Below are positions 1 through 64,000 of a stretch of 64,000 nucleotides of DNA, piece by piece. The notes under the pieces were generated by a model that was not told the origin of the DNA, ran no database searches, and worked only from the letters and a program-made list of their open reading frames with translations. The position numbers and the translations under genes are program-made. This DNA comes from Terriglobia bacterium (GTDB lineage: Bacteria; Acidobacteriota; Terriglobia; 20CM-2-55-15): positions 768,001 to 832,000 of the forward strand of contig CBDAOY010000006.1 in assembly GCA_965198225.1 (NCBI GenBank), given 5' to 3'. Every line of letters begins with the position of its first letter. Position 1 is the first letter of the stretch.

Positions 1-964
1 CAAGCATCTTGCGGAGTTCGTCCGCTCGTTTCTTGATGGCGTCGTGATCGGGCGCTTCGGGAAACGCTTCGACGTAGGCGTCCAACTGTTCGAGTGCTTT
101 CAAAGGTTGCCGACCTCGCATATAGACGTTGAAGAGTTGCAGGCGGGAAGTCCCGGCTTCCTTCGGCCAGAGCGCTACGGCGTGGACCAGGTTTGCTTCC
201 GCTTCCGACAGCAGGCCCATCTTGTAATAGGACGACCCGATGTGGAAGTAGTCGTCGGCCGCTGCCGCGCCCATGTCGAGTCGCCGCGTGAGCGTGTCGA
301 TGGCTTCCTGGAAACGCTCCGTCTCGAAATACAGGCGGCCGAGCCACGTGGTCGCTTCCGGAGAGGCGGGGTTCAACTCGTCGGCGATGGCGAGCGCCGC
401 GATCGCCTCTTCTCGTCTGCCCGCCCTCTGGTGCGCGAAGCCCAGTTGAAGGTGAGCCTCGAAAAACCTCGGGGCGATCTCGAGTGCTTCTTCGAGACGA
501 TCGATCCCTTTCTTCTCGTTGTCCTTCTGAAACTCCCCGATCGCGTCTTCCAGCTTGTCCAGCGCTTTGCGGGGGATGTCGCGCCGCAGCTCTTCGAGGC
601 TGACGACCGGTGTGCCGTCGGCAAGGACCCGCCTCGGGTAGAGCGACAGCTCGAGGTTGATCACGGCGAAGGTCAACACATCCACTGCCAGCGGGTGCTT
701 GACCCGTTGATAGCGTTCACTTTCGATCGCGATCCAGTACCGACCGACCTTGACGTCGTCGAAGTAGAACCCGCCGGCCGGGGTGGAAGTGGTCCTGTCC
801 AGGACGACCGCATCGCCATCGTCCCGAAGTTCGATCTCGACGATCGCCGCCTCAGCCCCGTCTTCGAAGTGCAGCTGTCCAATCAGCGGGAAACCGTCTT
901 TGATGCTCTGGAGCACGGTCGGGGATTGAAACAGAACAAAGGCGAGCAGAAAATGGGCCATCAT
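1..964 (-). CDS. Exported protein with N-terminal carboxypeptidase-regulatory-like (Ig) domain and TPR repeats; 3' end runs off the window
   Basis: Not in the ORF track. Manual minus-strand translation from ATG 964: MMAHFLLAFVLFQ...GGFYFDDVKVGRYWIAIESERYQ...IPRKALDKLEDA...EEALEIAPRFFEAHLQLGFAHQRAGRREEAIAAL...AIKKRADELRKML. The + strand ORF 44..988 is its antisense shadow. Confidence 0.8.
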   Translation of the reverse strand, partial: MMAHFLLAFVLFQSPTVLQSIKDGFPLIGQLHFEDGAEAAIVEIELRDDGDAVVLDRTTSTPAGGFYFDDVKVGRYWIAIESERYQRVKHPLAVDVLTFAVINLELSLYPRRVLADGTPVVSLEELRRDIPRKALDKLEDAIGEFQKDNEKKGIDRLEEALEIAPRFFEAHLQLGFAHQRAGRREEAIAALAIADELNPASPEATTWLGRLYFETERFQEAIDTLTRRLDMGAAAADDYFHIGSSYYKMGLLSEAEANLVHAVALWPKEAGTSRLQLFNVYMRGRQPLKALEQLDAYVEAFPEAPDHDAIKKRADELRKML

Positions 965-1074
965 TACTACTTAGGCCCATTCTCGTGATGGGTCAACCAA
1001 ATAAGGAATAGCGCCCTCGAGGAGAAGGCAGCTTCACCGACGTGGCGGGAAGCCGGGTACCGTTCGGGTGTGTG

Positions 1075-2457
1075 CTAGTCGGGCTCTACGAACGAAAGCA
1101 GCGGGCTGCCGTCAACTTCCGCGAACGTCAGGCCCAAAAGCGTCGCGATTGTTGGCGCGATGTCGACCTGAAGGGCGCTTGGCAGGACGATGCCGTCCCG
1201 AATGCCCGCACCCGCCATGATCAGGCCGGTGCGAATTCCGGCTTCAGTCGGCAGGAACCCGTGATCGCCTCGGCTGACGCTCGGAACGACGAAACTCCCG
1301 CCACCGAGCCCGCTCCGGACGCGATAGCCTGCCGCGGGTTCGATGAAGAACGCGGCATTCGGATAGGCACCCAGCTCCCGGATTTCGTCCTCCAGCACCA
1401 GCCGGAAGACTCCACGATAGGGGTCGGCAGCCAATTCCTCGAACAGCTTTCGAAGCTCGGCCGCCAGGATGGTGTCGGCAGGATTCTTCAGGATGATCGC
1501 GCCCTCGTGCGAGATGGCTTGCCATCCGAGTATCTGTCCATCCTGGCCCGTCTCAATCAGACCTGCCCGTTTCAGTACGACATCCGGTTGCAGGGTCGAG
1601 TGAACCTCGCGAAATCCGTGGTCGCCGGTCACGATGAACGTAGCCTGCTCGACTATTCCTGCCTGCTCGGTGGCCTCGATAATCCGGCCGATGTGGTCAT
1701 CCACGACTTCGAAGGCGCGACGCGCCTCAGCGGAGTGCTTGCCGTATTGGTGCTGAGCGGAGTCTGTCTGGAAGAGATGCACCAGGACAAGGTTCGGTCT
1801 GTGAGTCCTCAGAATGTGTGTCGCCGCCAGGGTAGAGAATCGGTCCACCAGTTCGGGGGTGATCGGGGTTTCTGGATCGAAATCATCGAGTGATTCGAAG
1901 ATCGTTCGCGCCAGGCCCGGGGTGGATGCGCGATCGAGCTGATCCGGCCACCAGACGCCGGGAGGTGGAGCGCCCGTTTCCGGCAGCAGATAGTCGATTC
2001 GTGCGTCGACGGTAACCGGCCATGTCACTGCCGCCGTCTTCAGTCCCGCATCTTTCGCGATCTCCCAGATTGTCCGGACCTGGAGATAGGAACTGGATCG
2101 ATACCAGTTCTGTGTCGTTCCATCTGGGTCCAGAATCCTGTTGGCAAAGATGCCGTGCCGCGCTGGGTTCACGCCGGTGACGATCGAGGCATGGGACGGG
2201 TAAGTGTTTGAAGGGTACTGGCCGACCACTCCCTCGGCCCAACTGCCCGCTTCCAGTAGTGAACGGATGTTGGGCAGGTCGAGTCCGAAGGCCTGTGGGC
2301 GCACGTAGTACTCGGGCAGCAAACCATCGATCGATATCACTACGACGTGGTCGGCTGGCCGAGTTTCCTGACCGAGTGCCGCTGTCGGGACAGTTCCCGC
2401 AACGATTAGCAGGGCGAGGTAGACGATCAGGGTCGCGTGCAAGATAGACCGATTCAT
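1075..2457 (-). CDS. Alkaline phosphatase superfamily ectonucleotide pyrophosphatase/phosphodiesterase
   Basis: Signal peptide; VVVISIDG, PSNTYPSHASIVTG (catalytic Thr), DSAQH, TGDHG and GDHG metal-ligand motifs. Confidence 0.9.
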   Translation of the reverse strand: MNRSILHATLIVYLALLIVAGTVPTAALGQETRPADHVVVISIDGLLPEYYVRPQAFGLDLPNIRSLLEAGSWAEGVVGQYPSNTYPSHASIVTGVNPARHGIFANRILDPDGTTQNWYRSSSYLQVRTIWEIAKDAGLKTAAVTWPVTVDARIDYLLPETGAPPPGVWWPDQLDRASTPGLARTIFESLDDFDPETPITPELVDRFSTLAATHILRTHRPNLVLVHLFQTDSAQHQYGKHSAEARRAFEVVDDHIGRIIEATEQAGIVEQATFIVTGDHGFREVHSTLQPDVVLKRAGLIETGQDGQILGWQAISHEGAIILKNPADTILAAELRKLFEELAADPYRGVFRLVLEDEIRELGAYPNAAFFIEPAAGYRVRSGLGGGSFVVPSVSRGDHGFLPTEAGIRTGLIMAGAGIRDGIVLPSALQVDIAPTIATLLGLTFAEVDGSPLLSFVEPD

Positions 2458-2665
2458 ACTGGCTCGGTCCCAGGATAACCGCGACCGGCTTCGGGGTCGA
2501 AAATGTTTCGAACAGTTTCCCTCCGGTTCACCTTCCCTTACGGTTTACTGAGCTATTCTGAGGGCACGATGAAAACACTGCTCAAGCAGGTTACACCTTG
2601 TCGGGGTGCGGCTGTATTTCAGATCGGTGTAAGATAAGCGGCACTCGAGCGAGGCGAGTTTACCG

Positions 2666-3913
2666 ATGCAGGACTTCATGAACCAGGTCAGCAACCTGTT
2701 GCAGCAATACCCGATAATGGCGACGGCAATCGGCGTGGTGGTCGTGCTGTTCGTGGCGTGGTTGGCCGACAAGATTTCCAAGAGAGTCCTCCTGAAATCG
2801 ATGAGCCGCCTGGCTCGGGAGACGACTTCCGAGTTTGACGATCTGCTGCTCGAGCACAACGTCTTCGGCAGGTTGGCCCACCTGGCACCGGCTATCGCGG
2901 TCTACTTCGGGATGCGCCTCGTCCCGGACATCCCCGAGGCCGTTGACGTCCTCATCGGACAATTGGCGGCGGCCGCGATGGTCCTGATTGGCGTGTCCGC
3001 CCTCGGCGCATTCCTTACCGTGGTCGGAAAGACCTATGCCACGAGCGAGATTGCCGAAGGCCGGCCCATCGAGGCGTATGTTCAGGTCGCGAAGATTGCT
3101 GTTTATGTCATCGGTGGGGTGATTTTTGTCGCCACGTTGACAGGCCGCTCTCCCCTGGTCCTGCTGAGCGGAATCGGCGCGCTCGCTGCTGTTCTGCTCC
3201 TGGTCTTTCGCGACACGATCCTCTCGTTCGTGGCCAGCCTTCAGATGGCCAGCTACGACATGGTCCGTATCGGCGACTGGATCGAAATGAAGCAGTACGG
3301 GGCGGACGGCGACGTGATGGAACTGACGCTGCACACGGTCAAGATTCAGAACTTCGACAAGACGATTACGACCATCCCGACCTCGAAGCTGACCGAACAA
3401 GCGTTCAAGAACTGGAGGGGCATGACCGAGTCGGGAGGCCGCAGGATCAAGCGGTCCTTCTACGTGGACATGAATTCGATCCGCTTCCTGGATGATGCCG
3501 ATCTCGATCGGCTGGGTCGATTCGCCATCTTGGAAGACTACGTCCGGGAGAAGCGTCGAGAGCTTGCAGAGTTCAACAAAGCCTACGAAGGAGACCCCGA
3601 TCTAGTGCTCAACGCCCGGCGCCTGACCAATGTCGGTACCCTTCGCGCCTACCTGGTGCGCTACCTGAAGCAACATTCCAAGATTCACGAAGGCATGACG
3701 TTGCTGGTCCGCCAGCTCGATCCAGGGCCGGAAGGTTTGCCGATCGAACTCTATGTCTTTACCAATGACACCGACTGGATCGCCTACGAGGACATCCAGT
3801 CCGACATCTTCGACCATATCTTCTCGATCATGCCCGATTTCGGCCTGCGTGTTTTTCAGGCGGCCTCCGGCTCTGATTTTTCGGGAGCACTTGGGTCCCG
3901 GCCGGGAGCCTGA
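2666..3913 (+). CDS. Mechanosensitive ion channel, MscS family (YbdG-like)
   Basis: Several TM helices, then VRIGDWIEM..GADGDV..LTLHTVKIQNFDKTITTIPT, FKNWRGMTESGGRRIKRS, YEDIQSDIFDH. Confidence 0.92.
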   Translation: MQDFMNQVSNLLQQYPIMATAIGVVVVLFVAWLADKISKRVLLKSMSRLARETTSEFDDLLLEHNVFGRLAHLAPAIAVYFGMRLVPDIPEAVDVLIGQLAAAAMVLIGVSALGAFLTVVGKTYATSEIAEGRPIEAYVQVAKIAVYVIGGVIFVATLTGRSPLVLLSGIGALAAVLLLVFRDTILSFVASLQMASYDMVRIGDWIEMKQYGADGDVMELTLHTVKIQNFDKTITTIPTSKLTEQAFKNWRGMTESGGRRIKRSFYVDMNSIRFLDDADLDRLGRFAILEDYVREKRRELAEFNKAYEGDPDLVLNARRLTNVGTLRAYLVRYLKQHSKIHEGMTLLVRQLDPGPEGLPIELYVFTNDTDWIAYEDIQSDIFDHIFSIMPDFGLRVFQAASGSDFSGALGSRPGA

Positions 3914-3936
3914 TTACTTCTGCAGGAACCCGCGAA

Positions 3937-4785
3937 ATGCCCGATATCCCCGATCCTATATTCATCAACGAATACACGGCCCTGAAGGAATGCCGGCATG
4001 GCTTCTTCCTCTACAACCGGAACGACACGTTTATCGGGCGCTCGCTCGACCTCTACGGGGAGTGGTGTGAGGGCGAACTCGTTGCCCTGTTCCAGATTGT
4101 TCAACCCGGCCAGGTCGTCATCGACGTTGGCGCGAACATCGGCACTCACACGGTTCCCCTGGCGAAGAAAGTGACGCAGTCGGGCCCGGCCCTGGCTTTC
4201 GAACCCCAGCGCCAGGCCTTCAACTACCTGACCGCGAACCTCGTCGTGAACAACCTGCTCCACGTTGCGGCCTACCAGAAAGCGGTGGGAGATACCGAGG
4301 GCGTGCTTCACGTACCATTGCGGGATCCCAACCTGGCGTTCAATTTCGGAGCTGTCAACCTGGAGGAAGAGACCGATGGAGAGCCGGTCGATGTGTTGAC
4401 CCTGGACCATTTCGGCCTGGAACGAGTGAATCTCATCAAGGTCGACGTCGAAGGTATGGAGCGCAAGGTTCTGGAGGGCGCGGCGGCGACCATCAAGCGT
4501 GCGCGTCCGGTTCTGTTCGTAGAGACGACGACCGTGAACCACCGGGAGGTGATCGAGATCCTGCGCGACTACCGGTACGATTCCTGGTGGCACATCGCGA
4601 CCTACTACAGCGGCGATAATTTCTTCCAGAACCCCGAGGACGTCTTCGCCGACATCCATCCCGAGAGCAACCTGTTGTGCTTTCCCCGTGAAGAGTCCGC
4701 CCGGATCGATGGCATGGAGAAGGTGGCCGGCGCTGACGACACCTGGATGAAAGCAACCGAGCGGATCCGGGCTCGCCGGACCTGA
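3937..4785 (+). CDS. FkbM family SAM-dependent methyltransferase
   Basis: VIDVGANIGTH, AFEPQ, LIKVDVEGME.VLEGA motifs. Confidence 0.9.
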   Translation: MPDIPDPIFINEYTALKECRHGFFLYNRNDTFIGRSLDLYGEWCEGELVALFQIVQPGQVVIDVGANIGTHTVPLAKKVTQSGPALAFEPQRQAFNYLTANLVVNNLLHVAAYQKAVGDTEGVLHVPLRDPNLAFNFGAVNLEEETDGEPVDVLTLDHFGLERVNLIKVDVEGMERKVLEGAAATIKRARPVLFVETTTVNHREVIEILRDYRYDSWWHIATYYSGDNFFQNPEDVFADIHPESNLLCFPREESARIDGMEKVAGADDTWMKATERIRARRT

Positions 4786-4800
4786 CGTATCATGGATAAG

Positions 4801-5085
4801 GTGTAGGTGCGCTCTATGAGCGCACGTTGTTTCGGTTCGAAGAATGTGCGGTCATAGACCGCACCCACACGAACGCATGTTGTTTCGGGTTCGAAGGATG
4901 TGCGGTCATAGACCGCACCTACACGAGCGCATGTTGTTTTCGGGTTCGAAGGATGTGCGGTCATAGACCGCACCTACACGAGCGCACGTTGTTTCGGTTC
5001 GAAGGATGTGCGGTCATAGACCGCACCTACACGAGCGCACGTTGTTTCGGTTCGAAGGATGCGCGGTCATAGACCGCACCTACAC
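4801..5085. repeat. REP (GTAG-type palindrome) cluster expanded into a 53-55-bp tandem array
   Basis: One forward GTGTAGGTGCGCTCTATGAGCGCAC (4801-4825), then five reverse copies of GTGCGGTCATAGACCGCACCTACAC starting at 4846, 4900, 4955, 5008 and 5061, separated by near-identical linkers. Confidence 0.9.
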
Positions 5086-5115
5086 CTCGTTACACAACTA
5101 GAGGAGACCATTCCG

Positions 5116-5514
5116 ATGGCGACCATTCCTGAAGATTTCAATGACATCATGAACAGTAAGGCCCTGGCCAGCCTTGCGACCACCATGGCCGACGGCAGCC
5201 CGCAGGTAAGCCCCGTGTGGTTCAGCTTCGACGGGTCGCTCATCTGGGTGAACAGCGCCGAAGGCCGGGTGAAGGACAAGAACGTCCGGCGGACTCGCAA
5301 AGTTGCGCTGGCGATCGTTGACGTCAACAACCCCTATCGGCACATCGCGATCCGGGGCGACGTCGTCGACGTCACGAACGACGGCGCGGATGACCATATC
5401 GACTCGCTGGCCAAGAAGTACCTGGACGAGGACAAGTATCCGTTCCGGCAGGACGGAGAAGTCCGCGTTATCTACAAGATCCGGCCCGAGCGGGTGGCAA
5501 CGATGGGTGCGTGA
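5116..5514 (+). CDS. PPOX-class (pyridoxamine 5'-phosphate oxidase-like) putative F420-dependent oxidoreductase
   Basis: LATTMADGSPQVSPVW, GRVKDKNVRR..KVAL, IDSLAKKYL; GAGGAG ribosome-binding site at 5101-5106 before ATG 5116. Confidence 0.85.
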   Translation: MATIPEDFNDIMNSKALASLATTMADGSPQVSPVWFSFDGSLIWVNSAEGRVKDKNVRRTRKVALAIVDVNNPYRHIAIRGDVVDVTNDGADDHIDSLAKKYLDEDKYPFRQDGEVRVIYKIRPERVATMGA

Positions 5515-5592
5515 CTTGCAATTCCGCCGCCGAGACATATAGACCTTCCTTGTAATCGCTCCAACACACGCAGCGAGAGAGGAGAGGGAGGA

Positions 5593-6639
5593 GTGGGCTC
5601 GTCCATCCACGCGGTCTCCAATCAGAGGAAAGGCACGATCCCGTCCACCGTGGTCCCGATGCCACCGGACGGAGAGTTGCTCGACGCTTACTCCCGAGCG
5701 GTCGTCACCGCAACCGAGTCGGTCAGCCCGTCCGTCGTCAACATCGAGGTCCGGACGCGCTCCTCCCGCACTTCCGGCGCCGGTCGGAACGGTCGCGAAG
5801 GGGCGGCGGGCAGCGGTTCGGGGTTCGTGTTTACCCCTGACGGATTCGTCCTGACGAACAGCCACGTCGTCCACGGCGCCGCCCACATCGACGTCGTGCT
5901 TTCCGATGGGCGCCGCGTCGCCGCCACACCGGTTGGCGACGACCCCAACAGCGATCTCGCCGTGATCCGCGTCAACCAGCCGGACCTGACCCCCGCCACG
6001 ATGGGCGATTCGCAATCCATCCGTGTCGGCCAACTCGCGATTGCGATCGGCAATCCCTACGGGTTTCAATACTCCGTCACTGCCGGTGTCGTCAGCGCGC
6101 TGGGGCGCAGCCTTCGGTCGCGGTCCGGACGCCTGATCGACAACGTCATCCAGACTGACGCCAGCCTCAACCCGGGAAACTCCGGGGGCCCGCTCGTGGA
6201 TTCCAGAGGACTGGTGATCGGAGTCAACACGGCCGTCATCCTGCCGGCCCAGGGCCTCTGCTTCGCGATCGGGATCAATACGGCAAAGTTCGTTGCGGGG
6301 CAGTTGATCAAGGACGGCCGGGTTCGCAGGAGCTACATCGGAGTCGGCGGTCAGGTCACGCCGATACACCGCAGAGTCGTCCGCTTCCACCGGCTTCCCC
6401 TCGAAACGGGTATTCTGGTTGTTTCCGTCGAGCCGGGCAGTCCGGCCTCAGCGGCCGGCCTCCGCGAAGGAGATATCATCGTCGCCTGCGGCGAAACTCC
6501 CGTGAGCGGCGTCGACGACCTTCATCGCTTGTTGACGGCCGATGCAGTCGGCGTGGCGGCCCAGCTGATGCTGCTCCGAAACTCTAAGAAAATCTTCCTC
6601 GACGTGATTCCCGTGGAACACCATGCGGACCCTCGTTGA
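5593..6639 (+). CDS. HtrA/DegP-family trypsin-like serine protease with PDZ domain (S1C)
   Basis: GSGF, LTNSHVV (His), DLAV (Asp), NPGNSGGPL (Ser), C-terminal PDZ (GSPASAAGLREGDII). Confidence 0.92.
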   Translation: MGSSIHAVSNQRKGTIPSTVVPMPPDGELLDAYSRAVVTATESVSPSVVNIEVRTRSSRTSGAGRNGREGAAGSGSGFVFTPDGFVLTNSHVVHGAAHIDVVLSDGRRVAATPVGDDPNSDLAVIRVNQPDLTPATMGDSQSIRVGQLAIAIGNPYGFQYSVTAGVVSALGRSLRSRSGRLIDNVIQTDASLNPGNSGGPLVDSRGLVIGVNTAVILPAQGLCFAIGINTAKFVAGQLIKDGRVRRSYIGVGGQVTPIHRRVVRFHRLPLETGILVVSVEPGSPASAAGLREGDIIVACGETPVSGVDDLHRLLTADAVGVAAQLMLLRNSKKIFLDVIPVEHHADPR

Positions 6640-6650
6640 TCGGTTGAACT

Positions 6651-7514
6651 ATGGCGGATCCGAACGCGATTCTCACCGGCAACGTCGCCGGTGACTTCTT
6701 CGTCGACGACACCTGCATCGATTGCGACCTTTGCCGGCAGATCGCCCCGGAGTCTTTTGCAGCCGATAACGGATACTCCGTCGTGTCTCTCCAGCCCGAT
6801 ACTCCCGAACAGATCCTCGACGCGCGCAAGGCCCTGGTGACCTGCCCAACGGGGTCGATCGGAACCCGGCAGAAACCGGACCTGGAAGAGGCACTTCGCG
6901 CCTACCCCGATCCGATCGACGAGAGCGTCTACTTCTGTGGATACTCCTCGCGGGACTCGTTCGGGGGGTCCAGTTATCTTGTCGTCCGGCCCGAAGGAAA
7001 CGTCCTGGTCGATTCCCCCCGTTTCGCCCGTCGACTGGTCCGGCGGTTGGAAGACATGGGCGGGATCTCGATGATGTTCCTCAGCCATCGAGACGATGTG
7101 GCCGACCACGAGAAATTTCGCGCGCACTTCGGTTGCGACCGCGTCATTCATAAACACGAAGCCCGGGGAATCACTGCCGAGCGCCTGCTCGAGGGAGTCG
7201 ACCCCGTTGAACTGGCCGCCGACCTGACCGCCATCCCGACGCCGGGCCACACCAGGGGACACGTCGTGCTGCTCTACAGACAGTTCCTTTTCACCGGCGA
7301 CCACCTTGCCTGGTCCCCCAACTACAAGCACCTGATCGCCTTCCGCAGACACAACTGGTATTCCTGGCCGGCGACGATTCGTTCGATGTCGCGTCTGCTC
7401 GATTGCCGCTTCGAATGGATCCTGCCGGGTCACGGCCGTCGGGCCCATTACCCGGCCGATATCATGCGAGCGAAGGTCGCGGAATGTCTGGAATGGATGA
7501 AGCGGGTCGCATAA
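6651..7514 (+). CDS. MBL-fold metallo-hydrolase with N-terminal ferredoxin domain
   Basis: CIDCDLC...CPTGSI Fe-S motif; SHRDDVADH, TPGHTRGH, FTGDH, LPGHG. Confidence 0.88.
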   Translation: MADPNAILTGNVAGDFFVDDTCIDCDLCRQIAPESFAADNGYSVVSLQPDTPEQILDARKALVTCPTGSIGTRQKPDLEEALRAYPDPIDESVYFCGYSSRDSFGGSSYLVVRPEGNVLVDSPRFARRLVRRLEDMGGISMMFLSHRDDVADHEKFRAHFGCDRVIHKHEARGITAERLLEGVDPVELAADLTAIPTPGHTRGHVVLLYRQFLFTGDHLAWSPNYKHLIAFRRHNWYSWPATIRSMSRLLDCRFEWILPGHGRRAHYPADIMRAKVAECLEWMKRVA

Positions 7515-7567
7515 AATAATTCATCCGAAAATAATCGAGTCTTTTCTGTGACTTCCGAGGTGAAACC

Positions 7568-8941
7568 ATGCTGAGACCGAAGTTTCTCCTGGTGCCTGTG
7601 CTGTCGGCGGCTCTGCTCGTCCCGCAGGCATGGGCCGCACAGAGGGGGGCCTCCGACATACCGATCGAGTCGTTCCGGCTCGAGAACGGACTAAGAGTGG
7701 TTCTTTCCGAAGACCACTCGGCGCCAACCTACTCGATTTGCGTGGTCTATAACGTCGGTTCCCGGGATGAACGGCCGGGCAAGACCGGGTTTGCCCACCT
7801 GTTCGAACACATGATGTTCCAGGGGTCCGAGAACGTCGGTAAGGGCGAGCACTTCATCCTGATTCAGAACAACGGCGGTGGAATGAACGGGACGACCAGC
7901 CCGGACCGGACGAGCTATTTTCAGACACTCCCGGCGAATCAGCTCGACCTGGGGCTGTTCCTGGAAGCAGATCGAATGCGGTCGCTCGACATTTCCGAAC
8001 TGAACCTCGAGAACCAACGCCAGGCGGTAAAGGAGGAACGGCGACTGCGGGTCGACAACGCCCCCTACGGTCGTACTTTCGAGATCGTCTCCGAAACGGC
8101 GTACGAGAACTTCGGGTACCAGCACTCGACGATTGGCTCGATGGAAGACCTGAACGCCGCGACCCTGGACGACGTACGAGACTTCTTCGAGCGTTTCTAC
8201 GCCCCGAACAACGCGGTGGTCGCGCTCGTCGGAGACTTCGATACCACCGAAGCGCTGGAGAAAGTGAAGCAGTACTTCGGCGACATCCCCTCTCAGCTCG
8301 AGAATCCCGAAATCCTGACGACCGAACCCCAGCAGCGGGCCGAGAAGCGGGCGATGGTCCGCGACCGCTTCGCCCGTGTGCCTCGACTCGACATCGCTTA
8401 CAAGGCGCCTGTGGGCAACTCGAGCGACTGGTACATCGCTGCGGTGATGATGGAAGTCCTCGGCGGAGGCCGCTCGTCACGCCTCTACCAGCGACTGGTC
8501 GAAGAGGAGCAGGCCGCCCTCAACGTCGGTGGTTTCCTCACCGAGCGGCGCGGCCCTTCACTCATTCAGATAGTCGCTACGCCGCGGCCCGGAACCGAGC
8601 TCGCCGATCTGGAGCGCATCATCTACGAGGAGATCGACAAGATGAAGGAGGAGGGCGTCGAGGACCGGGAGATGGAAAAGATCCAGATGCAGATGGAGCG
8701 CCGGCAGGCTCAAGGGATGCAAAGCACGCTCGGCCGCGCCGTCAGCATCGCGGAGAACACGCTCTTCTACAACGATCCGAACCTCATCAACACGGTGTCC
8801 GAGAAATTCAGCCGGGTGACCAAGGGTCTGGTCCAGAGTGCGGCTCAGGTCTTCCTGACAGAGAACAACCGAACCGTCGTCACGACCCTGCCGCAGGGCG
8901 GTGGTCGTGGAAGGGGCCGCAGGGGGCCAGGAGGTCAATGA
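7568..8941 (+). CDS. M16 (pitrilysin) family zinc peptidase, catalytic subunit
   Basis: Signal peptide; GFAHLFEHMMF (HxxEH), NGTTSPDRTSY, VKEERR. Confidence 0.92.
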   Translation: MLRPKFLLVPVLSAALLVPQAWAAQRGASDIPIESFRLENGLRVVLSEDHSAPTYSICVVYNVGSRDERPGKTGFAHLFEHMMFQGSENVGKGEHFILIQNNGGGMNGTTSPDRTSYFQTLPANQLDLGLFLEADRMRSLDISELNLENQRQAVKEERRLRVDNAPYGRTFEIVSETAYENFGYQHSTIGSMEDLNAATLDDVRDFFERFYAPNNAVVALVGDFDTTEALEKVKQYFGDIPSQLENPEILTTEPQQRAEKRAMVRDRFARVPRLDIAYKAPVGNSSDWYIAAVMMEVLGGGRSSRLYQRLVEEEQAALNVGGFLTERRGPSLIQIVATPRPGTELADLERIIYEEIDKMKEEGVEDREMEKIQMQMERRQAQGMQSTLGRAVSIAENTLFYNDPNLINTVSEKFSRVTKGLVQSAAQVFLTENNRTVVTTLPQGGGRGRGRRGPGGQ

Positions 8942-10422
8942 TGATCCGGTCGAATGCCAAATGGAACTGGGCCCTTCTATGCGCCTTGACCCTTTCTGTC
9001 CCGCCGGTCTCGGCACAGGAAGGCAGCCCCACCCCCGAACGGTCGGAAGTTGTTCGTAAGAACCGGGCGCCGGTGTCGGACGAAGTCCTGCGGGTTCGAT
9101 TGCCCAGCGCCGTGGAAGCGGTCCTGGACAACGGACTGACGGTTTTGATCCTGGAAGACCACCGGCAGCCCATCGTGTCGATGCAGCTCACCCTCAGCGG
9201 TGCCGGACCGCTCTATGAGCCTCCCGAGCTTGTCGGACTGGCCGGGGTCACGGCGACGATGCTTCGCGACGGGACGACGACGCGGAGCAAGCGGGAGATT
9301 CTCGATGAGGTCGCCGGTCTGGGAGCGACGCTGTCGAGCCGATCGGGTTTCGGCTCTGCCGCCGCCTCGATCACCGCGTCCGGGTTGAGCCGCAACCTGG
9401 ACGATTGGTTCGAGGTGATGCGCGACCTTCTGCTTCATCCGAGCTTCCCCGAGGAGGAATTGGAACAGCTCCGGCGGCGCTCGAAGGTGCGTCTGCAGCA
9501 ACAGCGCACGTCCGCCGGTTTTCTGGCGCGTGAGCGCTTCAACAAGGCTGTTTTCGGAGACCACCCGGCATCTGCCGTGGCGCAGACCGAGGAATCGCTC
9601 GACCGCTTGACGACGGAGGTCATCGTCAAATGGCATCGCGACCGATACGCCCCGCAGAACGCGATACTCGGCATTGCCGGAGACGTGAAGGCCGAAGAGA
9701 TTGTGCCGAAGCTGAATGAGCTGCTCCTAGAGTGGGAACGGACCGACCTGGTCGAAGAGTTGCCGCCCGACCCGGAACCGATGGAAACGAAAAAGATTCT
9801 CCTGGTCGACCGGCCGAACTCCGCCCAGACGACCATCTTCATGGGTAACGTCGTCCTTGAACGGAAACACCCCGACTACATCCCGTTGACGGTCCTGAAC
9901 GATGTTCTCGGCGGCAGTGCGGCGGCGCGCCTCTTCATTAATCTCCGCGAGGAGAAGGGTTACACCTACGGAGCCTACAGTTCTTTCTCGGCGCTGAAGT
10001 ATCCCGGGGCCTGGAACGCCTACGCCGACGTTCGGACCGAAGTCACCGATGGCGCGATGACCGAATTCCTCAAAGAGATCCGGAGGATTCGGGAAGAAAG
10101 GGTGCCCGAAGCGGAACTGGAAGAGGTGAAGCGATCGATCGTTTCAGGATTTGCGCTGTCCCTGGAGCGACCGACCGAGCTGCTGCGCTATTCGACGATT
10201 CGCGAGATCTACGAGTTTGCGGACGACTACTGGGACCGGTATCCGGCCCAGATCATGGCTGTCACGCCCGATGATGTAGTGAGAATGGCCGAGAAGTACC
10301 TGAACCCGGACGCGCTCCAGATCATTGCCGTCGGAGACGCCAGTCGTATCAGAGAAGTGATGGAAAAGTACGGGCCGGTGGAGATGTACGATATGGAAGG
10401 AAACGTCGTGCCCAATCCATAG
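8938..10422 (+). CDS. M16 family peptidase, non-catalytic partner subunit
   Basis: ATGA overlap with the upstream gene; lacks HxxEH; RLFINLREEKGYTYGAYS motif. Confidence 0.9.
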   Translation: MMIRSNAKWNWALLCALTLSVPPVSAQEGSPTPERSEVVRKNRAPVSDEVLRVRLPSAVEAVLDNGLTVLILEDHRQPIVSMQLTLSGAGPLYEPPELVGLAGVTATMLRDGTTTRSKREILDEVAGLGATLSSRSGFGSAAASITASGLSRNLDDWFEVMRDLLLHPSFPEEELEQLRRRSKVRLQQQRTSAGFLARERFNKAVFGDHPASAVAQTEESLDRLTTEVIVKWHRDRYAPQNAILGIAGDVKAEEIVPKLNELLLEWERTDLVEELPPDPEPMETKKILLVDRPNSAQTTIFMGNVVLERKHPDYIPLTVLNDVLGGSAAARLFINLREEKGYTYGAYSSFSALKYPGAWNAYADVRTEVTDGAMTEFLKEIRRIREERVPEAELEEVKRSIVSGFALSLERPTELLRYSTIREIYEFADDYWDRYPAQIMAVTPDDVVRMAEKYLNPDALQIIAVGDASRIREVMEKYGPVEMYDMEGNVVPNP

Positions 10423-10434
10423 CCCACAGAAACC

Positions 10435-10460
10435 GGGCACAGCGGTGAACCGCTGTGCCC
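10435..10460. terminator. Hairpin between convergent genes, probable terminator
   Basis: GGGCACAGCGG-TGAA-CCGCTGTGCCC, a perfect 11-bp stem between the stops at 10422 (+) and 10476 (-); the U-tract is weak. Confidence 0.65.
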
Positions 10461-10475
10461 AACAGCGCTAGCCTG

Positions 10476-10772
10476 CTAGTACCGGCCGTAACCGCCGCCG
10501 CGACCGCCGCCACCACCCTGCCTTGGGGTCTGGGGTCGCGCTTCATTCACCGTGAGAGCTCGTCCGTCGAGTTCAGTTCCGTTGAGCTGTTCGATCGCCT
10601 TGTCGGCTTCGTCATCACCCATTTCAACAAAGCCGAAACCCCGGGATCGACCGGTATCCCGGTCCGTGATGATCCTTACCGATTCGACGCTGCCGACCTG
10701 TCCGAACAGGCCATCGAGATCATCTTCCGTCGTCTGAAACGGGAGATTTCCAACATACAGTTTCTTCGTCAT
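10476..10772 (-). CDS. RNA recognition motif (RRM/RNP-1) RNA-binding protein with Gly/Arg tail
   Basis: KLYVGNL (RNP2), RSRGFGFVEM (RNP1), VNEARP, GGGGGRGGGYGRY. Confidence 0.95.
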   Translation of the reverse strand: MTKKLYVGNLPFQTTEDDLDGLFGQVGSVESVRIITDRDTGRSRGFGFVEMGDDEADKAIEQLNGTELDGRALTVNEARPQTPRQGGGGGRGGGYGRY

Positions 10773-10917
10773 TTATCTTCCTCAGGAATTAGCTGTAGGG
10801 AACTTCGAGGGCTTTGCGGGAAAGGAAGGGCAGGAACTAACAGTCCAACTACTTTCCGGACAGAGACTAGAGGCTCCGAAACAACGGGATTTGTCGCAAC
10901 TCTTGTTGCGTCAAGTA

Positions 10918-10946
10918 ACAGTAAAGGTTCCGGGTGATCTTGTCAA
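10918..10946 (-). promoter_or_regulatory. Sigma70-type promoter for the RRM gene, implying a ~140-nt 5' UTR
   Basis: Minus strand TTGACA (10946-10941), 17 nt, TACTGT (10923-10918); imperfect inverted repeat TTGTCGCAAC-TCTT-GTTGCGTCAA at 10891-10914 near the predicted start site. Confidence 0.65.
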
Positions 10947-10981
10947 ACCCCTTTGAATACGTTCGCTTCGGAGTCCGACAC

Positions 10982-12784
10982 TCATCGCTCGCGGGGACGG
11001 AGTCGGTGGACGCGGCGCGTTCCCGACAGACCCCTTATTTGAACATCGAACTCTTCGTGTCCGTGCGGTCGTGCCGCAAGCCGTTTCTGCGCCTCCGGGT
11101 CGTGGTAAACCTGGTCGGTCACGACGACGTCCCTGCCCCGGCTCTCCCTCTGAACCCTCGCTGCGATGTTCACGGTCGTGCCGAAGTAATCCAGGCTGTC
11201 GTTCAGGTTTACTGCAAAACATGACCCCTGGTGTATGCCGATCTTCAGGGTCAGTGGCGGTCGTCTCTCATGGTTGTCCTTCTCGATCCGGTCGTGCATG
11301 CCGAACGCTGCCTCGATCGCGGCCGGAGCATCCGGAAAAACCGCCATCACCGCGTCGCCGATCGTCTTGACGAACGTTCCATCCGAGGCGGCGACGACCT
11401 CCCGAAGAAGTTCGAAGTGTTGACGAACGCGTGCATAGGCCGAAGTTTCACCCAGTTGCTCATACATCGCGGTCGAAGCCTGGAGGTCCGTGAACATCAG
11501 GCAGACGGTCCCGGCGCGAACCTGCGTATCCGGCGACAGGACCTCCGATGAAAACAGCGTTCGGAACTCGGGCAGTGCGGTCACCAGCGCGGCGGTCGTG
11601 GCCTGCTCGGCTTCGGCGCGCCGTTCGAGCATCACGGTATGCGTCTTATCGGTGGAGTTACGGATCGTCAGTGTGAAGCTCGGGTTCAGTGTCGTTTCCC
11701 TCGGCCGCACACCAGCATCCAGGGTTACGGAGGCATCCCTTTCGCCACTTTCCGAGACGATGCGGATCGAGGATTCTCCCGGCAGCTTCAATGAACGGAG
11801 TCGGTAGGTCCATGGTTCCAGCTCAAGAGTAAGCGTGCGGGTTTCCCCTGCCGGGATCTGTTGCTGGACGACGACGTGGGGAGCGTTCATCGGACCGCCA
11901 CTGCAGTAATCGGCCACGTCCAGCCTCCGGATTCCGGCGTTCGGGCGAAAAGTGACTTCGACCGATTCGGCGAAGTCCGCCGTGTAGCGAATATTGCAGG
12001 CGTCACAGTGGGCTTCCGTGCGGAGGTCGCGCAGCTTTGACTCTCGAACCTTCGCGCCGCGGCAGCTCGGACAGATGACATCCCAGGACACGTCCAGCAG
12101 TCCCGCGCTCGCGGCATGGAGGAACAGCTTGAGGGTAAGCAGCCGATCCGCGCCCCAACGATCGGCGTACCGGAACGCGCGCATCCGATCCAGGTCTTCG
12201 TCTTCGGAGGTCTCGAGAGCTTTCAGCAGCTCGGGGAGGGATTGCACCCAGTCGGCGTCGCGCATTCGCTGTCCGAGAGTCTGAAGTCGCGTCGTCGACA
12301 GCCCTCGTCGTCGGACCCGCTGGAACGGGGTGCCGGCATCCCCTCCGAGAAACCGGTCGATCCTGCGGTAGACGCGTTCGAAGCGCCGACGCGAGTGCCA
12401 GCCGATCTCCCAGTAGATCAGCGGAGCCAGCGGCAGCCAGCGTGGCTCGACCGTGATGGATTCTTCGAGCAGCGTTCCTCCGTTTTCGGGCCGAAGGAAC
12501 ACGGCCATCTGGAACCTCCGAAGCGGGCCATTGTGGTAGGAACGGACGACTTCGTACTGGCGTCCCTCGATCCACTCGAAGGGGTGCTCGTCCCACCGCA
12601 CGCGCCAACCCATGTAGCGCAGTTCGCCCACCTGGTGCGAGCCCCCGTCGGACTCAGGGACATAGCTCAGCTTCCATTCGGGGAGTCCAGCGGCCTCGTT
12701 CAGCCGGCTGGTGTCGGCGAGGTAGCGCCACAGTCGTCCCGGCTCCGTCTTCAGGTGGACTTTCCAGAGGAACTTCAGGTTCAT
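10982..12784 (-). CDS. Class III adenylate/guanylate cyclase with SRPBCC-like N-terminus and Cys-rich DUF5939-like domain
   Basis: MFTDLQAST, VKTIGDAVMA, KIGIHQG, DYFGTTVNIAAR; WDVICPSC...HCDAC. Confidence 0.88.
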   Translation of the reverse strand: MNLKFLWKVHLKTEPGRLWRYLADTSRLNEAAGLPEWKLSYVPESDGGSHQVGELRYMGWRVRWDEHPFEWIEGRQYEVVRSYHNGPLRRFQMAVFLRPENGGTLLEESITVEPRWLPLAPLIYWEIGWHSRRRFERVYRRIDRFLGGDAGTPFQRVRRRGLSTTRLQTLGQRMRDADWVQSLPELLKALETSEDEDLDRMRAFRYADRWGADRLLTLKLFLHAASAGLLDVSWDVICPSCRGAKVRESKLRDLRTEAHCDACNIRYTADFAESVEVTFRPNAGIRRLDVADYCSGGPMNAPHVVVQQQIPAGETRTLTLELEPWTYRLRSLKLPGESSIRIVSESGERDASVTLDAGVRPRETTLNPSFTLTIRNSTDKTHTVMLERRAEAEQATTAALVTALPEFRTLFSSEVLSPDTQVRAGTVCLMFTDLQASTAMYEQLGETSAYARVRQHFELLREVVAASDGTFVKTIGDAVMAVFPDAPAAIEAAFGMHDRIEKDNHERRPPLTLKIGIHQGSCFAVNLNDSLDYFGTTVNIAARVQRESRGRDVVVTDQVYHDPEAQKRLAARPHGHEEFDVQIRGLSGTRRVHRLRPRER

Positions 12785-13048
12785 AAGAGGTTGCTAACGG
12801 GAAGCCGACACGTTCGCTTGCTGCGGATCAGTTCCCTTATACCGCATTAGTGACAAGCGAGTGTAGGTGCGGTCTATGACCGCACACTCCCCAAGCCCGA
12901 ACAATGTGTAGACCGTAGGTTCATAAGAGGTTGCTAACGGGAAGCCGACACGTTCGCTTGCTGCGGATCAGTTCCCTTATACCGCATTAGTGACAAGCGA
13001 GTGTAGGTGCGGTCTATGACCGCACACTCCCCAAGCCCGAACAATGTG
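12777..13048. repeat. 132-bp direct duplication (period 140 bp) containing a REP and the cyclase start
   Basis: 12777-12908 is identical to 12917-13048, separated by TAGACCGT. Confidence 0.9.
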
Positions 13049-13070
13049 CGGTCACAGACCGCACCTACAC
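13001..13070. repeat. Inverted REP doublet (REPIN-like); an additional REP at 12861-12885
   Basis: GTGTAGGTGCGGTCTATGACCGCAC-N20-GTGCGGTCACAGACCGCACCTACAC. Confidence 0.85.
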
Positions 13071-13112
13071 CTCCGGCCCCGCCGACTCTGCGTGATAAAA
13101 TCAGATACACCC

Positions 13113-14687
13113 ATGCACTTCCTCCTCGCCGCCGTTTTATTTTCTTCCTGGGTCCAGGTGCGGTCCGACGCCTTCGTGGTCAAGTCCCCGATCGGAGTCG
13201 AGCAGGCGGCCACTGTTCTGGAAGAGCTGGAGACCTTTTACCAGATCGTGGGGGGAGAGATGTTCCGGGGTGTGCGAACGCCGGACCTCCCCCTGGAAGT
13301 CCTCGTGCTCGAGAGGGAAGAGATCGAGGGTCTCGGTTCGGCCTACATCAGCGATCCCGATGACCTCAACGGGTTCTACCAGAAAGGTATCGACCGCGAC
13401 TTCATCGTCTTGTCGGCCGACCTCACCGGAAAGGTCTCGACCCAGGTCGTCTACCATGAACTGACGCACTACCTGGCGTCGCGGGCGATGCTGCGGCCTC
13501 CGACCTGGCTGAACGAAGGGTTGGGAGAATACTTCAGCTCGGCCACCATCAGCGGCAACCGACTTCAAGTCGGAAGAGTTCTGGAGGACAAGGTCCGTCT
13601 ACTGACCTCCATTGCCCTCCTTCCGCTGGAAGAGTTGTTTGCCGTCGGTCCGGATTCGTCCTATTACAACGAACGGGACAAGGCCAACGTTTTCTACTCC
13701 CAGGCGTGGGCCCTGGTGCATTTCCTGTTCCACGGCCCATACGCGGAACCTTTTCACGAGTACCTCGGTGCGCTGCGGCGCCGCGAAGCCGATCTGATCG
13801 AGTTCTTGCCGGTCAGCCCAGATCGCTTCGAGCGGGAGTTTGCCGGCTATCTTCGGCGGACGGTTCAGACGCAGTCGCCGCGGAGGATGGAGGGTCCGGT
13901 GGAATTGGTCGATGCCGTACCCCGTACGATCGACCGCGCCGAGATTGACGCCAGCCTTGCAGAAATGCTCCTCTCCAGCGGCCGCACCGAGGAGTCTCTG
14001 CCGTACCTGGAAGCCGCTTCCCACTACGAACCAATCCGGACGCGAATCGAGTACTTCCGTGGAATTCTGGCCTGGGTGGCTGGTAAAGAGGAGGCCCGGG
14101 ACCACTTCGTCGACTCGCTTATCGACGAAGAGTTCGGCTCCCGGGCGGCGTTTCACCTGGTCCAGATGCGTGAACTGGGAATCCCGGAAGTGCGGACGAC
14201 GCTGGAGCGGGCCGCAGCCGCCGGCGCTCGGGAGCCGCTCATATACTGGGCCCTTTCCGAAATCTACCTGGCGGAGATGAAGCGGATCGAGGGGCTCGTC
14301 GAGGTCGCGGCCGCCAGGCACATACCGCCGGAGCTGCCAAGAGTCCGGCTCATGGTGGAAGGGGTGCTGGAGGCCGAACCGGTCTATCGGGAGTACGCGT
14401 CGGAGAGCCGCCAGCATATCGAGTATCGGTTGCTCACGACCGACGAAACTGGACCGCGGGTTCAGGACGTGGTCATGCCCTACTACCCCGACGATCTGAG
14501 AGACGATTCCGTCCACGGCGATGTGATCCTGGATGTTCAGGTATCCCCTGAAGGCGACGTCATCGGCGTGTGGTTGATTTCGTCGGAACCGGATGTCTTC
14601 GGCAACCTGGCAACCGGCGCCGTCCGTGACTGGAGGTTCGATCCGGTCCCGTCCAAAGTCCGCGTTTCGATTCGGTTTCTGCCATAG
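13113..14687 (+). CDS. DUF1570-like gluzincin domain, helical/TPR-like region and C-terminal TonB_C-like domain
   Basis: VYHELTHYL...PTWLNEGLGEYF, FYSQAWALVHFL; C-terminus PYYPDDLR...HGDVILDVQVSPEGDV...ATGAVRDWRFDP. Start taken at ATG 13113, downstream of the REP. Confidence 0.7.
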   Translation: MHFLLAAVLFSSWVQVRSDAFVVKSPIGVEQAATVLEELETFYQIVGGEMFRGVRTPDLPLEVLVLEREEIEGLGSAYISDPDDLNGFYQKGIDRDFIVLSADLTGKVSTQVVYHELTHYLASRAMLRPPTWLNEGLGEYFSSATISGNRLQVGRVLEDKVRLLTSIALLPLEELFAVGPDSSYYNERDKANVFYSQAWALVHFLFHGPYAEPFHEYLGALRRREADLIEFLPVSPDRFEREFAGYLRRTVQTQSPRRMEGPVELVDAVPRTIDRAEIDASLAEMLLSSGRTEESLPYLEAASHYEPIRTRIEYFRGILAWVAGKEEARDHFVDSLIDEEFGSRAAFHLVQMRELGIPEVRTTLERAAAAGAREPLIYWALSEIYLAEMKRIEGLVEVAAARHIPPELPRVRLMVEGVLEAEPVYREYASESRQHIEYRLLTTDETGPRVQDVVMPYYPDDLRDDSVHGDVILDVQVSPEGDVIGVWLISSEPDVFGNLATGAVRDWRFDPVPSKVRVSIRFLP

Positions 14688-14977
14688 CAGGCCGCAACCC
14701 TTCCCTGTTTCCGAATTAAGACCAGGCTCAGCTGGTATCATGGCCTGAATACAGATCAGGCCGACGCTTAGGGGCCGACGCCGATGCTGACTGGCGTCGG
14801 TCGTAACAGTGGTGTCCGACCCAGTCGTGGAACAAGAGTTCCGAGAGACCCCAGGAAGGCCCAAGCCCCACCGATCCAACACGTTGGCATATTGACTGAA
14901 ACCGGATATCATTGTCGACCCGCCGACCCTACCGCACGGCGTCGGGATGGAATCTTTTGCGGAAGTGGGGAGCTGTA

Positions 14978-17413
14978 GTGAAACACGTCTTTTGTACCCT
15001 TCTGATCGGCCTAGGAGTGCCTGTCTTGTGCTCGCCTCTATGGGCCCAGTCGCTCGGCACCGTCGAGGGCGTCGTCACACTGCCGACCGATGCCCCGATC
15101 CACCGTGCCAGTGTGCTGTTGACCCCGTTGGGACGAATCGCGGAAACCGATGCGAACGGTCGTTTCCGCTTCGAGAACGTGCCTCCCGGAAACTATGAAC
15201 TGGCTGCTTTCCGGTGGATGCTCGCCGCTGAGGCCCCGGGGATTGCGATCACAGGCGGGGAAACGCTGCAAGTCAACATGCGACTCGGTCCGGCGCTTGT
15301 CGCGATGGAGATGAAGGTTGGAGAGTACGGCCGAAGGGCGGCTCTCGCGGGACCTGTTCCAGAATCCCCAGAACCGTCGGTCCCGTCCGCGCCGCAAGAA
15401 TCCGCCCTCGCCCCGGTTTCCGTTCTCGATGCGTCGCTGATTCCCGACGCGGTGTCCCCCACGTTGGGAGACGTGCTCGACTCCCGACTGGGCTTCGCCA
15501 GGCGCAGTTTCGGTACGGGGAACGCGCGACCCATCGTGCGAGGACTCGACAGCGACCGGGTCCTGATCCTCGAGGACGGTCTCAGAGTGGGCTCGTTGGC
15601 CTCTCAATCCGGCGACCATGTCGAACCGGTCGACGCGAGCAGCCTGGATCGCCTCGAATTCGTCAAAGGACCGTCCACGCTGCTTTACGGGAGTAACGCG
15701 ATCGGTCGCGCGATCAACGCCATCAGCAACAATCTGGATGCACGCACCGAGGCCGGTCAAGGCTTGCGTGGCAGGGTGTCTTCGGCCGTGGGAACCGTGG
15801 GAACCGGCAGCGCCTACGCCGGTGGTGGTGTGAACTTGGAATACGGGGCGCGTAACTGGCGGCTTTGGCTGGGTGGCAGTAGCCGCCGAGCAGGGGACTA
15901 CGACTCGCCTCTCGGTCCGGTCGACAACTCCAGGAACCGGATCACCAACGGATCTGCAGGATTCGGCTGGTCTGATCGTAGTACCTACCTGGGAGTCGAC
16001 TACAAGGCCGCCGAGGGGCGTTACGGAATCCCATTCGCAGACGTATTCCGTCAGCCGGACGACCCCAGCGCCGCCAACCTGGAGGCCGTGGACGTTCGGT
16101 TCCGGCGGAACAACATCCGGCTCTTCGGAGGAGTTCGCGATCTCGGCTCGGCGGTCGAGGGCTTCGAATTCACAATGAACTACGGCTACTGGAACCACGA
16201 CGAGGTGGAAGCCTTCACCGACAGTGTGTCTGCCGTTGCCAACCGTTTCGAGAACCGGGAGCTGACCTACCGGGGCGTGTTCGACCAACTCCGGCGAGGC
16301 CGGGTCGACGGCCGCTTTGGCTTTTCGGCCTCCAACCGAGAGTACCGACCCAGCGGAGAGCAGGCGTTAGCGCCGCCTGTGCGTCGGAATGCCTTCGCCG
16401 TGTTCGGGGTCGAAGAACTAGACCTCGATCCGTTCCAGCTGGAGGAGGGCGGACGCCTCGACTTTGCCGGCGACGCACTTCGGGGCGTCATTGTCCGCAG
16501 GCTCAGCCCGGAAGGGGACGAGGAAGAAGCTCCCCAACCGGCTGGCTTCGAAACGGCGTTCATTCCTCATCAGAGCTTCACCGGCGGTTCCGCCGGAATC
16601 GGCGGACGGTACGAGGTCTGGAACGGCGGGACAATCAGAGTCGATTTGACGAGTTCGTTCCGGGCTCCAGCCCTCGAGGAGCTTTACAGCTTTGGTCCGC
16701 ACGCCGGCGGCCTGACCTTCGACATCGGGGACTCGAGCCTCGGGCGCGAGCGTTCCAACGGCATCGATGTCTCGTTCCGACACCGGAGGAACACGTTTCG
16801 TGCTGGAGTGGACGTCTTCTACTACGGCCTCGACGACTACGTGTTTTTCGCGCCGAACCCACGGTTTCAGGAGGGATTGCTCGAAGCCGAGTACTTTCAG
16901 GGCGACGCCCGGTTCCGAGGGATGGAGCTGGCGATGGATTTCGCCGTGCGCCCCTCTCTCTGGCTGAACATGGGGATGGAGATGGTCCAGTCGAAACTCA
17001 AGGCGATCGGCACTCCGCCGCCGCGCATCCCACCTCTTCGAGCGACTTTTGGCCTGGACTACCATCTCAACCGCCTGCGCATCCGGCCGCAGATCGTCGT
17101 CGCCGATGCCCGCAACGACGTGTACTCGGGCGAGAATCCGACACCGGGATACGGGTTGGTCAACCTTGCGGCGTCGTACACGATTCCCCGGGAGCATTCG
17201 TCGCATCGACTTGCGTTCAACCTTTTCAACGCAGGAAATAGGCTCTACCGAAACCACGCCAGTTTGATCAAGAACCTGGTCCCCGAAATGGGGCGTGCTA
17301 TCCGGTTTTCATACGCGCTTGAGTTTGTGAGATCGCCGCGGTCTCGAGTCTCGTTTTTCGACCCCACACCCAATCAAACTGACCCGGGCCGGAAATCCGG
17401 GCCAGACCGATAA
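14978..17413 (+). CDS. TonB-dependent receptor with N-terminal carboxypeptidase-regulatory domain
   Basis: Signal peptide from GTG 14978; plug ARPIVRGLDSDRVLILEDG...SQSGDH...FVKGPSTLLYGSNAIG; barrel FRAPALEELY, NLFNAGNRLYRNH...PEMGRAIRFSYALEF. Confidence 0.88.
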   Translation: MKHVFCTLLIGLGVPVLCSPLWAQSLGTVEGVVTLPTDAPIHRASVLLTPLGRIAETDANGRFRFENVPPGNYELAAFRWMLAAEAPGIAITGGETLQVNMRLGPALVAMEMKVGEYGRRAALAGPVPESPEPSVPSAPQESALAPVSVLDASLIPDAVSPTLGDVLDSRLGFARRSFGTGNARPIVRGLDSDRVLILEDGLRVGSLASQSGDHVEPVDASSLDRLEFVKGPSTLLYGSNAIGRAINAISNNLDARTEAGQGLRGRVSSAVGTVGTGSAYAGGGVNLEYGARNWRLWLGGSSRRAGDYDSPLGPVDNSRNRITNGSAGFGWSDRSTYLGVDYKAAEGRYGIPFADVFRQPDDPSAANLEAVDVRFRRNNIRLFGGVRDLGSAVEGFEFTMNYGYWNHDEVEAFTDSVSAVANRFENRELTYRGVFDQLRRGRVDGRFGFSASNREYRPSGEQALAPPVRRNAFAVFGVEELDLDPFQLEEGGRLDFAGDALRGVIVRRLSPEGDEEEAPQPAGFETAFIPHQSFTGGSAGIGGRYEVWNGGTIRVDLTSSFRAPALEELYSFGPHAGGLTFDIGDSSLGRERSNGIDVSFRHRRNTFRAGVDVFYYGLDDYVFFAPNPRFQEGLLEAEYFQGDARFRGMELAMDFAVRPSLWLNMGMEMVQSKLKAIGTPPPRIPPLRATFGLDYHLNRLRIRPQIVVADARNDVYSGENPTPGYGLVNLAASYTIPREHSSHRLAFNLFNAGNRLYRNHASLIKNLVPEMGRAIRFSYALEFVRSPRSRVSFFDPTPNQTDPGRKSGPDR

Positions 17414-17433
17414 CGCCAGCTGGAGGAAATAGC

Positions 17434-19080
17434 ATGTGGAGAGCCGGTTTTGCGGCTACCGTCTTGGTTTGTGGTCACGCCTTCTTCTGTATGTCGCATT
17501 TGTTCGCTCAAGACACCTCGTCCGACGACATCGAGCTCAGAAGAGCCGCACTGGAAGGGGAGGTCCCTCTCACCCTGCGCCGATCTATCGAACTGGCGCT
17601 CGAGAACAATCCCGAACTTGTCGTCGAAAAGCTGAGGGTCGAACAGGCGCGGGCGGGAGTCCAGGAGGAGAAAGGCTTCTACGATCCGGTGTTCGACATA
17701 TCCGGTCTGGTCGGTCGCCGGGACAACGTCGTCGCAAGCCGGTTTTTCCCGACCGGGCTCTACGTGGAACAGGACGCGATATACGGAGCTCGCCTGAATG
17801 GAATTACGCATATGGGCTCCCGGTACGGCGTGGACATCAACTTCCATCGGCAACACTCGACATCGAATACACAATCCCTGAGTCCTCAATTCGCGGCGAC
17901 TCTGGGTCTGACATTCAGCCAGCCCCTCTTCAGGGATTCCGGCTCCGAGGTCGTCCTGACGCGGTTACGGGTCGCCGAGAGACAGCAGGAAATCTCTGAA
18001 GAAGACCTCGCAGTCGGGGTCTCCAACGTGATCTTCCAGGTGGTCCAGGCCTACTGGAACCTTGTTTTTCTGAGGGAGGATCTGGAGGTCCGAAGAACGA
18101 GCCTCGCGTTGGCCGAAGCGCTGCGCGAGCAGAATGAGAATCTTTTCAGCGCGGGACAGGTGCGTTCGGTCAGCCTGCATGAGGCGCGGGCGGGGGTCTT
18201 CGAGCGCGAGGAAGATGTCATCCGCTTCGAAAACGAGGTCGCAAGAGCGCAGGACCTGCTCAAGGTGCTGCTCTACGCGGATCTCTCGACGGTTACCTTG
18301 ATCCCGGGCGACGCATTGGACGACGTAACGGTCGACCTGGACCCACAACGCAGTTACGACCTCGCTGCGAGTGCGAGGCCCGAGCTTCTCCGGCTTCAGA
18401 GGGAGATCGAACTACGGGGCCATGAAAAGAATTTCGCGACCAACCAGGTCCGCCCACGCCTCGACTTGAACGTGCAATACGGCATGACCGGCCTCTCGGG
18501 AAGGCCCAACCGGACGCTCGTGAATCCCGGTTCTCCCGAGCTCGGCACCGCGGGCGACACGGTCGCCGGCTCTGTTTTTGCGGGGATCACGCGGCCGCTT
18601 GGCGCGTTCAACAGCTTCTTTACAGGGGACGGTTTCGACTACTGGAACGTCGAGCTGAGGCTGGAGCTCCCCCTCCGGAACCGGACGGCGGAAGCGCGGC
18701 TTGCCGACGCCAACCTTCGTCTGCGGGAGAGCGAGGTCACACTCGCGGCTCTTCGGGAGCGGGTCGTGCTGCAAGTCCGGGACGCCATTCGGAACATCGA
18801 GACCGCCGGACAGAGCGTCGATGCGGCCCGTGAGGCGGTCCGGTTCGTGGAAGAGCAGCTGTTGGCCACCCGGGTTCAGTTCGCGGCGGGCCTGACGACG
18901 AGCTATGAAGTCCTCCGAGTGCTGGACACTCTGGCCCAGGCCCGACGGCGCGAGCTGAGGGGGTTGATGGATCACAACATTGCTCGTGCTGCTCTGAGGG
19001 CAGCGGAAGGCACCATGCTGGATTACTACAACATCGAGGTCCGCGGATCCTCGCTTGCGGCTGATGAGGGATCGTTTTGA
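17434..19080 (+). CDS. TolC-family outer-membrane efflux protein
   Basis: Signal peptide; LTLRRSIELALENNPEL, FSQPLFRD, QAYWNL, RPRLDL, LELPLRNR, QFAAGLTTSYEVL. Confidence 0.9.
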   Translation: MWRAGFAATVLVCGHAFFCMSHLFAQDTSSDDIELRRAALEGEVPLTLRRSIELALENNPELVVEKLRVEQARAGVQEEKGFYDPVFDISGLVGRRDNVVASRFFPTGLYVEQDAIYGARLNGITHMGSRYGVDINFHRQHSTSNTQSLSPQFAATLGLTFSQPLFRDSGSEVVLTRLRVAERQQEISEEDLAVGVSNVIFQVVQAYWNLVFLREDLEVRRTSLALAEALREQNENLFSAGQVRSVSLHEARAGVFEREEDVIRFENEVARAQDLLKVLLYADLSTVTLIPGDALDDVTVDLDPQRSYDLAASARPELLRLQREIELRGHEKNFATNQVRPRLDLNVQYGMTGLSGRPNRTLVNPGSPELGTAGDTVAGSVFAGITRPLGAFNSFFTGDGFDYWNVELRLELPLRNRTAEARLADANLRLRESEVTLAALRERVVLQVRDAIRNIETAGQSVDAAREAVRFVEEQLLATRVQFAAGLTTSYEVLRVLDTLAQARRRELRGLMDHNIARAALRAAEGTMLDYYNIEVRGSSLAADEGSF

Positions 19081-19898
19081 GCATCCGTTATGCATCCCTC
19101 GGTCTTGGCTTGATCTTATCCACCGGCTTCGGTCCTGGTGCTGCCGCCGCCCAGGATACCGCGACGGGCGTGGTACGCGCCGAAGAGGCCGTGGTCGTGA
19201 GAAGCGAGGTCGCAGGAATCATCCGGAGCATCGAAGTCCGCGAGGGGCAGGAGGTTTCCAAGGGGCTGGTCCTGGTACAGATGCGAAGCGACATTCAGGA
19301 AATCGGTGTCCGGCTTGCGGACGCCGGGCTGTCGAGAGCCGAAGCCGCCGCGGCCGCGTCTCGAGTAACGCTTGAGAATGCACGACACACTCTGGCAAGG
19401 GTTGAAATCGCCGCCGAAGCCTTGACGGAGAAAGAGCGCGAAGATGTGGCCGATGAAGTGCTGCGGCTGGAGGCGTTGTTGCGGGCCCAGGAGGCGGAGG
19501 TTGCCGAGGCGCGCGTGGAGCGGGATCTCAGGCGACGCCAGCTCGATGAAACCCGCATCTCATCCCCTTTTGATGGAACGGTGACGATCATCCGGATTCA
19601 GAAGGGTGACACCGTGGCGCCACTCGACACTCCTTTACTGGTTCTGGTGAACCTGGATCGCTTGTACGTCGAGCTGGCGCTGCCGGTTGACGAGATCCCG
19701 AACGTGGCGGAGGGCCGTTCCGTCGAGGTTCAGGTGGAGGCTGGGGTCCTCGGATCCTCGGGTCATGTCGAAGGCGTGGTCAGCTACGTGAACCCGACAG
19801 TCGATCCCTCCAGCCGCACGTTCCTGGTCAAAATTGGAATTCCCAGTCCGTCGCGGAGGATTCGACCCGGCATGCGAGCCGAGGTCCGTCTGCCTTAA
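19077..19898 (+). CDS. Membrane-fusion protein (RND/HlyD-type periplasmic adaptor) no. 1
   Basis: TTGA overlap with TolC; lipoyl halves VRSEVAGII..IEVREGQEV and ISSPFDGTV; NPTVDPSSRTF; IRPGM. Confidence 0.88.
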   Translation: MSIRYASLGLGLILSTGFGPGAAAAQDTATGVVRAEEAVVVRSEVAGIIRSIEVREGQEVSKGLVLVQMRSDIQEIGVRLADAGLSRAEAAAAASRVTLENARHTLARVEIAAEALTEKEREDVADEVLRLEALLRAQEAEVAEARVERDLRRRQLDETRISSPFDGTVTIIRIQKGDTVAPLDTPLLVLVNLDRLYVELALPVDEIPNVAEGRSVEVQVEAGVLGSSGHVEGVVSYVNPTVDPSSRTFLVKIGIPSPSRRIRPGMRAEVRLP

Positions 19899-20155
19899 GC
19901 AGGGCCCTTAGGGCTTCGTTTTCAGTCGGCGTAAGTGTATGATTCAAGATCAGAAAGAGCAAGTCGCGGACGAGGACAATTGGGCCCGCGGCACTCAGAG
20001 CTGGGTAAGAAACCCTTGACGAGCTGTGGGCGTCAACGCTCCCTCCGTTTCCCGGGATAAGGACTCCCCGATCAGAATCTCCAGCACAGATGACCGGGAC
20101 TGCGTTCCGGCGCGTTCCGACAGGATGGATCCCTGTCGGCGCGGTGGTTGTGGGC

Positions 20156-22018
20156 ATGGAATACAGAGAGACGTACCGCGAATCCGAGACGCGCAACCTG
20201 ATCGAGGAGCTGGAACAACTGCGCCGTTTCGACGGACCTCCAGCGGAGTTCTGGCCGTCTTTTCTGGAAAAAGCAGGCCTCTTGGTCGCGGCGAGACTTG
20301 CGCTTCTACTGGCACCGGGCGATGACGATACTTCCTGGAAGCATCTCGGCCTCTGGCCCGACAGGAGCCGCGGCCTGATCAAGGTTCCCGAACTCGCAAT
20401 CCGGATCGAGGAAGTAGCCCGCGAATCACTCGCCGAACGCTCCGCGTGGACCACAAACGGGCAACTTCCCGCCGCCCTTGGCGCCGCTTCGCTGGTCGGG
20501 GTGCGCCTCGGCGTGGACGAAGGCCGCTACGCCGTGGCGGTGGTCCTCCTGGCGGATGCGTCCGAGACGCGCGCCGAGGAGGCAAGTGTCCGTCTGAATC
20601 TCATCGCCGACACACCGAGTGTGTACCAGCTCGGCCGCCTCCTAGGTCAGGCCAAGGAGGACGTCGGGAAATTCAGCGACGGTCTGGACCTGCTGGTCCT
20701 GCTCAATGAGAAAAAGAGATATGTCGCCGCCGCGATGACCTTCGCGAATGAGGTCGCGTCCAGGTACCGATGCGATCGGGTCTCGTTGGGATGGCTGAAG
20801 GGCGGTTACGTTCGGATCCAGGCCATCAGCCACATCGAGCGGTTCGAGAAAAAGATGGACGTCGTCCAGGACCTCGAGTCCGTGATGGAGGAGTCGCTGG
20901 ACCAGGACGAGGAGATCCTCTGGCCGAGGCCGGCCGAAAGCACGGCGATCACCCGCAACCATGAATCGTTCTCCAAGAGGGAGGGCTCGGGCAACCTCGT
21001 GTCGCTCCCGATCCGGCTCGACGACGCGCCGATCGGCGTGTTGACTTGCGAACGATCACGCGAGCCGTTTTCCGAATCCGCCGTTCGAAGTCTGCGATTG
21101 TTGTGTGATCTGGCAGCGCGCCGCCTCGGCGACCTGAAGGACCACGACCGCTGGGTCGGAGCCAGGATGGCCGCCGCGGCGCGCGAAGGCGCCGCCCGCC
21201 TTGTCGGCGTGGAACACACTTTCGCCAAGCTCGCCGGCATCCTCGTTGCCGGACTTCTTGCCTTCGGCATTTTTGGACGGCTGGACTACCGGGTAGAAGC
21301 TCCGTTCGTACTCAAGTCTGACGACGTCGCTTACTTGTCGGCGCCCTTCGACGGCTACATCGATCAGGTGCTCGTGGATGTCGGCGACTTCGTGGAGCCG
21401 GGAGATCTGCTCCTCAGCTTCGACACGCGCGAATTCCTTCTTGAAGAAGCAACCGCGATCGCCAATCAGATTCGCTTCGAGAGGGAAGAGGAAAGAGCCC
21501 GGGCCGAACGGGCGGTCGCGGACATGATGGTCGCCGAGGCGCTGGCCGATCAGGCCGGGGCGCAGTTGGGCCTGGTCCGGCACTATCTGGGGCAGTCCGA
21601 GGTCCGGGCGGCGTTCAGCGGCATCGTCGTCGAAGGCGACCTCAAGGAATTGCGCGGCACCCCCTCCCGAAAGGGCGACGTGTTGTTCAAAATCGCGCGC
21701 ACGGAGAACCTTTACGCCGAGCTGGAGATTGACGAGAGAGATGCCCACGAGGTGTCCGATTCGGCGAGCGGCGAGGTCAGCTTCTTGAGCCGGCCGGACC
21801 TCACATTCCCAATAACGGTAGAGCGCACCGATCCCGTCGCAGTGACCGAGGACGAACAGAACGTGTTCATCGCCCGCGCCGATTTCACCCTCGAAGCGGC
21901 CCCCTGGTGGCGGCCGGGAATGAGCGGGGTTGCCAAGGTCGATATCGGGAGGCGCAACGTGCTTTGGATATTGACGCACCGGACGATCGACTTCCTCCGC
22001 ATCTTCTTCTGGTGGTAA
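20156..22018 (+). CDS. GAF-domain-containing HlyD-type membrane-fusion protein no. 2
   Basis: GAF-like CDRVSLGW...MEESLDQDEEI...VSLPIRL...IGVLTCER; one TM; LSAPFDGYI..V.V..GD.V..G; WRPGMSGVAKV. Start may be 20090. Confidence 0.85.
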   Translation: MEYRETYRESETRNLIEELEQLRRFDGPPAEFWPSFLEKAGLLVAARLALLLAPGDDDTSWKHLGLWPDRSRGLIKVPELAIRIEEVARESLAERSAWTTNGQLPAALGAASLVGVRLGVDEGRYAVAVVLLADASETRAEEASVRLNLIADTPSVYQLGRLLGQAKEDVGKFSDGLDLLVLLNEKKRYVAAAMTFANEVASRYRCDRVSLGWLKGGYVRIQAISHIERFEKKMDVVQDLESVMEESLDQDEEILWPRPAESTAITRNHESFSKREGSGNLVSLPIRLDDAPIGVLTCERSREPFSESAVRSLRLLCDLAARRLGDLKDHDRWVGARMAAAAREGAARLVGVEHTFAKLAGILVAGLLAFGIFGRLDYRVEAPFVLKSDDVAYLSAPFDGYIDQVLVDVGDFVEPGDLLLSFDTREFLLEEATAIANQIRFEREEERARAERAVADMMVAEALADQAGAQLGLVRHYLGQSEVRAAFSGIVVEGDLKELRGTPSRKGDVLFKIARTENLYAELEIDERDAHEVSDSASGEVSFLSRPDLTFPITVERTDPVAVTEDEQNVFIARADFTLEAAPWWRPGMSGVAKVDIGRRNVLWILTHRTIDFLRIFFWW

Positions 22019-22024
22019 CCGGAC

Positions 22025-24178
22025 ATGGCAACGGGCAAGACCTTCAGTGAGTCCTGGCACCGTGTGGCGGGGCTCGAGATCAGCCTCCGGCCGACGGTGC
22101 AGGTTCGCAAGCAGTATTTTCGCGGCGAGAAGTGGTATGTCCTGGAGGACCCTTTCAACAATCAGTTCTTCCGCCTGCGTCCGGAGGCCTACGACTTCGT
22201 GTCCCGTCTCCAGCCGGGCCGGACGGTGGAAGCGGTGTGGGAGGAGTGCCTCACCCGGCGTCCAGACGACGCCCCCGGACAGGAAGATGCGATTCGGCTG
22301 CTGAGCCAGCTCTACTTCGCGAACCTGCTCTATTTCGAGGCGCCCGGCGACAGCGAAAAGCTCTTCGAACGGTACAGTCAGCGGCGCCAGCGCGAAGTCC
22401 GGTCGAAGCTGCTCTCCATCATGTTCATCCGGCTCCCGCTCCTGGACCCGGACTACTTTCTCCGGCGACTAATGCCTCTCATCCGGCTCCTCGTCAGCCC
22501 GCTTGCCGCCCTCGTCTGGCTGAGTGTGGTCGGCGTCGCGATCAAGCTCGTCGTCGACAATTTCGACGAAGTCGTGAATCAGACCCAGGCCATCCTGGCT
22601 CCCGACAACCTGCCGTTGCTTTATCTGGGACTGGTTCTGATCAAGGCTGTTCACGAGTTCGGCCACGCCATCGTGTGCAGGCGTTTCGGTGGCGAAGTGC
22701 ACACGATGGGGGTCATGCTGCTGGTCTTTACGCCGCTCCCCTACATGGACGCCACCTCGAGTTGGTCGTTTCGGAGCCGCTGGCGCCGGGCCCTGGTGGG
22801 CGCCGCCGGGATGATCACGGAACTGTTCGTGGCGGCCCTGGCAACGTTCGTCTGGGCGAACACGGGCGCCGGGACGCTAAACAGCCTCGCCTACAACATG
22901 ATGTTCGTCGCTTCTGTCTCAACGGTCATTTTCAACGCCAACCCGCTGCTCCGTTTCGACGGTTACTACATCCTGTCCGACATCCTCGAGATCCCCAACC
23001 TGTCATCCCGGGCATTTCAGCAAATGCGCCACGTCGTCGAGCGGTATCTCTTCGGCTACCGGGGTTCCCAGAGTCCGGCTCGAACGCTGAAAGAGTCCAT
23101 ATTGCTCGCTACTTTCGGTGTCTTGAGCGGAATCTACAAACTCGTGGTTTTTGCCGGCATCGTATTGTTCGTCGCCGACAAGCTCTTCCTCGCTGGGTTG
23201 GTCATGGCCGCGGTGTGCGTCTTTGCCTGGCTGGTGGTTCCACTCGGCCGGCTCGTTACCTACGTTGCTACCGGCCCCCACCTGGCCCGCACCCGCGCTC
23301 GGGTGGCCCTCGTCTGTCTGGGGGCCGTCGGGCTTGTCGTCGGTTTTTTCGGGCTCTATCCCTTTCCCCACCGTTTTCGCGCGCCTGGCGTTCTCGAGGC
23401 GGTCGAGTACGAGCGTGTCGCCAATGACGCCGCCGGCTATGTCACCTCCGCCCTGACCCCGTCCGGTACGTGGGTTCAACCGGGTACGGCGTTGTTCCAA
23501 CTATCCAACCCGGAACTCCAGTTTGAGATGGATGCTGCACTGGCTGAGCGTCAGGAGGGCCTCGTCTTTCTGCAGCGCGCCTTGAGCCAGCAGGTGTCCG
23601 ATGTGGAGCCGATCCGAAGACGGCTGGAGACCATAGAAAAGAAGCTTGCCGACCTGGAGGAGACCCGGTCGGCCCTGCTCGTCACCTCCAACCAGGAAGG
23701 CGTATGGGTAACGCCCGAGGGGGGGCAATTGGTCGGGGCGTGGATACCGAGGGGTTCGGTCCTCGGGCAGATCGTGAATACTGAGAGTTTCCGGTTCGCC
23801 GCCGCCGTTTTGCAGGATGAGGCCTCCAATCTGTTCGCCGTGGGAATCCGCGACGCAGAGGTTCGTCTTCGAGGAGAGGGAGAGCGCAACCTGGCGGTGA
23901 CGACCTATTTGAGCATTCCGTTCGAGTACCAGCGACTGCCTTCTCCGGCCCTCGGCTGGCTTGGCGGCGGGGACGTTCCCGTAGCGCTGTCGGATGAAAC
24001 GGGCCTGATGGCCACCGAGCCATTTTTTCAGATATACGCCTACCTGGACCCCGTCCCCGACGTGACGTATCTGCACGGGCGATCCGGACAGATCCGCTTC
24101 ACCCTCGAGCCCCAGCCGCTCCTCCAACAGTGGATCCGAAAGTTCCGCCGCCTGTTGCAGAAGAGGTACCAGATCTGA
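22025..24178 (+). CDS. PqqD-like domain + M50 site-2 metalloprotease + HlyD-like adaptor fusion
   Basis: N-terminal YVLEDPFNNQFFRL...GRTVEAVWEE...LLSQLYFANLL; HEFGH and NANPLLRFDG zinc ligands in a multi-TM region; C-terminal lipoyl/coiled-coil hairpin. Confidence 0.88.
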   Translation: MATGKTFSESWHRVAGLEISLRPTVQVRKQYFRGEKWYVLEDPFNNQFFRLRPEAYDFVSRLQPGRTVEAVWEECLTRRPDDAPGQEDAIRLLSQLYFANLLYFEAPGDSEKLFERYSQRRQREVRSKLLSIMFIRLPLLDPDYFLRRLMPLIRLLVSPLAALVWLSVVGVAIKLVVDNFDEVVNQTQAILAPDNLPLLYLGLVLIKAVHEFGHAIVCRRFGGEVHTMGVMLLVFTPLPYMDATSSWSFRSRWRRALVGAAGMITELFVAALATFVWANTGAGTLNSLAYNMMFVASVSTVIFNANPLLRFDGYYILSDILEIPNLSSRAFQQMRHVVERYLFGYRGSQSPARTLKESILLATFGVLSGIYKLVVFAGIVLFVADKLFLAGLVMAAVCVFAWLVVPLGRLVTYVATGPHLARTRARVALVCLGAVGLVVGFFGLYPFPHRFRAPGVLEAVEYERVANDAAGYVTSALTPSGTWVQPGTALFQLSNPELQFEMDAALAERQEGLVFLQRALSQQVSDVEPIRRRLETIEKKLADLEETRSALLVTSNQEGVWVTPEGGQLVGAWIPRGSVLGQIVNTESFRFAAAVLQDEASNLFAVGIRDAEVRLRGEGERNLAVTTYLSIPFEYQRLPSPALGWLGGGDVPVALSDETGLMATEPFFQIYAYLDPVPDVTYLHGRSGQIRFTLEPQPLLQQWIRKFRRLLQKRYQI

Positions 24179-26166
24179 TCCTTCCCACCCAGGACTACCG
24201 GAGAACGGCCGCCGTCGAGCCTCCGAAACTGCATCGCGGTTGGGATGGAGCCGCACACGGGCTCGTGGGGTACTGGAGGCGGCACTCTCGCGTTTCCGGT
24301 CGTCTCAACGCGCAGTCCAAACGAATCTACGAGGAGGCTGCCGGGCTCGGGCGGCTTTCGGACCGGTTGCTCCGAGATCGCCTGTCGGAGATGAGGAAAC
24401 TGTTCAGGCGCCGGGATGCCCGGAGCGAGGAAGTGCTTCCAACGGCGCTGGCCTGTATGGTCGAGGCGGCTGAAAGGACGTTGGGACTGCGTCCGTACCC
24501 GGTCCAGATCGTCGGTGCTCTCGCGCTGGATCAGGGGTTTCTGACAGAAATGGCAACGGGCGAGGGGAAGACCCTGACCGCTTGCCTCCCCATGACCCTG
24601 GCCGGATGGACTGGCCTGCCTGCGCATCTGGTGACCGTGAACGACTATCTGAGCGATCGCGACGCCGCCGAGATGCGGCCGTTCTACTCCTTCTGCGGAG
24701 TGTCGGTCGGGTGTGTCACCAGCGAGATGAGTCCTCAGGAACGCTATCTCAACTACCAGAAGGGGGTCGTCTACATCACCAGCAAGGAGCTGGTTGCGGA
24801 CTTTCTCCGCGACCGATTGCGTCTGGGAAAGCTGCACCAACCGACGCGCCGCCTCATCCGCAAGATGCTTCAGGGACGACCGTTCGGGCCCGACGATATC
24901 GTGATGCGCGGTCTCGACACCGCGATCGTAGACGAGGCCGACAGCGTCCTGATCGATGAAGCCGTCACGCCCCTGATCATCGCGCGCGCGCGCGAGAACG
25001 AGACGCTCAGGGAAGCGTGCCGTGTGGCGAGCGAAATTGCGGACTCACTGACAGCGGGTACGGACTACCGGGTTGATCTGAAGTATCGGGAAATCCGTCT
25101 GACGGATGCCGCGGAGCGGAAAATCGATGCGCTTTCCGAAAAACTGCCTGGGGTCTGGCAGGGAGCGCTCCGCAGGGAAGAGCTGGTGCAGCAGGCCATC
25201 ACGGCGCGGGAGTTCTACCACCGCGACAAGCAGTATGTCGTCGCGGATGATCACGTCACAATCGTCGATGAATTCACCGGCCGCCTGATGCCCAACCGAA
25301 CCTGGAGGTCCGGGCTGCACCAGGCCGTTGAAGCCAAGGAGGGGCTGGACGCGACCTCTCCCACCGAAACGCTGGCCCGCTTGAGCTTCCAGCGTTTCTT
25401 CCGTCTATTCAGGCGCCTGGGCGGAATGACGGGTACGGCCAGCGAAGCAGCGACCGAATTCTGGCACATCTACGGGTTGCCGATGCTTTCGGTTCCGACC
25501 CACAAGCCTTGTGTTAGACAGACGTATCCAGACCGGGTGTTTGCCGGCGGTACGGACAAGTTCCAGGCCATCGTCGAAGAGATCGTTCAATGGCACGCAA
25601 TCGGACGTCCCGTCCTTGTCGGAACCCGGAGCGTACAGGCGAGCGAGACGCTCGCTTCGATGCTCGGAGCGCGAGGCCTGAGCTTTAACCTTCTGAATGC
25701 CACGCGACACAGCGAGGAGGCGCGCATCGTAGCGGCCGCCGGCCAGCTCGGCAGGATTACGATCGCGACCAATATGGCGGGACGGGGGACCGACATCAAG
25801 CTGGGGCGCGGTGTCGCGGATCTGGGGGGACTGCATGTCATCGCCTCCGAGCGTCACGAATCCCGTCGCATCGACCGGCAGCTCTTCGGCAGGAGCGCGC
25901 GGCAGGGAGACCCGGGAAGCGCCCGGGCCTACGTGAGTGTCGACGACGAGTTGATCCAGCGATTCGTTCCGGCATGGCTCCGGCTCCGGCTCAAGCAAGC
26001 CGTCGACGCCGATCTGCCGGTCGCTCCCCGCCTTGCGAAACAGACGCTTTCGCATGCCCAGAGAGGGGCCGAGAAGCTTGCTTTTCGGCAGCGCAAGAGT
26101 GTGCTTCAGACCGACGACCAGCTCGAGCAGAGCCTTGGTTTTTCCGGCTCGGCCGGAGGGTTCTGA
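24130..26166 (+). CDS. Accessory short SecA-family ATPase (SecA_DEAD + preprotein cross-link + helicase C; lacks the wing/C-terminal region)
   Basis: EMATGEGKT, VTVNDYL, IVDEADSVLIDEA, IVDEFTGR, GLHQAVEAKE, GMTGTA, ATNMAGRGTDI, RHESRRIDRQLFGRSARQGDPG; only 678 aa; start codon uncertain. Confidence 0.93.
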   Translation: MDPKVPPPVAEEVPDLILPTQDYRRTAAVEPPKLHRGWDGAAHGLVGYWRRHSRVSGRLNAQSKRIYEEAAGLGRLSDRLLRDRLSEMRKLFRRRDARSEEVLPTALACMVEAAERTLGLRPYPVQIVGALALDQGFLTEMATGEGKTLTACLPMTLAGWTGLPAHLVTVNDYLSDRDAAEMRPFYSFCGVSVGCVTSEMSPQERYLNYQKGVVYITSKELVADFLRDRLRLGKLHQPTRRLIRKMLQGRPFGPDDIVMRGLDTAIVDEADSVLIDEAVTPLIIARARENETLREACRVASEIADSLTAGTDYRVDLKYREIRLTDAAERKIDALSEKLPGVWQGALRREELVQQAITAREFYHRDKQYVVADDHVTIVDEFTGRLMPNRTWRSGLHQAVEAKEGLDATSPTETLARLSFQRFFRLFRRLGGMTGTASEAATEFWHIYGLPMLSVPTHKPCVRQTYPDRVFAGGTDKFQAIVEEIVQWHAIGRPVLVGTRSVQASETLASMLGARGLSFNLLNATRHSEEARIVAAAGQLGRITIATNMAGRGTDIKLGRGVADLGGLHVIASERHESRRIDRQLFGRSARQGDPGSARAYVSVDDELIQRFVPAWLRLRLKQAVDADLPVAPRLAKQTLSHAQRGAEKLAFRQRKSVLQTDDQLEQSLGFSGSAGGF

Positions 26167-26173
26167 AAACCCT

Positions 26174-26355
26174 GAAGGTCCGGTCTACGACCGCACACTG
26201 TTCTGGTCAAGGATGGCGTGGGGGGACCGGACCAACTGTCTTTCTCCGCGAACCCACGCACTGCAATTCGGTCCGTGAACGTTCAGTCTTTCGTCGTGAG
26301 GGGGACGGTGGGCCCGACGCTAATAGATGGTTCCGCTCATAGAGCGCAACTACAC
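26174..26355. repeat. Degenerate inverted REP pair after the SecA gene
   Basis: GAAGGTCCGGTCTACGACCGCAC (26174-26196) and TTCCGCTCATAGAGCGCAACTACAC (26331-26355). Confidence 0.6.
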
Positions 26356-26434
26356 CCGATCCTGGAGCTTCGCTTGCCTCCGGCACCGAGACCTCTTCGC
26401 GGACTCGACGCAGCGTCTCCAACTGCAGCCGAGT

Positions 26435-26911
26435 TCAGGCTCCCGGTTGGCCTCCCGGAGCGCTGCCGGTTTGGGGGCTGACGTGGGGCAGATAGTTGAC
26501 GCGAAGAGGAAGCCTCGTCAGCAGCTCCACCTTTCCCCGGTCGTCGAGTAATATTTCAAACCAGTACACCCCGGCCATTTCGATCCTCATCTTCAGGTGG
26601 GCCACGAGGTCGCCACTCCTGTCGTCTTCTCCTTCGAAGTTCACCGCCTGACGCACCATCTCCTTCGACTCTCCGGACGGCGCTACAAGCCGGACGAGGA
26701 CCGAGTACAGCCCCCGCGTTGCGCCCGAGGTGAACTTGATCAGCAGGGCAAGCTGGTAGTCAAAAGGCGGCAGTGTCGCGGGGGCATCGGGTCCCACGCG
26801 CACATGGGTGATCCGGTCGATAATACGGACGGGCGTCTTGATGCCGTCCTTTTCCTCCAGAAGCTTCTCGCACAGCAGCGCTGTGATATACGGGCCCTGA
26901 CTATCGTTCAT
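26435..26911 (-). CDS. Small beta-rich hypothetical protein, DUF6941-like
   Basis: ALLCEKLLEEKDG..TPVRIIDRI...IEMAGVYWFEILLD...LTRLPLRV pattern; family assignment is from recall only. Confidence 0.6.
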   Translation of the reverse strand: MNDSQGPYITALLCEKLLEEKDGIKTPVRIIDRITHVRVGPDAPATLPPFDYQLALLIKFTSGATRGLYSVLVRLVAPSGESKEMVRQAVNFEGEDDRSGDLVAHLKMRIEMAGVYWFEILLDDRGKVELLTRLPLRVNYLPHVSPQTGSAPGGQPGA

Positions 26912-27219
26912 TGATCTTTTTGCTCCGCAGCGAATTTTCGAACGTCCCTCGACGTTGAGCGATCGCCCGCCCCTCCGGAGTTTCGAGTTTTCCGGTCGGA
27001 GAGGCCGGCGACGGGCTCAACCGGACTGAACTCGGCCCCTAAGAGCAACTCGTGAGTGCCTGGCGAAGAGGGTTACTCCGGTGGCCATCTTGTCGTACGA
27101 TGAATTACACAGACGAGACACTGTAACATATTGAATGTAAATGGCTTTATGTTCCTCCGACTCTCCCCAGAAGGCCATCAGTGCCGCACGCTGATTTCCT
27201 AGGAATCCCAAGATAAACC

Positions 27220-27277
27220 TTGACAGGTCTCTCTTCACAGTACTAAGAGACGCATTCGTACTTGCCACCAAGTAGGA
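27220..27277 (+). promoter_or_regulatory. Candidate promoter and ribosome-binding site of the giant gene
   Basis: Perfect TTGACA at 27220-27225 in an AT-richer intergenic region; the -10 is weak (TACTAA at 15-nt spacing); AGGA at 27274-27277 before TTG 27282. Confidence 0.35.
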
Positions 27278-27281
27278 CAAA

Positions 27282-30200
27282 TTGAGCCGAAAGCGAACTC
27301 ATAAGAGATACGAGCTCGAGAACCTCGAGCCGCGCATCCTTCTTTCCGGCGACCCGCTGGTCGGCGCCGTTGCAGCCCTTGCGCCCGGCGATCCGGACTC
27401 CGAAGAGTCCGCGCTCGCTTCGACCGAAGAGGTCCTCGGCTCGGAAGAGAGTAACGTCTACGATCCTCCCTCGGCCGACTCTGAATCCTACGATCCTTCC
27501 GAGCCTCTTGACGACATTTTTTCCGGTTTGACCGGTGACGATGTCTCGAGCGACGAGGCGGAGGAGCCGGCCGGAGGCGACGAAACCTACGACACAGATC
27601 GCCCGATCGGGAACAGCGAGGAAGCGCAGATTCTGCTTGGCCTGACGGAGTTGGTCCGGCTCGGCGAGCGCGTGGAGCTGTCCGAGGCGTTGGCCGCGCC
27701 GTTGCTCGGCCTGGGTGATGCCTCGCTGGGAGAACTGGTCGGCCTGGTCGAGATTCTCGATTCGCGACTTGCGAAATCGGTATATGACTACTTCGGTGAT
27801 GCGGTCGATCCTCCGACCGGTGAGGGAATCTTACAGGCTCTCAGCCAGAGCCTCAACACCCTGGGTGATCTCGGAATAAAAGTGAGTTCGCTCGAGGGTG
27901 GTTTTGTGTCTGCGGCCGGCGAACTCCGCTTCGACGTCGCTTTCACCGCCAGCCGGGAAGGGCAACTGCTTCTCGGTGATGAAGAAACAGGTTCCGACCA
28001 GCCCCATCCTGCCGACTACGTTGCGACTCTGGAGTTGGATATCAGCTTCGGCGTCGATCTCGATCGCGCGGACGGCTTCTTCCTGGCCGTTCGGTCATTC
28101 ACTCTTGGATTGACGGTTTCGACGACCGACGGCGGTGGCTCAGAGCCGCTGGCAGGCCGGGTGGACGTCGGTGTCGAGGATGCAGACGGAGACGGGCGCG
28201 TCGGCCTGGGCGAACTCCAGGCGATCAACGCCGGGAGTCCGGGCCTGGAGATCCGAACGGCAGGTTCGCTGTTTGACACCGCTGCCGAAAATATTGCGCC
28301 ATCGGTCTTGGCGACTGCAATCGAGGGGGCTGAGGCCGAAACGAGCGGCCTGGTGCTGGATGGAGGTCTCAGCGGGAACTCGGCGGCCACCACCAATCTC
28401 GCCGAACTGGATCTCGGACCCGGCTCCACAACCGTGATCGAGATCGGAGGCACCACCGCCGGAACCCAATATGACCAGATCATCGTGGCCGGCAATGCCG
28501 ATCTGGGCGGCACGCTCGACATCGATCTGACCAGCGGCTTCAGTCCGGCCGTCGGCGACATCTTCGAGGTCATCACCTACGGGTCGGCCACCGGCTCGTT
28601 CGCGAGCTTTACCGACCTGAATCTCGGAGGGGGCCTGGAATTAGTCCCGATCCAGGGGCCGGGAAGCCTGCTCCTGATCGCGGTTCCCGACATCGCCGCA
28701 GCCGCCGGCCTCCTGGTGGCGATCCAGGCGGAGCTGGACAAGTACATCAACGGAACAAACACCGGCGATCTCACGATTTCCCCGGGCTCCGTCCAGCTTG
28801 ACGGCTTCCTGCAGCTGCTCGATCTGTCGCTGATCTTCACCGGCATCACGCACAACGGTACGAATATCACGGCCGGAAGCGTGACGGTCGAAGCCGGGTC
28901 GGCCCTGCTCTTCCCCGGCCAGCCCCTCTTCATCGGTGCCAGTGACGGTGGGGATGGAGATGCCCTGGCGCTCAGCGGCACCTACGACCCCGTTGCCGAG
29001 ACCTTCTCTCTCGTCGTCGATCAGCTCGACGTAATCGTCGCGGGCGTCTTCACCGCCCATGCCGACACGGTGACGGTGACCTACGATCCCAACGACGCGG
29101 ATCCCAGCCAGACCCTGGTCACGATCGGCAGCGCGGATGTCATATTCCAGGGTCTGGCCGACACGACGGCCACCGTCAGCAACCTGACGATTCGCAAGGA
29201 CGGCTTCTCGGCGGCCAACGCGACGGTAGCGGCACCGGATATCACCTGGATCGGTGTTTTCGAGCTGACCGGCCTCACGCTCACCTTCGCGAACCTGGAT
29301 TATTCAACGGCGACGCAGGCGCTGGCCGGAACGATAACGGTTTCAGCGACGACGGTGAGCCTCTTCGAAACCGTGGGTCCGTTCAGTTCCACCGTCACCG
29401 GCTTCACCGGAAGCTACGACCTTCAGACCAAGGCCCTGAGTCTCTCGGCGACCAGCGTCGACCTGGATTTCGGCGCCACGCTCCAGGTGAACCTCCAGTC
29501 GGTAGCCTTCGATATGGATCCGGGAGCGGAGACGTTCCGGGTCTCGACAGGCCTGTCCACCGCGACGGTTGCCGGCTTCGTGGGCATTAGCGGGAACTTC
29601 GGCCTGGCTTCGGAGAGCGGCGACATCCTCGTCGTGGCCGATACCGTGACGGCGACACTGGATGCCGGGGTGTTCGAGGTCGGCGTCACCGGCGGAACGC
29701 TGGCCTTGATCGTCAAGGCGGACGAAACGGTCGCATTGCAGGCAAGCGGCGGCCTGGTCTTTTCGGGTGGCAACTTTGCCAACGCCAGCGCCACCTCCGT
29801 GACAGTCAAGTTCAACAACACTGGAGCGAACGTCGATACGACCGTGACGGTGGGAGCGGTGAGCGCGCCTTTGCAGGTCACCGACGGGACGACCGCCGTG
29901 ACAGCGGTCGGGGTGTCGGTGGATCTGGCCGGTTTCGTCACCTTCGGTGGGGACTTCGGGTTCGAGAAATCGGGCACCACGATCATTGCGTCGGCCGATC
30001 AGGCGTTTGCGACGCTGGTAGCGGGCCCGTTCGCGGTCGGCGTGACGGGCGGCAGCCTGGCACTGATCCTGAATGACGACGGGACCCTGGCCCTGCAGGC
30101 GAGTGGCGGTCTGACCTTCTCGGGCGGGAACTTCGCCAACGCGAGTGCCACCTCGGTGACGGTCAAATACAACGACACGGGAGCGGACGTAAACACGACG

Positions 30201-31526
30201 GTGGCGGTGGGAGCGGTGAGCGCGCCTTTGCAGGTCACCGATGGCACGACGAGCGTGGAGGTGGTCGGCCTGCAGGTAGACCTGGCCGGTTTCGTCACCT
30301 TCGGTGGGGACTTCGGGTTCGAGAAGTCAGGAACCACGATCCGGGCGGCGGGTGCTCAGGTGTTCGCGAGGCTGGAAGCGGGCCCGTTTGCGGTCGGTGT
30401 GACGGGTGGGAGCCTGGCACTGATCCTGAATGACGACGGGACCCTGGCCCTGCAGGCGGGCGGCACCCTGGTATTCAGCGGCGGGAACTTCGCCAGTCCC
30501 AGCGCGACGTCGGTAACAGTCCGGTTCAACGACACGGGAACGAACGTCGACACGACGGTGGTGGTGGGAGCGGTGAGTGCGCCGCTGCAGGTCACCGACG
30601 GGACGACGAGCGTGGAAATCGTGGGCCTGCAGGTAGACCTGGCCGGTTTCGTCACCTTCGGTGGGGACTTCGGGTTCGAGAAGTCGGGCACCACGATAGT
30701 AGCGGCCGCCGATCAGGTGTCTGCGACGATGGTCGCGGGCCCGTTCTCGGTGGGTGTGACCGGCGGGACGCTGGCGCTGATCCTGAATGACGACGGAACG
30801 CTGGCCCTGCAGGCCGGCGGAAGCCTGACATTCACGGGCGGGAACTTCGCCAATGCGAGCGCGACGTCGGTGACGGTGAAGTTCAACGACACGGGAGCGA
30901 ACGTCGACACGACGGTGGTGGTGGGAGCGGTGAGTGCGCCGCTGCAGGTCACCGACGGGACGACGAGCGTGGAAATCGTGGGCCTGCAGGTAGACCTGGC
31001 CGGTTTCGTCACCTTCGGTGGGGACTTCGGGTTCGAGAAGTCGGGCACCACGATAGTAGCGGCCGCCGACCAGGTGTCCGCGACGCTGGCGGCGGGCCCG
31101 TTCGCGGTCGGCGTGACGGGCGGGACGCTGGCGCTGATCCTGAACGACGGAGGCACGCTGGCACTGCAAGCCAGTGGTGGTTTGGCCTTCTCGGGTGGCA
31201 ACTTCGCCAACGCCAGCGCAACGTCGGTAACGGTGAAGTTCAACGACACGGGAGCGAACGTCGACACGACGGTGACGGTGGGAGCGGTGAGTGCGCCGTT
31301 GCAGGTGACCAACGGCACGACGACCGTGACAGCGGTCGGGGTGTCGGTGGATCTGGCCGGTTTCGTCACCTTCGGTGGGGACTTCGGGTTCGAGAAGTCG
31401 GGCAGCACGATCACTGCGGCGGCCGATCAGGTGTTTGCGACGCTGGGAGCGGGTCCGTTTGCGGTCGGTGTGACGGGCGGGACGCTGACGACGGAACGCT
31501 GGCACTGCAGGCCGGCGGAAGCCTGA
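27282..31526 (+). CDS. Giant protein fragment 1 (LEPR-XLL leader, acidic linker, first 119-aa repeats)
   Basis: 1414-aa ORF; the last residues (TTERWHCRPAEA) are out-of-frame read-through after the deletion. Confidence 0.8.
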   Translation: MSRKRTHKRYELENLEPRILLSGDPLVGAVAALAPGDPDSEESALASTEEVLGSEESNVYDPPSADSESYDPSEPLDDIFSGLTGDDVSSDEAEEPAGGDETYDTDRPIGNSEEAQILLGLTELVRLGERVELSEALAAPLLGLGDASLGELVGLVEILDSRLAKSVYDYFGDAVDPPTGEGILQALSQSLNTLGDLGIKVSSLEGGFVSAAGELRFDVAFTASREGQLLLGDEETGSDQPHPADYVATLELDISFGVDLDRADGFFLAVRSFTLGLTVSTTDGGGSEPLAGRVDVGVEDADGDGRVGLGELQAINAGSPGLEIRTAGSLFDTAAENIAPSVLATAIEGAEAETSGLVLDGGLSGNSAATTNLAELDLGPGSTTVIEIGGTTAGTQYDQIIVAGNADLGGTLDIDLTSGFSPAVGDIFEVITYGSATGSFASFTDLNLGGGLELVPIQGPGSLLLIAVPDIAAAAGLLVAIQAELDKYINGTNTGDLTISPGSVQLDGFLQLLDLSLIFTGITHNGTNITAGSVTVEAGSALLFPGQPLFIGASDGGDGDALALSGTYDPVAETFSLVVDQLDVIVAGVFTAHADTVTVTYDPNDADPSQTLVTIGSADVIFQGLADTTATVSNLTIRKDGFSAANATVAAPDITWIGVFELTGLTLTFANLDYSTATQALAGTITVSATTVSLFETVGPFSSTVTGFTGSYDLQTKALSLSATSVDLDFGATLQVNLQSVAFDMDPGAETFRVSTGLSTATVAGFVGISGNFGLASESGDILVVADTVTATLDAGVFEVGVTGGTLALIVKADETVALQASGGLVFSGGNFANASATSVTVKFNNTGANVDTTVTVGAVSAPLQVTDGTTAVTAVGVSVDLAGFVTFGGDFGFEKSGTTIIASADQAFATLVAGPFAVGVTGGSLALILNDDGTLALQASGGLTFSGGNFANASATSVTVKYNDTGADVNTTVAVGAVSAPLQVTDGTTSVEVVGLQVDLAGFVTFGGDFGFEKSGTTIRAAGAQVFARLEAGPFAVGVTGGSLALILNDDGTLALQAGGTLVFSGGNFASPSATSVTVRFNDTGTNVDTTVVVGAVSAPLQVTDGTTSVEIVGLQVDLAGFVTFGGDFGFEKSGTTIVAAADQVSATMVAGPFSVGVTGGTLALILNDDGTLALQAGGSLTFTGGNFANASATSVTVKFNDTGANVDTTVVVGAVSAPLQVTDGTTSVEIVGLQVDLAGFVTFGGDFGFEKSGTTIVAAADQVSATLAAGPFAVGVTGGTLALILNDGGTLALQASGGLAFSGGNFANASATSVTVKFNDTGANVDTTVTVGAVSAPLQVTNGTTTVTAVGVSVDLAGFVTFGGDFGFEKSGSTITAAADQVFATLGAGPFAVGVTGGTLTTERWHCRPAEA

Positions 31527-33140
31527 CATTCACGGGCGGGAACTTTGCCAACGCGAGCGCGACATCGGTGACGGTGAAGTTCAACGACACGGGAGCGAAC
31601 GTCGACACGAGTGTGACGGTGGGAGCGGTGACGGCGCCGTTGCAGGTGACGGACGGGACGACGAGCGTGGAGGTGATCGGCCTGCAGGTGGATCTGGCGG
31701 GTTTTGTCACCTTCGGCGGGGATTTCGGGTTCGAGAAGTCGGGCACGACGATCCGGGCGGCGGCCGATCAAGTGTTTGCGACGCTGGGAGCGGGCCCGTT
31801 TGCGGTGGGAGTGACGGGCGGGGCCCTGGCGCTGATCCTGAATGACGACGGAACGCTGGCACTGCAGGCCGGCGGAAGCCTGACGTTCACGGGCGGGAGC
31901 TTCGCTAACGCGAGCGCGACGTCGGTGACGGTGCGGTTCAACGACACGGGAGCGAACGTCGACACGACGGTGGCGGTAGGAGCGGTAAGTGCGCCGCTGC
32001 AGGTCACCGACGGGACGACGAGCGTGGAAATCGTGGGCCTGCAGGTGGACCTGGCCGGTTTCGTCACCTTCGGTGGGGACTTCGGGTTCCAGAAGTCGGG
32101 CAGCACGATCATAGCGGCGGCCGATCAGGTGTTCGCGACGCTGGAAGCTGGCCCGTTTGCGGTGGGAGTGACGGGTGGGACGCTGGCGCTGATCCTGAAC
32201 GACGGTGGCACGCTGGCGCTGCAGGCCGGCGGCAGCCTGGTATTCAGCGGCGGGAGCTTCGCCAACGCGAGCGCGACGTCGGTGACGGTGCGGTTCAACG
32301 ACACGGGAGCGAACGTCGACACGACGGTGGCGGTAGGAGCGGTGAGTGCGCCGCTGCAGGTAACCGACGGCACGACGAGCGTGGAAGTGGTCGGGCTGCA
32401 GGTGGACCTGGCCGGTTTCGTCACCTTCGGTGGGGACTTCGGGTTCGAGAAGTCGGGCAGCACGATCACTGCGGCGGCCGATCAGGTGTTTGCGACGCTG
32501 GAAGCTGGCCCGTTTGCGGTGGGAGTGACGGGTGGGACGCTGGCGCTGATCCTGAACGACGGTGGCACGCTGGCACTGCAAGCCAGTGGTGGTTTGACCT
32601 TCTCGGGAGGGAACTTCGCCAACCCCAGCGCGACGTCGGTGACGGTGCGGTTCAACGACACGGGAGCGAACGTCGATACGACGGTCACGGTTGGAGCAGT
32701 GAGCGCACCGCTGCAGGTCACCGATGGGACGACGAGTGTGGAAGTGGTCGGGCTGTCGGTGGATCTGGCCGGTTTCGTCACTTTCGGCGGAGACTTCGCG
32801 TTCCAGAAGACTGGGGCTCCCGGAAGCGAGACCATTATCGCGGCAGCGGATCAGGTGTCCGCCACAATGGGAGCGGGTTCGTTCGGCGTCGGGGTTACCG
32901 GCGGGACCCTGGGGCTGATCCTCAACCCCGACGGTACGCTGGCACTACAGGCGGGCGGCGCCCTCTTCCTGACGGCCGGCGACTTCGCCAACGCCAGCGC
33001 GACGTCGGTCACGGTCCGATTCAACGACACAGGTGCGAACATCGACACGACGGTGACCGTGGGAGCGGTGAGCGCTCCGTTGCAGGTGACCGATGGCGTG
33101 ACGAGTGTGGAAGTGCTGGGCCTGTCGGTGGACGTGGCCG
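29574..33140 (+). repeat. Intragenic tandem repeat A: ~10 units of 357 bp (119 aa)
   Basis: GFVTFGGDFGFEK anchor codons at 29931, 30288, 30645, 31002, 31359, 31700 (341-bp unit), 32057, 32414, 32771, with degenerate flanks at 29574 and 33140. Confidence 0.92.
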
Positions 33141-36100
33141 GTTTCCTGACTCTGAGCGGGAATCTGGGATTCAGTCGGGCCGGGGCCAACATCCATGGAG
33201 TCGGGGACCAGGTGACGGCGCGGATGGAAGTCGATCCGACCGTGTACGTGGAACTGGCGAATGCGGAGTTCGGTCTGATCGCCGGCCCGGGGACCTTCGC
33301 GTTCGAGCTGAAGAACGGGGCGCTGACGATCGCGCTGGGCCCGTTGGGACCGATCACCTCCACCGCAGTCCTCGTTCAGTTTACAGCCCCCACCACGACC
33401 GTGACGGCCGGCACCGCGCTCAGTGTCGGTTCCCTCAACTACACGTTCGATAACGATATTGCGCTGAATACTGTCGCCTTCGCTGTCTTCGGCCTCAATG
33501 TCGACGTGGCCAGCGTTTTCACGCTGACGGGGGATCTTGGATTCAAGAAATCAGGCCTGAATGACATCGTAGCTGTGGGCAACAACGTGACGGTGCGGCT
33601 GGAAGTCACGCCGTCGGTGTATGTGGAACTGGCGAACGCGGAATTCGGTCTGATCTCGGGCTTGGGGAAATTCGCCTTCGAGCTGAAGAACGGGGCGCTG
33701 ACGATCGCGCTGGGCCCGATCACCAACATTACCGCCACCGCGGTCTTTGTCCAGTTCTCGGGTCCGACAACGACGGTGTCGGCGGCTACGACGATTGCAG
33801 TCGGGCCGCTCAGCTACACGTTCGATAACGCGATTGCGACGAGCACGGTCGCCTTCGCCCTCCAGGGCTTCAGTTTCGATATCGGCGGGGTCTTCAGCCT
33901 GAGCGGGGACCTGGGGTTCAAGAAGTCGGGTACGCTGCCCGAAATCGTGGCGGTGGGCAACAACGTGACGGTGCGGCTGGAAGTCACCCCGTCGGTGTAT
34001 GTGGAACTCGCCGGTGCGGAGTTCGGTCTGATCTCGGGCACGGGGAAATTCGCCTTCGAGATGAAGAACGGAGCGTTGACGCTGGCGCTGGGCCCGATCA
34101 CCAACATTACGGCCAGCTCGGTCTTCGTCCAGTTTTCGGGTCCGACGACGACGGTGACGTCGGGCAAGTCGATTTCGGTCGGCCCCCTCAGCTACACGTT
34201 CGACAACGATATCGCGGTGAGCACGGTTGCCTTCGCCCTCCAGGGCTTCAGTTTCGATATCGGCGGGGTCTTCAGCCTGAGCGGGGATCTGGGATTCAAG
34301 AAGTCGGGTACGCTGCCCGAAATCGTGGCGGTGGGCAACAACGTGACGGTGCGGCTGGAAGTCACGCCGTCGGTGTATGTGGAACTCGCCGGTGCGGAGT
34401 TCGGTCTGATCTCGGGCACGGGGAAATTCGCCTTCGAGATGAAGAACGGAGCGTTGACGCTGGCGCTGGGCCCGATCACCAACATTACGGCCAGCTCGGT
34501 CTTCGTCCAGTTTTCGGGTCCGACGACGACGGTGACGTCGGGCAAGTCGATTTCGGTCGGTCCCCTCAGCTATACGTTCGACAACGCGATCGCGGTGAGC
34601 ACGGTCGCCTTCGCCCTCCAGGGCTTCAGCTTCGACATCGGGGTCTTCAGCCTGAGCGGGGACCTGGGGTTCAAGAAGTCGGGCACGCTGCCCGAGATCG
34701 TAGCGGTGGGCAACAACGTGACGGTGCGGCTGGAAGCCACCTCGTCGGTGTACGTGGAGCTGGCGAACGCGGACTTCGGCCTGATCTCGGGTTCTGGGAA
34801 ATTCGTCTTTGAGATGAAGAACGGGTCGCTGGATCTCCAGCTGGGCCCGATCGCCAACATCACGGCCGTCCAGGTGTTCGTCCAATTCTCGAACCCGAGC
34901 CCGACGTCGACCGTTTCGGCGGGGACGACAATTGCGGTCGGCCCGGTCAGCTACACCTTCGATCAGGCGATCGTGTCGAACACCATCGCCTTCGCCGTGG
35001 TGGGCTTGGATGCGGACATCGGCGGGGTGTTCAGCCTCAGCGGTGACATTGGATTCAAGAAGTCCGGTGTGTTACCGGAGATTCTGGCGGTAGGCAACAA
35101 CGTGACGGTGCGTCTGGAAGCCACCTCCTCGGTGTATGTGGAGCTGGCCAACGCGGAATTCGGTCTGATTGCCGGCTCGGGGAAATTCGTCTTTGAGATG
35201 AAGAACGGGTCGCTGGATCTCCAGCTGGGTCCGATCGCCAACATCACCGCCGTCCAGGTCTTCGTCCAGTTCTCGAACCCGAACCCGTTGTCGACGGTGT
35301 CGGCGGGGACGACGATTTCGGTCGGCCCGGTCAGCTACACCTTCGACGAGACGATCGTATCGAACACCATCGCCTTCGCCGTGGTGGGCCTGAATGCGGA
35401 CATCGGCGGAGTGTTCAGCCTCAGCGGTGACATTGGATTCAAGAAATCCGGTGTGTTACCGGAAATCCTGGCGGTAGGCAACAACGTGACGGTGCGGCTG
35501 GAAGCCACCTCGTCGGTGTATGCGGAGCTGGCCAACGCGGACTTCGGCCTGATTGCGGGCTCGGGGAAACTCGTCTTCGAGATGAAGAACGGGTCGCTGG
35601 ATCTCCAGCTGGGCCCGCTCGCCAACATCACCGCCGTCTCGGTGTTCGTGCAGTTCTCGAGCCCGAACCCGTTGTCGACGGTTTCGGCGGGGACGACGAT
35701 CGCGGTCGGTCCGGTCAACTACACATTCGATCAGGCGATCGCCTCGAACACCATCGCCTTCGCCGTCGTCGGCCTGAGTGCGGACATCGGCGGAGTGTTC
35801 AGTATCAGCGGCGATGTTGGATTCAAGAAGTCCGGCCTGTTGCCGGAGATCATCGGGGTCGGCAACAACGTGACGGTGCGGCTGGAGGCCACGTCGTCGG
35901 TGTACGTGGAGCTGGCGAACGCGGACTTCGGCCTGGTAGCGGGCTCCGGGAAATTCGGCTTTGAGATGAAGAACGGCGTGCTGGATGTCCAACTCGCCCC
36001 GCTGGCCAACGTCACCGCCACCGACATCTTCGTCCAGTTCACAAGTCCGACGACGTTGATCACGGCCGGAACGACGATCGCGGTCGGCCCCGTCAGCTAC

Positions 36101-37024
36101 ACGTTCGATGCCCAGATCCTGCCGAACACCATCGCCTTTGCCGCGGTCGGCCTCGACGCCAATGTAGGCGGAGTCCTCACGATCACCGGGGATCTGGGAT
36201 TCAGTAAATCACTGACCCTCATCAAGGTGGTGGCCAACAACCTAACTGCGCGTCTGGCAGTGGGCTCGGTGTCTGTGGAAGTGGCGAACGCGAGTTTCGG
36301 CCTGAAAGCCGGCCTGGAGAACGGCAATGCCGTGTTCGCCTTTGAACTGAAAGACGGCACGCTCAATGTCGATCTGAGCCCGGTGGGGACTCTAAACGTC
36401 ACCAGAATCTTCGTCCAGGTTACGGGCCCGACGACGACGATTACGGCCGGCGATATCATCCAGATCGGTCCAGCTCAGTACGTTTTCGGGAGCGACATTG
36501 CGGCGAGCACGATCGCCATCTTTGTCGAGGGTAATCTGCAGCTGGGTACAGGCGGTTTTCGGCTCGATGGCACGTTCGAGTTCGTTGCGACCCCGAGTTT
36601 TGTGAGGCTCCTGGTCATTGCCTCCATGAACATGGCTCCGCTCAACGGCCAGTTGCTGGTTAGCGGTGACCTGAGAATATCGGATGCCGGCATCGTCGGC
36701 GGTCTGGCGCTCGGCGGCCAGTTGACGCTTGGGCCATTGACCATAGTTGGGGCGTTCACACTGGAAGTGAACTCGACCACATCGCAGCAGACCGTACAGC
36801 GTTTCGTTTTCGACTCCGGCACTGAGACATTCGCGGTCGACGGCGCGGGTACACCGATCACCCAGAGCGTCGCCGTCGCGGCAGGAACCGTCCGTCTGTT
36901 CGCCTTCGCGAAGATCAAGCTAGGAGTCTGCGCGGCAGAAGAAAGTACATTCACGCTAAGCTCTATACCCACAGCATACTGTGGGCCTGATGGCCTAAAA
37001 ACGTTCTGCCGCGCAGACTCCTAG
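31568..37024 (+). CDS. Giant protein fragment 2 (119-aa and 126-128-aa beta-rich repeats)
   Basis: 1818-aa ORF continuing repeat A in another frame; it reads through the MITE and stops at the TAG of the duplicated CTAG. Confidence 0.75.
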   Translation: MTVKFNDTGANVDTSVTVGAVTAPLQVTDGTTSVEVIGLQVDLAGFVTFGGDFGFEKSGTTIRAAADQVFATLGAGPFAVGVTGGALALILNDDGTLALQAGGSLTFTGGSFANASATSVTVRFNDTGANVDTTVAVGAVSAPLQVTDGTTSVEIVGLQVDLAGFVTFGGDFGFQKSGSTIIAAADQVFATLEAGPFAVGVTGGTLALILNDGGTLALQAGGSLVFSGGSFANASATSVTVRFNDTGANVDTTVAVGAVSAPLQVTDGTTSVEVVGLQVDLAGFVTFGGDFGFEKSGSTITAAADQVFATLEAGPFAVGVTGGTLALILNDGGTLALQASGGLTFSGGNFANPSATSVTVRFNDTGANVDTTVTVGAVSAPLQVTDGTTSVEVVGLSVDLAGFVTFGGDFAFQKTGAPGSETIIAAADQVSATMGAGSFGVGVTGGTLGLILNPDGTLALQAGGALFLTAGDFANASATSVTVRFNDTGANIDTTVTVGAVSAPLQVTDGVTSVEVLGLSVDVAGFLTLSGNLGFSRAGANIHGVGDQVTARMEVDPTVYVELANAEFGLIAGPGTFAFELKNGALTIALGPLGPITSTAVLVQFTAPTTTVTAGTALSVGSLNYTFDNDIALNTVAFAVFGLNVDVASVFTLTGDLGFKKSGLNDIVAVGNNVTVRLEVTPSVYVELANAEFGLISGLGKFAFELKNGALTIALGPITNITATAVFVQFSGPTTTVSAATTIAVGPLSYTFDNAIATSTVAFALQGFSFDIGGVFSLSGDLGFKKSGTLPEIVAVGNNVTVRLEVTPSVYVELAGAEFGLISGTGKFAFEMKNGALTLALGPITNITASSVFVQFSGPTTTVTSGKSISVGPLSYTFDNDIAVSTVAFALQGFSFDIGGVFSLSGDLGFKKSGTLPEIVAVGNNVTVRLEVTPSVYVELAGAEFGLISGTGKFAFEMKNGALTLALGPITNITASSVFVQFSGPTTTVTSGKSISVGPLSYTFDNAIAVSTVAFALQGFSFDIGVFSLSGDLGFKKSGTLPEIVAVGNNVTVRLEATSSVYVELANADFGLISGSGKFVFEMKNGSLDLQLGPIANITAVQVFVQFSNPSPTSTVSAGTTIAVGPVSYTFDQAIVSNTIAFAVVGLDADIGGVFSLSGDIGFKKSGVLPEILAVGNNVTVRLEATSSVYVELANAEFGLIAGSGKFVFEMKNGSLDLQLGPIANITAVQVFVQFSNPNPLSTVSAGTTISVGPVSYTFDETIVSNTIAFAVVGLNADIGGVFSLSGDIGFKKSGVLPEILAVGNNVTVRLEATSSVYAELANADFGLIAGSGKLVFEMKNGSLDLQLGPLANITAVSVFVQFSSPNPLSTVSAGTTIAVGPVNYTFDQAIASNTIAFAVVGLSADIGGVFSISGDVGFKKSGLLPEIIGVGNNVTVRLEATSSVYVELANADFGLVAGSGKFGFEMKNGVLDVQLAPLANVTATDIFVQFTSPTTLITAGTTIAVGPVSYTFDAQILPNTIAFAAVGLDANVGGVLTITGDLGFSKSLTLIKVVANNLTARLAVGSVSVEVANASFGLKAGLENGNAVFAFELKDGTLNVDLSPVGTLNVTRIFVQVTGPTTTITAGDIIQIGPAQYVFGSDIAASTIAIFVEGNLQLGTGGFRLDGTFEFVATPSFVRLLVIASMNMAPLNGQLLVSGDLRISDAGIVGGLALGGQLTLGPLTIVGAFTLEVNSTTSQQTVQRFVFDSGTETFAVDGAGTPITQSVAVAAGTVRLFAFAKIKLGVCAAEESTFTLSSIPTAYCGPDGLKTFCRADS
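33150..36520 (+). repeat. Intragenic tandem repeat B: ~9 units of 375-384 bp (125-128 aa)
   Basis: Recurring GDLGFKKSG...VGNNVTVRLE...VYVELANA.FGLI.G.GKF.FEMKNG...VFVQF...VGP.SYTFD; boundaries approximate. Confidence 0.88.
36920..37024. mobile_element. 97-bp MITE (36924-37020) with 17-bp perfect terminal inverted repeats and CTAG target duplication
   Basis: CTAG-GAGTCTGCGCGGCAGAA...TTCTGCCGCGCAGACTC-CTAG; excision restores ...KIKL-AGSFTLEGSVTFENTPTHVALDVDM. Can equally be read as 18-bp repeats with a TA duplication. Confidence 0.92.
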
Positions 37025-37077
37025 CCGGCAGTTTCACACTTGAGGGAAGCGTTACCTTTGAGAACACACCGACTCAT

Positions 37078-40000
37078 GTGGCGCTCGACGTCGACATGTC
37101 GATGCAGTTCTTCTCGGTCCAACTGCGGGTTGTGGGCGCCGCCAGAATCGTCAAGACAGGATCGACGGGCCTGGTGCTCAATCTCGGCGCCACGCTCAGT
37201 GCCAGTGCGTTCGGCGTGTCCGGCATCTTCGACTTCTCGGCCGATCTGAGGTTGCAGCTCAACACCCGCGGTGGCACCGGCTCGGACGCCAACGATCTGG
37301 GCGTTCCGAGGCAAACGTTCCGCGTCGAAGTGACCAACGCGACGCTGACGCTCCTGGGATTCATCACGCTCAACGGCTCTGGCTTCGTGCAATTCAGCCA
37401 GGGCGTCTTCAGCATGCAGGTGAGCCTTTCGGGGAACTTCCTCAACCTGGTCACGATGAGCGGGTCCGCGTTCTTTAGCTCGGAAGGCGAATTCGAGGTG
37501 ATACTCGACGGCGGTATCTTCCTGGGAGTCACCGGGTTCAACGTTTCAGGTAGCGCTCATATCGAGGTGAGCCTGCTCGATAGCAACGGGAAATCGCCTT
37601 TGGGTACGGGCACCAAGGTTCTCAACATCGCGGGGTCGGCAACGGCTTCGGCTACGATCTTTTTCATCCCCATTGGCCCATTCACTATCGGTTTTGCCTA
37701 TAACTCCGGGACGGGCGATATCACCATCAGCGTCGGCCCGGTTCCGGTTCCGGGCATTGAGTGGGTGACGGTCGACTTAGGATTCTTCGGCTCGGCCCGC
37801 ATCCCGTATCCGACGATTACGTTCAAGTCTTTCAGCTTTACGATCGGTAGGCTGAAGCTTGGCGCTCCTCCACCGCCGCCTGTCCTGGGTTTTGTCAACT
37901 CCGGTGGCCGATTGACGCTGAACGTCGGCCCCAGAGCCGTCGACCGCAACTTACAGGAGGGTGAAATCGACGAAGGGGTCATCATCGAGGGCGTTGGCCC
38001 CTTGACCGGCGGCAGACAGACGATCAGGGTCTCCATGTTCGGCGTGACCCAGGTGTTTAACAACGTCGCCGACATCATGATCGAGGATATGGCGGCGGGT
38101 AACGATTTCGTGGAGGTCGCCAGCTCCGTCGCGGTCCCGATTGAGGCGCACCTGGGAGGTGGCGCAGACATATTCAACTCCGCCGGTTCGGGTGTGGTGA
38201 CGGTTCACGGAGACGTTGGCGACGACCGGTTGCAAGGTGGCAGTGCCGCCGATCACTTGTTCGGAGGGCCTGGTTCGGATGAGTTTACAGGAAGGGCAGG
38301 TGCGGACACGATTAGCGGGGGCAACGATGGTGACCGCGTCAACTGGAATGTCGGTGACGGCAACGACTCCATCAACGATACCGGCACCGGAGGAAGCGAT
38401 CAGGTCATTGTTTTCGGAACGTTCAATCCCGACCAGATGACCATCAGCGGTAGTGGTGCCGGCTTCACCGTTGCTGTTGGAGCGGAGACCTTGGTCGTCA
38501 ACGGTGTTGAACTTGCCGAGCTCGACGGTGGCGATGGAGGCGACACGTTCACGATCAACAACTTGACCTCCACCCTCTCGGTCAATCTCCTACTCGGTGC
38601 TGGCGCAGCCGACACGGTAACCTTCAATGGCTCGGCCGGCCCCGAAGCCTTTGACCTCTCAACCGCGGTGGCCAGCCGCCCGGTCGTGGTTGGTGGTGTG
38701 CCGACTGTCAGCAACGTCAATGTCTTCCGGCTCTCTGAGCTGGGTGCTGCGACGGTCGACGTCATCGACGCCTCGGCAGGTGACACGGTCACGCTTGGTG
38801 GCGGGGGCGGTAACGACGTCATCAACGTACGCAGCCTCCGGTCCGGACTGCCGACGACCGTGAACGGCGGTGGGGGCGCGGATACGATCAATGTGGGCAC
38901 CAACGCCCTCGGTACGACCTCGAACCCGTCCAACAACAGCGGCGGCAACCTGAACAAAATCGCAGCGTTGCTGACGGTCAACGGCAATGGCGGCGGCGAC
39001 ACGCTGAACGTGGACGACGGGGTCGACGGCGCCGGGAACACGGGCGTTCTGACCGCGACGGCGATCACCCAGTTGGGTATGGGTGGAAGCATCACCTACG
39101 GCACGGTCCAGACGTTGACTATCGGTCTGGGCTCGGGTGGAGACGGATTCACAATCCAGAGCACGCACGGCGGCACAACCAACCTGAACACGAACAATGG
39201 CGCCGACACGGTACATGTGAACAGTGCCAGCGGCATTCTGAACGTTGTCGGTGGAAACGGGACGGACACCTTCAACGTGAACGCCACTAACAGCTCGAGT
39301 GTTTCCACTCTGAACGGATCCGGCGACGCCGATACCTTTAACGTTCATGCGATGAACGGCCAGGTGACGGTGAACGCTGGTGGCGGGTCCGACACGGTCA
39401 ACGTCGGGTCGCTCGCGCCGGGCACTGGCGGAAACGTCAACGCTATCGCAGGCCACCTGACGGTCAACGGCAATGGCAGCGCCGACACGCTGAACGTGGA
39501 CGACACGGGCGACGGCGCCGGGAACACGGGCCAGCTGACCAACACGACGATCACCGGGCTGGGCATGGGCGGGAGCATCACCTACGGCACGGTCGAGACA
39601 TTGAATATCGGCCTGGGATCGGGTGGAGACGTATTCACAATCCAGAGCACGCACGGCGGCACGACCAACCTGAACGGCAACGGCGGAGCGGACATCACCA
39701 ATATCCGCACGATCAGCGGTACCACAACCGTCGGTACCGGCGCCGGCGCCGACACCATCAATGTTGGCAGCAACGCCCAGGGTAATTCCAGCGACCCGGA
39801 TAACAACGCCGGCGGCACGCTGAACGGCATCGACGCCTTGCTGACCATCACCGGCGGTGGGAGCGGCGGCGACAGGGACTCGCTAACGGTTGACGATACC
39901 GCCGACGCCGCAGCCAACACCGGCATCCTGACCAGTAGCCGCCTGACCGGCCTGGGCATGGGCAACCCCGACCAGTCGGTTGTCGCAGCGACGCTCGGCA

Positions 40001-43000
40001 TCAGTTACAGCCAAGTCGAGGACCTGGTGATTTCGCTCGGCACCGGCGCCGACACCTTCACCATCAACGGCACCCACAATGGCGCCACGGCGGGCACGAC
40101 CGAGACGACCACGCTGAACACCGGCGCGGGCACGGACCTCGTCCATATCAACGACGTCAGCGATACGCTGGTGGTGAACGGCGAAGCCGACGTGGACACC
40201 ATCAACGTCAACGGTACCGGCACCGGCAGCGTTTCGACCCTGAACGGGGACGCCGGGGCCGACATCTTCAACGTCCGCGACATGGACGGCCGGGTCAACG
40301 TGCGCGGTGGCGCCGATAGCGACACGGTCAATGTGACCGACATCGCGCCGACGCTGCCGACCGGAGCCCGAACGACCCAGACCGGCAGCATCGACGAGAT
40401 CAACGCCCTGCTGGACGTGGACGGCGGCACCGGTCCGCTCGACGTGATGAACGTCGACGATTCCCGCGCCGCGGCGATCAACGACAAGACAGGAACCCTG
40501 ACGGCCACGACCCTGCGCGGCCTGGAGTTGGATGTCGGCATCGATTATCTCGGCCTGGAAGAGCTCAATATCTGGCTCGGCTTCGGTGACAACACATTCG
40601 ATATCAACAGCACGCATCCGGGCGAGACCACCCTCAACACGGCCGAGGGCGAAGACACGGTCAATGTCAACAATGTCAGCGGCCTGGTGACCGTCAACAC
40701 GGAACAGCAGGACGACACTATCAACGTGCGCGCTACCGGACTCGGCAGCACGCTGCGTATCAACAGCCACGAGGGGTCGGACACAATCAACCTCAGCGAC
40801 CTGTCGCCGACGCTGCCGGGGGCATATCCCTCGACCCTGCCACCGGCGGCTGCCGATAGCATCGGCAATATCGATGCCATCGATGGCCTGGTCGTCATCG
40901 ACGGCGGTACGGAGTTCGACACCATCAATGTCGACGACTCCGGCAACGCAACCGCGAAGGCCGGAACCCTCACGCTCAATACCCTGCGCGGCCTGGCGCT
41001 GCCGGCCGGTGTGGACTACACGGGGGCGGAAGACTTCAATCTCTGGTTTGGAACCGGCGCCGACGTACTGTTCATCGACAGCACGCACGCGGGCACCACT
41101 CAGGTGTTCGGCGGCGACGGCAATGCGACCACCAACGAGCGCGACGACACCGTCGCCATCAATACGATCGGCGGTGTGACTACGATCCACGGCCAGGCCG
41201 GCAACGACTTCATCGAGGTCAACGTGGATGCGCCGGTCCTGCCGCAGGACGCGACGTTCGGCTCGCTGGATCCGATCACCGGATTCTTTGTCCGCACGCA
41301 TCTCAACGGCCTGGGCGCGGTGTTGAACCTGCACGGCGAGGGCGACTCCGACCAGTACACCCTGAACCTCGCGGGTGACGGCACGGCGCTGGTCAATGTC
41401 CACGACGACGGCGCGCCGAACAACGGTGCCGACATCCTGATCGTCAACGGTGCCGATGTTGTCGCGGGCGTGACAAACCAGCCGAACGACACCTTCCTGC
41501 TGCGGCGCGACTTCTTAGCGCTGCTGAATGAGTCTGTCCCGGGTGGAGGTTTCGACCGGGTCGAGCGGGTGAATTATGACCAGAACATCAATGCCCGCTT
41601 GATCGTCAACGGCCTGGGCGGTGACGACAAGATCGTTGCCGACGACAACAGTTCCATCACCACGCTCGACGGTGGCGACGGCAACGACACCTTCCAGATC
41701 GGTCAGGTGTTCGGCACGCCGCGTGACGCAGCCGCGGGCCTTGCACCGGGCGACACCTTCAATACGACGCCGGTGATCATCGGCGTGATTAACGATCCGG
41801 TTACCGGCGCCGTTATCTTCGACCCGACCTCCTTCGATCCGGTCCTCGACGTTCTGCCGGCGGCTACCATCGCGGCCATCAACGCGGCCATCGCCCACCA
41901 GGCGGCGCTCGGACTGGCGCTCGACGGCATTGCCTATGTCAGCGATGGTGTCAACAACGCCACCACCGCATTCGGTGGTGACGGCGCAGACGTGTTCAAC
42001 GTGTACCACAACAAGGGTACCTTGCGGCTTGAAGGCGAGGCAGGTAACGACGAGTTCATCGTGCGCGCGTTTGTGACGGTGGACCTTTCGCCGCAGGCCG
42101 AGACAGAAATCCTCGCCGGTGGCGGTGACGATACCATCAACTACGCCATCAACGCACCGGTCAGCCTCGACGGCGGCGCCGGCTTCGACACGGTGGTGGT
42201 ACTGGGTACGCCGTTCAACGACAACTTCGTGGTCACCAGGGACGGCATCTTCGGTGCGGGCTTGAACGTGACCTTCGCGAACATCGAGAGTGCCGAACTC
42301 GACGCGCTGGAAGGTGACGACACGATCTACATCCTCGGCACCAGCTCGGATTTTGTCACGAGGGTGATCGGCGGTCTGGGCAGCGACACCATCGAGGTGA
42401 TGGGCGACGTCCTGCGCACCATCGTCAGCGACGACCTGCTCGGTCGGTCCGGCGTGATTACCCACGGTGCGACGAGCCTGGATGACGACTTCAATAACGT
42501 GGGCGTGAGCGGCGTTGGGGTCAATGTCCTCTCATTGGGCGGCGACAGCCTGGTGAGCATCCAGCCCACCGGCGAACCCCTGCGGGTGACCGAGGCCGGT
42601 ACGCTCGCCTCCTACTTCATCAGCCTGGTCGGCCCGAATGCAGGGGCGCTGGCCGCCAACCCGGTTTACCTCACGGTGTCGGCCGGCGTGGCGAGCAGTG
42701 AGGACCGCGGCAATGGCGGAGCCAGCATCCTGGTGTCGGTCAACGGTGGGGCGTTCACCAACGCGGTGGTGCTCACTTTCGACGGCACGACGGCGAGTAC
42801 GGTGTTCGAGATCGAGGTGATGGCTGTCGACGATCTTGCCGCGGAAGGTCGACGGATTGCGCTGATCAGCCACAGCATCAACAGCGACGATGCGGCCTTT
42901 GACGACTTGCCGCTCATCGGCATCTTCGTCGATGTGGTCGACAACGACAAGGCCGGTCTGGACATCCGTCACCTGCAGGACCTTGCCGGCGGTGTTGTTC

Positions 43001-46000
43001 CCGACAACAGGACAGAGGTGCTCGAGGGTGGCGCCACGTTCGGTTTCGATGATGTCTATTCGGTTGCCTTGACCGCGGCGCCCGCGGTGGGCGAGATCGT
43101 CACAGTGGCACTGAACACCGACGGACAGGTCACGGCGCTCTCGTCGGTGACAGGGAATTCCTTCCTGGTGTTCGACCATACCAACTGGAATACGCCGCAG
43201 TTGGTTGTCGTCACGGCGGTAGAAGATGGTCTGGACGGAATAGAGATCTCCACCGTCGCCCATCAAATCACCGGAGGGGCGGTCTACGGCGGCACCCCGA
43301 GTGAAACACTCAAAGTCACCGTCTACGATGACGAAACGCCGGGTGTCATCGTGCAGGAAACCGATGGGTCCACGATCGTGGTCGACGGCGGGGCGAATGA
43401 CAGCTACAGGGTCCGGCTCACCAGGATGCCCGACGACGTGGTCACCCTGACGCTGCGCACGGACACGCAAACGCTGCTCAGCACCATCGGCGGTTTTGCC
43501 ACTACGGATGAGACGGGCGCGCTCGGCTTCTTCGAGTACACCTATCAATTCACCGCCGCCAACTGGTATCAGTGGGTCGACATCGAGGTCACCGCCAATT
43601 CCGCGTTCACCGGTACGGGGGAGAAAACCAAGGCGTTCCCGCCGCAGGATCAGAACCTCGACCAGATCGGCGGTCCGCTGACCATCGAAGGCGGTGTCGG
43701 CACCGGCGGCTTGCGAGCCCTCGTGGAACCGGTCCTGTTACCGAATGAAACCAACGCGGTCAGCCAGCAGAATCCCTCGTCGACGTCCGAGTCCGGCGAT
43801 ATCGATACCCTCAACGTGTTCCATACGGACAACAGCGACGGGGACACCGGCAACCTGTTCTACCGCACCGTCGATGCCGGCGGCCGTACGATCGCCAACC
43901 CCGGGCTTGCCCTGACGGGTTTCGAGATGGGCGATGACCTGACCGTTGATCAAGGCACACCGGGCAACCCGCAGAACCTCTACTACGGTGGCGGCATCAC
44001 CCTGAACGGTTTCGAGGTCGTGGAAATCCTGCTTGGCAAGGGCGACGAAACCCTCACCGTTGCCGATACCGGCGACCGCGACGAGAAAGATCCGGCTGTC
44101 ACCGACGATCCGGCGACCATCACAGCCATCCACGGCGGCGGCGGTAGCGACATCATCACCATTACCGGCCGCGGCAATGGCCCGCTGGTGGTGTACGGCG
44201 ACACCTCGGAAGATCGCATCCGCTACGGCAATGACGCACCGGAAGCCTCCGTTCACGGAACGAGCTTTGCGAACGACGGCGACGACACCATCGATGCCCG
44301 TTTAATGGCGGAGCAGAACGACGGGTTCGTCGGCCTGGTGGCCTACGGCGGGTTCGGGAACGACACGATCTGGGGCAGCCAGGACGACGATCACCTGGCC
44401 GGCGGCACGTCGAGCGCCGCGGGCCATGACTTCATCGACGGTCAGGCAGGCGACGACCACATTTACGGCGACTCGCACTTCAACGTAGGCCTCCAGCTCT
44501 TCGCCGAGGACCAGGTCCAGGCATTCGACAACGCCGATCCGCGGGTTGCGGACATGTTCAGGGTGCTCGTTGCGACCTCCGGCGATGACAATGATTTTGG
44601 ATCACCTGACTTCCGCGAATCGGCGGGTGCGGACGAGCTGTGGGGCGGCGACGGCGCGGACATCATCTTCGGCGACCACGGCGTCATCTCCCTGGCACAG
44701 GGCACGCGCCGCCTGACCACGACGGCTTCGGTGGAGCGCATCGAGACCGCGCAGCCGACGTTCGGCGGCGACGACACACTCTACGGCCATTCGAACGACC
44801 CGGCAGGCCCGGTAGACGATGCGGCGGGTGACCGGATCTTCGGTGGGCAGGCTGCTGATTACATCGACGCCGGACAAGGCAACAACGTCGTACTGGGCGA
44901 TCACGGGTTCGTCGATCTCGGTGAAGCCGATTCCCACATCGACCGGATCGAAAGCACGCAGACCACGTTCGCCGGCGGCGTCGACACCATTCTGACAGGC
45001 TCGGGCAACGACATCGTGATCGGTGGCCGTTTTGGAGACACCATCACGGTCGCAGACGGGACCAACGTCGTTCTCGGCGATGCAGGCTTCCTGCAGTACC
45101 AGAATGGTGGGCCGCTACTGGGCGAGGTGTCGAGCATTTATCTGGACGGCGCCGGAGCGTTCATCCAGGGCGGCGACGACACGATCAGCGTGGGCGTCGG
45201 GGCCAACACGGGTGACGACATCGTCATCGCCGGCCTGGGTGACGACAACGTCACGATCGGGAACGGGAACAACGTCGTCTTCGGAGACGATGGATCGGTC
45301 ACGTTCCAGACGGGCAGCACCCTGAGGGACCGGATCGAGAGCCGGTACCTCGATGGCGCCGGTCTCTCGGCGCTGGATGGGGCTGGAGCCGTGGTCGGGA
45401 ACGACACGATCATCACCGGCGTGGGCAATGATGTGGTCATCGGCGGCCTGGGTGTTGACGGGATCACGGTCGCGGACGGGAACAACATCGTCGCCGGCGA
45501 TGAAGGCTTCGTGCAGTACCAGGACCAGGGCCAGACCGGCGGGACCTCGGTGCTGGGCGAGGTGTCGAGTTCCTACCTGGATGGTGCCGGAACGTTTGTC
45601 CAGGGTGGGATCGACACGATCACGGTGGGAGCGAGCGCGGGGAGCACCGGAGCGGGCAGCGACACGGTGATCGCCGGTCTGGGCGATGACGACGTCACGA
45701 TCGGCGACGGCGACAACGTTGTGTTCGGCGACGAAGGTGGGATCACGTACCAGACGGGCAGCGGCCTGCGGGACTTGATCACGAGCCGGTACCTGGATGC
45801 GGCCGGGTTTGCAGCGCTGGATGCCGTTGAGGCCGTAGTCGGGAACGACACGATCAGCACGGGCATCGGCAATGACGTGATCATCGGCGGCCTGGGCGAT
45901 GACGGGATCACGGTCGCGGACGGAAACAACATCGTGGCTGGCGATGAAGGCTTCGTCCAGTACCAGGATCAGGGCCAGACCGGTGGGGCCTCGGTGCTGG

Positions 46001-49000
46001 GCGAGGTGTCGAGCCAATACCTGGATGCCGCGGGAACATTTGTCCAGGGTGGGATCGACACGATTACGGTCGGTGCGAGCGCAGGGAGCACCGGAGCGGG
46101 CAGCGACACGGTGATCGCCGGCCTGGGCGATGACAATGTCACGATCGGCGACGGCGACAACATCGTGTTCGGCGACGACGGCGGGATCACGTACCAGACG
46201 GGCAGCGGCCTGCGGGACTTGATCACGAGCCGGTATCTGGATGCAGCCGGGTTTGCGGCGCTGGATGCTCTTGAGGCTGCGGTCGGGAACGACACGATCA
46301 ACACTGGCGTGGGCAATGACGTGATCATCGCGGGCCTGGGCGTTGACGGGATCACGGTCGCGGACGGGAACAACATCGTGGTCGGCGATGAAGGCTTCAT
46401 CCAGTACCAGGATCAGGGTCAGACCGGCGGAACCTCGGTGTTGGGCGAGGTGTCCAGCTCCTACCTGGATCTTGCCGGGACGTTCGTCCAGGGCGGGATC
46501 GACACGATCACGGTCGGTGCGAGCGTGGGGAGCACCGGAGCGGGTAGCGACACGGTGATCGCCGGCCTGGGCGACGACAACGTCACGATCGGCGACGGCG
46601 ACAACGTCGTGTTCGGCGACGAAGGCGGGATCACGTACCAGACGGGCAGCGGCCTGCGGGACTTGATCACGAGCCGGTATCTGGATGCGGCCGGGTTTGC
46701 GGCGCTGGATGCCGTTGAGGCCGTGGTCGGGAACGACACGATCAGCACGGGCATCGGCAATGACGTGATCATCGGCGGCCTGGGCGTCGATGGGATCACG
46801 GTCGCGGACGGGAACAACATCGTGGTCGGCGATGAAGGCTTCATCCAGTACCAGGATCAGGGTGACACCGGCGGAACCTCGGTGCTGGGTGAGGTGTCGA
46901 GTTCCTACCTGGATGGTGCCGGAACGTTTGTCCAGGGTGGGATCGACACGATCACGGTGGGAGCGAGCGCAGGGAGCACCGGAGCGGGCAGCGACACGGT
47001 GATCGCCGGTCTAGGCGATGACGACGTCACGATCGGCGACGGCGACAACATCGTATTCGGCGACGAAGGCGGGGTCACGTACCAGACGGGCAGCGGCCTG
47101 CGGGACTTGATCACGAGCCGGTATCTGGATGCAGCCGGGTTTGCGGCGCTGGATGCTCTTGAGGCTGCGGTCGGGAACGATACGATCAGCACTGGCGTGG
47201 GCAATGACGTGATCATCGGCGGCCTGGGCGTCGACGGGATCACGGTCGCGGACGGGAACAACATCGTGGTCGGCGATGAAGGCTTCATCCAGTACCAGGA
47301 TCAGGGCCAGACCGGCGGAGCCTCGGTGCTGGGCGAGGTCTCGAGCCTGTTCCTGGATGCCGCGGGAACATTTGTCCAGGGTGGGATCGACACGATTACG
47401 GTGGGAGCGAGCGCAGGGAGCACCGGAGCGGGCAGCGATACGGTGATCGCGGGCCTGGGCGACGACAATGTCACGATCGGCGACGGCGACAACATCGTGT
47501 TGGGCGACGACGGAACGATTACCTATCAAACGAGCAGCGGCCTGCGGGACCGGATCGAGAGCCGGTATCTGGACCTGGCCGGGTTCGCGGCCCTGGATGC
47601 ACCGGAAGCCGTGGTCGGCAACGACACGATCACGACCGGCGTGGGAGATGACCTGATCATCGCCGGCCTGGGTGACGACGGGATCACGGTAGAGGACGGA
47701 AACAACATCGTTCTAGGCGATGAAGGGTTCGTGCAGTACCAAGATCAGGGCCAGACCGGGGGAGCCTCGGTGCTGGGCGAGGTGTCGAGCCTGTTCCTGG
47801 ATGGCGCCGGTACCTTTGTCCAGGGCGGCATCGATACGATCAGCGTGGGCGTCGGGGCCAACACCGGCGACGACGTCGTCATCGCCGGCCTGGGCGACGA
47901 CAATGTCACGATCGGCGACGGCGACAATGTCGTCTTTGGCGACGAAGGCAGGATCACGTACCAGACGGGTAGTGGGCTCCGGAGTCGGATCGAGAGCCAG
48001 TATCTCGACGCTGCCGGGCTGTCACCGCTGGACGCACCGGAAGCCGCTGTCGGCGACGACACGATCATCACCGGCGTGGGCAATGACGTGATCATCGGCG
48101 GACTGGGCGTCGACGGGATCACGGTCGCGGACGGGAACAACATCGTGGTTGGCGATGAGGGCTTCGTTCAGTACCAGGATCAGGGCCAGACGGGTGGAAC
48201 CTCCGTGCTGGGCGAGGTGTCGAGTTCCTACCTGGACGGTGCCGGTACATTTGTCCAGGGTGGGATCGACACGATTACCGTTGGAGCAAGTGTTGGGAGT
48301 ATAGGGGCGGGTAGCGACACCGTGATCGCCGGCTTGGGCGACGACAACGTCACGATCGGCGACGGCGACAACGTCGTGTTCGGCGACGAAGGCGGGATCA
48401 CGTACCAGACGGGCAGCGGCCTGCGGGACTTGATCACGAGCCGGTATCTGGATGCGGCCGGGTTTGCAGCGCTGGATGCCGTTGAGGCCGTGGTCGGGAA
48501 CGATACGATCAGCACGGGCATCGGCAACGACGTGATCATCGCGGGCCTGGGCGTCGACGGGATCACGGTCGCGGACGGAAACAACATCGTGGTCGGCGAT
48601 GAAGGCTTCATCCAGTACCAGGATCAGAGTCAGACCGGCGGAACCTCGGTGCTGGGCGAGGTGTCGAGCCTGTTCCTGGATGCCGCCGGAACGTTCGTTC
48701 AGGGCGGGATCGACACGATTACGGTCGGTGCGAGCGCGGGGAGCGCCGGAGCGGGTAGCGACACCGTGATCGCCGGCCTGGGCGATGACGACGTCACGAT
48801 CGGCGACGGCGACAACGTTGTGTTCGGCGACGAAGGTGGGATCACGTACCAGACGGGCAGCGGCCTGCGGGACTTGATCACGAGCCGGTATCTGGATGCG
48901 GCCGGGTTTGCGGCGCTGGATGCTCTTGAGGCCGCGGTCGGGAACGACACGATCAGAACTGGCGTGGGCAATGACGTGATCATCGCGGGCCTGGGCGTCG

Positions 49001-52000
49001 ACGGGATCACGGTCGCGGACGGGAACAACATCGTGGTCGGCGATGAGGGCTTCATCCAGTACCAGGATCAGGGCCAGACCGGCGGAGCCTCGGTGCTGGG
49101 CGAGGTGTCGAGCCTGTTCCTGGATGCCGCGGGAACATTTGTCCAGGGCGGGATCGACACGATTACGGTCGGTGCGAGCGCGGGGAGCACCGGAGCGGGC
49201 AGCGACACCGTGATCGCCGGGCTGGGTGACGACGACGTCACGATCGGCGACGGCGACAACATCGTATTCGGCGACGAAGGCGGGATCACGTACCAGACGG
49301 GCAGCGGCCTGCGGGACCTGATCACGAGCCGGTATCTGGATGCGGCCGGGTTTGCGGCCCTGGATGCACCGGAAGCCGTGGTCGGCAACGACACGATCAC
49401 GACCGGCGTGGGTGATGACCTGATCATCGCCGGCCTGGGTGACGACGGGATCACGGTTGCGGACGGAAACAACATCGTTCTAGGCGATGAAGGGTTCGTC
49501 CAGTACCAGGATCAGGGCCAGACCGGCGGAGCTTCAGTGCTCGGCGAGGTGTCGAGCCTGTTCCTGGATGGCGCCGGTACCTTTGTTCAGGGTGGCATCG
49601 ACACGATCAGCGTGGGCGTCGGCGCCAACACCGGTGACGACGTCGTCATCGCCGGCCTGGGTGACGACGTCATCACCATCGGCAACGGGAACAACATCGC
49701 CCTGGGCGATGAAGGCAGGATTCTCTACCAGACCGGTAGCGGCCTGCGGGGTTGGATCGAGAGCAAGTATCTGGACAACGTGGCCGGGATCCCCGCTCGG
49801 TCGCCACACGACGCCCCAGAAGCCGAGGTCGGTGACGACATGATCACCACGGGCGTGGGCGATGACGTGGTCATCGGTGGTCTGGGCGACGACATGATCA
49901 ACGTGTCGGATGGTGAGAACATCGTCCTCGGCGACGAGGGCGAGGTCCACTACCAGGATCAGTCGACAAACCTCGGCGAAATCACCACGCGGTTTACCGA
50001 CGGCACCGGCAGTTTCGTCCAGGGCGGCGACGACACGATCACCTCGGGCGACGGGCGCGACTATATTCTGTCCGGCTCCGGTAGCGATATGGTGACCTCC
50101 GGAGAGGGCGATGATGTGGTCCTCGGTGACGGCCTGATCCTGTTCCATCCGGGAACGAATGTTCCCGCGACTGTTGCTACTCTGTGGCAGGACGACAACC
50201 TCGTCCTTCTGCCTCCCAGCGACTCCGACATCTTCGCCGGAGGCGGCGATGACATCGTGCTCGCCGGCTCCGGCAACGACTGGGTCGAAGGCGGTACCGA
50301 AGACGACATCCTGATCGGCGACGAAGGAGTAGTCACGTTCGATCCAGGCCGTGCTCTTGCGGGCGAAGCCGTCGCCGACTTCATCCAGACGGTGTTCTTC
50401 ACCCCCGACGGCCAGTTGATACCGGGCGGCACGGACGTCCTCCTCGGCCAGGACGGCGACGACACTGTCATCGGCGGCTCCTTCGACGATCTGCTGGACG
50501 GCGGCCCCGACCGCGACCTGGTGGTCGGCGACAACGTCACCCTCGATCGCACCGGGACGCGTCTGGGCATCAACACGAATCCGCGGTTCCGGACTCTGAC
50601 CGGCGCAGAGATCTACGATCCCCAGTTTGATGGCTTGGCAGACCTGCTGATCGACCGTGCGAACGAATACGGGGATCCGAACTGGGGAGGCGTCGCGCCG
50701 CTCTGGGGTGACTTCGTGATCACCGTCCACGACAGCAGGAGCACCTGGGACGGCGGTACCGTCCTCGTGCAGGACGGTGTCAACCGGACCTACGGGAACG
50801 AGTTCGTCGCCGGCGGTCCGCACGATGACACTATCTTCGGGCTGCGCGGTGAAGACACGATCCAGGGCGACGGCTCACTCTTCTTCGACACCCGCGAGTC
50901 GGTGACAATCGATCCGGCGAGCCTCAACCACGATCCGCTGGCGCTGCAGGCCCTGCTCGAGGGCGGCACGCCGCTCGACACGCCACAGTCGTTCGAGGCG
51001 CTCGACGACGGTGACGACTACATCGAAGGCGGCCAGGACGACGATCTGATCTTCGGCAACCTGGGTCAGGATGACATCGTCGGCGGCAGCTCCGACCTGT
51101 TCGGCCTCGACACCCAGGACCAGCGGCCGGACAGCTCCGATCTCATTTTCGGTGGCGCGGCGACGAACATTGCGAGGAATGACCTGGGTGACGCCATCCT
51201 GGTCGGCGGGCAGGTTGTGAACGACGTCAACGCCCACTCGAGAGACGCGGACACGATTCTCGGCGACAACGGCAACATCTATCGCCTCCTCGAAGGGACC
51301 GGCACCGCCTTCCTGACCTTCAGCTACGACCAGACCCCGGACGAGGACGGCAGCGACCGTGGCGATCTGAGGGTCGTCGTTCGAGGGACGGAATGGATAA
51401 CGGACAGCGTCGACGGACGCCAAGATTACACCCCGGGCGGTGCCGAATTCGACGCGGCCAATGCGCAGCACAACATCGGCGCGGCGGACGAGATCCACGG
51501 CGAAGCCGGCGACGACGCCATCCATGGCATGGTCGGCGACGATGTGCTGTTCGGCGAGGGCCAGGACGATGATCTGATCGGCGGCTACGGCCACGACTGG
51601 ATTTCCGGCGGCACGGGTCAGGATGGCGTACTGGGTGACGATGGTCGGATCTACACCAACCGCAATGACGGCCTGAGTGAAGACCTCTATGGCATTGACG
51701 GATTGGGTGATCTCGACCTGAACCTGATCATATTTACCCCAGATGGCACTCACGAAGCAGAGATCCATCGTGAGGGCGAGCTCAGGAAGACGGCGATACT
51801 GCGGCCGTTCAACGTGCAGGACAAGAGCACGTTCAACCAGGATCGATGGTATGACGCGATCAACGCCAACGACATCATCTATGGTGGATGGGGTGATGAC
51901 TTCCTGCACGGTGGCTCCGGCAACGATGGGATCAGTGGCGCGGAGGCCTTGCCGCAGTTCTATCACGCGCCGACCAATTCAGGAGACGCGCTGCAATACG

Positions 52001-55000
52001 GTGCAGGGGAATTCGCGGCTTTCGATGAATCGGATGCGCTGAGCAAAATCCAGGGCTTCTTCTTGAACTTCGATGCCAGCGAAACCTTGGACGGAGACGA
52101 TAGGATATTTGGCGATCTGGGACATGACTGGTTGGTCGGTGGTGCCGGAGAGGACAATCTGTACGGTGGTTACGGGCATGATCTGCTCAATGTGGATGAT
52201 GACCTGGCGACGAACGGTGGTGCAAACGATGTCGCCGATTCAGACCTGAATGTCGACCGCGCTTACGGTGGCGCGAGCGCAGACGTCCTGATCGGCAACA
52301 GCGACAGCGATCGCCTGATAGACTGGGTGTCCACAGGATTCGACCGCTACTTCACACCGGACTCCCTGATTCCCGAGACCATCACCGACGAGGGATACTG
52401 GCGCCTTTACTTCTTCTTGTATGATCTGTCCGAATCAGATGGCGCCGACCCGGCCCGGCATGAAATCGCCGGTGCTATTGCGAAGCACAATGGTGAGCCT
52501 GAAGGTGAAACGGGGCTTGTTCGGTATCCGACGGTGTCCAGCACTGCGACCATGGAAAATCCCGCCTTGCCCGGAGACACGGTACACATTGATGGCTTCT
52601 TCGCGGATGTCGCTCTGTCAGACATCGCAGCGCCATTGATCGGAACGGTGGACTGGGGTGACGGCAATATCGAGAATGTGGTGCTCGTGGGCAGGGCGTT
52701 CTACGCTGCGCACCAGTACGATGCCGGCGGTATCTACGAGGTGGTGGTGACCATCGTCAACGATGATACGGGAGCGCCGACGGCCCATACCACCGCTGTG
52801 GTAACCGGGGCAAGCGTTCACGATGGCGTCCTCCATGTGGTGGGCACGAATCGCGACGACCAGATTCAGCTGTCGGCGGATGGTCCTCAGCAGATCAAGC
52901 TCCAGGCAGACTTCCTGTCGGAAGACAAAATCTTCTCTACCGCAGGTGTGAGCCGGATTGTCGTCGCTTCTCTCGCGGGCAACGACAGCATCCAGGTTTC
53001 GAACGACGAGGACATCTCCTCCTGGGTCGATGGCGGCGACGGTCATGACCAGATTCAGGTCGATCAAGGAGACAATGTCATCTTCGGCGGGAAGGGTCAG
53101 GACCAGCTACAGGCCGCAAATGGTGACGATATCCTGGTGGGCGGTCTGGGCTCCGACGATGTAGATGGCAACGATGGCAACGACATCTTGATCGGTGGCG
53201 CCACAATGTTCGGCGTCAACGGGCCCGATTTCATGAACCTGGATAGCCAGGAACAAGTGGTACCGGTCAGCGGAACAACCCTGTTCGGGCTCGACCGAGA
53301 GATCTGGGAAACCATTCAAGCTGAATGGCTGCAAGGTATTGTGACCCTGTTGAACGAACACAGGGTGATCGATGATTCGGTCCATGATTCTTTAGACGGA
53401 CAAAGTGGAAGCGACTTGATTTTCGCCAATAGCGAAGACAGTCATGATGCCGGGGCAGGAGATGAATTAATAACTGCAAGTGAATGGACTGTCGAGAGTG
53501 GCCACTACAGCGCTACCCCGATATTGGGTGTGCACACAGTCCATGTACTGCCGCAAGACGTAGTGCCGCGGGACAGCTTGTCGATCAACGCGGCAATCAA
53601 CACAACGCATACCGGTGGCATCATCTTCGATGTGCACAGCGAAGACGATTTCAAATTCGCGGTGTTGTCCGTCGCAAACGACGAGGTGTGGGTCGGTCAT
53701 TATTCCGTGCATCAAGGGTGGCGCGTAGGGGCAATTGCCTCGTTCGAGGGTGACATCGACCGTTTCTATCAACTGTCGGTCAAAACGGAAAATGAAACGT
53801 TGCCGTTCAAAACGGAAAATGCAACGGTCCGTGTGTTTGTCGATGGTCAGGAGACGGTAAGCTATACATTCAGCGGGCAGGTCATCGACGGAGATTTTGG
53901 GCTGATCAGCCGTCAAGGAACGAGTGTTTTTGAGCTTTTGACATTCTTGAGCGATGCCACAGACCATATCCGAATCGTCACCAGTGCAACCATGGAAGAC
54001 AAAGTGTTGCCTGGCGAGACTGTCCATGTCGACGGCGTGTTCCTGGTCGATGGCCTGGTCGGCGGGTTCATCGATTGGGGCGATGGAGTCATCGAAGAGT
54101 TGCTCATTTCCGGCACGACGTTCCACGCGGAACATGCCTACAGCCATGGGGCTGTCTTCGATGTGCAGGCCACGCTCATCAACGAGGATGGGGAAACAAT
54201 AACGGCGAGTGCGGTCGCTGTGGTGACGGGTTCGGGCGTCAACAGAGGAGTTCTCCACGTCGTAGGTACGAACCAAGCCGACTCCATTCAGATCTCATCT
54301 GACGGACCTAACAGAGTCAAGCTACAGGCAGATTTCATATCGGGTGATCGTATTTACTCCATCGAAGGGATAGGTCAGATTTCCATCGTTACGACGGATG
54401 GGAATGATCAGGTGCAAGTGAATATTGACCAGGCCATTCCCTTCATGGTTGATGCAGGCGATGGTGACGACCAGATCAATGTCGACCAGGGAGACGGTCT
54501 TGTTTTCGGCGGCGCGGGTGACGATCAAATCACAACGAAGGATGGTCGGGATCTGTTGATAGGCGGCCTTGGCAGCGATAATCTGACCAGCGGCAAGGGC
54601 GAAGATATCGTGATCGGCGGGACGACCATGTATGGCACGGACAGGGCTATCTGGGAAGCGATCAGAGCGGAGTGGGTGAGAGACGATCTGAATTACTCCG
54701 AACGCGTCGAGCATATTCGCAACGGCGGTGGTCTGAACGGCGCGTATGTGCTCAACGAACTGAGGGTGATCAATGATTCCTCTGACGATTCCATGGATGC
54801 CAAGGAAGAAAAGGATCTGTTCTTCAACAACAACGGCGATTCTGATGACAGAAACAGCAATGAAACACGGATCCGTGACAGTGAGTGGAAGATCGATGGC
54901 AACCGTTACGAGGGGACACCGATACTCGGTGATCAGACTGCAAACGTCCTGCGCGAGATCGTGCCGGCGCAAACCTGGCAGAGGATAAGTGCGACCATCA

Positions 55001-56184
55001 GTACCGATCACTCGGGCGGCATCATGTTCGATGTACACGGTGAAGACAACTTCAGGTTCGTCGTGTTGTCGGCCGAGGACAATGAATTACAGATAGGGCG
55101 CTATTCAGCACTCCAGGGTTGGACCCTAGATCTGGCTACCGAGTTCACGGTCAACAGCGGTGTAGACTACGAGCTAACCGTGTTCCTGAACGATTCGGAC
55201 GTAAGTGTCGCGGTCAACGGGCAGGAAGTCGTGGTCGCTACGTTGAGCTCGATCGTCATCGACGGTGGTTATGGATTGGTCAGTCGTCTCGGGACCAGCG
55301 AGTTCGATGTCATCGCGGTAGCCAGCGATGAGCTCAGCATCGGCGGGAGCGGGGGCGGCTCAGGGGGTGGGGGTGAGGATCCGCCTTCAGGAGGAGACCA
55401 GCAGGCGCCCGCGGTCACCGTGACCTCCGCGAATGGCGGGGAGAACTGGGAGGCGGGATCCACACAGAATATCACCTGGACGGCCACCGACGACGTCGGG
55501 GTGGCGTCGGTGGACATCTATTATTCCACCAACGGAGCTAGCGGTTCGTTCAGCCCGATCGCGTTGGGTGAGGCCAACGACGGGGTCTTCAGCTGGACAG
55601 TGCCCGGCAATCCGACAACGGACGGGTTCATTCGGGTGGTGGCGCACGATGCGGCTGGCAATTCCGGAGAAGACCTGTCGGATCAGGTATTTACGATCAG
55701 CGGTCCGCCGGCTCAAACGCAAACGGTGAGCCTCGAAGTCACCGACGGTTGGGACGAGAAGAATGGGAAGACCCTGGTGGAGGACGGCAAACTGGGTCTC
55801 GTTCAGACCAGTAATAACAACCGGATTGAAGTGGAATCCGGTTTCTACACATCCTTCCAATTCGAGGGCATTGTGCCGGCCGGTGCCACAATCCTGTCGG
55901 TGGTGGTCTATGCCGAGCATTGGGAAGAGAGCGGTATGTCCCAGTCCGATCCAATCCTTTGGGAACTCGGTACCGGAAACCTGGAGAATCCGAACGTTTT
56001 GTCCTCGATGAATCCGGGCCTGTTCATTAACGAAAACAACGAGGGAACGACGTCGTGGGACGTGACGGCCTCGATGGATACAGCGGCGAAGGTGAACGAC
56101 CTTAAGTTCGTCATTCAGAACAACGACCCGGCCGGCAAGAAGACTTTCATAGACCGTGTCTACGTGGAAGTCACCTATGCCTGA
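37078..56184 (+). CDS. Giant protein fragment 3 (6368 aa: RTX-like GGxGxD repeats, Ig/Calx-like modules, 148-aa repeats, PKD and lectin-like domains)
   Basis: Numerous GGxGxDxI/L nonapeptides, WGDG PKD motifs, terminal Ig-like module (VTSANGGENWEAGSTQNITW). No ribosome-binding site or leader of its own. Confidence 0.85.
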   Translation: MALDVDMSMQFFSVQLRVVGAARIVKTGSTGLVLNLGATLSASAFGVSGIFDFSADLRLQLNTRGGTGSDANDLGVPRQTFRVEVTNATLTLLGFITLNGSGFVQFSQGVFSMQVSLSGNFLNLVTMSGSAFFSSEGEFEVILDGGIFLGVTGFNVSGSAHIEVSLLDSNGKSPLGTGTKVLNIAGSATASATIFFIPIGPFTIGFAYNSGTGDITISVGPVPVPGIEWVTVDLGFFGSARIPYPTITFKSFSFTIGRLKLGAPPPPPVLGFVNSGGRLTLNVGPRAVDRNLQEGEIDEGVIIEGVGPLTGGRQTIRVSMFGVTQVFNNVADIMIEDMAAGNDFVEVASSVAVPIEAHLGGGADIFNSAGSGVVTVHGDVGDDRLQGGSAADHLFGGPGSDEFTGRAGADTISGGNDGDRVNWNVGDGNDSINDTGTGGSDQVIVFGTFNPDQMTISGSGAGFTVAVGAETLVVNGVELAELDGGDGGDTFTINNLTSTLSVNLLLGAGAADTVTFNGSAGPEAFDLSTAVASRPVVVGGVPTVSNVNVFRLSELGAATVDVIDASAGDTVTLGGGGGNDVINVRSLRSGLPTTVNGGGGADTINVGTNALGTTSNPSNNSGGNLNKIAALLTVNGNGGGDTLNVDDGVDGAGNTGVLTATAITQLGMGGSITYGTVQTLTIGLGSGGDGFTIQSTHGGTTNLNTNNGADTVHVNSASGILNVVGGNGTDTFNVNATNSSSVSTLNGSGDADTFNVHAMNGQVTVNAGGGSDTVNVGSLAPGTGGNVNAIAGHLTVNGNGSADTLNVDDTGDGAGNTGQLTNTTITGLGMGGSITYGTVETLNIGLGSGGDVFTIQSTHGGTTNLNGNGGADITNIRTISGTTTVGTGAGADTINVGSNAQGNSSDPDNNAGGTLNGIDALLTITGGGSGGDRDSLTVDDTADAAANTGILTSSRLTGLGMGNPDQSVVAATLGISYSQVEDLVISLGTGADTFTINGTHNGATAGTTETTTLNTGAGTDLVHINDVSDTLVVNGEADVDTINVNGTGTGSVSTLNGDAGADIFNVRDMDGRVNVRGGADSDTVNVTDIAPTLPTGARTTQTGSIDEINALLDVDGGTGPLDVMNVDDSRAAAINDKTGTLTATTLRGLELDVGIDYLGLEELNIWLGFGDNTFDINSTHPGETTLNTAEGEDTVNVNNVSGLVTVNTEQQDDTINVRATGLGSTLRINSHEGSDTINLSDLSPTLPGAYPSTLPPAAADSIGNIDAIDGLVVIDGGTEFDTINVDDSGNATAKAGTLTLNTLRGLALPAGVDYTGAEDFNLWFGTGADVLFIDSTHAGTTQVFGGDGNATTNERDDTVAINTIGGVTTIHGQAGNDFIEVNVDAPVLPQDATFGSLDPITGFFVRTHLNGLGAVLNLHGEGDSDQYTLNLAGDGTALVNVHDDGAPNNGADILIVNGADVVAGVTNQPNDTFLLRRDFLALLNESVPGGGFDRVERVNYDQNINARLIVNGLGGDDKIVADDNSSITTLDGGDGNDTFQIGQVFGTPRDAAAGLAPGDTFNTTPVIIGVINDPVTGAVIFDPTSFDPVLDVLPAATIAAINAAIAHQAALGLALDGIAYVSDGVNNATTAFGGDGADVFNVYHNKGTLRLEGEAGNDEFIVRAFVTVDLSPQAETEILAGGGDDTINYAINAPVSLDGGAGFDTVVVLGTPFNDNFVVTRDGIFGAGLNVTFANIESAELDALEGDDTIYILGTSSDFVTRVIGGLGSDTIEVMGDVLRTIVSDDLLGRSGVITHGATSLDDDFNNVGVSGVGVNVLSLGGDSLVSIQPTGEPLRVTEAGTLASYFISLVGPNAGALAANPVYLTVSAGVASSEDRGNGGASILVSVNGGAFTNAVVLTFDGTTASTVFEIEVMAVDDLAAEGRRIALISHSINSDDAAFDDLPLIGIFVDVVDNDKAGLDIRHLQDLAGGVVPDNRTEVLEGGATFGFDDVYSVALTAAPAVGEIVTVALNTDGQVTALSSVTGNSFLVFDHTNWNTPQLVVVTAVEDGLDGIEISTVAHQITGGAVYGGTPSETLKVTVYDDETPGVIVQETDGSTIVVDGGANDSYRVRLTRMPDDVVTLTLRTDTQTLLSTIGGFATTDETGALGFFEYTYQFTAANWYQWVDIEVTANSAFTGTGEKTKAFPPQDQNLDQIGGPLTIEGGVGTGGLRALVEPVLLPNETNAVSQQNPSSTSESGDIDTLNVFHTDNSDGDTGNLFYRTVDAGGRTIANPGLALTGFEMGDDLTVDQGTPGNPQNLYYGGGITLNGFEVVEILLGKGDETLTVADTGDRDEKDPAVTDDPATITAIHGGGGSDIITITGRGNGPLVVYGDTSEDRIRYGNDAPEASVHGTSFANDGDDTIDARLMAEQNDGFVGLVAYGGFGNDTIWGSQDDDHLAGGTSSAAGHDFIDGQAGDDHIYGDSHFNVGLQLFAEDQVQAFDNADPRVADMFRVLVATSGDDNDFGSPDFRESAGADELWGGDGADIIFGDHGVISLAQGTRRLTTTASVERIETAQPTFGGDDTLYGHSNDPAGPVDDAAGDRIFGGQAADYIDAGQGNNVVLGDHGFVDLGEADSHIDRIESTQTTFAGGVDTILTGSGNDIVIGGRFGDTITVADGTNVVLGDAGFLQYQNGGPLLGEVSSIYLDGAGAFIQGGDDTISVGVGANTGDDIVIAGLGDDNVTIGNGNNVVFGDDGSVTFQTGSTLRDRIESRYLDGAGLSALDGAGAVVGNDTIITGVGNDVVIGGLGVDGITVADGNNIVAGDEGFVQYQDQGQTGGTSVLGEVSSSYLDGAGTFVQGGIDTITVGASAGSTGAGSDTVIAGLGDDDVTIGDGDNVVFGDEGGITYQTGSGLRDLITSRYLDAAGFAALDAVEAVVGNDTISTGIGNDVIIGGLGDDGITVADGNNIVAGDEGFVQYQDQGQTGGASVLGEVSSQYLDAAGTFVQGGIDTITVGASAGSTGAGSDTVIAGLGDDNVTIGDGDNIVFGDDGGITYQTGSGLRDLITSRYLDAAGFAALDALEAAVGNDTINTGVGNDVIIAGLGVDGITVADGNNIVVGDEGFIQYQDQGQTGGTSVLGEVSSSYLDLAGTFVQGGIDTITVGASVGSTGAGSDTVIAGLGDDNVTIGDGDNVVFGDEGGITYQTGSGLRDLITSRYLDAAGFAALDAVEAVVGNDTISTGIGNDVIIGGLGVDGITVADGNNIVVGDEGFIQYQDQGDTGGTSVLGEVSSSYLDGAGTFVQGGIDTITVGASAGSTGAGSDTVIAGLGDDDVTIGDGDNIVFGDEGGVTYQTGSGLRDLITSRYLDAAGFAALDALEAAVGNDTISTGVGNDVIIGGLGVDGITVADGNNIVVGDEGFIQYQDQGQTGGASVLGEVSSLFLDAAGTFVQGGIDTITVGASAGSTGAGSDTVIAGLGDDNVTIGDGDNIVLGDDGTITYQTSSGLRDRIESRYLDLAGFAALDAPEAVVGNDTITTGVGDDLIIAGLGDDGITVEDGNNIVLGDEGFVQYQDQGQTGGASVLGEVSSLFLDGAGTFVQGGIDTISVGVGANTGDDVVIAGLGDDNVTIGDGDNVVFGDEGRITYQTGSGLRSRIESQYLDAAGLSPLDAPEAAVGDDTIITGVGNDVIIGGLGVDGITVADGNNIVVGDEGFVQYQDQGQTGGTSVLGEVSSSYLDGAGTFVQGGIDTITVGASVGSIGAGSDTVIAGLGDDNVTIGDGDNVVFGDEGGITYQTGSGLRDLITSRYLDAAGFAALDAVEAVVGNDTISTGIGNDVIIAGLGVDGITVADGNNIVVGDEGFIQYQDQSQTGGTSVLGEVSSLFLDAAGTFVQGGIDTITVGASAGSAGAGSDTVIAGLGDDDVTIGDGDNVVFGDEGGITYQTGSGLRDLITSRYLDAAGFAALDALEAAVGNDTIRTGVGNDVIIAGLGVDGITVADGNNIVVGDEGFIQYQDQGQTGGASVLGEVSSLFLDAAGTFVQGGIDTITVGASAGSTGAGSDTVIAGLGDDDVTIGDGDNIVFGDEGGITYQTGSGLRDLITSRYLDAAGFAALDAPEAVVGNDTITTGVGDDLIIAGLGDDGITVADGNNIVLGDEGFVQYQDQGQTGGASVLGEVSSLFLDGAGTFVQGGIDTISVGVGANTGDDVVIAGLGDDVITIGNGNNIALGDEGRILYQTGSGLRGWIESKYLDNVAGIPARSPHDAPEAEVGDDMITTGVGDDVVIGGLGDDMINVSDGENIVLGDEGEVHYQDQSTNLGEITTRFTDGTGSFVQGGDDTITSGDGRDYILSGSGSDMVTSGEGDDVVLGDGLILFHPGTNVPATVATLWQDDNLVLLPPSDSDIFAGGGDDIVLAGSGNDWVEGGTEDDILIGDEGVVTFDPGRALAGEAVADFIQTVFFTPDGQLIPGGTDVLLGQDGDDTVIGGSFDDLLDGGPDRDLVVGDNVTLDRTGTRLGINTNPRFRTLTGAEIYDPQFDGLADLLIDRANEYGDPNWGGVAPLWGDFVITVHDSRSTWDGGTVLVQDGVNRTYGNEFVAGGPHDDTIFGLRGEDTIQGDGSLFFDTRESVTIDPASLNHDPLALQALLEGGTPLDTPQSFEALDDGDDYIEGGQDDDLIFGNLGQDDIVGGSSDLFGLDTQDQRPDSSDLIFGGAATNIARNDLGDAILVGGQVVNDVNAHSRDADTILGDNGNIYRLLEGTGTAFLTFSYDQTPDEDGSDRGDLRVVVRGTEWITDSVDGRQDYTPGGAEFDAANAQHNIGAADEIHGEAGDDAIHGMVGDDVLFGEGQDDDLIGGYGHDWISGGTGQDGVLGDDGRIYTNRNDGLSEDLYGIDGLGDLDLNLIIFTPDGTHEAEIHREGELRKTAILRPFNVQDKSTFNQDRWYDAINANDIIYGGWGDDFLHGGSGNDGISGAEALPQFYHAPTNSGDALQYGAGEFAAFDESDALSKIQGFFLNFDASETLDGDDRIFGDLGHDWLVGGAGEDNLYGGYGHDLLNVDDDLATNGGANDVADSDLNVDRAYGGASADVLIGNSDSDRLIDWVSTGFDRYFTPDSLIPETITDEGYWRLYFFLYDLSESDGADPARHEIAGAIAKHNGEPEGETGLVRYPTVSSTATMENPALPGDTVHIDGFFADVALSDIAAPLIGTVDWGDGNIENVVLVGRAFYAAHQYDAGGIYEVVVTIVNDDTGAPTAHTTAVVTGASVHDGVLHVVGTNRDDQIQLSADGPQQIKLQADFLSEDKIFSTAGVSRIVVASLAGNDSIQVSNDEDISSWVDGGDGHDQIQVDQGDNVIFGGKGQDQLQAANGDDILVGGLGSDDVDGNDGNDILIGGATMFGVNGPDFMNLDSQEQVVPVSGTTLFGLDREIWETIQAEWLQGIVTLLNEHRVIDDSVHDSLDGQSGSDLIFANSEDSHDAGAGDELITASEWTVESGHYSATPILGVHTVHVLPQDVVPRDSLSINAAINTTHTGGIIFDVHSEDDFKFAVLSVANDEVWVGHYSVHQGWRVGAIASFEGDIDRFYQLSVKTENETLPFKTENATVRVFVDGQETVSYTFSGQVIDGDFGLISRQGTSVFELLTFLSDATDHIRIVTSATMEDKVLPGETVHVDGVFLVDGLVGGFIDWGDGVIEELLISGTTFHAEHAYSHGAVFDVQATLINEDGETITASAVAVVTGSGVNRGVLHVVGTNQADSIQISSDGPNRVKLQADFISGDRIYSIEGIGQISIVTTDGNDQVQVNIDQAIPFMVDAGDGDDQINVDQGDGLVFGGAGDDQITTKDGRDLLIGGLGSDNLTSGKGEDIVIGGTTMYGTDRAIWEAIRAEWVRDDLNYSERVEHIRNGGGLNGAYVLNELRVINDSSDDSMDAKEEKDLFFNNNGDSDDRNSNETRIRDSEWKIDGNRYEGTPILGDQTANVLREIVPAQTWQRISATISTDHSGGIMFDVHGEDNFRFVVLSAEDNELQIGRYSALQGWTLDLATEFTVNSGVDYELTVFLNDSDVSVAVNGQEVVVATLSSIVIDGGYGLVSRLGTSEFDVIAVASDELSIGGSGGGSGGGGEDPPSGGDQQAPAVTVTSANGGENWEAGSTQNITWTATDDVGVASVDIYYSTNGASGSFSPIALGEANDGVFSWTVPGNPTTDGFIRVVAHDAAGNSGEDLSDQVFTISGPPAQTQTVSLEVTDGWDEKNGKTLVEDGKLGLVQTSNNNRIEVESGFYTSFQFEGIVPAGATILSVVVYAEHWEESGMSQSDPILWELGTGNLENPNVLSSMNPGLFINENNEGTTSWDVTASMDTAAKVNDLKFVIQNNDPAGKKTFIDRVYVEVTYA
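45050..50050 (+). repeat. Intragenic tandem repeat C: ~11 units of 444 bp (148 aa), Ca-binding type
   Basis: QYQDQ anchors at 45514, 45958, 46402, 46846, 47290, 47734, 48169, 48613, 49057, 49501, plus degenerate flanking units. Confidence 0.92.
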
Positions 56185-56367
56185 GCGGTGTCCGAACTGC
56201 TGACAGCGCGTTGGGTTTGAAACCCCACGCCGGCTCCCCATTTTGGCAGGAAAGTTTTGTGCAGGCCTCCTGAAGCAAAAAATACTGCTGGCCCGACACT
56301 TATTCTCACCCGATAATCCACACTTCCACAGAGTGCATGCGTGCCCAAAGTTTTTCCGGGATAAAGG

Positions 56368-56487
56368 AAAATATTCGTCCGTCTCGCAGATAATGCCGTT
56401 CTTTCCGGCGAGTTTCTTCGCGGTGTGGCTTTTGCCGGTCGCAGGCAGACCGCGCATCAGATAGACGAACTTTTCCGGTGGCTTCAT
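56368..56487 (-). pseudogene. Truncated P-loop kinase gene fragment (AAA_33/N4BP2-like)
   Basis: MKPPEKFVYLMRGLPATGKSHTAKKLAGKNGIICETDEYF has a Walker A motif and the following DxYF motif; downstream translation is not protein-like and runs antisense into the giant gene. Confidence 0.6.
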
Positions 56488-56722
56488 CTCTTGACGTTGA
56501 CTCACAGCCGCCGCCGCAAGCCTGCTTCAGTAAAGCCCCTGCTTCACTCGTCACTCCGGGTTCACCGATTCTGACGGAGAAAACCAATCCCGACAAGGAG
56601 CCAACGAGCAAGAAAGCAGCAGCTCGACGCGTGAATACTCCGAGCTCACGGTCGGTTCCGATCCGATGTGCTATGTTAGCAACCTGGAATCTAGCAGTCT
56701 TAAGGGCGCTCTCCAGAGTGGC

Positions 56723-57727
56723 ATGAAAACAAAGAACAAATATCGGTTGGTCTGGCGGGAAGCCAAGATGATTGCGGGCGGTCTGTTCTCGACCGGCCAC
56801 CCCCTGCTGGCCCACATCATTCCGATGCGTCGCTGCAACCTGGCGTGCGCCTACTGCAACGAGTACGACGACTTCTCACCTCCGGTCCCCACCGAGGAAA
56901 TGCTCCGGCGGCTGGACAAGCTCGCGGAACTGGGAACCTCGGTCATCACGATCAGCGGGGGCGAACCGCTCATGCACCCCGAGATCGAGCAGATCATCCA
57001 GCGTATCCGGCGCCACGACATGATCGCGGGCATCATCACGAACGGCTACCTGCTGGTACCGGACAAGATTCGGTCGCTCAACGACGCGGGCCTGGAGTAC
57101 CTTCAAATCAGCATCGACAACGTCGAACCCGACGAGGTGTCGATGAAGAGCCTCAAGGTGCTCGAACGCAAGCTGCAGTACCTGGCGGAGTACGCGGAGT
57201 TCGACGTCAACATCAATTCCGTCATCGGCGGAGGCATCAAGAAACCCGAAGACGCTCTTCACATCACCGAACTCGCGCAGTACCTCGGCTTCTCCACTTC
57301 ACTCGGGATTATCCACGACGGCGAAGGACAGGTGAAGCCGCTCAACAAGAGGGAAGAGCGCGTTTACCGCAAGATTCGAAGCTACGGCACGAGCAGCTAC
57401 GCCCGGCTCGACTGGTTCCAGGAGAACCTTGCCAAGGGAAAGCCGAACGACTGGCATTGCCGCGCGGGAGCGCGCTACCTCTACATCTGCGAGGACGGTC
57501 TCGTTCACTACTGCTCCCAGCAGCGCGGTTATCCCGGCATTCCACTGGCCGACTACACCAGCGAGGACGTGAAGCGGGAGTTCAACACCCGGAAGTCCTG
57601 CGCCCCGGGGTGCACTGTGAGCTGCGTGCAGCGCGTTTCGGTGATCGATCACTGGAGAGCGCCGCAGGACGCCGAAGCTGCCCTGCCGACCGAGATGGAA
57701 AAGGAAGTTCTTCAGCCGGTCGACTGA
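56723..57727 (+). CDS. Radical SAM protein with C-terminal Cys-rich (twitch/SPASM-like) extension
   Basis: [22 protein letters not shown]; CRAG...YCSQ...CAPGCTVSC. Confidence 0.9.
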
Positions 57728-57763
57728 TCCCTCCAGAGAGTTCAGACTGACGACATTACGACG

Positions 57764-57952
57764 ATGAACGGAGTCGAGACAGCTCGTGTTCAGTGTCCTT
57801 CATGCGGCGAGACGATCGAGCTGCTGATCGACTGCTCCGTCGAGCGGCAAGCCTACATCGAAGACTGCGAAGTCTGCTGTCGACCCATCAATATTGTTGT
57901 TCTTTCGGGCGACGATGGGTTGCCCGTGGTTCAGGTATCCCGGCCGAATTGA
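57764..57952 (+). CDS. CPXCG-motif cysteine-rich small protein
   Basis: CPSCGE.IELLID.S...Q.YIEDCEVCCRPI. Confidence 0.88.
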   Translation: MNGVETARVQCPSCGETIELLIDCSVERQAYIEDCEVCCRPINIVVLSGDDGLPVVQVSRPN

Positions 57953-57960
57953 GAGCGGTG

Positions 57961-58034
57961 GTGTAGGTGCGCTCTATGAGCGCACAAAGCCCTTGGAACA
58001 ACAATTGTGCGGTCATAATAGACCGCACCTACAC
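57961..58034. repeat. Inverted REP doublet between convergent genes
   Basis: GTGTAGGTGCGCTCTATGAGCGCAC-N21-GTGCGGTCATAATAGACCGCACCTACAC (3-nt loop expansion). Confidence 0.85.
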
Positions 58035-58039
58035 CTTTA

Positions 58040-59527
58040 TTACTGTCCCCGCCTCCGGCCACGCCTTCCGCGCCGGCCACGTCCACCACCCCGGCGAGCA
58101 CGCCGTGGGACGGCGTCCTCCTCCTTCCAGGCGCTAAGCTGGGCCGCCAGCTCCTCGACCTTTTCCCCGTGCTCCGGATCCATAGCCAGGTTGGTGATCT
58201 CGCGCGGGTCCTCCCGGAGGTCGTAAAGCTCGTGCTGCTGTCCGTCGCCGTTGTGGATGAACTTCCAACGCCCATCGAACTGCATCGCGATCCCGCGCCC
58301 CTGTTCACTGTGAACCAGGTTCCGACTCGATTCCATCTCGCCCCGCAGCACGGGGGCGAGGGAGCGGCCCTGAACCGAGTCGGGGGTCTCGAGGCCGAGC
58401 AGGTCCATGAACGTCGGAAACAGGTCGACGTGTTCGGCCAGCGCGTCGCTGTTCCCGGCTTCCAACCGGCCCGGCCAGCTCAGAACCAGCGGTACGTGGA
58501 CCGACTGTTCGAAGAAGTTCGACTTGGACCACAGCCGGTGGTCGTACAGCATTTCTCCATGGTCGGACGTGAAGACAACCAGTGTGTCTTCCCTCAAACC
58601 CAGATGATCCAGAACCGCGAGCACCTGACCGAACAACTCGTCGCAATAGGCAAGGCAACCGTAATAGCCCTGCATGGCGTCGAGAACGACCTCATCGTCG
58701 AGTTTCCTCGCACGGCTCGCACCGTTGGGCCGTTGCCACAGGCTGGGGTGGACGTCGTCCAGGTCGTCATCGGGGTAGCGGGGGATCACCAGGCTCGAAC
58801 GGTCGACTCTGTCCCACTGACGCTGCGGAGGCAGGAACGGGGGGTGCGGTTTGCGGAACGAACACTGGATCAGCCACGGCTCATCGCGATTCTCTTCCAT
58901 GAATGCAATCGTGTGCCGCATGTCATGGAGCTCGGGATGCAATTCTTCGTCGAAGTCAGCCGGACCTCCGATCGGGATCGCCCCGGCGGGAGCCTCTGAA
59001 TCGGGAGTGTTCCCGGCGGCCCCGCGGCCCCGCCGTCCACGCCTCGAACCCCGCGCTCCGCCGCGAGACGGCCGGGAATCGTCGACGACATCCCAGTCCA
59101 GGTCGTTGCGGTCCTGGACGTGGAGCTTCCCGAAACACGCCGTCTTGAAGCCCGCTTTGCGCAGAACCTGGGTGAAGGAGACCTGTTCCCGGTACGGGAG
59201 GTCCTGATTGGTCAGGACTCCGGTGGAGCGACAATATCGGCCGAGCAGAAGCGAGGTGCGCGCGGGGACGCACAGTGGATTCTGGCAGTAGCTCCTCGAG
59301 AACACTACACCTGAGCTTGCCAGCTTGTCGAGGACGGGTGTGACGGCGAAGCGATTCCTGGCGTAGCCAACGCCGTCGAAGCGAAGCTGATCGCACATCA
59401 ACAGCAGGATGTTCGGTGGGCGCGTCTGCGCCTGGCCATGCGCAAAGGGACCAGCGAGTTTAGCGAGCATCCCACCGAGCGATGTGCTTCCGACGGATTT
59501 CAAAAACCGACGTCGTGATGTAGGCAT
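58040..59527 (-). CDS. Tat-exported Cys-type sulfatase (choline-sulfatase-like)
   Basis: SRRRFLK twin-arginine signal; PNILLLMCDQ, CVPARTSLLLGRY (CxPxR), GKLH, KPHPP, FTSDHG, ELYDL..DP.E..NL. Confidence 0.92.
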   Translation of the reverse strand: MPTSRRRFLKSVGSTSLGGMLAKLAGPFAHGQAQTRPPNILLLMCDQLRFDGVGYARNRFAVTPVLDKLASSGVVFSRSYCQNPLCVPARTSLLLGRYCRSTGVLTNQDLPYREQVSFTQVLRKAGFKTACFGKLHVQDRNDLDWDVVDDSRPSRGGARGSRRGRRGRGAAGNTPDSEAPAGAIPIGGPADFDEELHPELHDMRHTIAFMEENRDEPWLIQCSFRKPHPPFLPPQRQWDRVDRSSLVIPRYPDDDLDDVHPSLWQRPNGASRARKLDDEVVLDAMQGYYGCLAYCDELFGQVLAVLDHLGLREDTLVVFTSDHGEMLYDHRLWSKSNFFEQSVHVPLVLSWPGRLEAGNSDALAEHVDLFPTFMDLLGLETPDSVQGRSLAPVLRGEMESSRNLVHSEQGRGIAMQFDGRWKFIHNGDGQQHELYDLREDPREITNLAMDPEHGEKVEELAAQLSAWKEEDAVPRRARRGGGRGRRGRRGRRRGQ

Positions 59528-59622
59528 GTTTCCTTTCTCGGGACTTGTAAATCTAACTACGGGCGAGAGTTGGCGTCAATGAAACACTCAACTCTGTTAT
59601 CTTTCTGTTGCGGAAGACTGTC

Positions 59623-60657
59623 ATGGACGAACTCAAGCGACTTTTCGAACAGCGGTTCGATTCAACCGTCGAGCGGACAGAGGATCTCCAAGGTCAGCTC
59701 GGTGCTTCGGGACGGAAGATCGTCCGGCTGGCCAACGACAGGTTCAGTGCGGTCGGCATTTTGTATGACGTTCGTGAAGAGAACGTCGCGTTTCTGGAAT
59801 TCTCCAGACACTTTCGCCGCCATGGTCTGCCGGTACCGGAGATCTATGCTGAAGACCTGGACAGGAACGCGTACCTCGAGGAGGACCTCGGCGACACGAC
59901 GCTCTTCGAGTTTCTCCACGAGAATCGGACGGGCCCGAACATCGGCTCCGAAGTACTGGCCGCCTACCGAAGGGTTGCGGCGATGTTGCCGCGCTTTCAG
60001 GTCGAGGCCGGCCGCGATCTGAACTATGCGGTGTGCTATCCGCGGGACAGTTTCGATCGGCAGTCCATTTCCTGGGACTTGAACTACTTCAAGTACTACT
60101 TCCTGAAGCTCTCCGGTGTCCCATTCAGCGAACAGGCGCTGGAAGACGACTTCAACCGCCTCACGGAGTTTCTGCTCGGCGCCGATCGCGATTACTTTCT
60201 CTACCGAGACTTTCAATCCCGCAACGTCATGTTGCGCGACGGGGACCCGTTCTTCGTGGACTACCAAGGCGGCCGCAAGGGGGCGCTGCAGTATGACATC
60301 GCGTCCCTGCTTTACGACGCGAAGGCCGACCTGACACCGGCTGTGCGGGAGCAACTGCTCGAGACCTACCTTGATACGCTTTCAGGTTTCATCGACCTCG
60401 ATCGCGCCGCGTTCATGCGGCACTATTATGCTTATGTCTACGTTCGGATCCTGCAGGCGCTGGGTGCCTACGGCTATCGCGGCTTCTTCGAGCGCAAACC
60501 GCTCTTCCTCCAGAGCGTTCCGTACGCGCTCGGGAACCTGCGCTGGCTGCTCCACAATGTCGAACTCCCGATCGAGCTGCCCGCTTTGGTCGATGCGTTC
60601 AGGCGGATGCTGGGCTCCGAGAAGCTGCAGAACCTCGGTTCGGAAGCCGAAAGCTAG
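59623..60657 (+). CDS. Aminoglycoside-phosphotransferase-fold kinase (AmgK-like anomeric sugar kinase)
   Basis: LEEDLGD, LYRDFQSRNVM, VDYQGG, YDIASLL, LQALGAYG; adjacent to a nucleotidyltransferase gene. Confidence 0.82.
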   Translation: MDELKRLFEQRFDSTVERTEDLQGQLGASGRKIVRLANDRFSAVGILYDVREENVAFLEFSRHFRRHGLPVPEIYAEDLDRNAYLEEDLGDTTLFEFLHENRTGPNIGSEVLAAYRRVAAMLPRFQVEAGRDLNYAVCYPRDSFDRQSISWDLNYFKYYFLKLSGVPFSEQALEDDFNRLTEFLLGADRDYFLYRDFQSRNVMLRDGDPFFVDYQGGRKGALQYDIASLLYDAKADLTPAVREQLLETYLDTLSGFIDLDRAAFMRHYYAYVYVRILQALGAYGYRGFFERKPLFLQSVPYALGNLRWLLHNVELPIELPALVDAFRRMLGSEKLQNLGSEAES

Positions 60658-60708
60658 GGAGAGCTTGAGAGTGGCCCTTACCCATCTCGGGTCGGAAAGG
60701 TCGGGCGA

Positions 60709-61440
60709 GTGAGAGCGATGATCCTGGCCGCGGGTTTCGGAACCCGGTTGCGGTTGCCTTTGACCGAGGAGCGGCCCAAGGCTCTGGTCGAGGTGTCGGG
60801 CCGCACGCTCCTCGAGATCACGCTCGAACGCCTGCGAAAGTGCGGTGTTGCCGAAGTGATCGTAAACGTGCATCACCTGGCCGACATGATCGTCGATTAT
60901 CTCGAGGCGAACGAGAACTTCGGTATGCGGGTCGAGGTGTCTCGGGAGGAACGCCTGCTCGACACCGGTGGCGGCCTGAAGAAGGCCGCCTGGTTTTTTC
61001 TCGAAGATCCGGAGCGGTTGGATGAGCCCTTCGTCCTCCACAACGTGGATGTGCTCAGCACGATCGACCTGGGTAGGATGTTGCAGTTCCACAGCGACAA
61101 CGAGGCGCTCGTCACGCTCGCGGTCCGGGAGCGGGAAACTTCCCGGTCCCTGCTGTTCGACGACCAACTTCAACTGTGGGGCTGGAAGTCCGGCGGCAAA
61201 ACGAGCGTCGTTCGAGAGTCCGAGCACCTTCAGGCGCTGGACTTCTCCGGCATCCACGTCATCTCTCCCCGACTGTTCCAGAAGATGCAGGAGGACGGGG
61301 AGTTTTCTATCATTGATGCTTACCTGAGTCTGGCGGCCCAAGACATGAGGATCATGGCCTTCCGGGCCGACGACTATTCGTGGCGAGATGTCGGGAGTCT
61401 CGAAGATTTGAAGCGGGCTTCCGAAGAGGCGGGCGTGTAG
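60709..61440 (+). CDS. Sugar-phosphate nucleotidyltransferase (MurU-like)
   Basis: RAMILAAGFGTRL..LT..RPKALV, LLDTGGGL, HNVD, WRDVG. Confidence 0.88.
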   Translation: MRAMILAAGFGTRLRLPLTEERPKALVEVSGRTLLEITLERLRKCGVAEVIVNVHHLADMIVDYLEANENFGMRVEVSREERLLDTGGGLKKAAWFFLEDPERLDEPFVLHNVDVLSTIDLGRMLQFHSDNEALVTLAVRERETSRSLLFDDQLQLWGWKSGGKTSVVRESEHLQALDFSGIHVISPRLFQKMQEDGEFSIIDAYLSLAAQDMRIMAFRADDYSWRDVGSLEDLKRASEEAGV

Positions 61441-61450
61441 GAACAAGCAG

Positions 61451-61507
61451 GTGTAGGTGCGGTCTATGACCGCACATGTTCGATTCGGTACGTTTGTGCG
61501 CCTACAG
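61451..61507. repeat. REP plus internally deleted partner
   Basis: GTGTAGGTGCGGTCTATGACCGCAC (61451-61475), then GTGCG-CCTACA (61496-61506) lacking the palindrome core. Confidence 0.75.
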
Positions 61508-61535
61508 GGTGCGTTTTGTTGTGCCCCGCGGGTTG

Positions 61536-62996
61536 CTAGTCTTTGCGCGCGATCCTGCCGCCCCATCGCATCCAGCGGATCACACCATCCGGAGCTCGGA
61601 TGAAGTCCACGGGATCTCCGAACACCCCGTCGAATGTTGCCATTGCGCGATCCGGGGCATAGAACCCGATGGCTATTTCGTTTCCGTTCGTGTTTTCGAT
61701 GATCAATCCTCCATCCCCGTCACGCACCCGCCACACCGTGTTGAGCGGCGGCCGCCGGTAGACGCCGAGGTAATGTGTTGTGTCCGGTTGCTCGTCCAGG
61801 AGCCGGGGAGCCGGCAACCTTTCTCCCACGCCGCGGTTGGTGACCGTGTGTCCGGGGTCCATTGCGATGTCTTCGTAACGCCGGAGCACAGCGCGTTCGA
61901 CGTCCTGGATCAACCTCGTGCCATTGCTGTGATTCGTGAGGATCGAGAAGGCCAGATCCCGCTCGGGCACGAGTTCGAGAAGGAGGCGATGACCACCAAG
62001 CGTTCCCCCGTGGGCAGCCGTAACGATCCCGCCGACGTTTCGCAGGTGCCATCCGATCCCCATCTGGTCGTCCGTTCCGAGCTTCTCGAGCTGAGGCGTC
62101 CGCATCTGTTCCAGAGAGGAACGAGTCAGGACCCGCTGACCTTCGTGCCCGGTCCCGTCCCCGAGATGGAACACTCCGTACGCAAGAATGTCGGTGAGAT
62201 TCATCGCAGCACCGCCTGCGGTCACACTCGCGGGGAGGTTGAACGGACGGATGACCACGGTCCGATCATTCCGGATGCGATGTCCCAGTGCGAACCGAAA
62301 GGTTGCGACGTCTCCCAGCTCGGTGAACGCGCGCGACAGTCCCAGCGGTTCAAAAACGAGCTCGCGGAGGGCCCGGTGAATCGATTGCTCCGTGACAGCT
62401 TCGATGACCCGGCCCGCCAGGCTGAACCCGGCGTTATTGTAGCTCCAGACGACTCCGTGCGGAGCGAGCTGCGGTAACCGATCCATCGTCTCGACGAAGT
62501 AAGCGAGTGACCGAAACCCGCGGTTCTCGGTAGGGAGTTGACCCTCCCAACCAGGTGTGTGTGTCAGGAGGTCCAGAACCGTGACTTCACGGCTTGTTAC
62601 CTCGTCCTGGACACGAAACTCCGGGAGATAGCGGCGAACCGGCGCAGCCAGGTCCACGCGCCCGTCTTCGGCGAGCTTCATCAAAGCCGTCGTCGCCACG
62701 GTCTTCGAGATGGAGGCGATCGGGAAGATCGTGTCTGGAGTGATGGGCTGCGGATCCTCGAGGTTGTTGACACCGAAACCCCGGAGCGTGACAACCCCGT
62801 CTTTCGCGACTCCAAAGGCCACACCCGTAACCCCGTATTCCTCCATCTTCTCGGTGACGAGCGATGCCAACTCCTCGAAACGAGGATCCGTCTGCCTTCC
62901 GGCGGCTTCGCCAGTCACCGTCGACGCGCTGATCGCCGCCAAGGCCAACACGACCATTGCGACGGTCTTTCTCACCAGTCTTGATTCTTTTCTCAT
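61536..62996 (-). CDS. Serine hydrolase, beta-lactamase class C/S12 family
   Basis: Signal peptide; ASISK (SxxK), LLTH, YNN, HGG. Confidence 0.9.
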   Translation of the reverse strand: MRKESRLVRKTVAMVVLALAAISASTVTGEAAGRQTDPRFEELASLVTEKMEEYGVTGVAFGVAKDGVVTLRGFGVNNLEDPQPITPDTIFPIASISKTVATTALMKLAEDGRVDLAAPVRRYLPEFRVQDEVTSREVTVLDLLTHTPGWEGQLPTENRGFRSLAYFVETMDRLPQLAPHGVVWSYNNAGFSLAGRVIEAVTEQSIHRALRELVFEPLGLSRAFTELGDVATFRFALGHRIRNDRTVVIRPFNLPASVTAGGAAMNLTDILAYGVFHLGDGTGHEGQRVLTRSSLEQMRTPQLEKLGTDDQMGIGWHLRNVGGIVTAAHGGTLGGHRLLLELVPERDLAFSILTNHSNGTRLIQDVERAVLRRYEDIAMDPGHTVTNRGVGERLPAPRLLDEQPDTTHYLGVYRRPPLNTVWRVRDGDGGLIIENTNGNEIAIGFYAPDRAMATFDGVFGDPVDFIRAPDGVIRWMRWGGRIARKD

Positions 62997-63194
62997 GGTT
63001 CACCAACCTGGCGGTCAATGTATCAATTCGCGCAGGCAACGCTCCTCTTTTTTTCGCATTAATGAACGTTGCCTGAGCGGACCGGGCAGGATAATGTTCA
63101 AACCGTTCTTCGGACAACAATGCTCTCGAGGCACGTCGCGTGGCTGAAGGTTCAAGACAGCTTCGACAGCAGCGCATGCGTCACGGAGGTAAGG

Positions 63195-64000
63195 ATGATG
63201 GCAGTGACCGGTTTCCTGCGGTCCGTCCGCTACATTTTGCTCGCGATCGCGCTGATCGCAATCACGACATGCTCGTCGCCCTATCCGGCCCCTCCCGATA
63301 CGCGCAAGGGTCCGGTTGTGGACGTGATCCACGGAGTCGAATTCACGGACGATTATCGATGGCTCGAGAACCAGGACGCTCCGGAAACCCGGCAGTGGAT
63401 CGCGGCGCAGAATGAGTATGCCGAAACGATCGTCGGAGAGTCGCCACTCCGCGAGCGAATTCGCACGCGCCTCAGCGAGTTGCTCGACTTGCCGGAGGTC
63501 GGGACCCCGCGGCGGGCAGGGAGCCATGAGTACTTCACCATTCGCCGCAAAGGTGGGGAGGCTCCGGTGATCTATCGTCGTCCGGTCCCGGAGGACGAAG
63601 ATCTCGAAGAAGCCGAGCCCGATCCGGACGGCAGATACGAGGTCGTACTCGACCCCGCCGACATCGACCCGACCTATCGAACCCTGCTCTCGATGATGAA
63701 CTTCTCGCCGGACGGTGACGTGATGATGTATTCGGTCCGGGACGGTGGGGCGGGCGAAATCGAAATCCGTTTTCTGGACCTGGATAACCTCGCCGACCTG
63801 CCAGATCGGCTCCCGCGAGCCCTGTACGCATCCGTCAACTTCGATGAGGAGGGAGAGGGCTTGTACTACACGCACCGCTCGCGAGAGGTCGGACCGCGCA
63901 TCCGCCATCACGCGTTCGGTTCCCCTCCAACCGACGACGAGGAGATCTTTGGCGACGGCCTCGGACCCACGAGTTTCCTGAATATGAATTCAGTTGGAGA
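63195..64000 (+). CDS. Prolyl oligopeptidase (S9A) family protein, N-terminal part; possible lipoprotein
   Basis: Not in the ORF track. Manual translation MMAVTGFLRSVRYILLAIALIAITTCSS...VVDVIHGVEFTDDYRWLENQDAPETRQWIAAQNEYA; GGAGGT ribosome-binding site at 63185-63190; open to the window end. Confidence 0.85.
   Translation, partial: MMAVTGFLRSVRYILLAIALIAITTCSSPYPAPPDTRKGPVVDVIHGVEFTDDYRWLENQDAPETRQWIAAQNEYAETIVGESPLRERIRTRLSELLDLPEVGTPRRAGSHEYFTIRRKGGEAPVIYRRPVPEDEDLEEAEPDPDGRYEVVLDPADIDPTYRTLLSMMNFSPDGDVMMYSVRDGGAGEIEIRFLDLDNLADLPDRLPRALYASVNFDEEGEGLYYTHRSREVGPRIRHHAFGSPPTDDEEIFGDGLGPTSFLNMNSVG

Follow-up and report, generated by a model that had tools for sequence, protein, structure and literature searches.

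To our knowledge, ABC-driven type I secretion is the sole well-studied route for giant adhesins, and the export of bacterial proteins that are 5,000 to 20,000 residues long is not well understood. The accessory SecA2 of mycobacteria is thought to hand its substrates to the ordinary SecYEG, and PqqD-like recognition domains bind the leaders of ribosomal peptides.

Closest to the locus described here is the 'secondary SecA_DEAD' conserved genomic module, delineated computationally by Kamneva, Poudel and Ward (2015; PMC4452313). As given in the main text of that paper, the module comprises a secondary SecA_DEAD protein, Peptidase_M50+HlyD, GAF+HlyD and HlyD/biotin_lipoyl proteins and sometimes OEP, and it holds no ABC gene. 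Section 17 offers a model in which SecA is the ATPase, M50 forms the inner-membrane passage, and HlyD and OEP make up the conduit; this model is already in print and is not new here. No substrate is given in the main text, from which cargo, PqqD, RTX and giant are absent as words and in which 'substrate' is used once, in a general sense; the supplement may list large neighbours. The first-pass annotation of the present locus had cited this paper for Planctomycetes, Verrucomicrobia, Proteobacteria, Nitrospirae as well as Chlorobi; the paper exists, and its main text reports the module in those phyla. No follow-up of the module was found in the literature from 2016 onwards among the matches listed, as judged by title and abstract. 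Searches on LEPR-XLL, on DUF4347 and on SecA with HlyD, M50 and GAF gave nothing on the system, and SecA_DEAD with HlyD gave Kamneva et al. (2015) only. Added here to that work are the link to LEPR-XLL proteins, the fold of the recognition domain, the tandem GAF and a measure of how far the SecA is truncated.

Gene content of the module and its second SecA

The window analysed is a stretch of 64,000 nucleotides from a Terriglobia bacterium (assembly GCA_965198225.1, contig CBDAOY010000006.1, positions 768,001 to 832,000). Its ORF list places the genes for TolC, an adaptor, a GAF-adaptor, an M50 fusion and SecA co-oriented on the plus strand at 17434-26166. The arrangement corresponds to the Kamneva module, with a second SecA_DEAD protein apart from the housekeeping SecA and with M50+HlyD, GAF+HlyD, HlyD/biotin_lipoyl and OEP neighbours.

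17434..19080, plus strand: TolC-family outer-membrane channel, 548 aa (Pfam OEP, 157.6 bits in two stretches)
19077..19898, plus strand: short periplasmic adaptor (membrane fusion protein), 273 aa (HlyD_D23 84, HlyD_3 64.7 and Biotin_lipoyl_2 35.8 bits)
20090..22018, plus strand: GAF-adaptor with tandem-GAF sensor, one membrane helix and adaptor domain, 642 aa (Pfam GAF at 216-346, HlyD_3 at 505-610)
22025..24178, plus strand: RRE-M50-adaptor fusion, 717 aa (Peptidase_M50, PF02163, 33.1 bits, cut-off 27.2)
24130..26166, plus strand: truncated second SecA (SecA2), 678 aa (SecA_DEAD 304, SecA_PP_bind 93 and P-loop_SecA 197 bits)
26435..26911, minus strand: ORF of 158 aa between the SecA2 and candidate cargo genes (DUF6941, 26.6 bits, just under the cut-off of 27)

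The component calls made at first pass, namely TolC, short adaptor, GAF-adaptor, PqqD-M50-adaptor and a 678-aa SecA, are upheld by Pfam and, for PqqD, by orthologues and fold. The genes had also been described as partly overlapping, as is evident from the 4-nt overlap of the TolC and short-adaptor genes and the 49-nt overlap of the M50-fusion and SecA2 genes. The TolC-family protein displays a signal-like hydrophobic N-terminal segment (residues 6-24, from hydropathy), and the related loci closest to this one have TolC-like matches upstream of the module as well. The HlyD and OEP Pfam domains are clear in the module, while the type I subfamily models remain below their cut-offs: the TolC-family protein scores 97.1 bits with TIGR01844 (type_I_sec_TolC, cut-off 225.15), and module adaptors score 56.1 and 29.4 with TIGR01843 (type_I_hlyD, cut-off 208.65). 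The short adaptor exceeds the cut-off of TIGR01730 (RND_mfp; 128.5 against 94.9 bits). The minus-strand ORF of 158 aa has no tblastn match across 80 related loci and is probably not part of the export system. Genes for DUF1570 and sulfatase proteins are also present in the window. A scan of positions 12800-27400 recorded one promoter-like site where 2.3 were expected and 17 terminator-like sites where 11.6 ± 3.0 were, neither result being usable.

SecA2 retains the motor domains and the preprotein cross-linking domain and is devoid of the wing/scaffold end and the C-terminal zinc tail; the Pfam wing-and-scaffold family of SecA has no match in it. Its alignment with the 888-aa SecA of the same genome covers residues 38-648 of the latter at 39% identity, the last 240 residues being missing from SecA2, and its alignment with Bacillus subtilis SecA chains of 802-841 residues covers their residues 35-606. 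The absent C-terminal part is what we take to hold the wing domain, the finger entering SecY, and the lipid- and SecB-binding tail. The GEGK, DE.D and GRGTD motifs are unchanged in all 26 SecA2 sequences compared. The genome displays two SecA_DEAD matches, in open frames of 959 and 722 aa, and SecA2 is the second of them. In the SecA phylogeny that had been proposed as a check against the housekeeping copy, a branch with a support of 100 sets the six housekeeping SecAs apart; the tree was built in quick search mode, the row G413_short (a mis-extracted frame with a branch length of 9.3) was disregarded, and L079 sits on a very long branch. The SecA2 equivalog models are not reached, the scores against cut-offs being 500.8 and 930 for TIGR03714, 450.2 and 725 for TIGR04221, 512.5 and 1085 for TIGR04397, and 401.4 and 1100 for NF012136. 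The chances are slightly in favour of SecA2 being the translocation motor, and evenly balanced on whether the route bypasses SecYEG.

That no ABC or RND pump gene lies in the window, as first noted, agrees with the present analysis. ABC and RND families are absent from the 27 flanking ORFs of at least 150 aa at E ≤ 1e-5, and a scan of the window for Walker-A and ABC-signature motifs revealed no ABC gene. The scarcity holds in the related loci: 1 of 80 has an ABC-like ORF, where the density in the genome itself would predict ∼8.6. Of the 11 top-scoring ABC exporter ORFs of the genome, not one passes the HlyB (725), LssB (693) or PrtD (510) cut-off, the top PrtD score being 226.5, and no adaptor of the genome reaches the type_I_hlyD cut-off. 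The genome does have other ABC exporters: one passes the cut-off of the NHLP-bacteriocin type, and another, of C39-type, is split and lies beside a weak adaptor.

The LEPR-XLL gene and its distribution

Downstream of SecA2, a single gene of ∼29 kb starting with LEPRILL had been described. The LEPRILL start is substantiated by the match of the N-terminus to NCBIfam NF012209 (30.8 bits as protein and 36.2 bits in the genome scan, cut-off 17), whereas the single gene is not, as three frames are present in the assembly.

27282..31526, plus strand: candidate cargo gene, frame 1, 1414 aa, with a basic stretch and then LEPR-XLL (DNA 27315-27377; NF012209)
29678..36143, plus strand: two tandem-repeat arrays in the candidate cargo gene, 357 nt x 9.7 and 384 nt x 7.7
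31568..37024, plus strand: frame 2, 1818 aa from the first start codon, open from 30791 (ORF list)
∼36919..37024, no strand assigned: MITE of 106 bp with inverted repeats, the inverted ends read directly
37078..56184, plus strand: frame 3, 6368 aa, open from 36991 (RTX repeats, 444-nt x 9.9 array)

The motif LEPRILL (27330-27350) lies 16-22 residues from a TTG start, and this is the sole NF012209 match in the genome, 1.1 kb past SecA2. The leader could be aligned with 17 others from several phyla. It is without a hydrophobic core, as its hydropathy maximum over 19 residues is 1.22 as compared to at least 1.5 for the membrane helices of the module. With frame 3 divided into thirds, HemolysinCabind scores 42.5, 107.6 and 137.5 bits, which indicates RTX calcium-binding repeats; weak PKD_4 and Big_7 matches in the same frame are below their cut-offs.

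The first break lies in the first array, where the repeat unit 31384-31724 measures 341 nt as compared to 357 nt in its neighbours, with a 16-nt gap near 31486. Public contigs of the runs X1, X2 and X5, which come from three studies, have loose ends at 31440 and show no indel here; their coverage of the repeats is fragmentary, so this break may be either a genuine deletion or a fault of the assembly. The second break is due to the MITE, which shifts the reading frame and brings in a stop codon; its ends recur genome-wide in pairs ∼118 bp or ∼1.55 kb apart. Contigs of the same three runs are without the MITE, 36919 being joined to 37021 with 101 nt skipped, and frames 2 and 3 are in register once it is taken out. 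Since the gene is interrupted twice in the assembly, the strain may not make the full protein.

The distribution of LEPR-XLL proteins was followed in two phylum-wide samples. Among the 401 genomes of the own-phylum sample, seven carry the module: six with strong M50-fusion orthologues, and G372, in which the SecA2 end and a LEPR-XLL start share one small contig. Credible LEPR-XLL proteins are found in 6 of these 7 genomes and in 0 of the other 394. The only hits among these 394, weak ones in G176, G304 and G396 (E 0.002-0.007), were judged spurious, being partial model matches in arginine-rich, wrong-frame-like translations. The second sample consists of 251 genomes around G423, which was picked as the centre because it has the system. 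M50-fusion orthologues occur in 21 of them, and these 21 are also the ones that carry SecA2 orthologues; the copy numbers of the two agree. LEPR-XLL is present in 20 genomes, 19 of them within the 21 module genomes (18/20 when G423 is left out of the overlap), and in none of the 14 genomes with paralogues only; the LEPR start lies on the same contig within ∼30 kb in 11 of the 19. A hit in G675, again a partial model match, was judged spurious.

In other phyla, LEPR-XLL was found in 28/40 and 28/40 of the genomes behind the best 80 related loci (55 of 79 distinct genomes), and in 0 of 14 control genomes. tblastn on the plus strand of the 80 loci gave 79 matches for M50-HlyD, 68 for GAF-HlyD and 60 for SecA2. 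A verified LEPR-XLL start is co-oriented directly downstream of the module in 11 of the 80, of which only 53 have at least 1.5 kb of room and 27 stop less than 1.5 kb past the final gene of the module; in 13 further loci, a giant RTX-type gene ends just upstream. For these starts, a short motif served as prefilter and candidates were verified by NCBIfam; the strict motif scan missed true starts (L041, L065), and counts from it alone are too low. In L087, a locus from an Omnitrophota MAG, the module is followed by a LEPR-XLL frame of more than 3,000 aa, while in G444 and G442 SecA2 is unlinked from the module yet lies beside LEPR-XLL genes. GGDEF-EAL genes come after the cargo gene in L076 and L095, and the L076 cargo carries cadherin-like domains. 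The module is 52-66% identical to copies in other phyla as compared to 34-37% within its own phylum, and it looks horizontally transferred from these identities.

LEPR-XLL was not found in 24 of the 79 module genomes, 2 of the 21 in the second phylum and 1 of the 7 in the own phylum; this may reflect incompleteness, as most are fragmented MAGs. Owing to the kinship among genomes of one phylum, the counts make the cases look more independent than they are. The neighbourhood survey, set beforehand as a check on conserved linkage, indicates that module and LEPR-XLL co-occur across phyla and that ABC genes are rare, and the LEPR-XLL protein, first proposed as the likely cargo, is linked to the module in both phylum-wide samples and in 79 further genomes. 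Judged by this distribution, LEPR-XLL proteins are in high probability clients of the module. The cargo link is well supported, and the mechanism is what we infer; every link comes from gene neighbourhood, co-occurrence or fold.

G441, the record of L076, holds the module and a LEPR-XLL gene but a single SecA_DEAD match, which suggests that SecA2 may be dispensable or replaced by the ordinary SecA. A genome that seems to do with one SecA would suit a two-step path, in which SecA2 passes the LEPR-XLL protein to the ordinary SecYEG, M50 acts as leader peptidase, and the adaptors and TolC take over from the periplasm; the presence of an ordinary SecA in the window's genome and the nature of SecA2, a true SecA homologue with a preprotein cross-linking domain, point the same way. 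Such a path is nevertheless unlikely. The leader has no hydrophobic core (1.22 against at least 1.5), and the 240 residues missing from SecA2 include, by the domain maps of SecA, the part with the SecY finger and the lipid/SecB tail. Moreover, three adaptor domains fused to cytoplasmic or membrane parts look like a one-step envelope-spanning machine, and an RTX protein of ∼9,700 residues in the periplasm is hard to imagine.

The M50 fusion and the tandem-GAF adaptor

The M50 fusion is laid out as a PqqD-like RRE (∼17-105), an M50 membrane domain (∼140-445) and an adaptor domain with an alpha-hairpin (∼447-700), and its predicted structure has a pLDDT of 87.8. The recognition-domain model displays strands 26-32, 35-42 and 47-51, then helices 53-59, 68-78 and 86-98, the order of three strands and three helices of the PqqD-like RRE fold. 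It matches the lasso RRE 6jx3_B (B1 solved with leader; Z 9.2, rmsd 3.0, 84/85 aligned) and the lasso B1 5v1u_A, also solved with leader (Z 8.7, 83/84 aligned). PqqD (PF05402) matches 62 of 73 orthologue N-domains with a best E of 2.7e-8, and the top solved match of the N-domain profile is PqqD 3g2b (E 0.016). The window's protein alone is sub-threshold with PF05402 (12.3 bits, cut-off 23.4, E 0.22); the PqqD label stands despite this score because of the orthologue matches and the fold.

The protease domain has the site-2-protease motifs HEFGH (210-214) and NPLLRFDGYY (306-315), of which H210, E211, H214, N306, P307, L308 and D312 are unchanged in all 73 M50-fusion sequences, and its fold matches Aquifex RseP 9j83_A (Z 9.1, 164 aligned, model 194-389). 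The adaptor domain matches MacA, MexA and EmrA at Z ∼14 (14.4), and the HlyD-type chain 8dck_C matches a module adaptor with an E of 2e-8. The Foldseek 'pdb' search with the whole 717-residue model gave adaptor matches only; the recognition and protease matches come from the wide VIA search. By analogy with the leader-bound lasso structures, the recognition domain could, with odds a little on its side, bind the LEPR-XLL leader; that M50 cleaves this leader is a half-and-half proposition.

The best NCBIfam models for the fusion are both sub-cut-off, namely the daptide intramembrane metalloprotease NF041824 (178 bits over residues 21-405, cut-off 300) and the epipeptide protease NF058609 (31.6 bits). 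As a recognition domain with M50 is typical of ribosomal-peptide pathways and the module looks horizontally transferred, the exported product might be a small leader-bearing peptide or a small molecule, with the LEPR-XLL association being indirect, for example through a common mobile island. This is very improbable in view of a co-occurrence that extends across several phyla and gene orders, with the cargo downstream, upstream or divergent, and that persists where SecA2 is unlinked from the rest. LEPR-XLL, further, goes only with the orthologous clade, as evident from the 14 paralogue-only genomes without it.

The GAF-adaptor model has a mean pLDDT of 82.1. Its tandem GAF matches PDE5A 3mf0_A (Z 16.9, 298 aligned, model 31-362, rmsd 11), a single GAF matches 3trc_A (Z 16.7, rmsd 3.0, model 189-354), and the adaptor domain matches EmrA 4tko_B (Z 15.8, model 397-620); hydrophobicity peaks at residues 374-392. 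A tandem-GAF domain suggests ligand control, and regulated cleavage is what site-2 proteases are chiefly known for. The set might then serve control and not transport: the recognition domain and M50 would cut an N-terminal tag, releasing or retaining a surface adhesin under tandem-GAF control, with export by another route, a logic comparable to that of LapG/LapD acting on LapA. The GGDEF-EAL genes behind the cargo gene in L076 and L095 and the adhesin-like cargo, RTX here and cadherin-like in L076, fit this account. It is quite unlikely all the same, since it accounts neither for a SecA-type motor that is strictly paired with the M50 fusion (both in 21 of 251 genomes, and in the same ones) nor for the three adaptor domains and TolC, and since the genome holds no classical type I ABC or HlyD over cut-off. 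The recognition and adaptor domains, from the topology of the model, are also predicted to lie on opposite sides of the membrane.

Proposed route and comparison with known systems

The reading we favour, and regard as reasonably probable, is leader-guided, SecA2-powered, ABC-less export via an adaptor-TolC duct, with the LEPR-XLL giants as dedicated clients. The cargo N-terminus, a basic stretch and then LEPR-XLL, would be bound by the cytoplasmic PqqD-like domain of the M50 fusion. The leader would be held at the site-2-protease domain, whose invariant catalytic motifs are the observed part, and would probably be clipped there. SecA2 would thread the chain from N to C; here the observed part is the retention of motor and preprotein clamp with the loss of the C-terminal part. 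The chain would exit in one step through a duct made of the three adaptor domains docked to TolC, and the RTX repeats would fold extracellularly. The tandem-GAF domain may gate the machine on a small cytoplasmic ligand. RTX repeats are a hallmark of classical ABC-type substrates with a C-terminal signal, and the genome holds other ABC exporters; both points run counter to this reading, together with the two breaks in the candidate cargo gene and the lone SecA_DEAD match of G441.

More tentatively, and with chances somewhat below even, the module may represent a distinct envelope-spanning secretion class. In such a class, a truncated SecA would stand in place of the type I ABC transporter, the RRE-M50-adaptor would read and remove a non-hydrophobic LEPR-XLL leader, and a tandem GAF of cyclic-nucleotide type would act as gate. 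Export of proteins of ∼1,600 to ∼20,000 residues would proceed from N to C, and the system would have spread horizontally between phyla together with its clients. The orphan module of 2015 is assigned a family of clients marked by a short, conserved tag at the N-terminus, along with a plausible tag-reading domain, which makes it directly testable. If confirmed, it would present a SecA motor acting outside the SecYEG context and a recognition domain of peptide natural products reused in protein targeting. It would also provide a simple sequence rule for surface-exposed giants in Verrucomicrobiota, Planctomycetota, Nitrospira, Desulfobacterota and many Proteobacteria.

With the classical type I systems (HlyB-HlyD-TolC, PrtDEF and Lap), the module shares, at the level of Pfam domains and folds, a TolC-family channel and adaptors of lipoyl, beta-barrel and alpha-hairpin build, and its candidate substrates are likewise very large and RTX-rich. 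It differs in having a SecA-like ATPase instead of an ABC transporter, and in a conserved tag that is N-terminal, whereas the classical signal is C-terminal. There are three distinct adaptor-domain proteins here, of which two have a cytoplasmic sensor or recognition domain fused on, and threading would run from N to C if SecA2 works as SecA does.

Lasso B1/B2, EpeP, the daptide protease and the peptidase-containing ABC transporters likewise use an N-terminal leader and a dedicated reader domain coupled or fused to protease and exporter. According to a passage of one review (PMC10885120), cleavage of the peptide and its export are both thought to be the work of the M50 protease EpeP. The clients here, in contrast, measure thousands to ∼20,000 residues, and the energy source is not an ABC domain. 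The accessory SecA2 of Gram-positive bacteria and mycobacteria is also a second, shorter SecA for a few special substrates; its counterpart here is partnered with adaptors, TolC and M50, and no SecY2/Asp genes were seen in the window.

In passages of the preprint of West-Roberts et al. (2023), SecA_DEAD embedded in giant Omnitrophota proteins is proposed to aid their export. Common to both cases, as far as those passages go, is a SecA motor with a preprotein-binding domain, devoid of scaffold and wing and tied to giant proteins. In Omnitrophota, however, the SecA resides inside the giant protein, with type II secretion-like genes near, whereas here it is a separate 678-aa operon protein. As compared to these systems, what appears new from the genomes surveyed is that LEPR-XLL giant proteins track the secondary SecA_DEAD module across phyla.

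Gene content of the module and structure of the probable cargo gene

ORF calling in the window revealed five closely spaced module genes on the + strand (17434 to 26166), followed by a very long cargo coding region that begins at 27282 and, in this assembly, is divided into three frames.

17434-19080, + strand: TolC-family protein (Pfam OEP, 157.6 bits)
19077-19898, + strand: 273-aa adaptor (HlyD_D23, HlyD_3, Biotin_lipoyl_2), overlapping the TolC gene by 4 nt
20090-22018, + strand: 642-aa GAF-adaptor
22025-24178, + strand: 717-aa M50-adaptor fusion
24130-26166, + strand: 678-aa short second SecA (SecA2), overlapping the fusion gene by 49 nt
between the SecA and cargo genes, minus strand: 158-aa ORF (DUF6941, 26.6 bits, cut-off 27)
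27282-31526, + strand: first cargo frame
31568-37024, + strand: second cargo frame
37078-56184, + strand: third cargo frame

Residues 12-32 of the cargo match the LEPR-XLL family (NCBIfam NF012209) with 30.8 bits against a cut-off of 17. The first-pass annotation had described this gene set, with no ABC or RND gene in the window, beside a single cargo ORF of ~29 kb; the gene set and the absence of ABC and RND genes are borne out by ORF and family searches and by a motif scan, whereas the single ORF is not. Upstream of the TolC gene, and on the module strand, lie genes for a TonB_C/DUF1570 protein (13044-14687) and for a TonB-dependent receptor with a carboxypeptidase-regulatory-like N-domain (14912-17413), the latter ending 20 nt before the TolC gene. 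A radical SAM gene (56666-57727) on the cargo strand starts ~480 nt past the last cargo frame.

Counted between stop codons, the second cargo frame opens at 30791 and the third at 36991. The first break sits in a 357-nt tandem array, in which the unit 31384-31724 (341 nt) shows a 16-nt gap near 31486 relative to both adjacent repeat units and the frame is shifted; this deficit reflects either a genuine loss of sequence or misassembly of the repeats. The second break is caused by a 106-bp element, located at about 36919-37024, whose inverted ends are perfect. Its 21-26-bp ends recur at dozens of sites of the window's own genome (G000), paired ~118 bp or ~1.55 kb apart (for example contig C8:43497-43614 and contig C6:628312-629859), a spacing that points to a miniature derivative and its parental insertion sequence, members of an active IS family. 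Of the sampled words of 36200-37700, 84-91% are present in six public sequencing runs from three studies, which may include the sample behind the window's own assembly. Contigs from one run per study (X1, X2 and X5; 5762, 1614 and 4852 nt, respectively) join 36919 directly to 37021, skipping 101 nt. Once these 101 nt are deleted, frames two and three run in register, so that the allele without the element reads through the site as one ORF; the insertion at 36919-37024 is thus recent or strain-specific. RTX calcium-binding repeats abound in the third frame (HemolysinCabind; 42.5, 107.6 and 137.5 bits in its three thirds).

The cargo leader and the two fusion proteins

In an alignment of 18 cargo N-termini, a basic stretch precedes the conserved core E-x-L-E-P-R-x-L-L-S-A-D, with E, R and one L invariant among these leaders. 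The leader reaches a hydropathy maximum of 1.22 over 19 residues and lacks a hydrophobic core, which sets it apart from an ordinary Sec signal peptide.

The model of the M50 fusion, built from 73 sequences (mean pLDDT 87.8, pTM 0.69), comprises three parts. Residues 17-105 form three strands and three helices, which resemble lasso-peptide B1 proteins with bound leader (6jx3_B, Z 9.2, rmsd 3.0, 84/85 residues; 5v1u_A, Z 8.7, 83/84 residues). PqqD (PF05402) matches 62 of the 73 orthologue N-domains with a best E of 2.7e-8, the window protein itself reaching only E 0.22, and the best solved match of the N-domain profile is PqqD 3g2b (E 0.016), covered over the whole chain. These structural matches support a predicted leader-recognition domain on the M50 fusion, an addition of the present analysis. 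Residues 194-389 align with Aquifex RseP (Z 9.1, 164 residues), and the HExxH and NPLL..D motifs are invariant in 73/73 sequences. Residues ~445-705 are modelled as a full adaptor with a two-helix hairpin (Foldseek 4l8j, MexA, MacA and AcrA, down to E 2.4e-12; VIA Z 14.4), and the profile of the fusion matches the HlyD-type chain 8dck_C (2e-8). Among named families, the intramembrane proteases for daptides and epipeptides come nearest, each with a score under its cut-off; the M50 protease EpeP is thought to both cleave and export its peptide, according to the available text of a review (PMC10885120). One of the main rival explanations is a regulatory cleavage role without translocation, which would leave the strict pairing with SecA2 and the presence of three adaptor domains and TolC unexplained.

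The model of the GAF fusion (pLDDT 82.1) was built from only 10 sequences. Its tandem GAF (~31-362) resembles those of PDE5A (Z 16.9), PDE2A (Z 16.9) and a cyanobacterial adenylyl cyclase (Z 14.1), with high rmsd due to a differing domain angle; a single membrane helix and an adaptor resembling EmrA (Z 15.8) follow. This tandem-GAF sensor is likewise added here. The last ~40 residues form a strongly conserved tryptophan-rich tail, WWRPGMSG...WILTHRT.DFLR...WW (alignment A5), modelled as a final helix (624-641), which could be a second membrane or partner contact. An adenylate/guanylate cyclase gene (10982-12784, minus strand) lies 4.6 kb upstream of the module, the tandem GAF of which is of the cyclic-nucleotide type, and a PAS-GGDEF-EAL gene directly follows the LEPR-XLL gene in two gammaproteobacterial loci (L076:19417-22107 and L095:18676-21813). 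Second-messenger control of the module is possible.

SecA2 and the search for an ABC partner

SecA2 aligns to residues 38-648 of the 888-aa SecA of its own genome, which holds two SecA_DEAD genes, and to residues 35-606 of B. subtilis SecA; a Pfam search reported no wing-and-scaffold family for it. By SecA domain maps, the missing part includes the helical wing domain, the two-helix finger entering SecY and the zinc-binding tail. Another main rival is that the cargo is delivered to SecYEG and then handed over in the periplasm, against which the truncation and the non-hydrophobic leader count. The GEGK, DE.D and GRGTD motifs are invariant in 26/26 SecA2 sequences, which makes an active ATPase probable in SecA2.

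A quick tree sets the six housekeeping SecAs apart from the rest by a branch with support 100. A few of the 80 related loci (those around the best relatives of the M50 fusion) lack SecA2 although they have room downstream. Five such genomes were searched, four of which encode a second short SecA elsewhere (frames of 660-676 aa); the tree places the unlinked short SecAs of three genomes (G442, G443 and G444) among the SecA2s. In G444 a LEPR-XLL start lies about 2 kb after the short SecA gene, and in G442 the short SecA lies a few kb beyond the end of a 7818-aa LEPR-XLL frame. The genome of locus L076 (G441) has a single SecA_DEAD match despite carrying the module and a LEPR-XLL gene; it is the only finding that speaks against SecA2 being obligatory.

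None of the 27 other window ORFs of at least 150 aa matched an ABC or RND protein (E<=1e-5). A scan for Walker-A plus ABC signature found none in the window but picked up 44 ORFs genome-wide; applied to related loci totalling 1.25 Mb, it gave one ABC-like ORF (in locus L041), as against about 8.6 expected from the density in the window's genome. Profile searches of that genome gave bests of 226.5 for PrtD-type (cut-off 510) and 57.5 for type_I_hlyD (cut-off 208.65), and none of its 11 best ABC exporter ORFs passed the HlyB, LssB or PrtD cut-offs. An ABC partner encoded elsewhere in the genome is a possibility to which nothing points. The genome does encode an NHLP-bacteriocin export ABC transporter (TIGR03797, 920 bits vs 709; C5:655000-661000, locus L111). 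Also present is a C39-type exporter whose peptidase/membrane part and ATPase part seem to be separated, with a weak HlyD-like gene as the third piece (C5:288000-296000, locus L112).

Linkage of the module to LEPR-XLL giant proteins and a proposed export route

The M50 fusion, SecA2 and LEPR-XLL proteins are tightly coupled in genomes. The linkage of module genes with LEPR-XLL genes that the first-pass annotation had asked for was found in 6/7 module genomes of the own phylum, in 19/21 of a second phylum and in 55/79 distinct genomes of a wider set.

The window's genome (6.4 Mb, 9 contigs, 97% complete) has exactly one LEPR-XLL match, beside the module. In a sample of 401 own-phylum genomes, full-length M50-fusion orthologues (E below 1e-120, 34-37% identity) occur in G000, G215, G194, G152, G094 and G174, the remaining matches being paralogues of 23-34% identity. 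LEPR-XLL at E below 2e-4 occurs in G000, G152, G215, G194, G174 and G372, so that credible matches are confined to module genomes (0/394 others). On a small contig of G372, the seventh module genome, the SecA2 gene ends and LEPR-XLL starts 1.1 kb further, as in the window; in G152, an unpublished genome counted among the seven, a giant G3-like gene ends just upstream of the module on the same contig, and the conclusion for the phylum holds without this genome. Three weaker matches (E 0.002-0.007) were judged spurious, being arginine-rich frames without leader context.

The second sample comprised 251 genomes centred on G423 (record title Verrucomicrobia bacterium IMCC26134). Of these genomes, 21 carry M50 orthologues (E<=2e-114) and 14 have paralogues alone. 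The identical 21 genomes contain SecA2 orthologues (E<=1e-135) with matching copy numbers, adjoining the M50 gene in 20. LEPR-XLL was found in 20/251 genomes, the twentieth (G675) being a weak partial match outside the module genomes; since G423 was chosen as system-bearing, the overlap without it is 18/20. The LEPR start lies within about 30 kb of the M50 gene on the same contig in 11/19, downstream, upstream or divergent. M50-adaptor paralogues are common and do not accompany LEPR-XLL (0/14 paralogue-only genomes). The window's genome also holds such a paralogue (C9:378886-380427, locus L007; 25% identical, 901-aa frame), without SecA.

A scan with one genome per species confirmed at least 582 relatives of the M50 fusion; the best 80 of these derive from Verrucomicrobiota, Thermodesulfobacteriota, Planctomycetota, Nitrospira, many Proteobacteria, Omnitrophota and others, and include the culturable Marinobacterium rhizophilum DSM 18822, Amphritea sp. 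HPY and Pseudomaricurvus alkylphenolicus KCTC 32386. The genomes behind them, mostly fragmented MAGs, carry LEPR-XLL in 28/40 and 28/40, as compared to 0/14 control genomes. Within the 80 loci, of which only 53 offer at least 1.5 kb of downstream sequence, 22 motif candidates were checked by NCBIfam: 11 were verified, all on the module strand just downstream of the module, and 11 failed, including all 7 minus-strand ones. Another 13 loci carry a co-oriented relative of the RTX part of the window's cargo just upstream of the module, its gene start lying beyond the fetched flank. The replicated cross-phylum link of the module to LEPR-XLL giant proteins is added here. That the module exports some other molecule is a main rival, against which the recurrence of the link in several phyla and gene orders stands.

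The longest LEPR-bearing frames reach 20,466 aa. In Marinobacter (L076:13566-18713) and Amphritea (L095:13733-18655), a DUF4347 domain (E 1e-57 and 1e-50) comes directly after the LEPR-XLL leader, with cadherin-like or Ig-like repeats next; this N-terminal combination of LEPR-XLL and DUF4347 may be common among the clients. An Omnitrophota MAG locus (L087, 12642-22100) carries GAF and M50 fusions followed by a LEPR-XLL frame of >3153 aa without Pfam match, a short SecA being located elsewhere in the genome. The available text of West-Roberts et al. (2023) describes SecA_DEAD and preprotein-binding domains, without scaffold and wing, inside giant Omnitrophota proteins and suggests an export role; this locus may connect the module with such proteins.

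The module is of a known, uncharacterised kind. Kamneva, Poudel and Ward (2015; PMC4452313), correctly cited in the first-pass annotation, report in their main text a conserved neighbourhood of Peptidase_M50/HlyD, GAF/HlyD, HlyD/biotin_lipoyl and sometimes OEP genes without an ABC transporter, and suggest that the SecA_DEAD protein supplies the ATPase and the M50 protein the membrane passage, so that the core model had already been published. Methylobacterium extorquens AM1 is among the carriers they list. The words cargo, PqqD, RTX and giant are absent from that main text, and 'substrate' occurs once, in a general sentence. Literature searches found no later work on the module and no paper tying LEPR-XLL or DUF4347 proteins to it. 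Among the best 80 relatives, copies in Verrucomicrobiota, Thermodesulfobacteriota and other phyla share 52-66% identity with the window module, as against 34-37% for own-phylum copies; in the quick tree the window's SecA2 falls together with Desulfuromonas and Desulforapulum sequences (support 99), apart from same-phylum ones. Horizontal transfer of the module is likely, as also proposed in the main text of PMC4452313.

As a hypothesis of export that is now easily testable, the recognition domain would bind the leader in the cytoplasm and the protease domain would clip it, while SecA2 would thread the chain from N to C into a passage formed by the membrane parts of both fusions. The three adaptor domains and TolC would then carry the chain out in one step, with the tandem GAF gating the process. 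Such a route would follow a logic like that of bacteriocin exporters that contain a peptidase, except that SecA rather than an ABC protein would supply the power and the client would be a thousand-fold larger.
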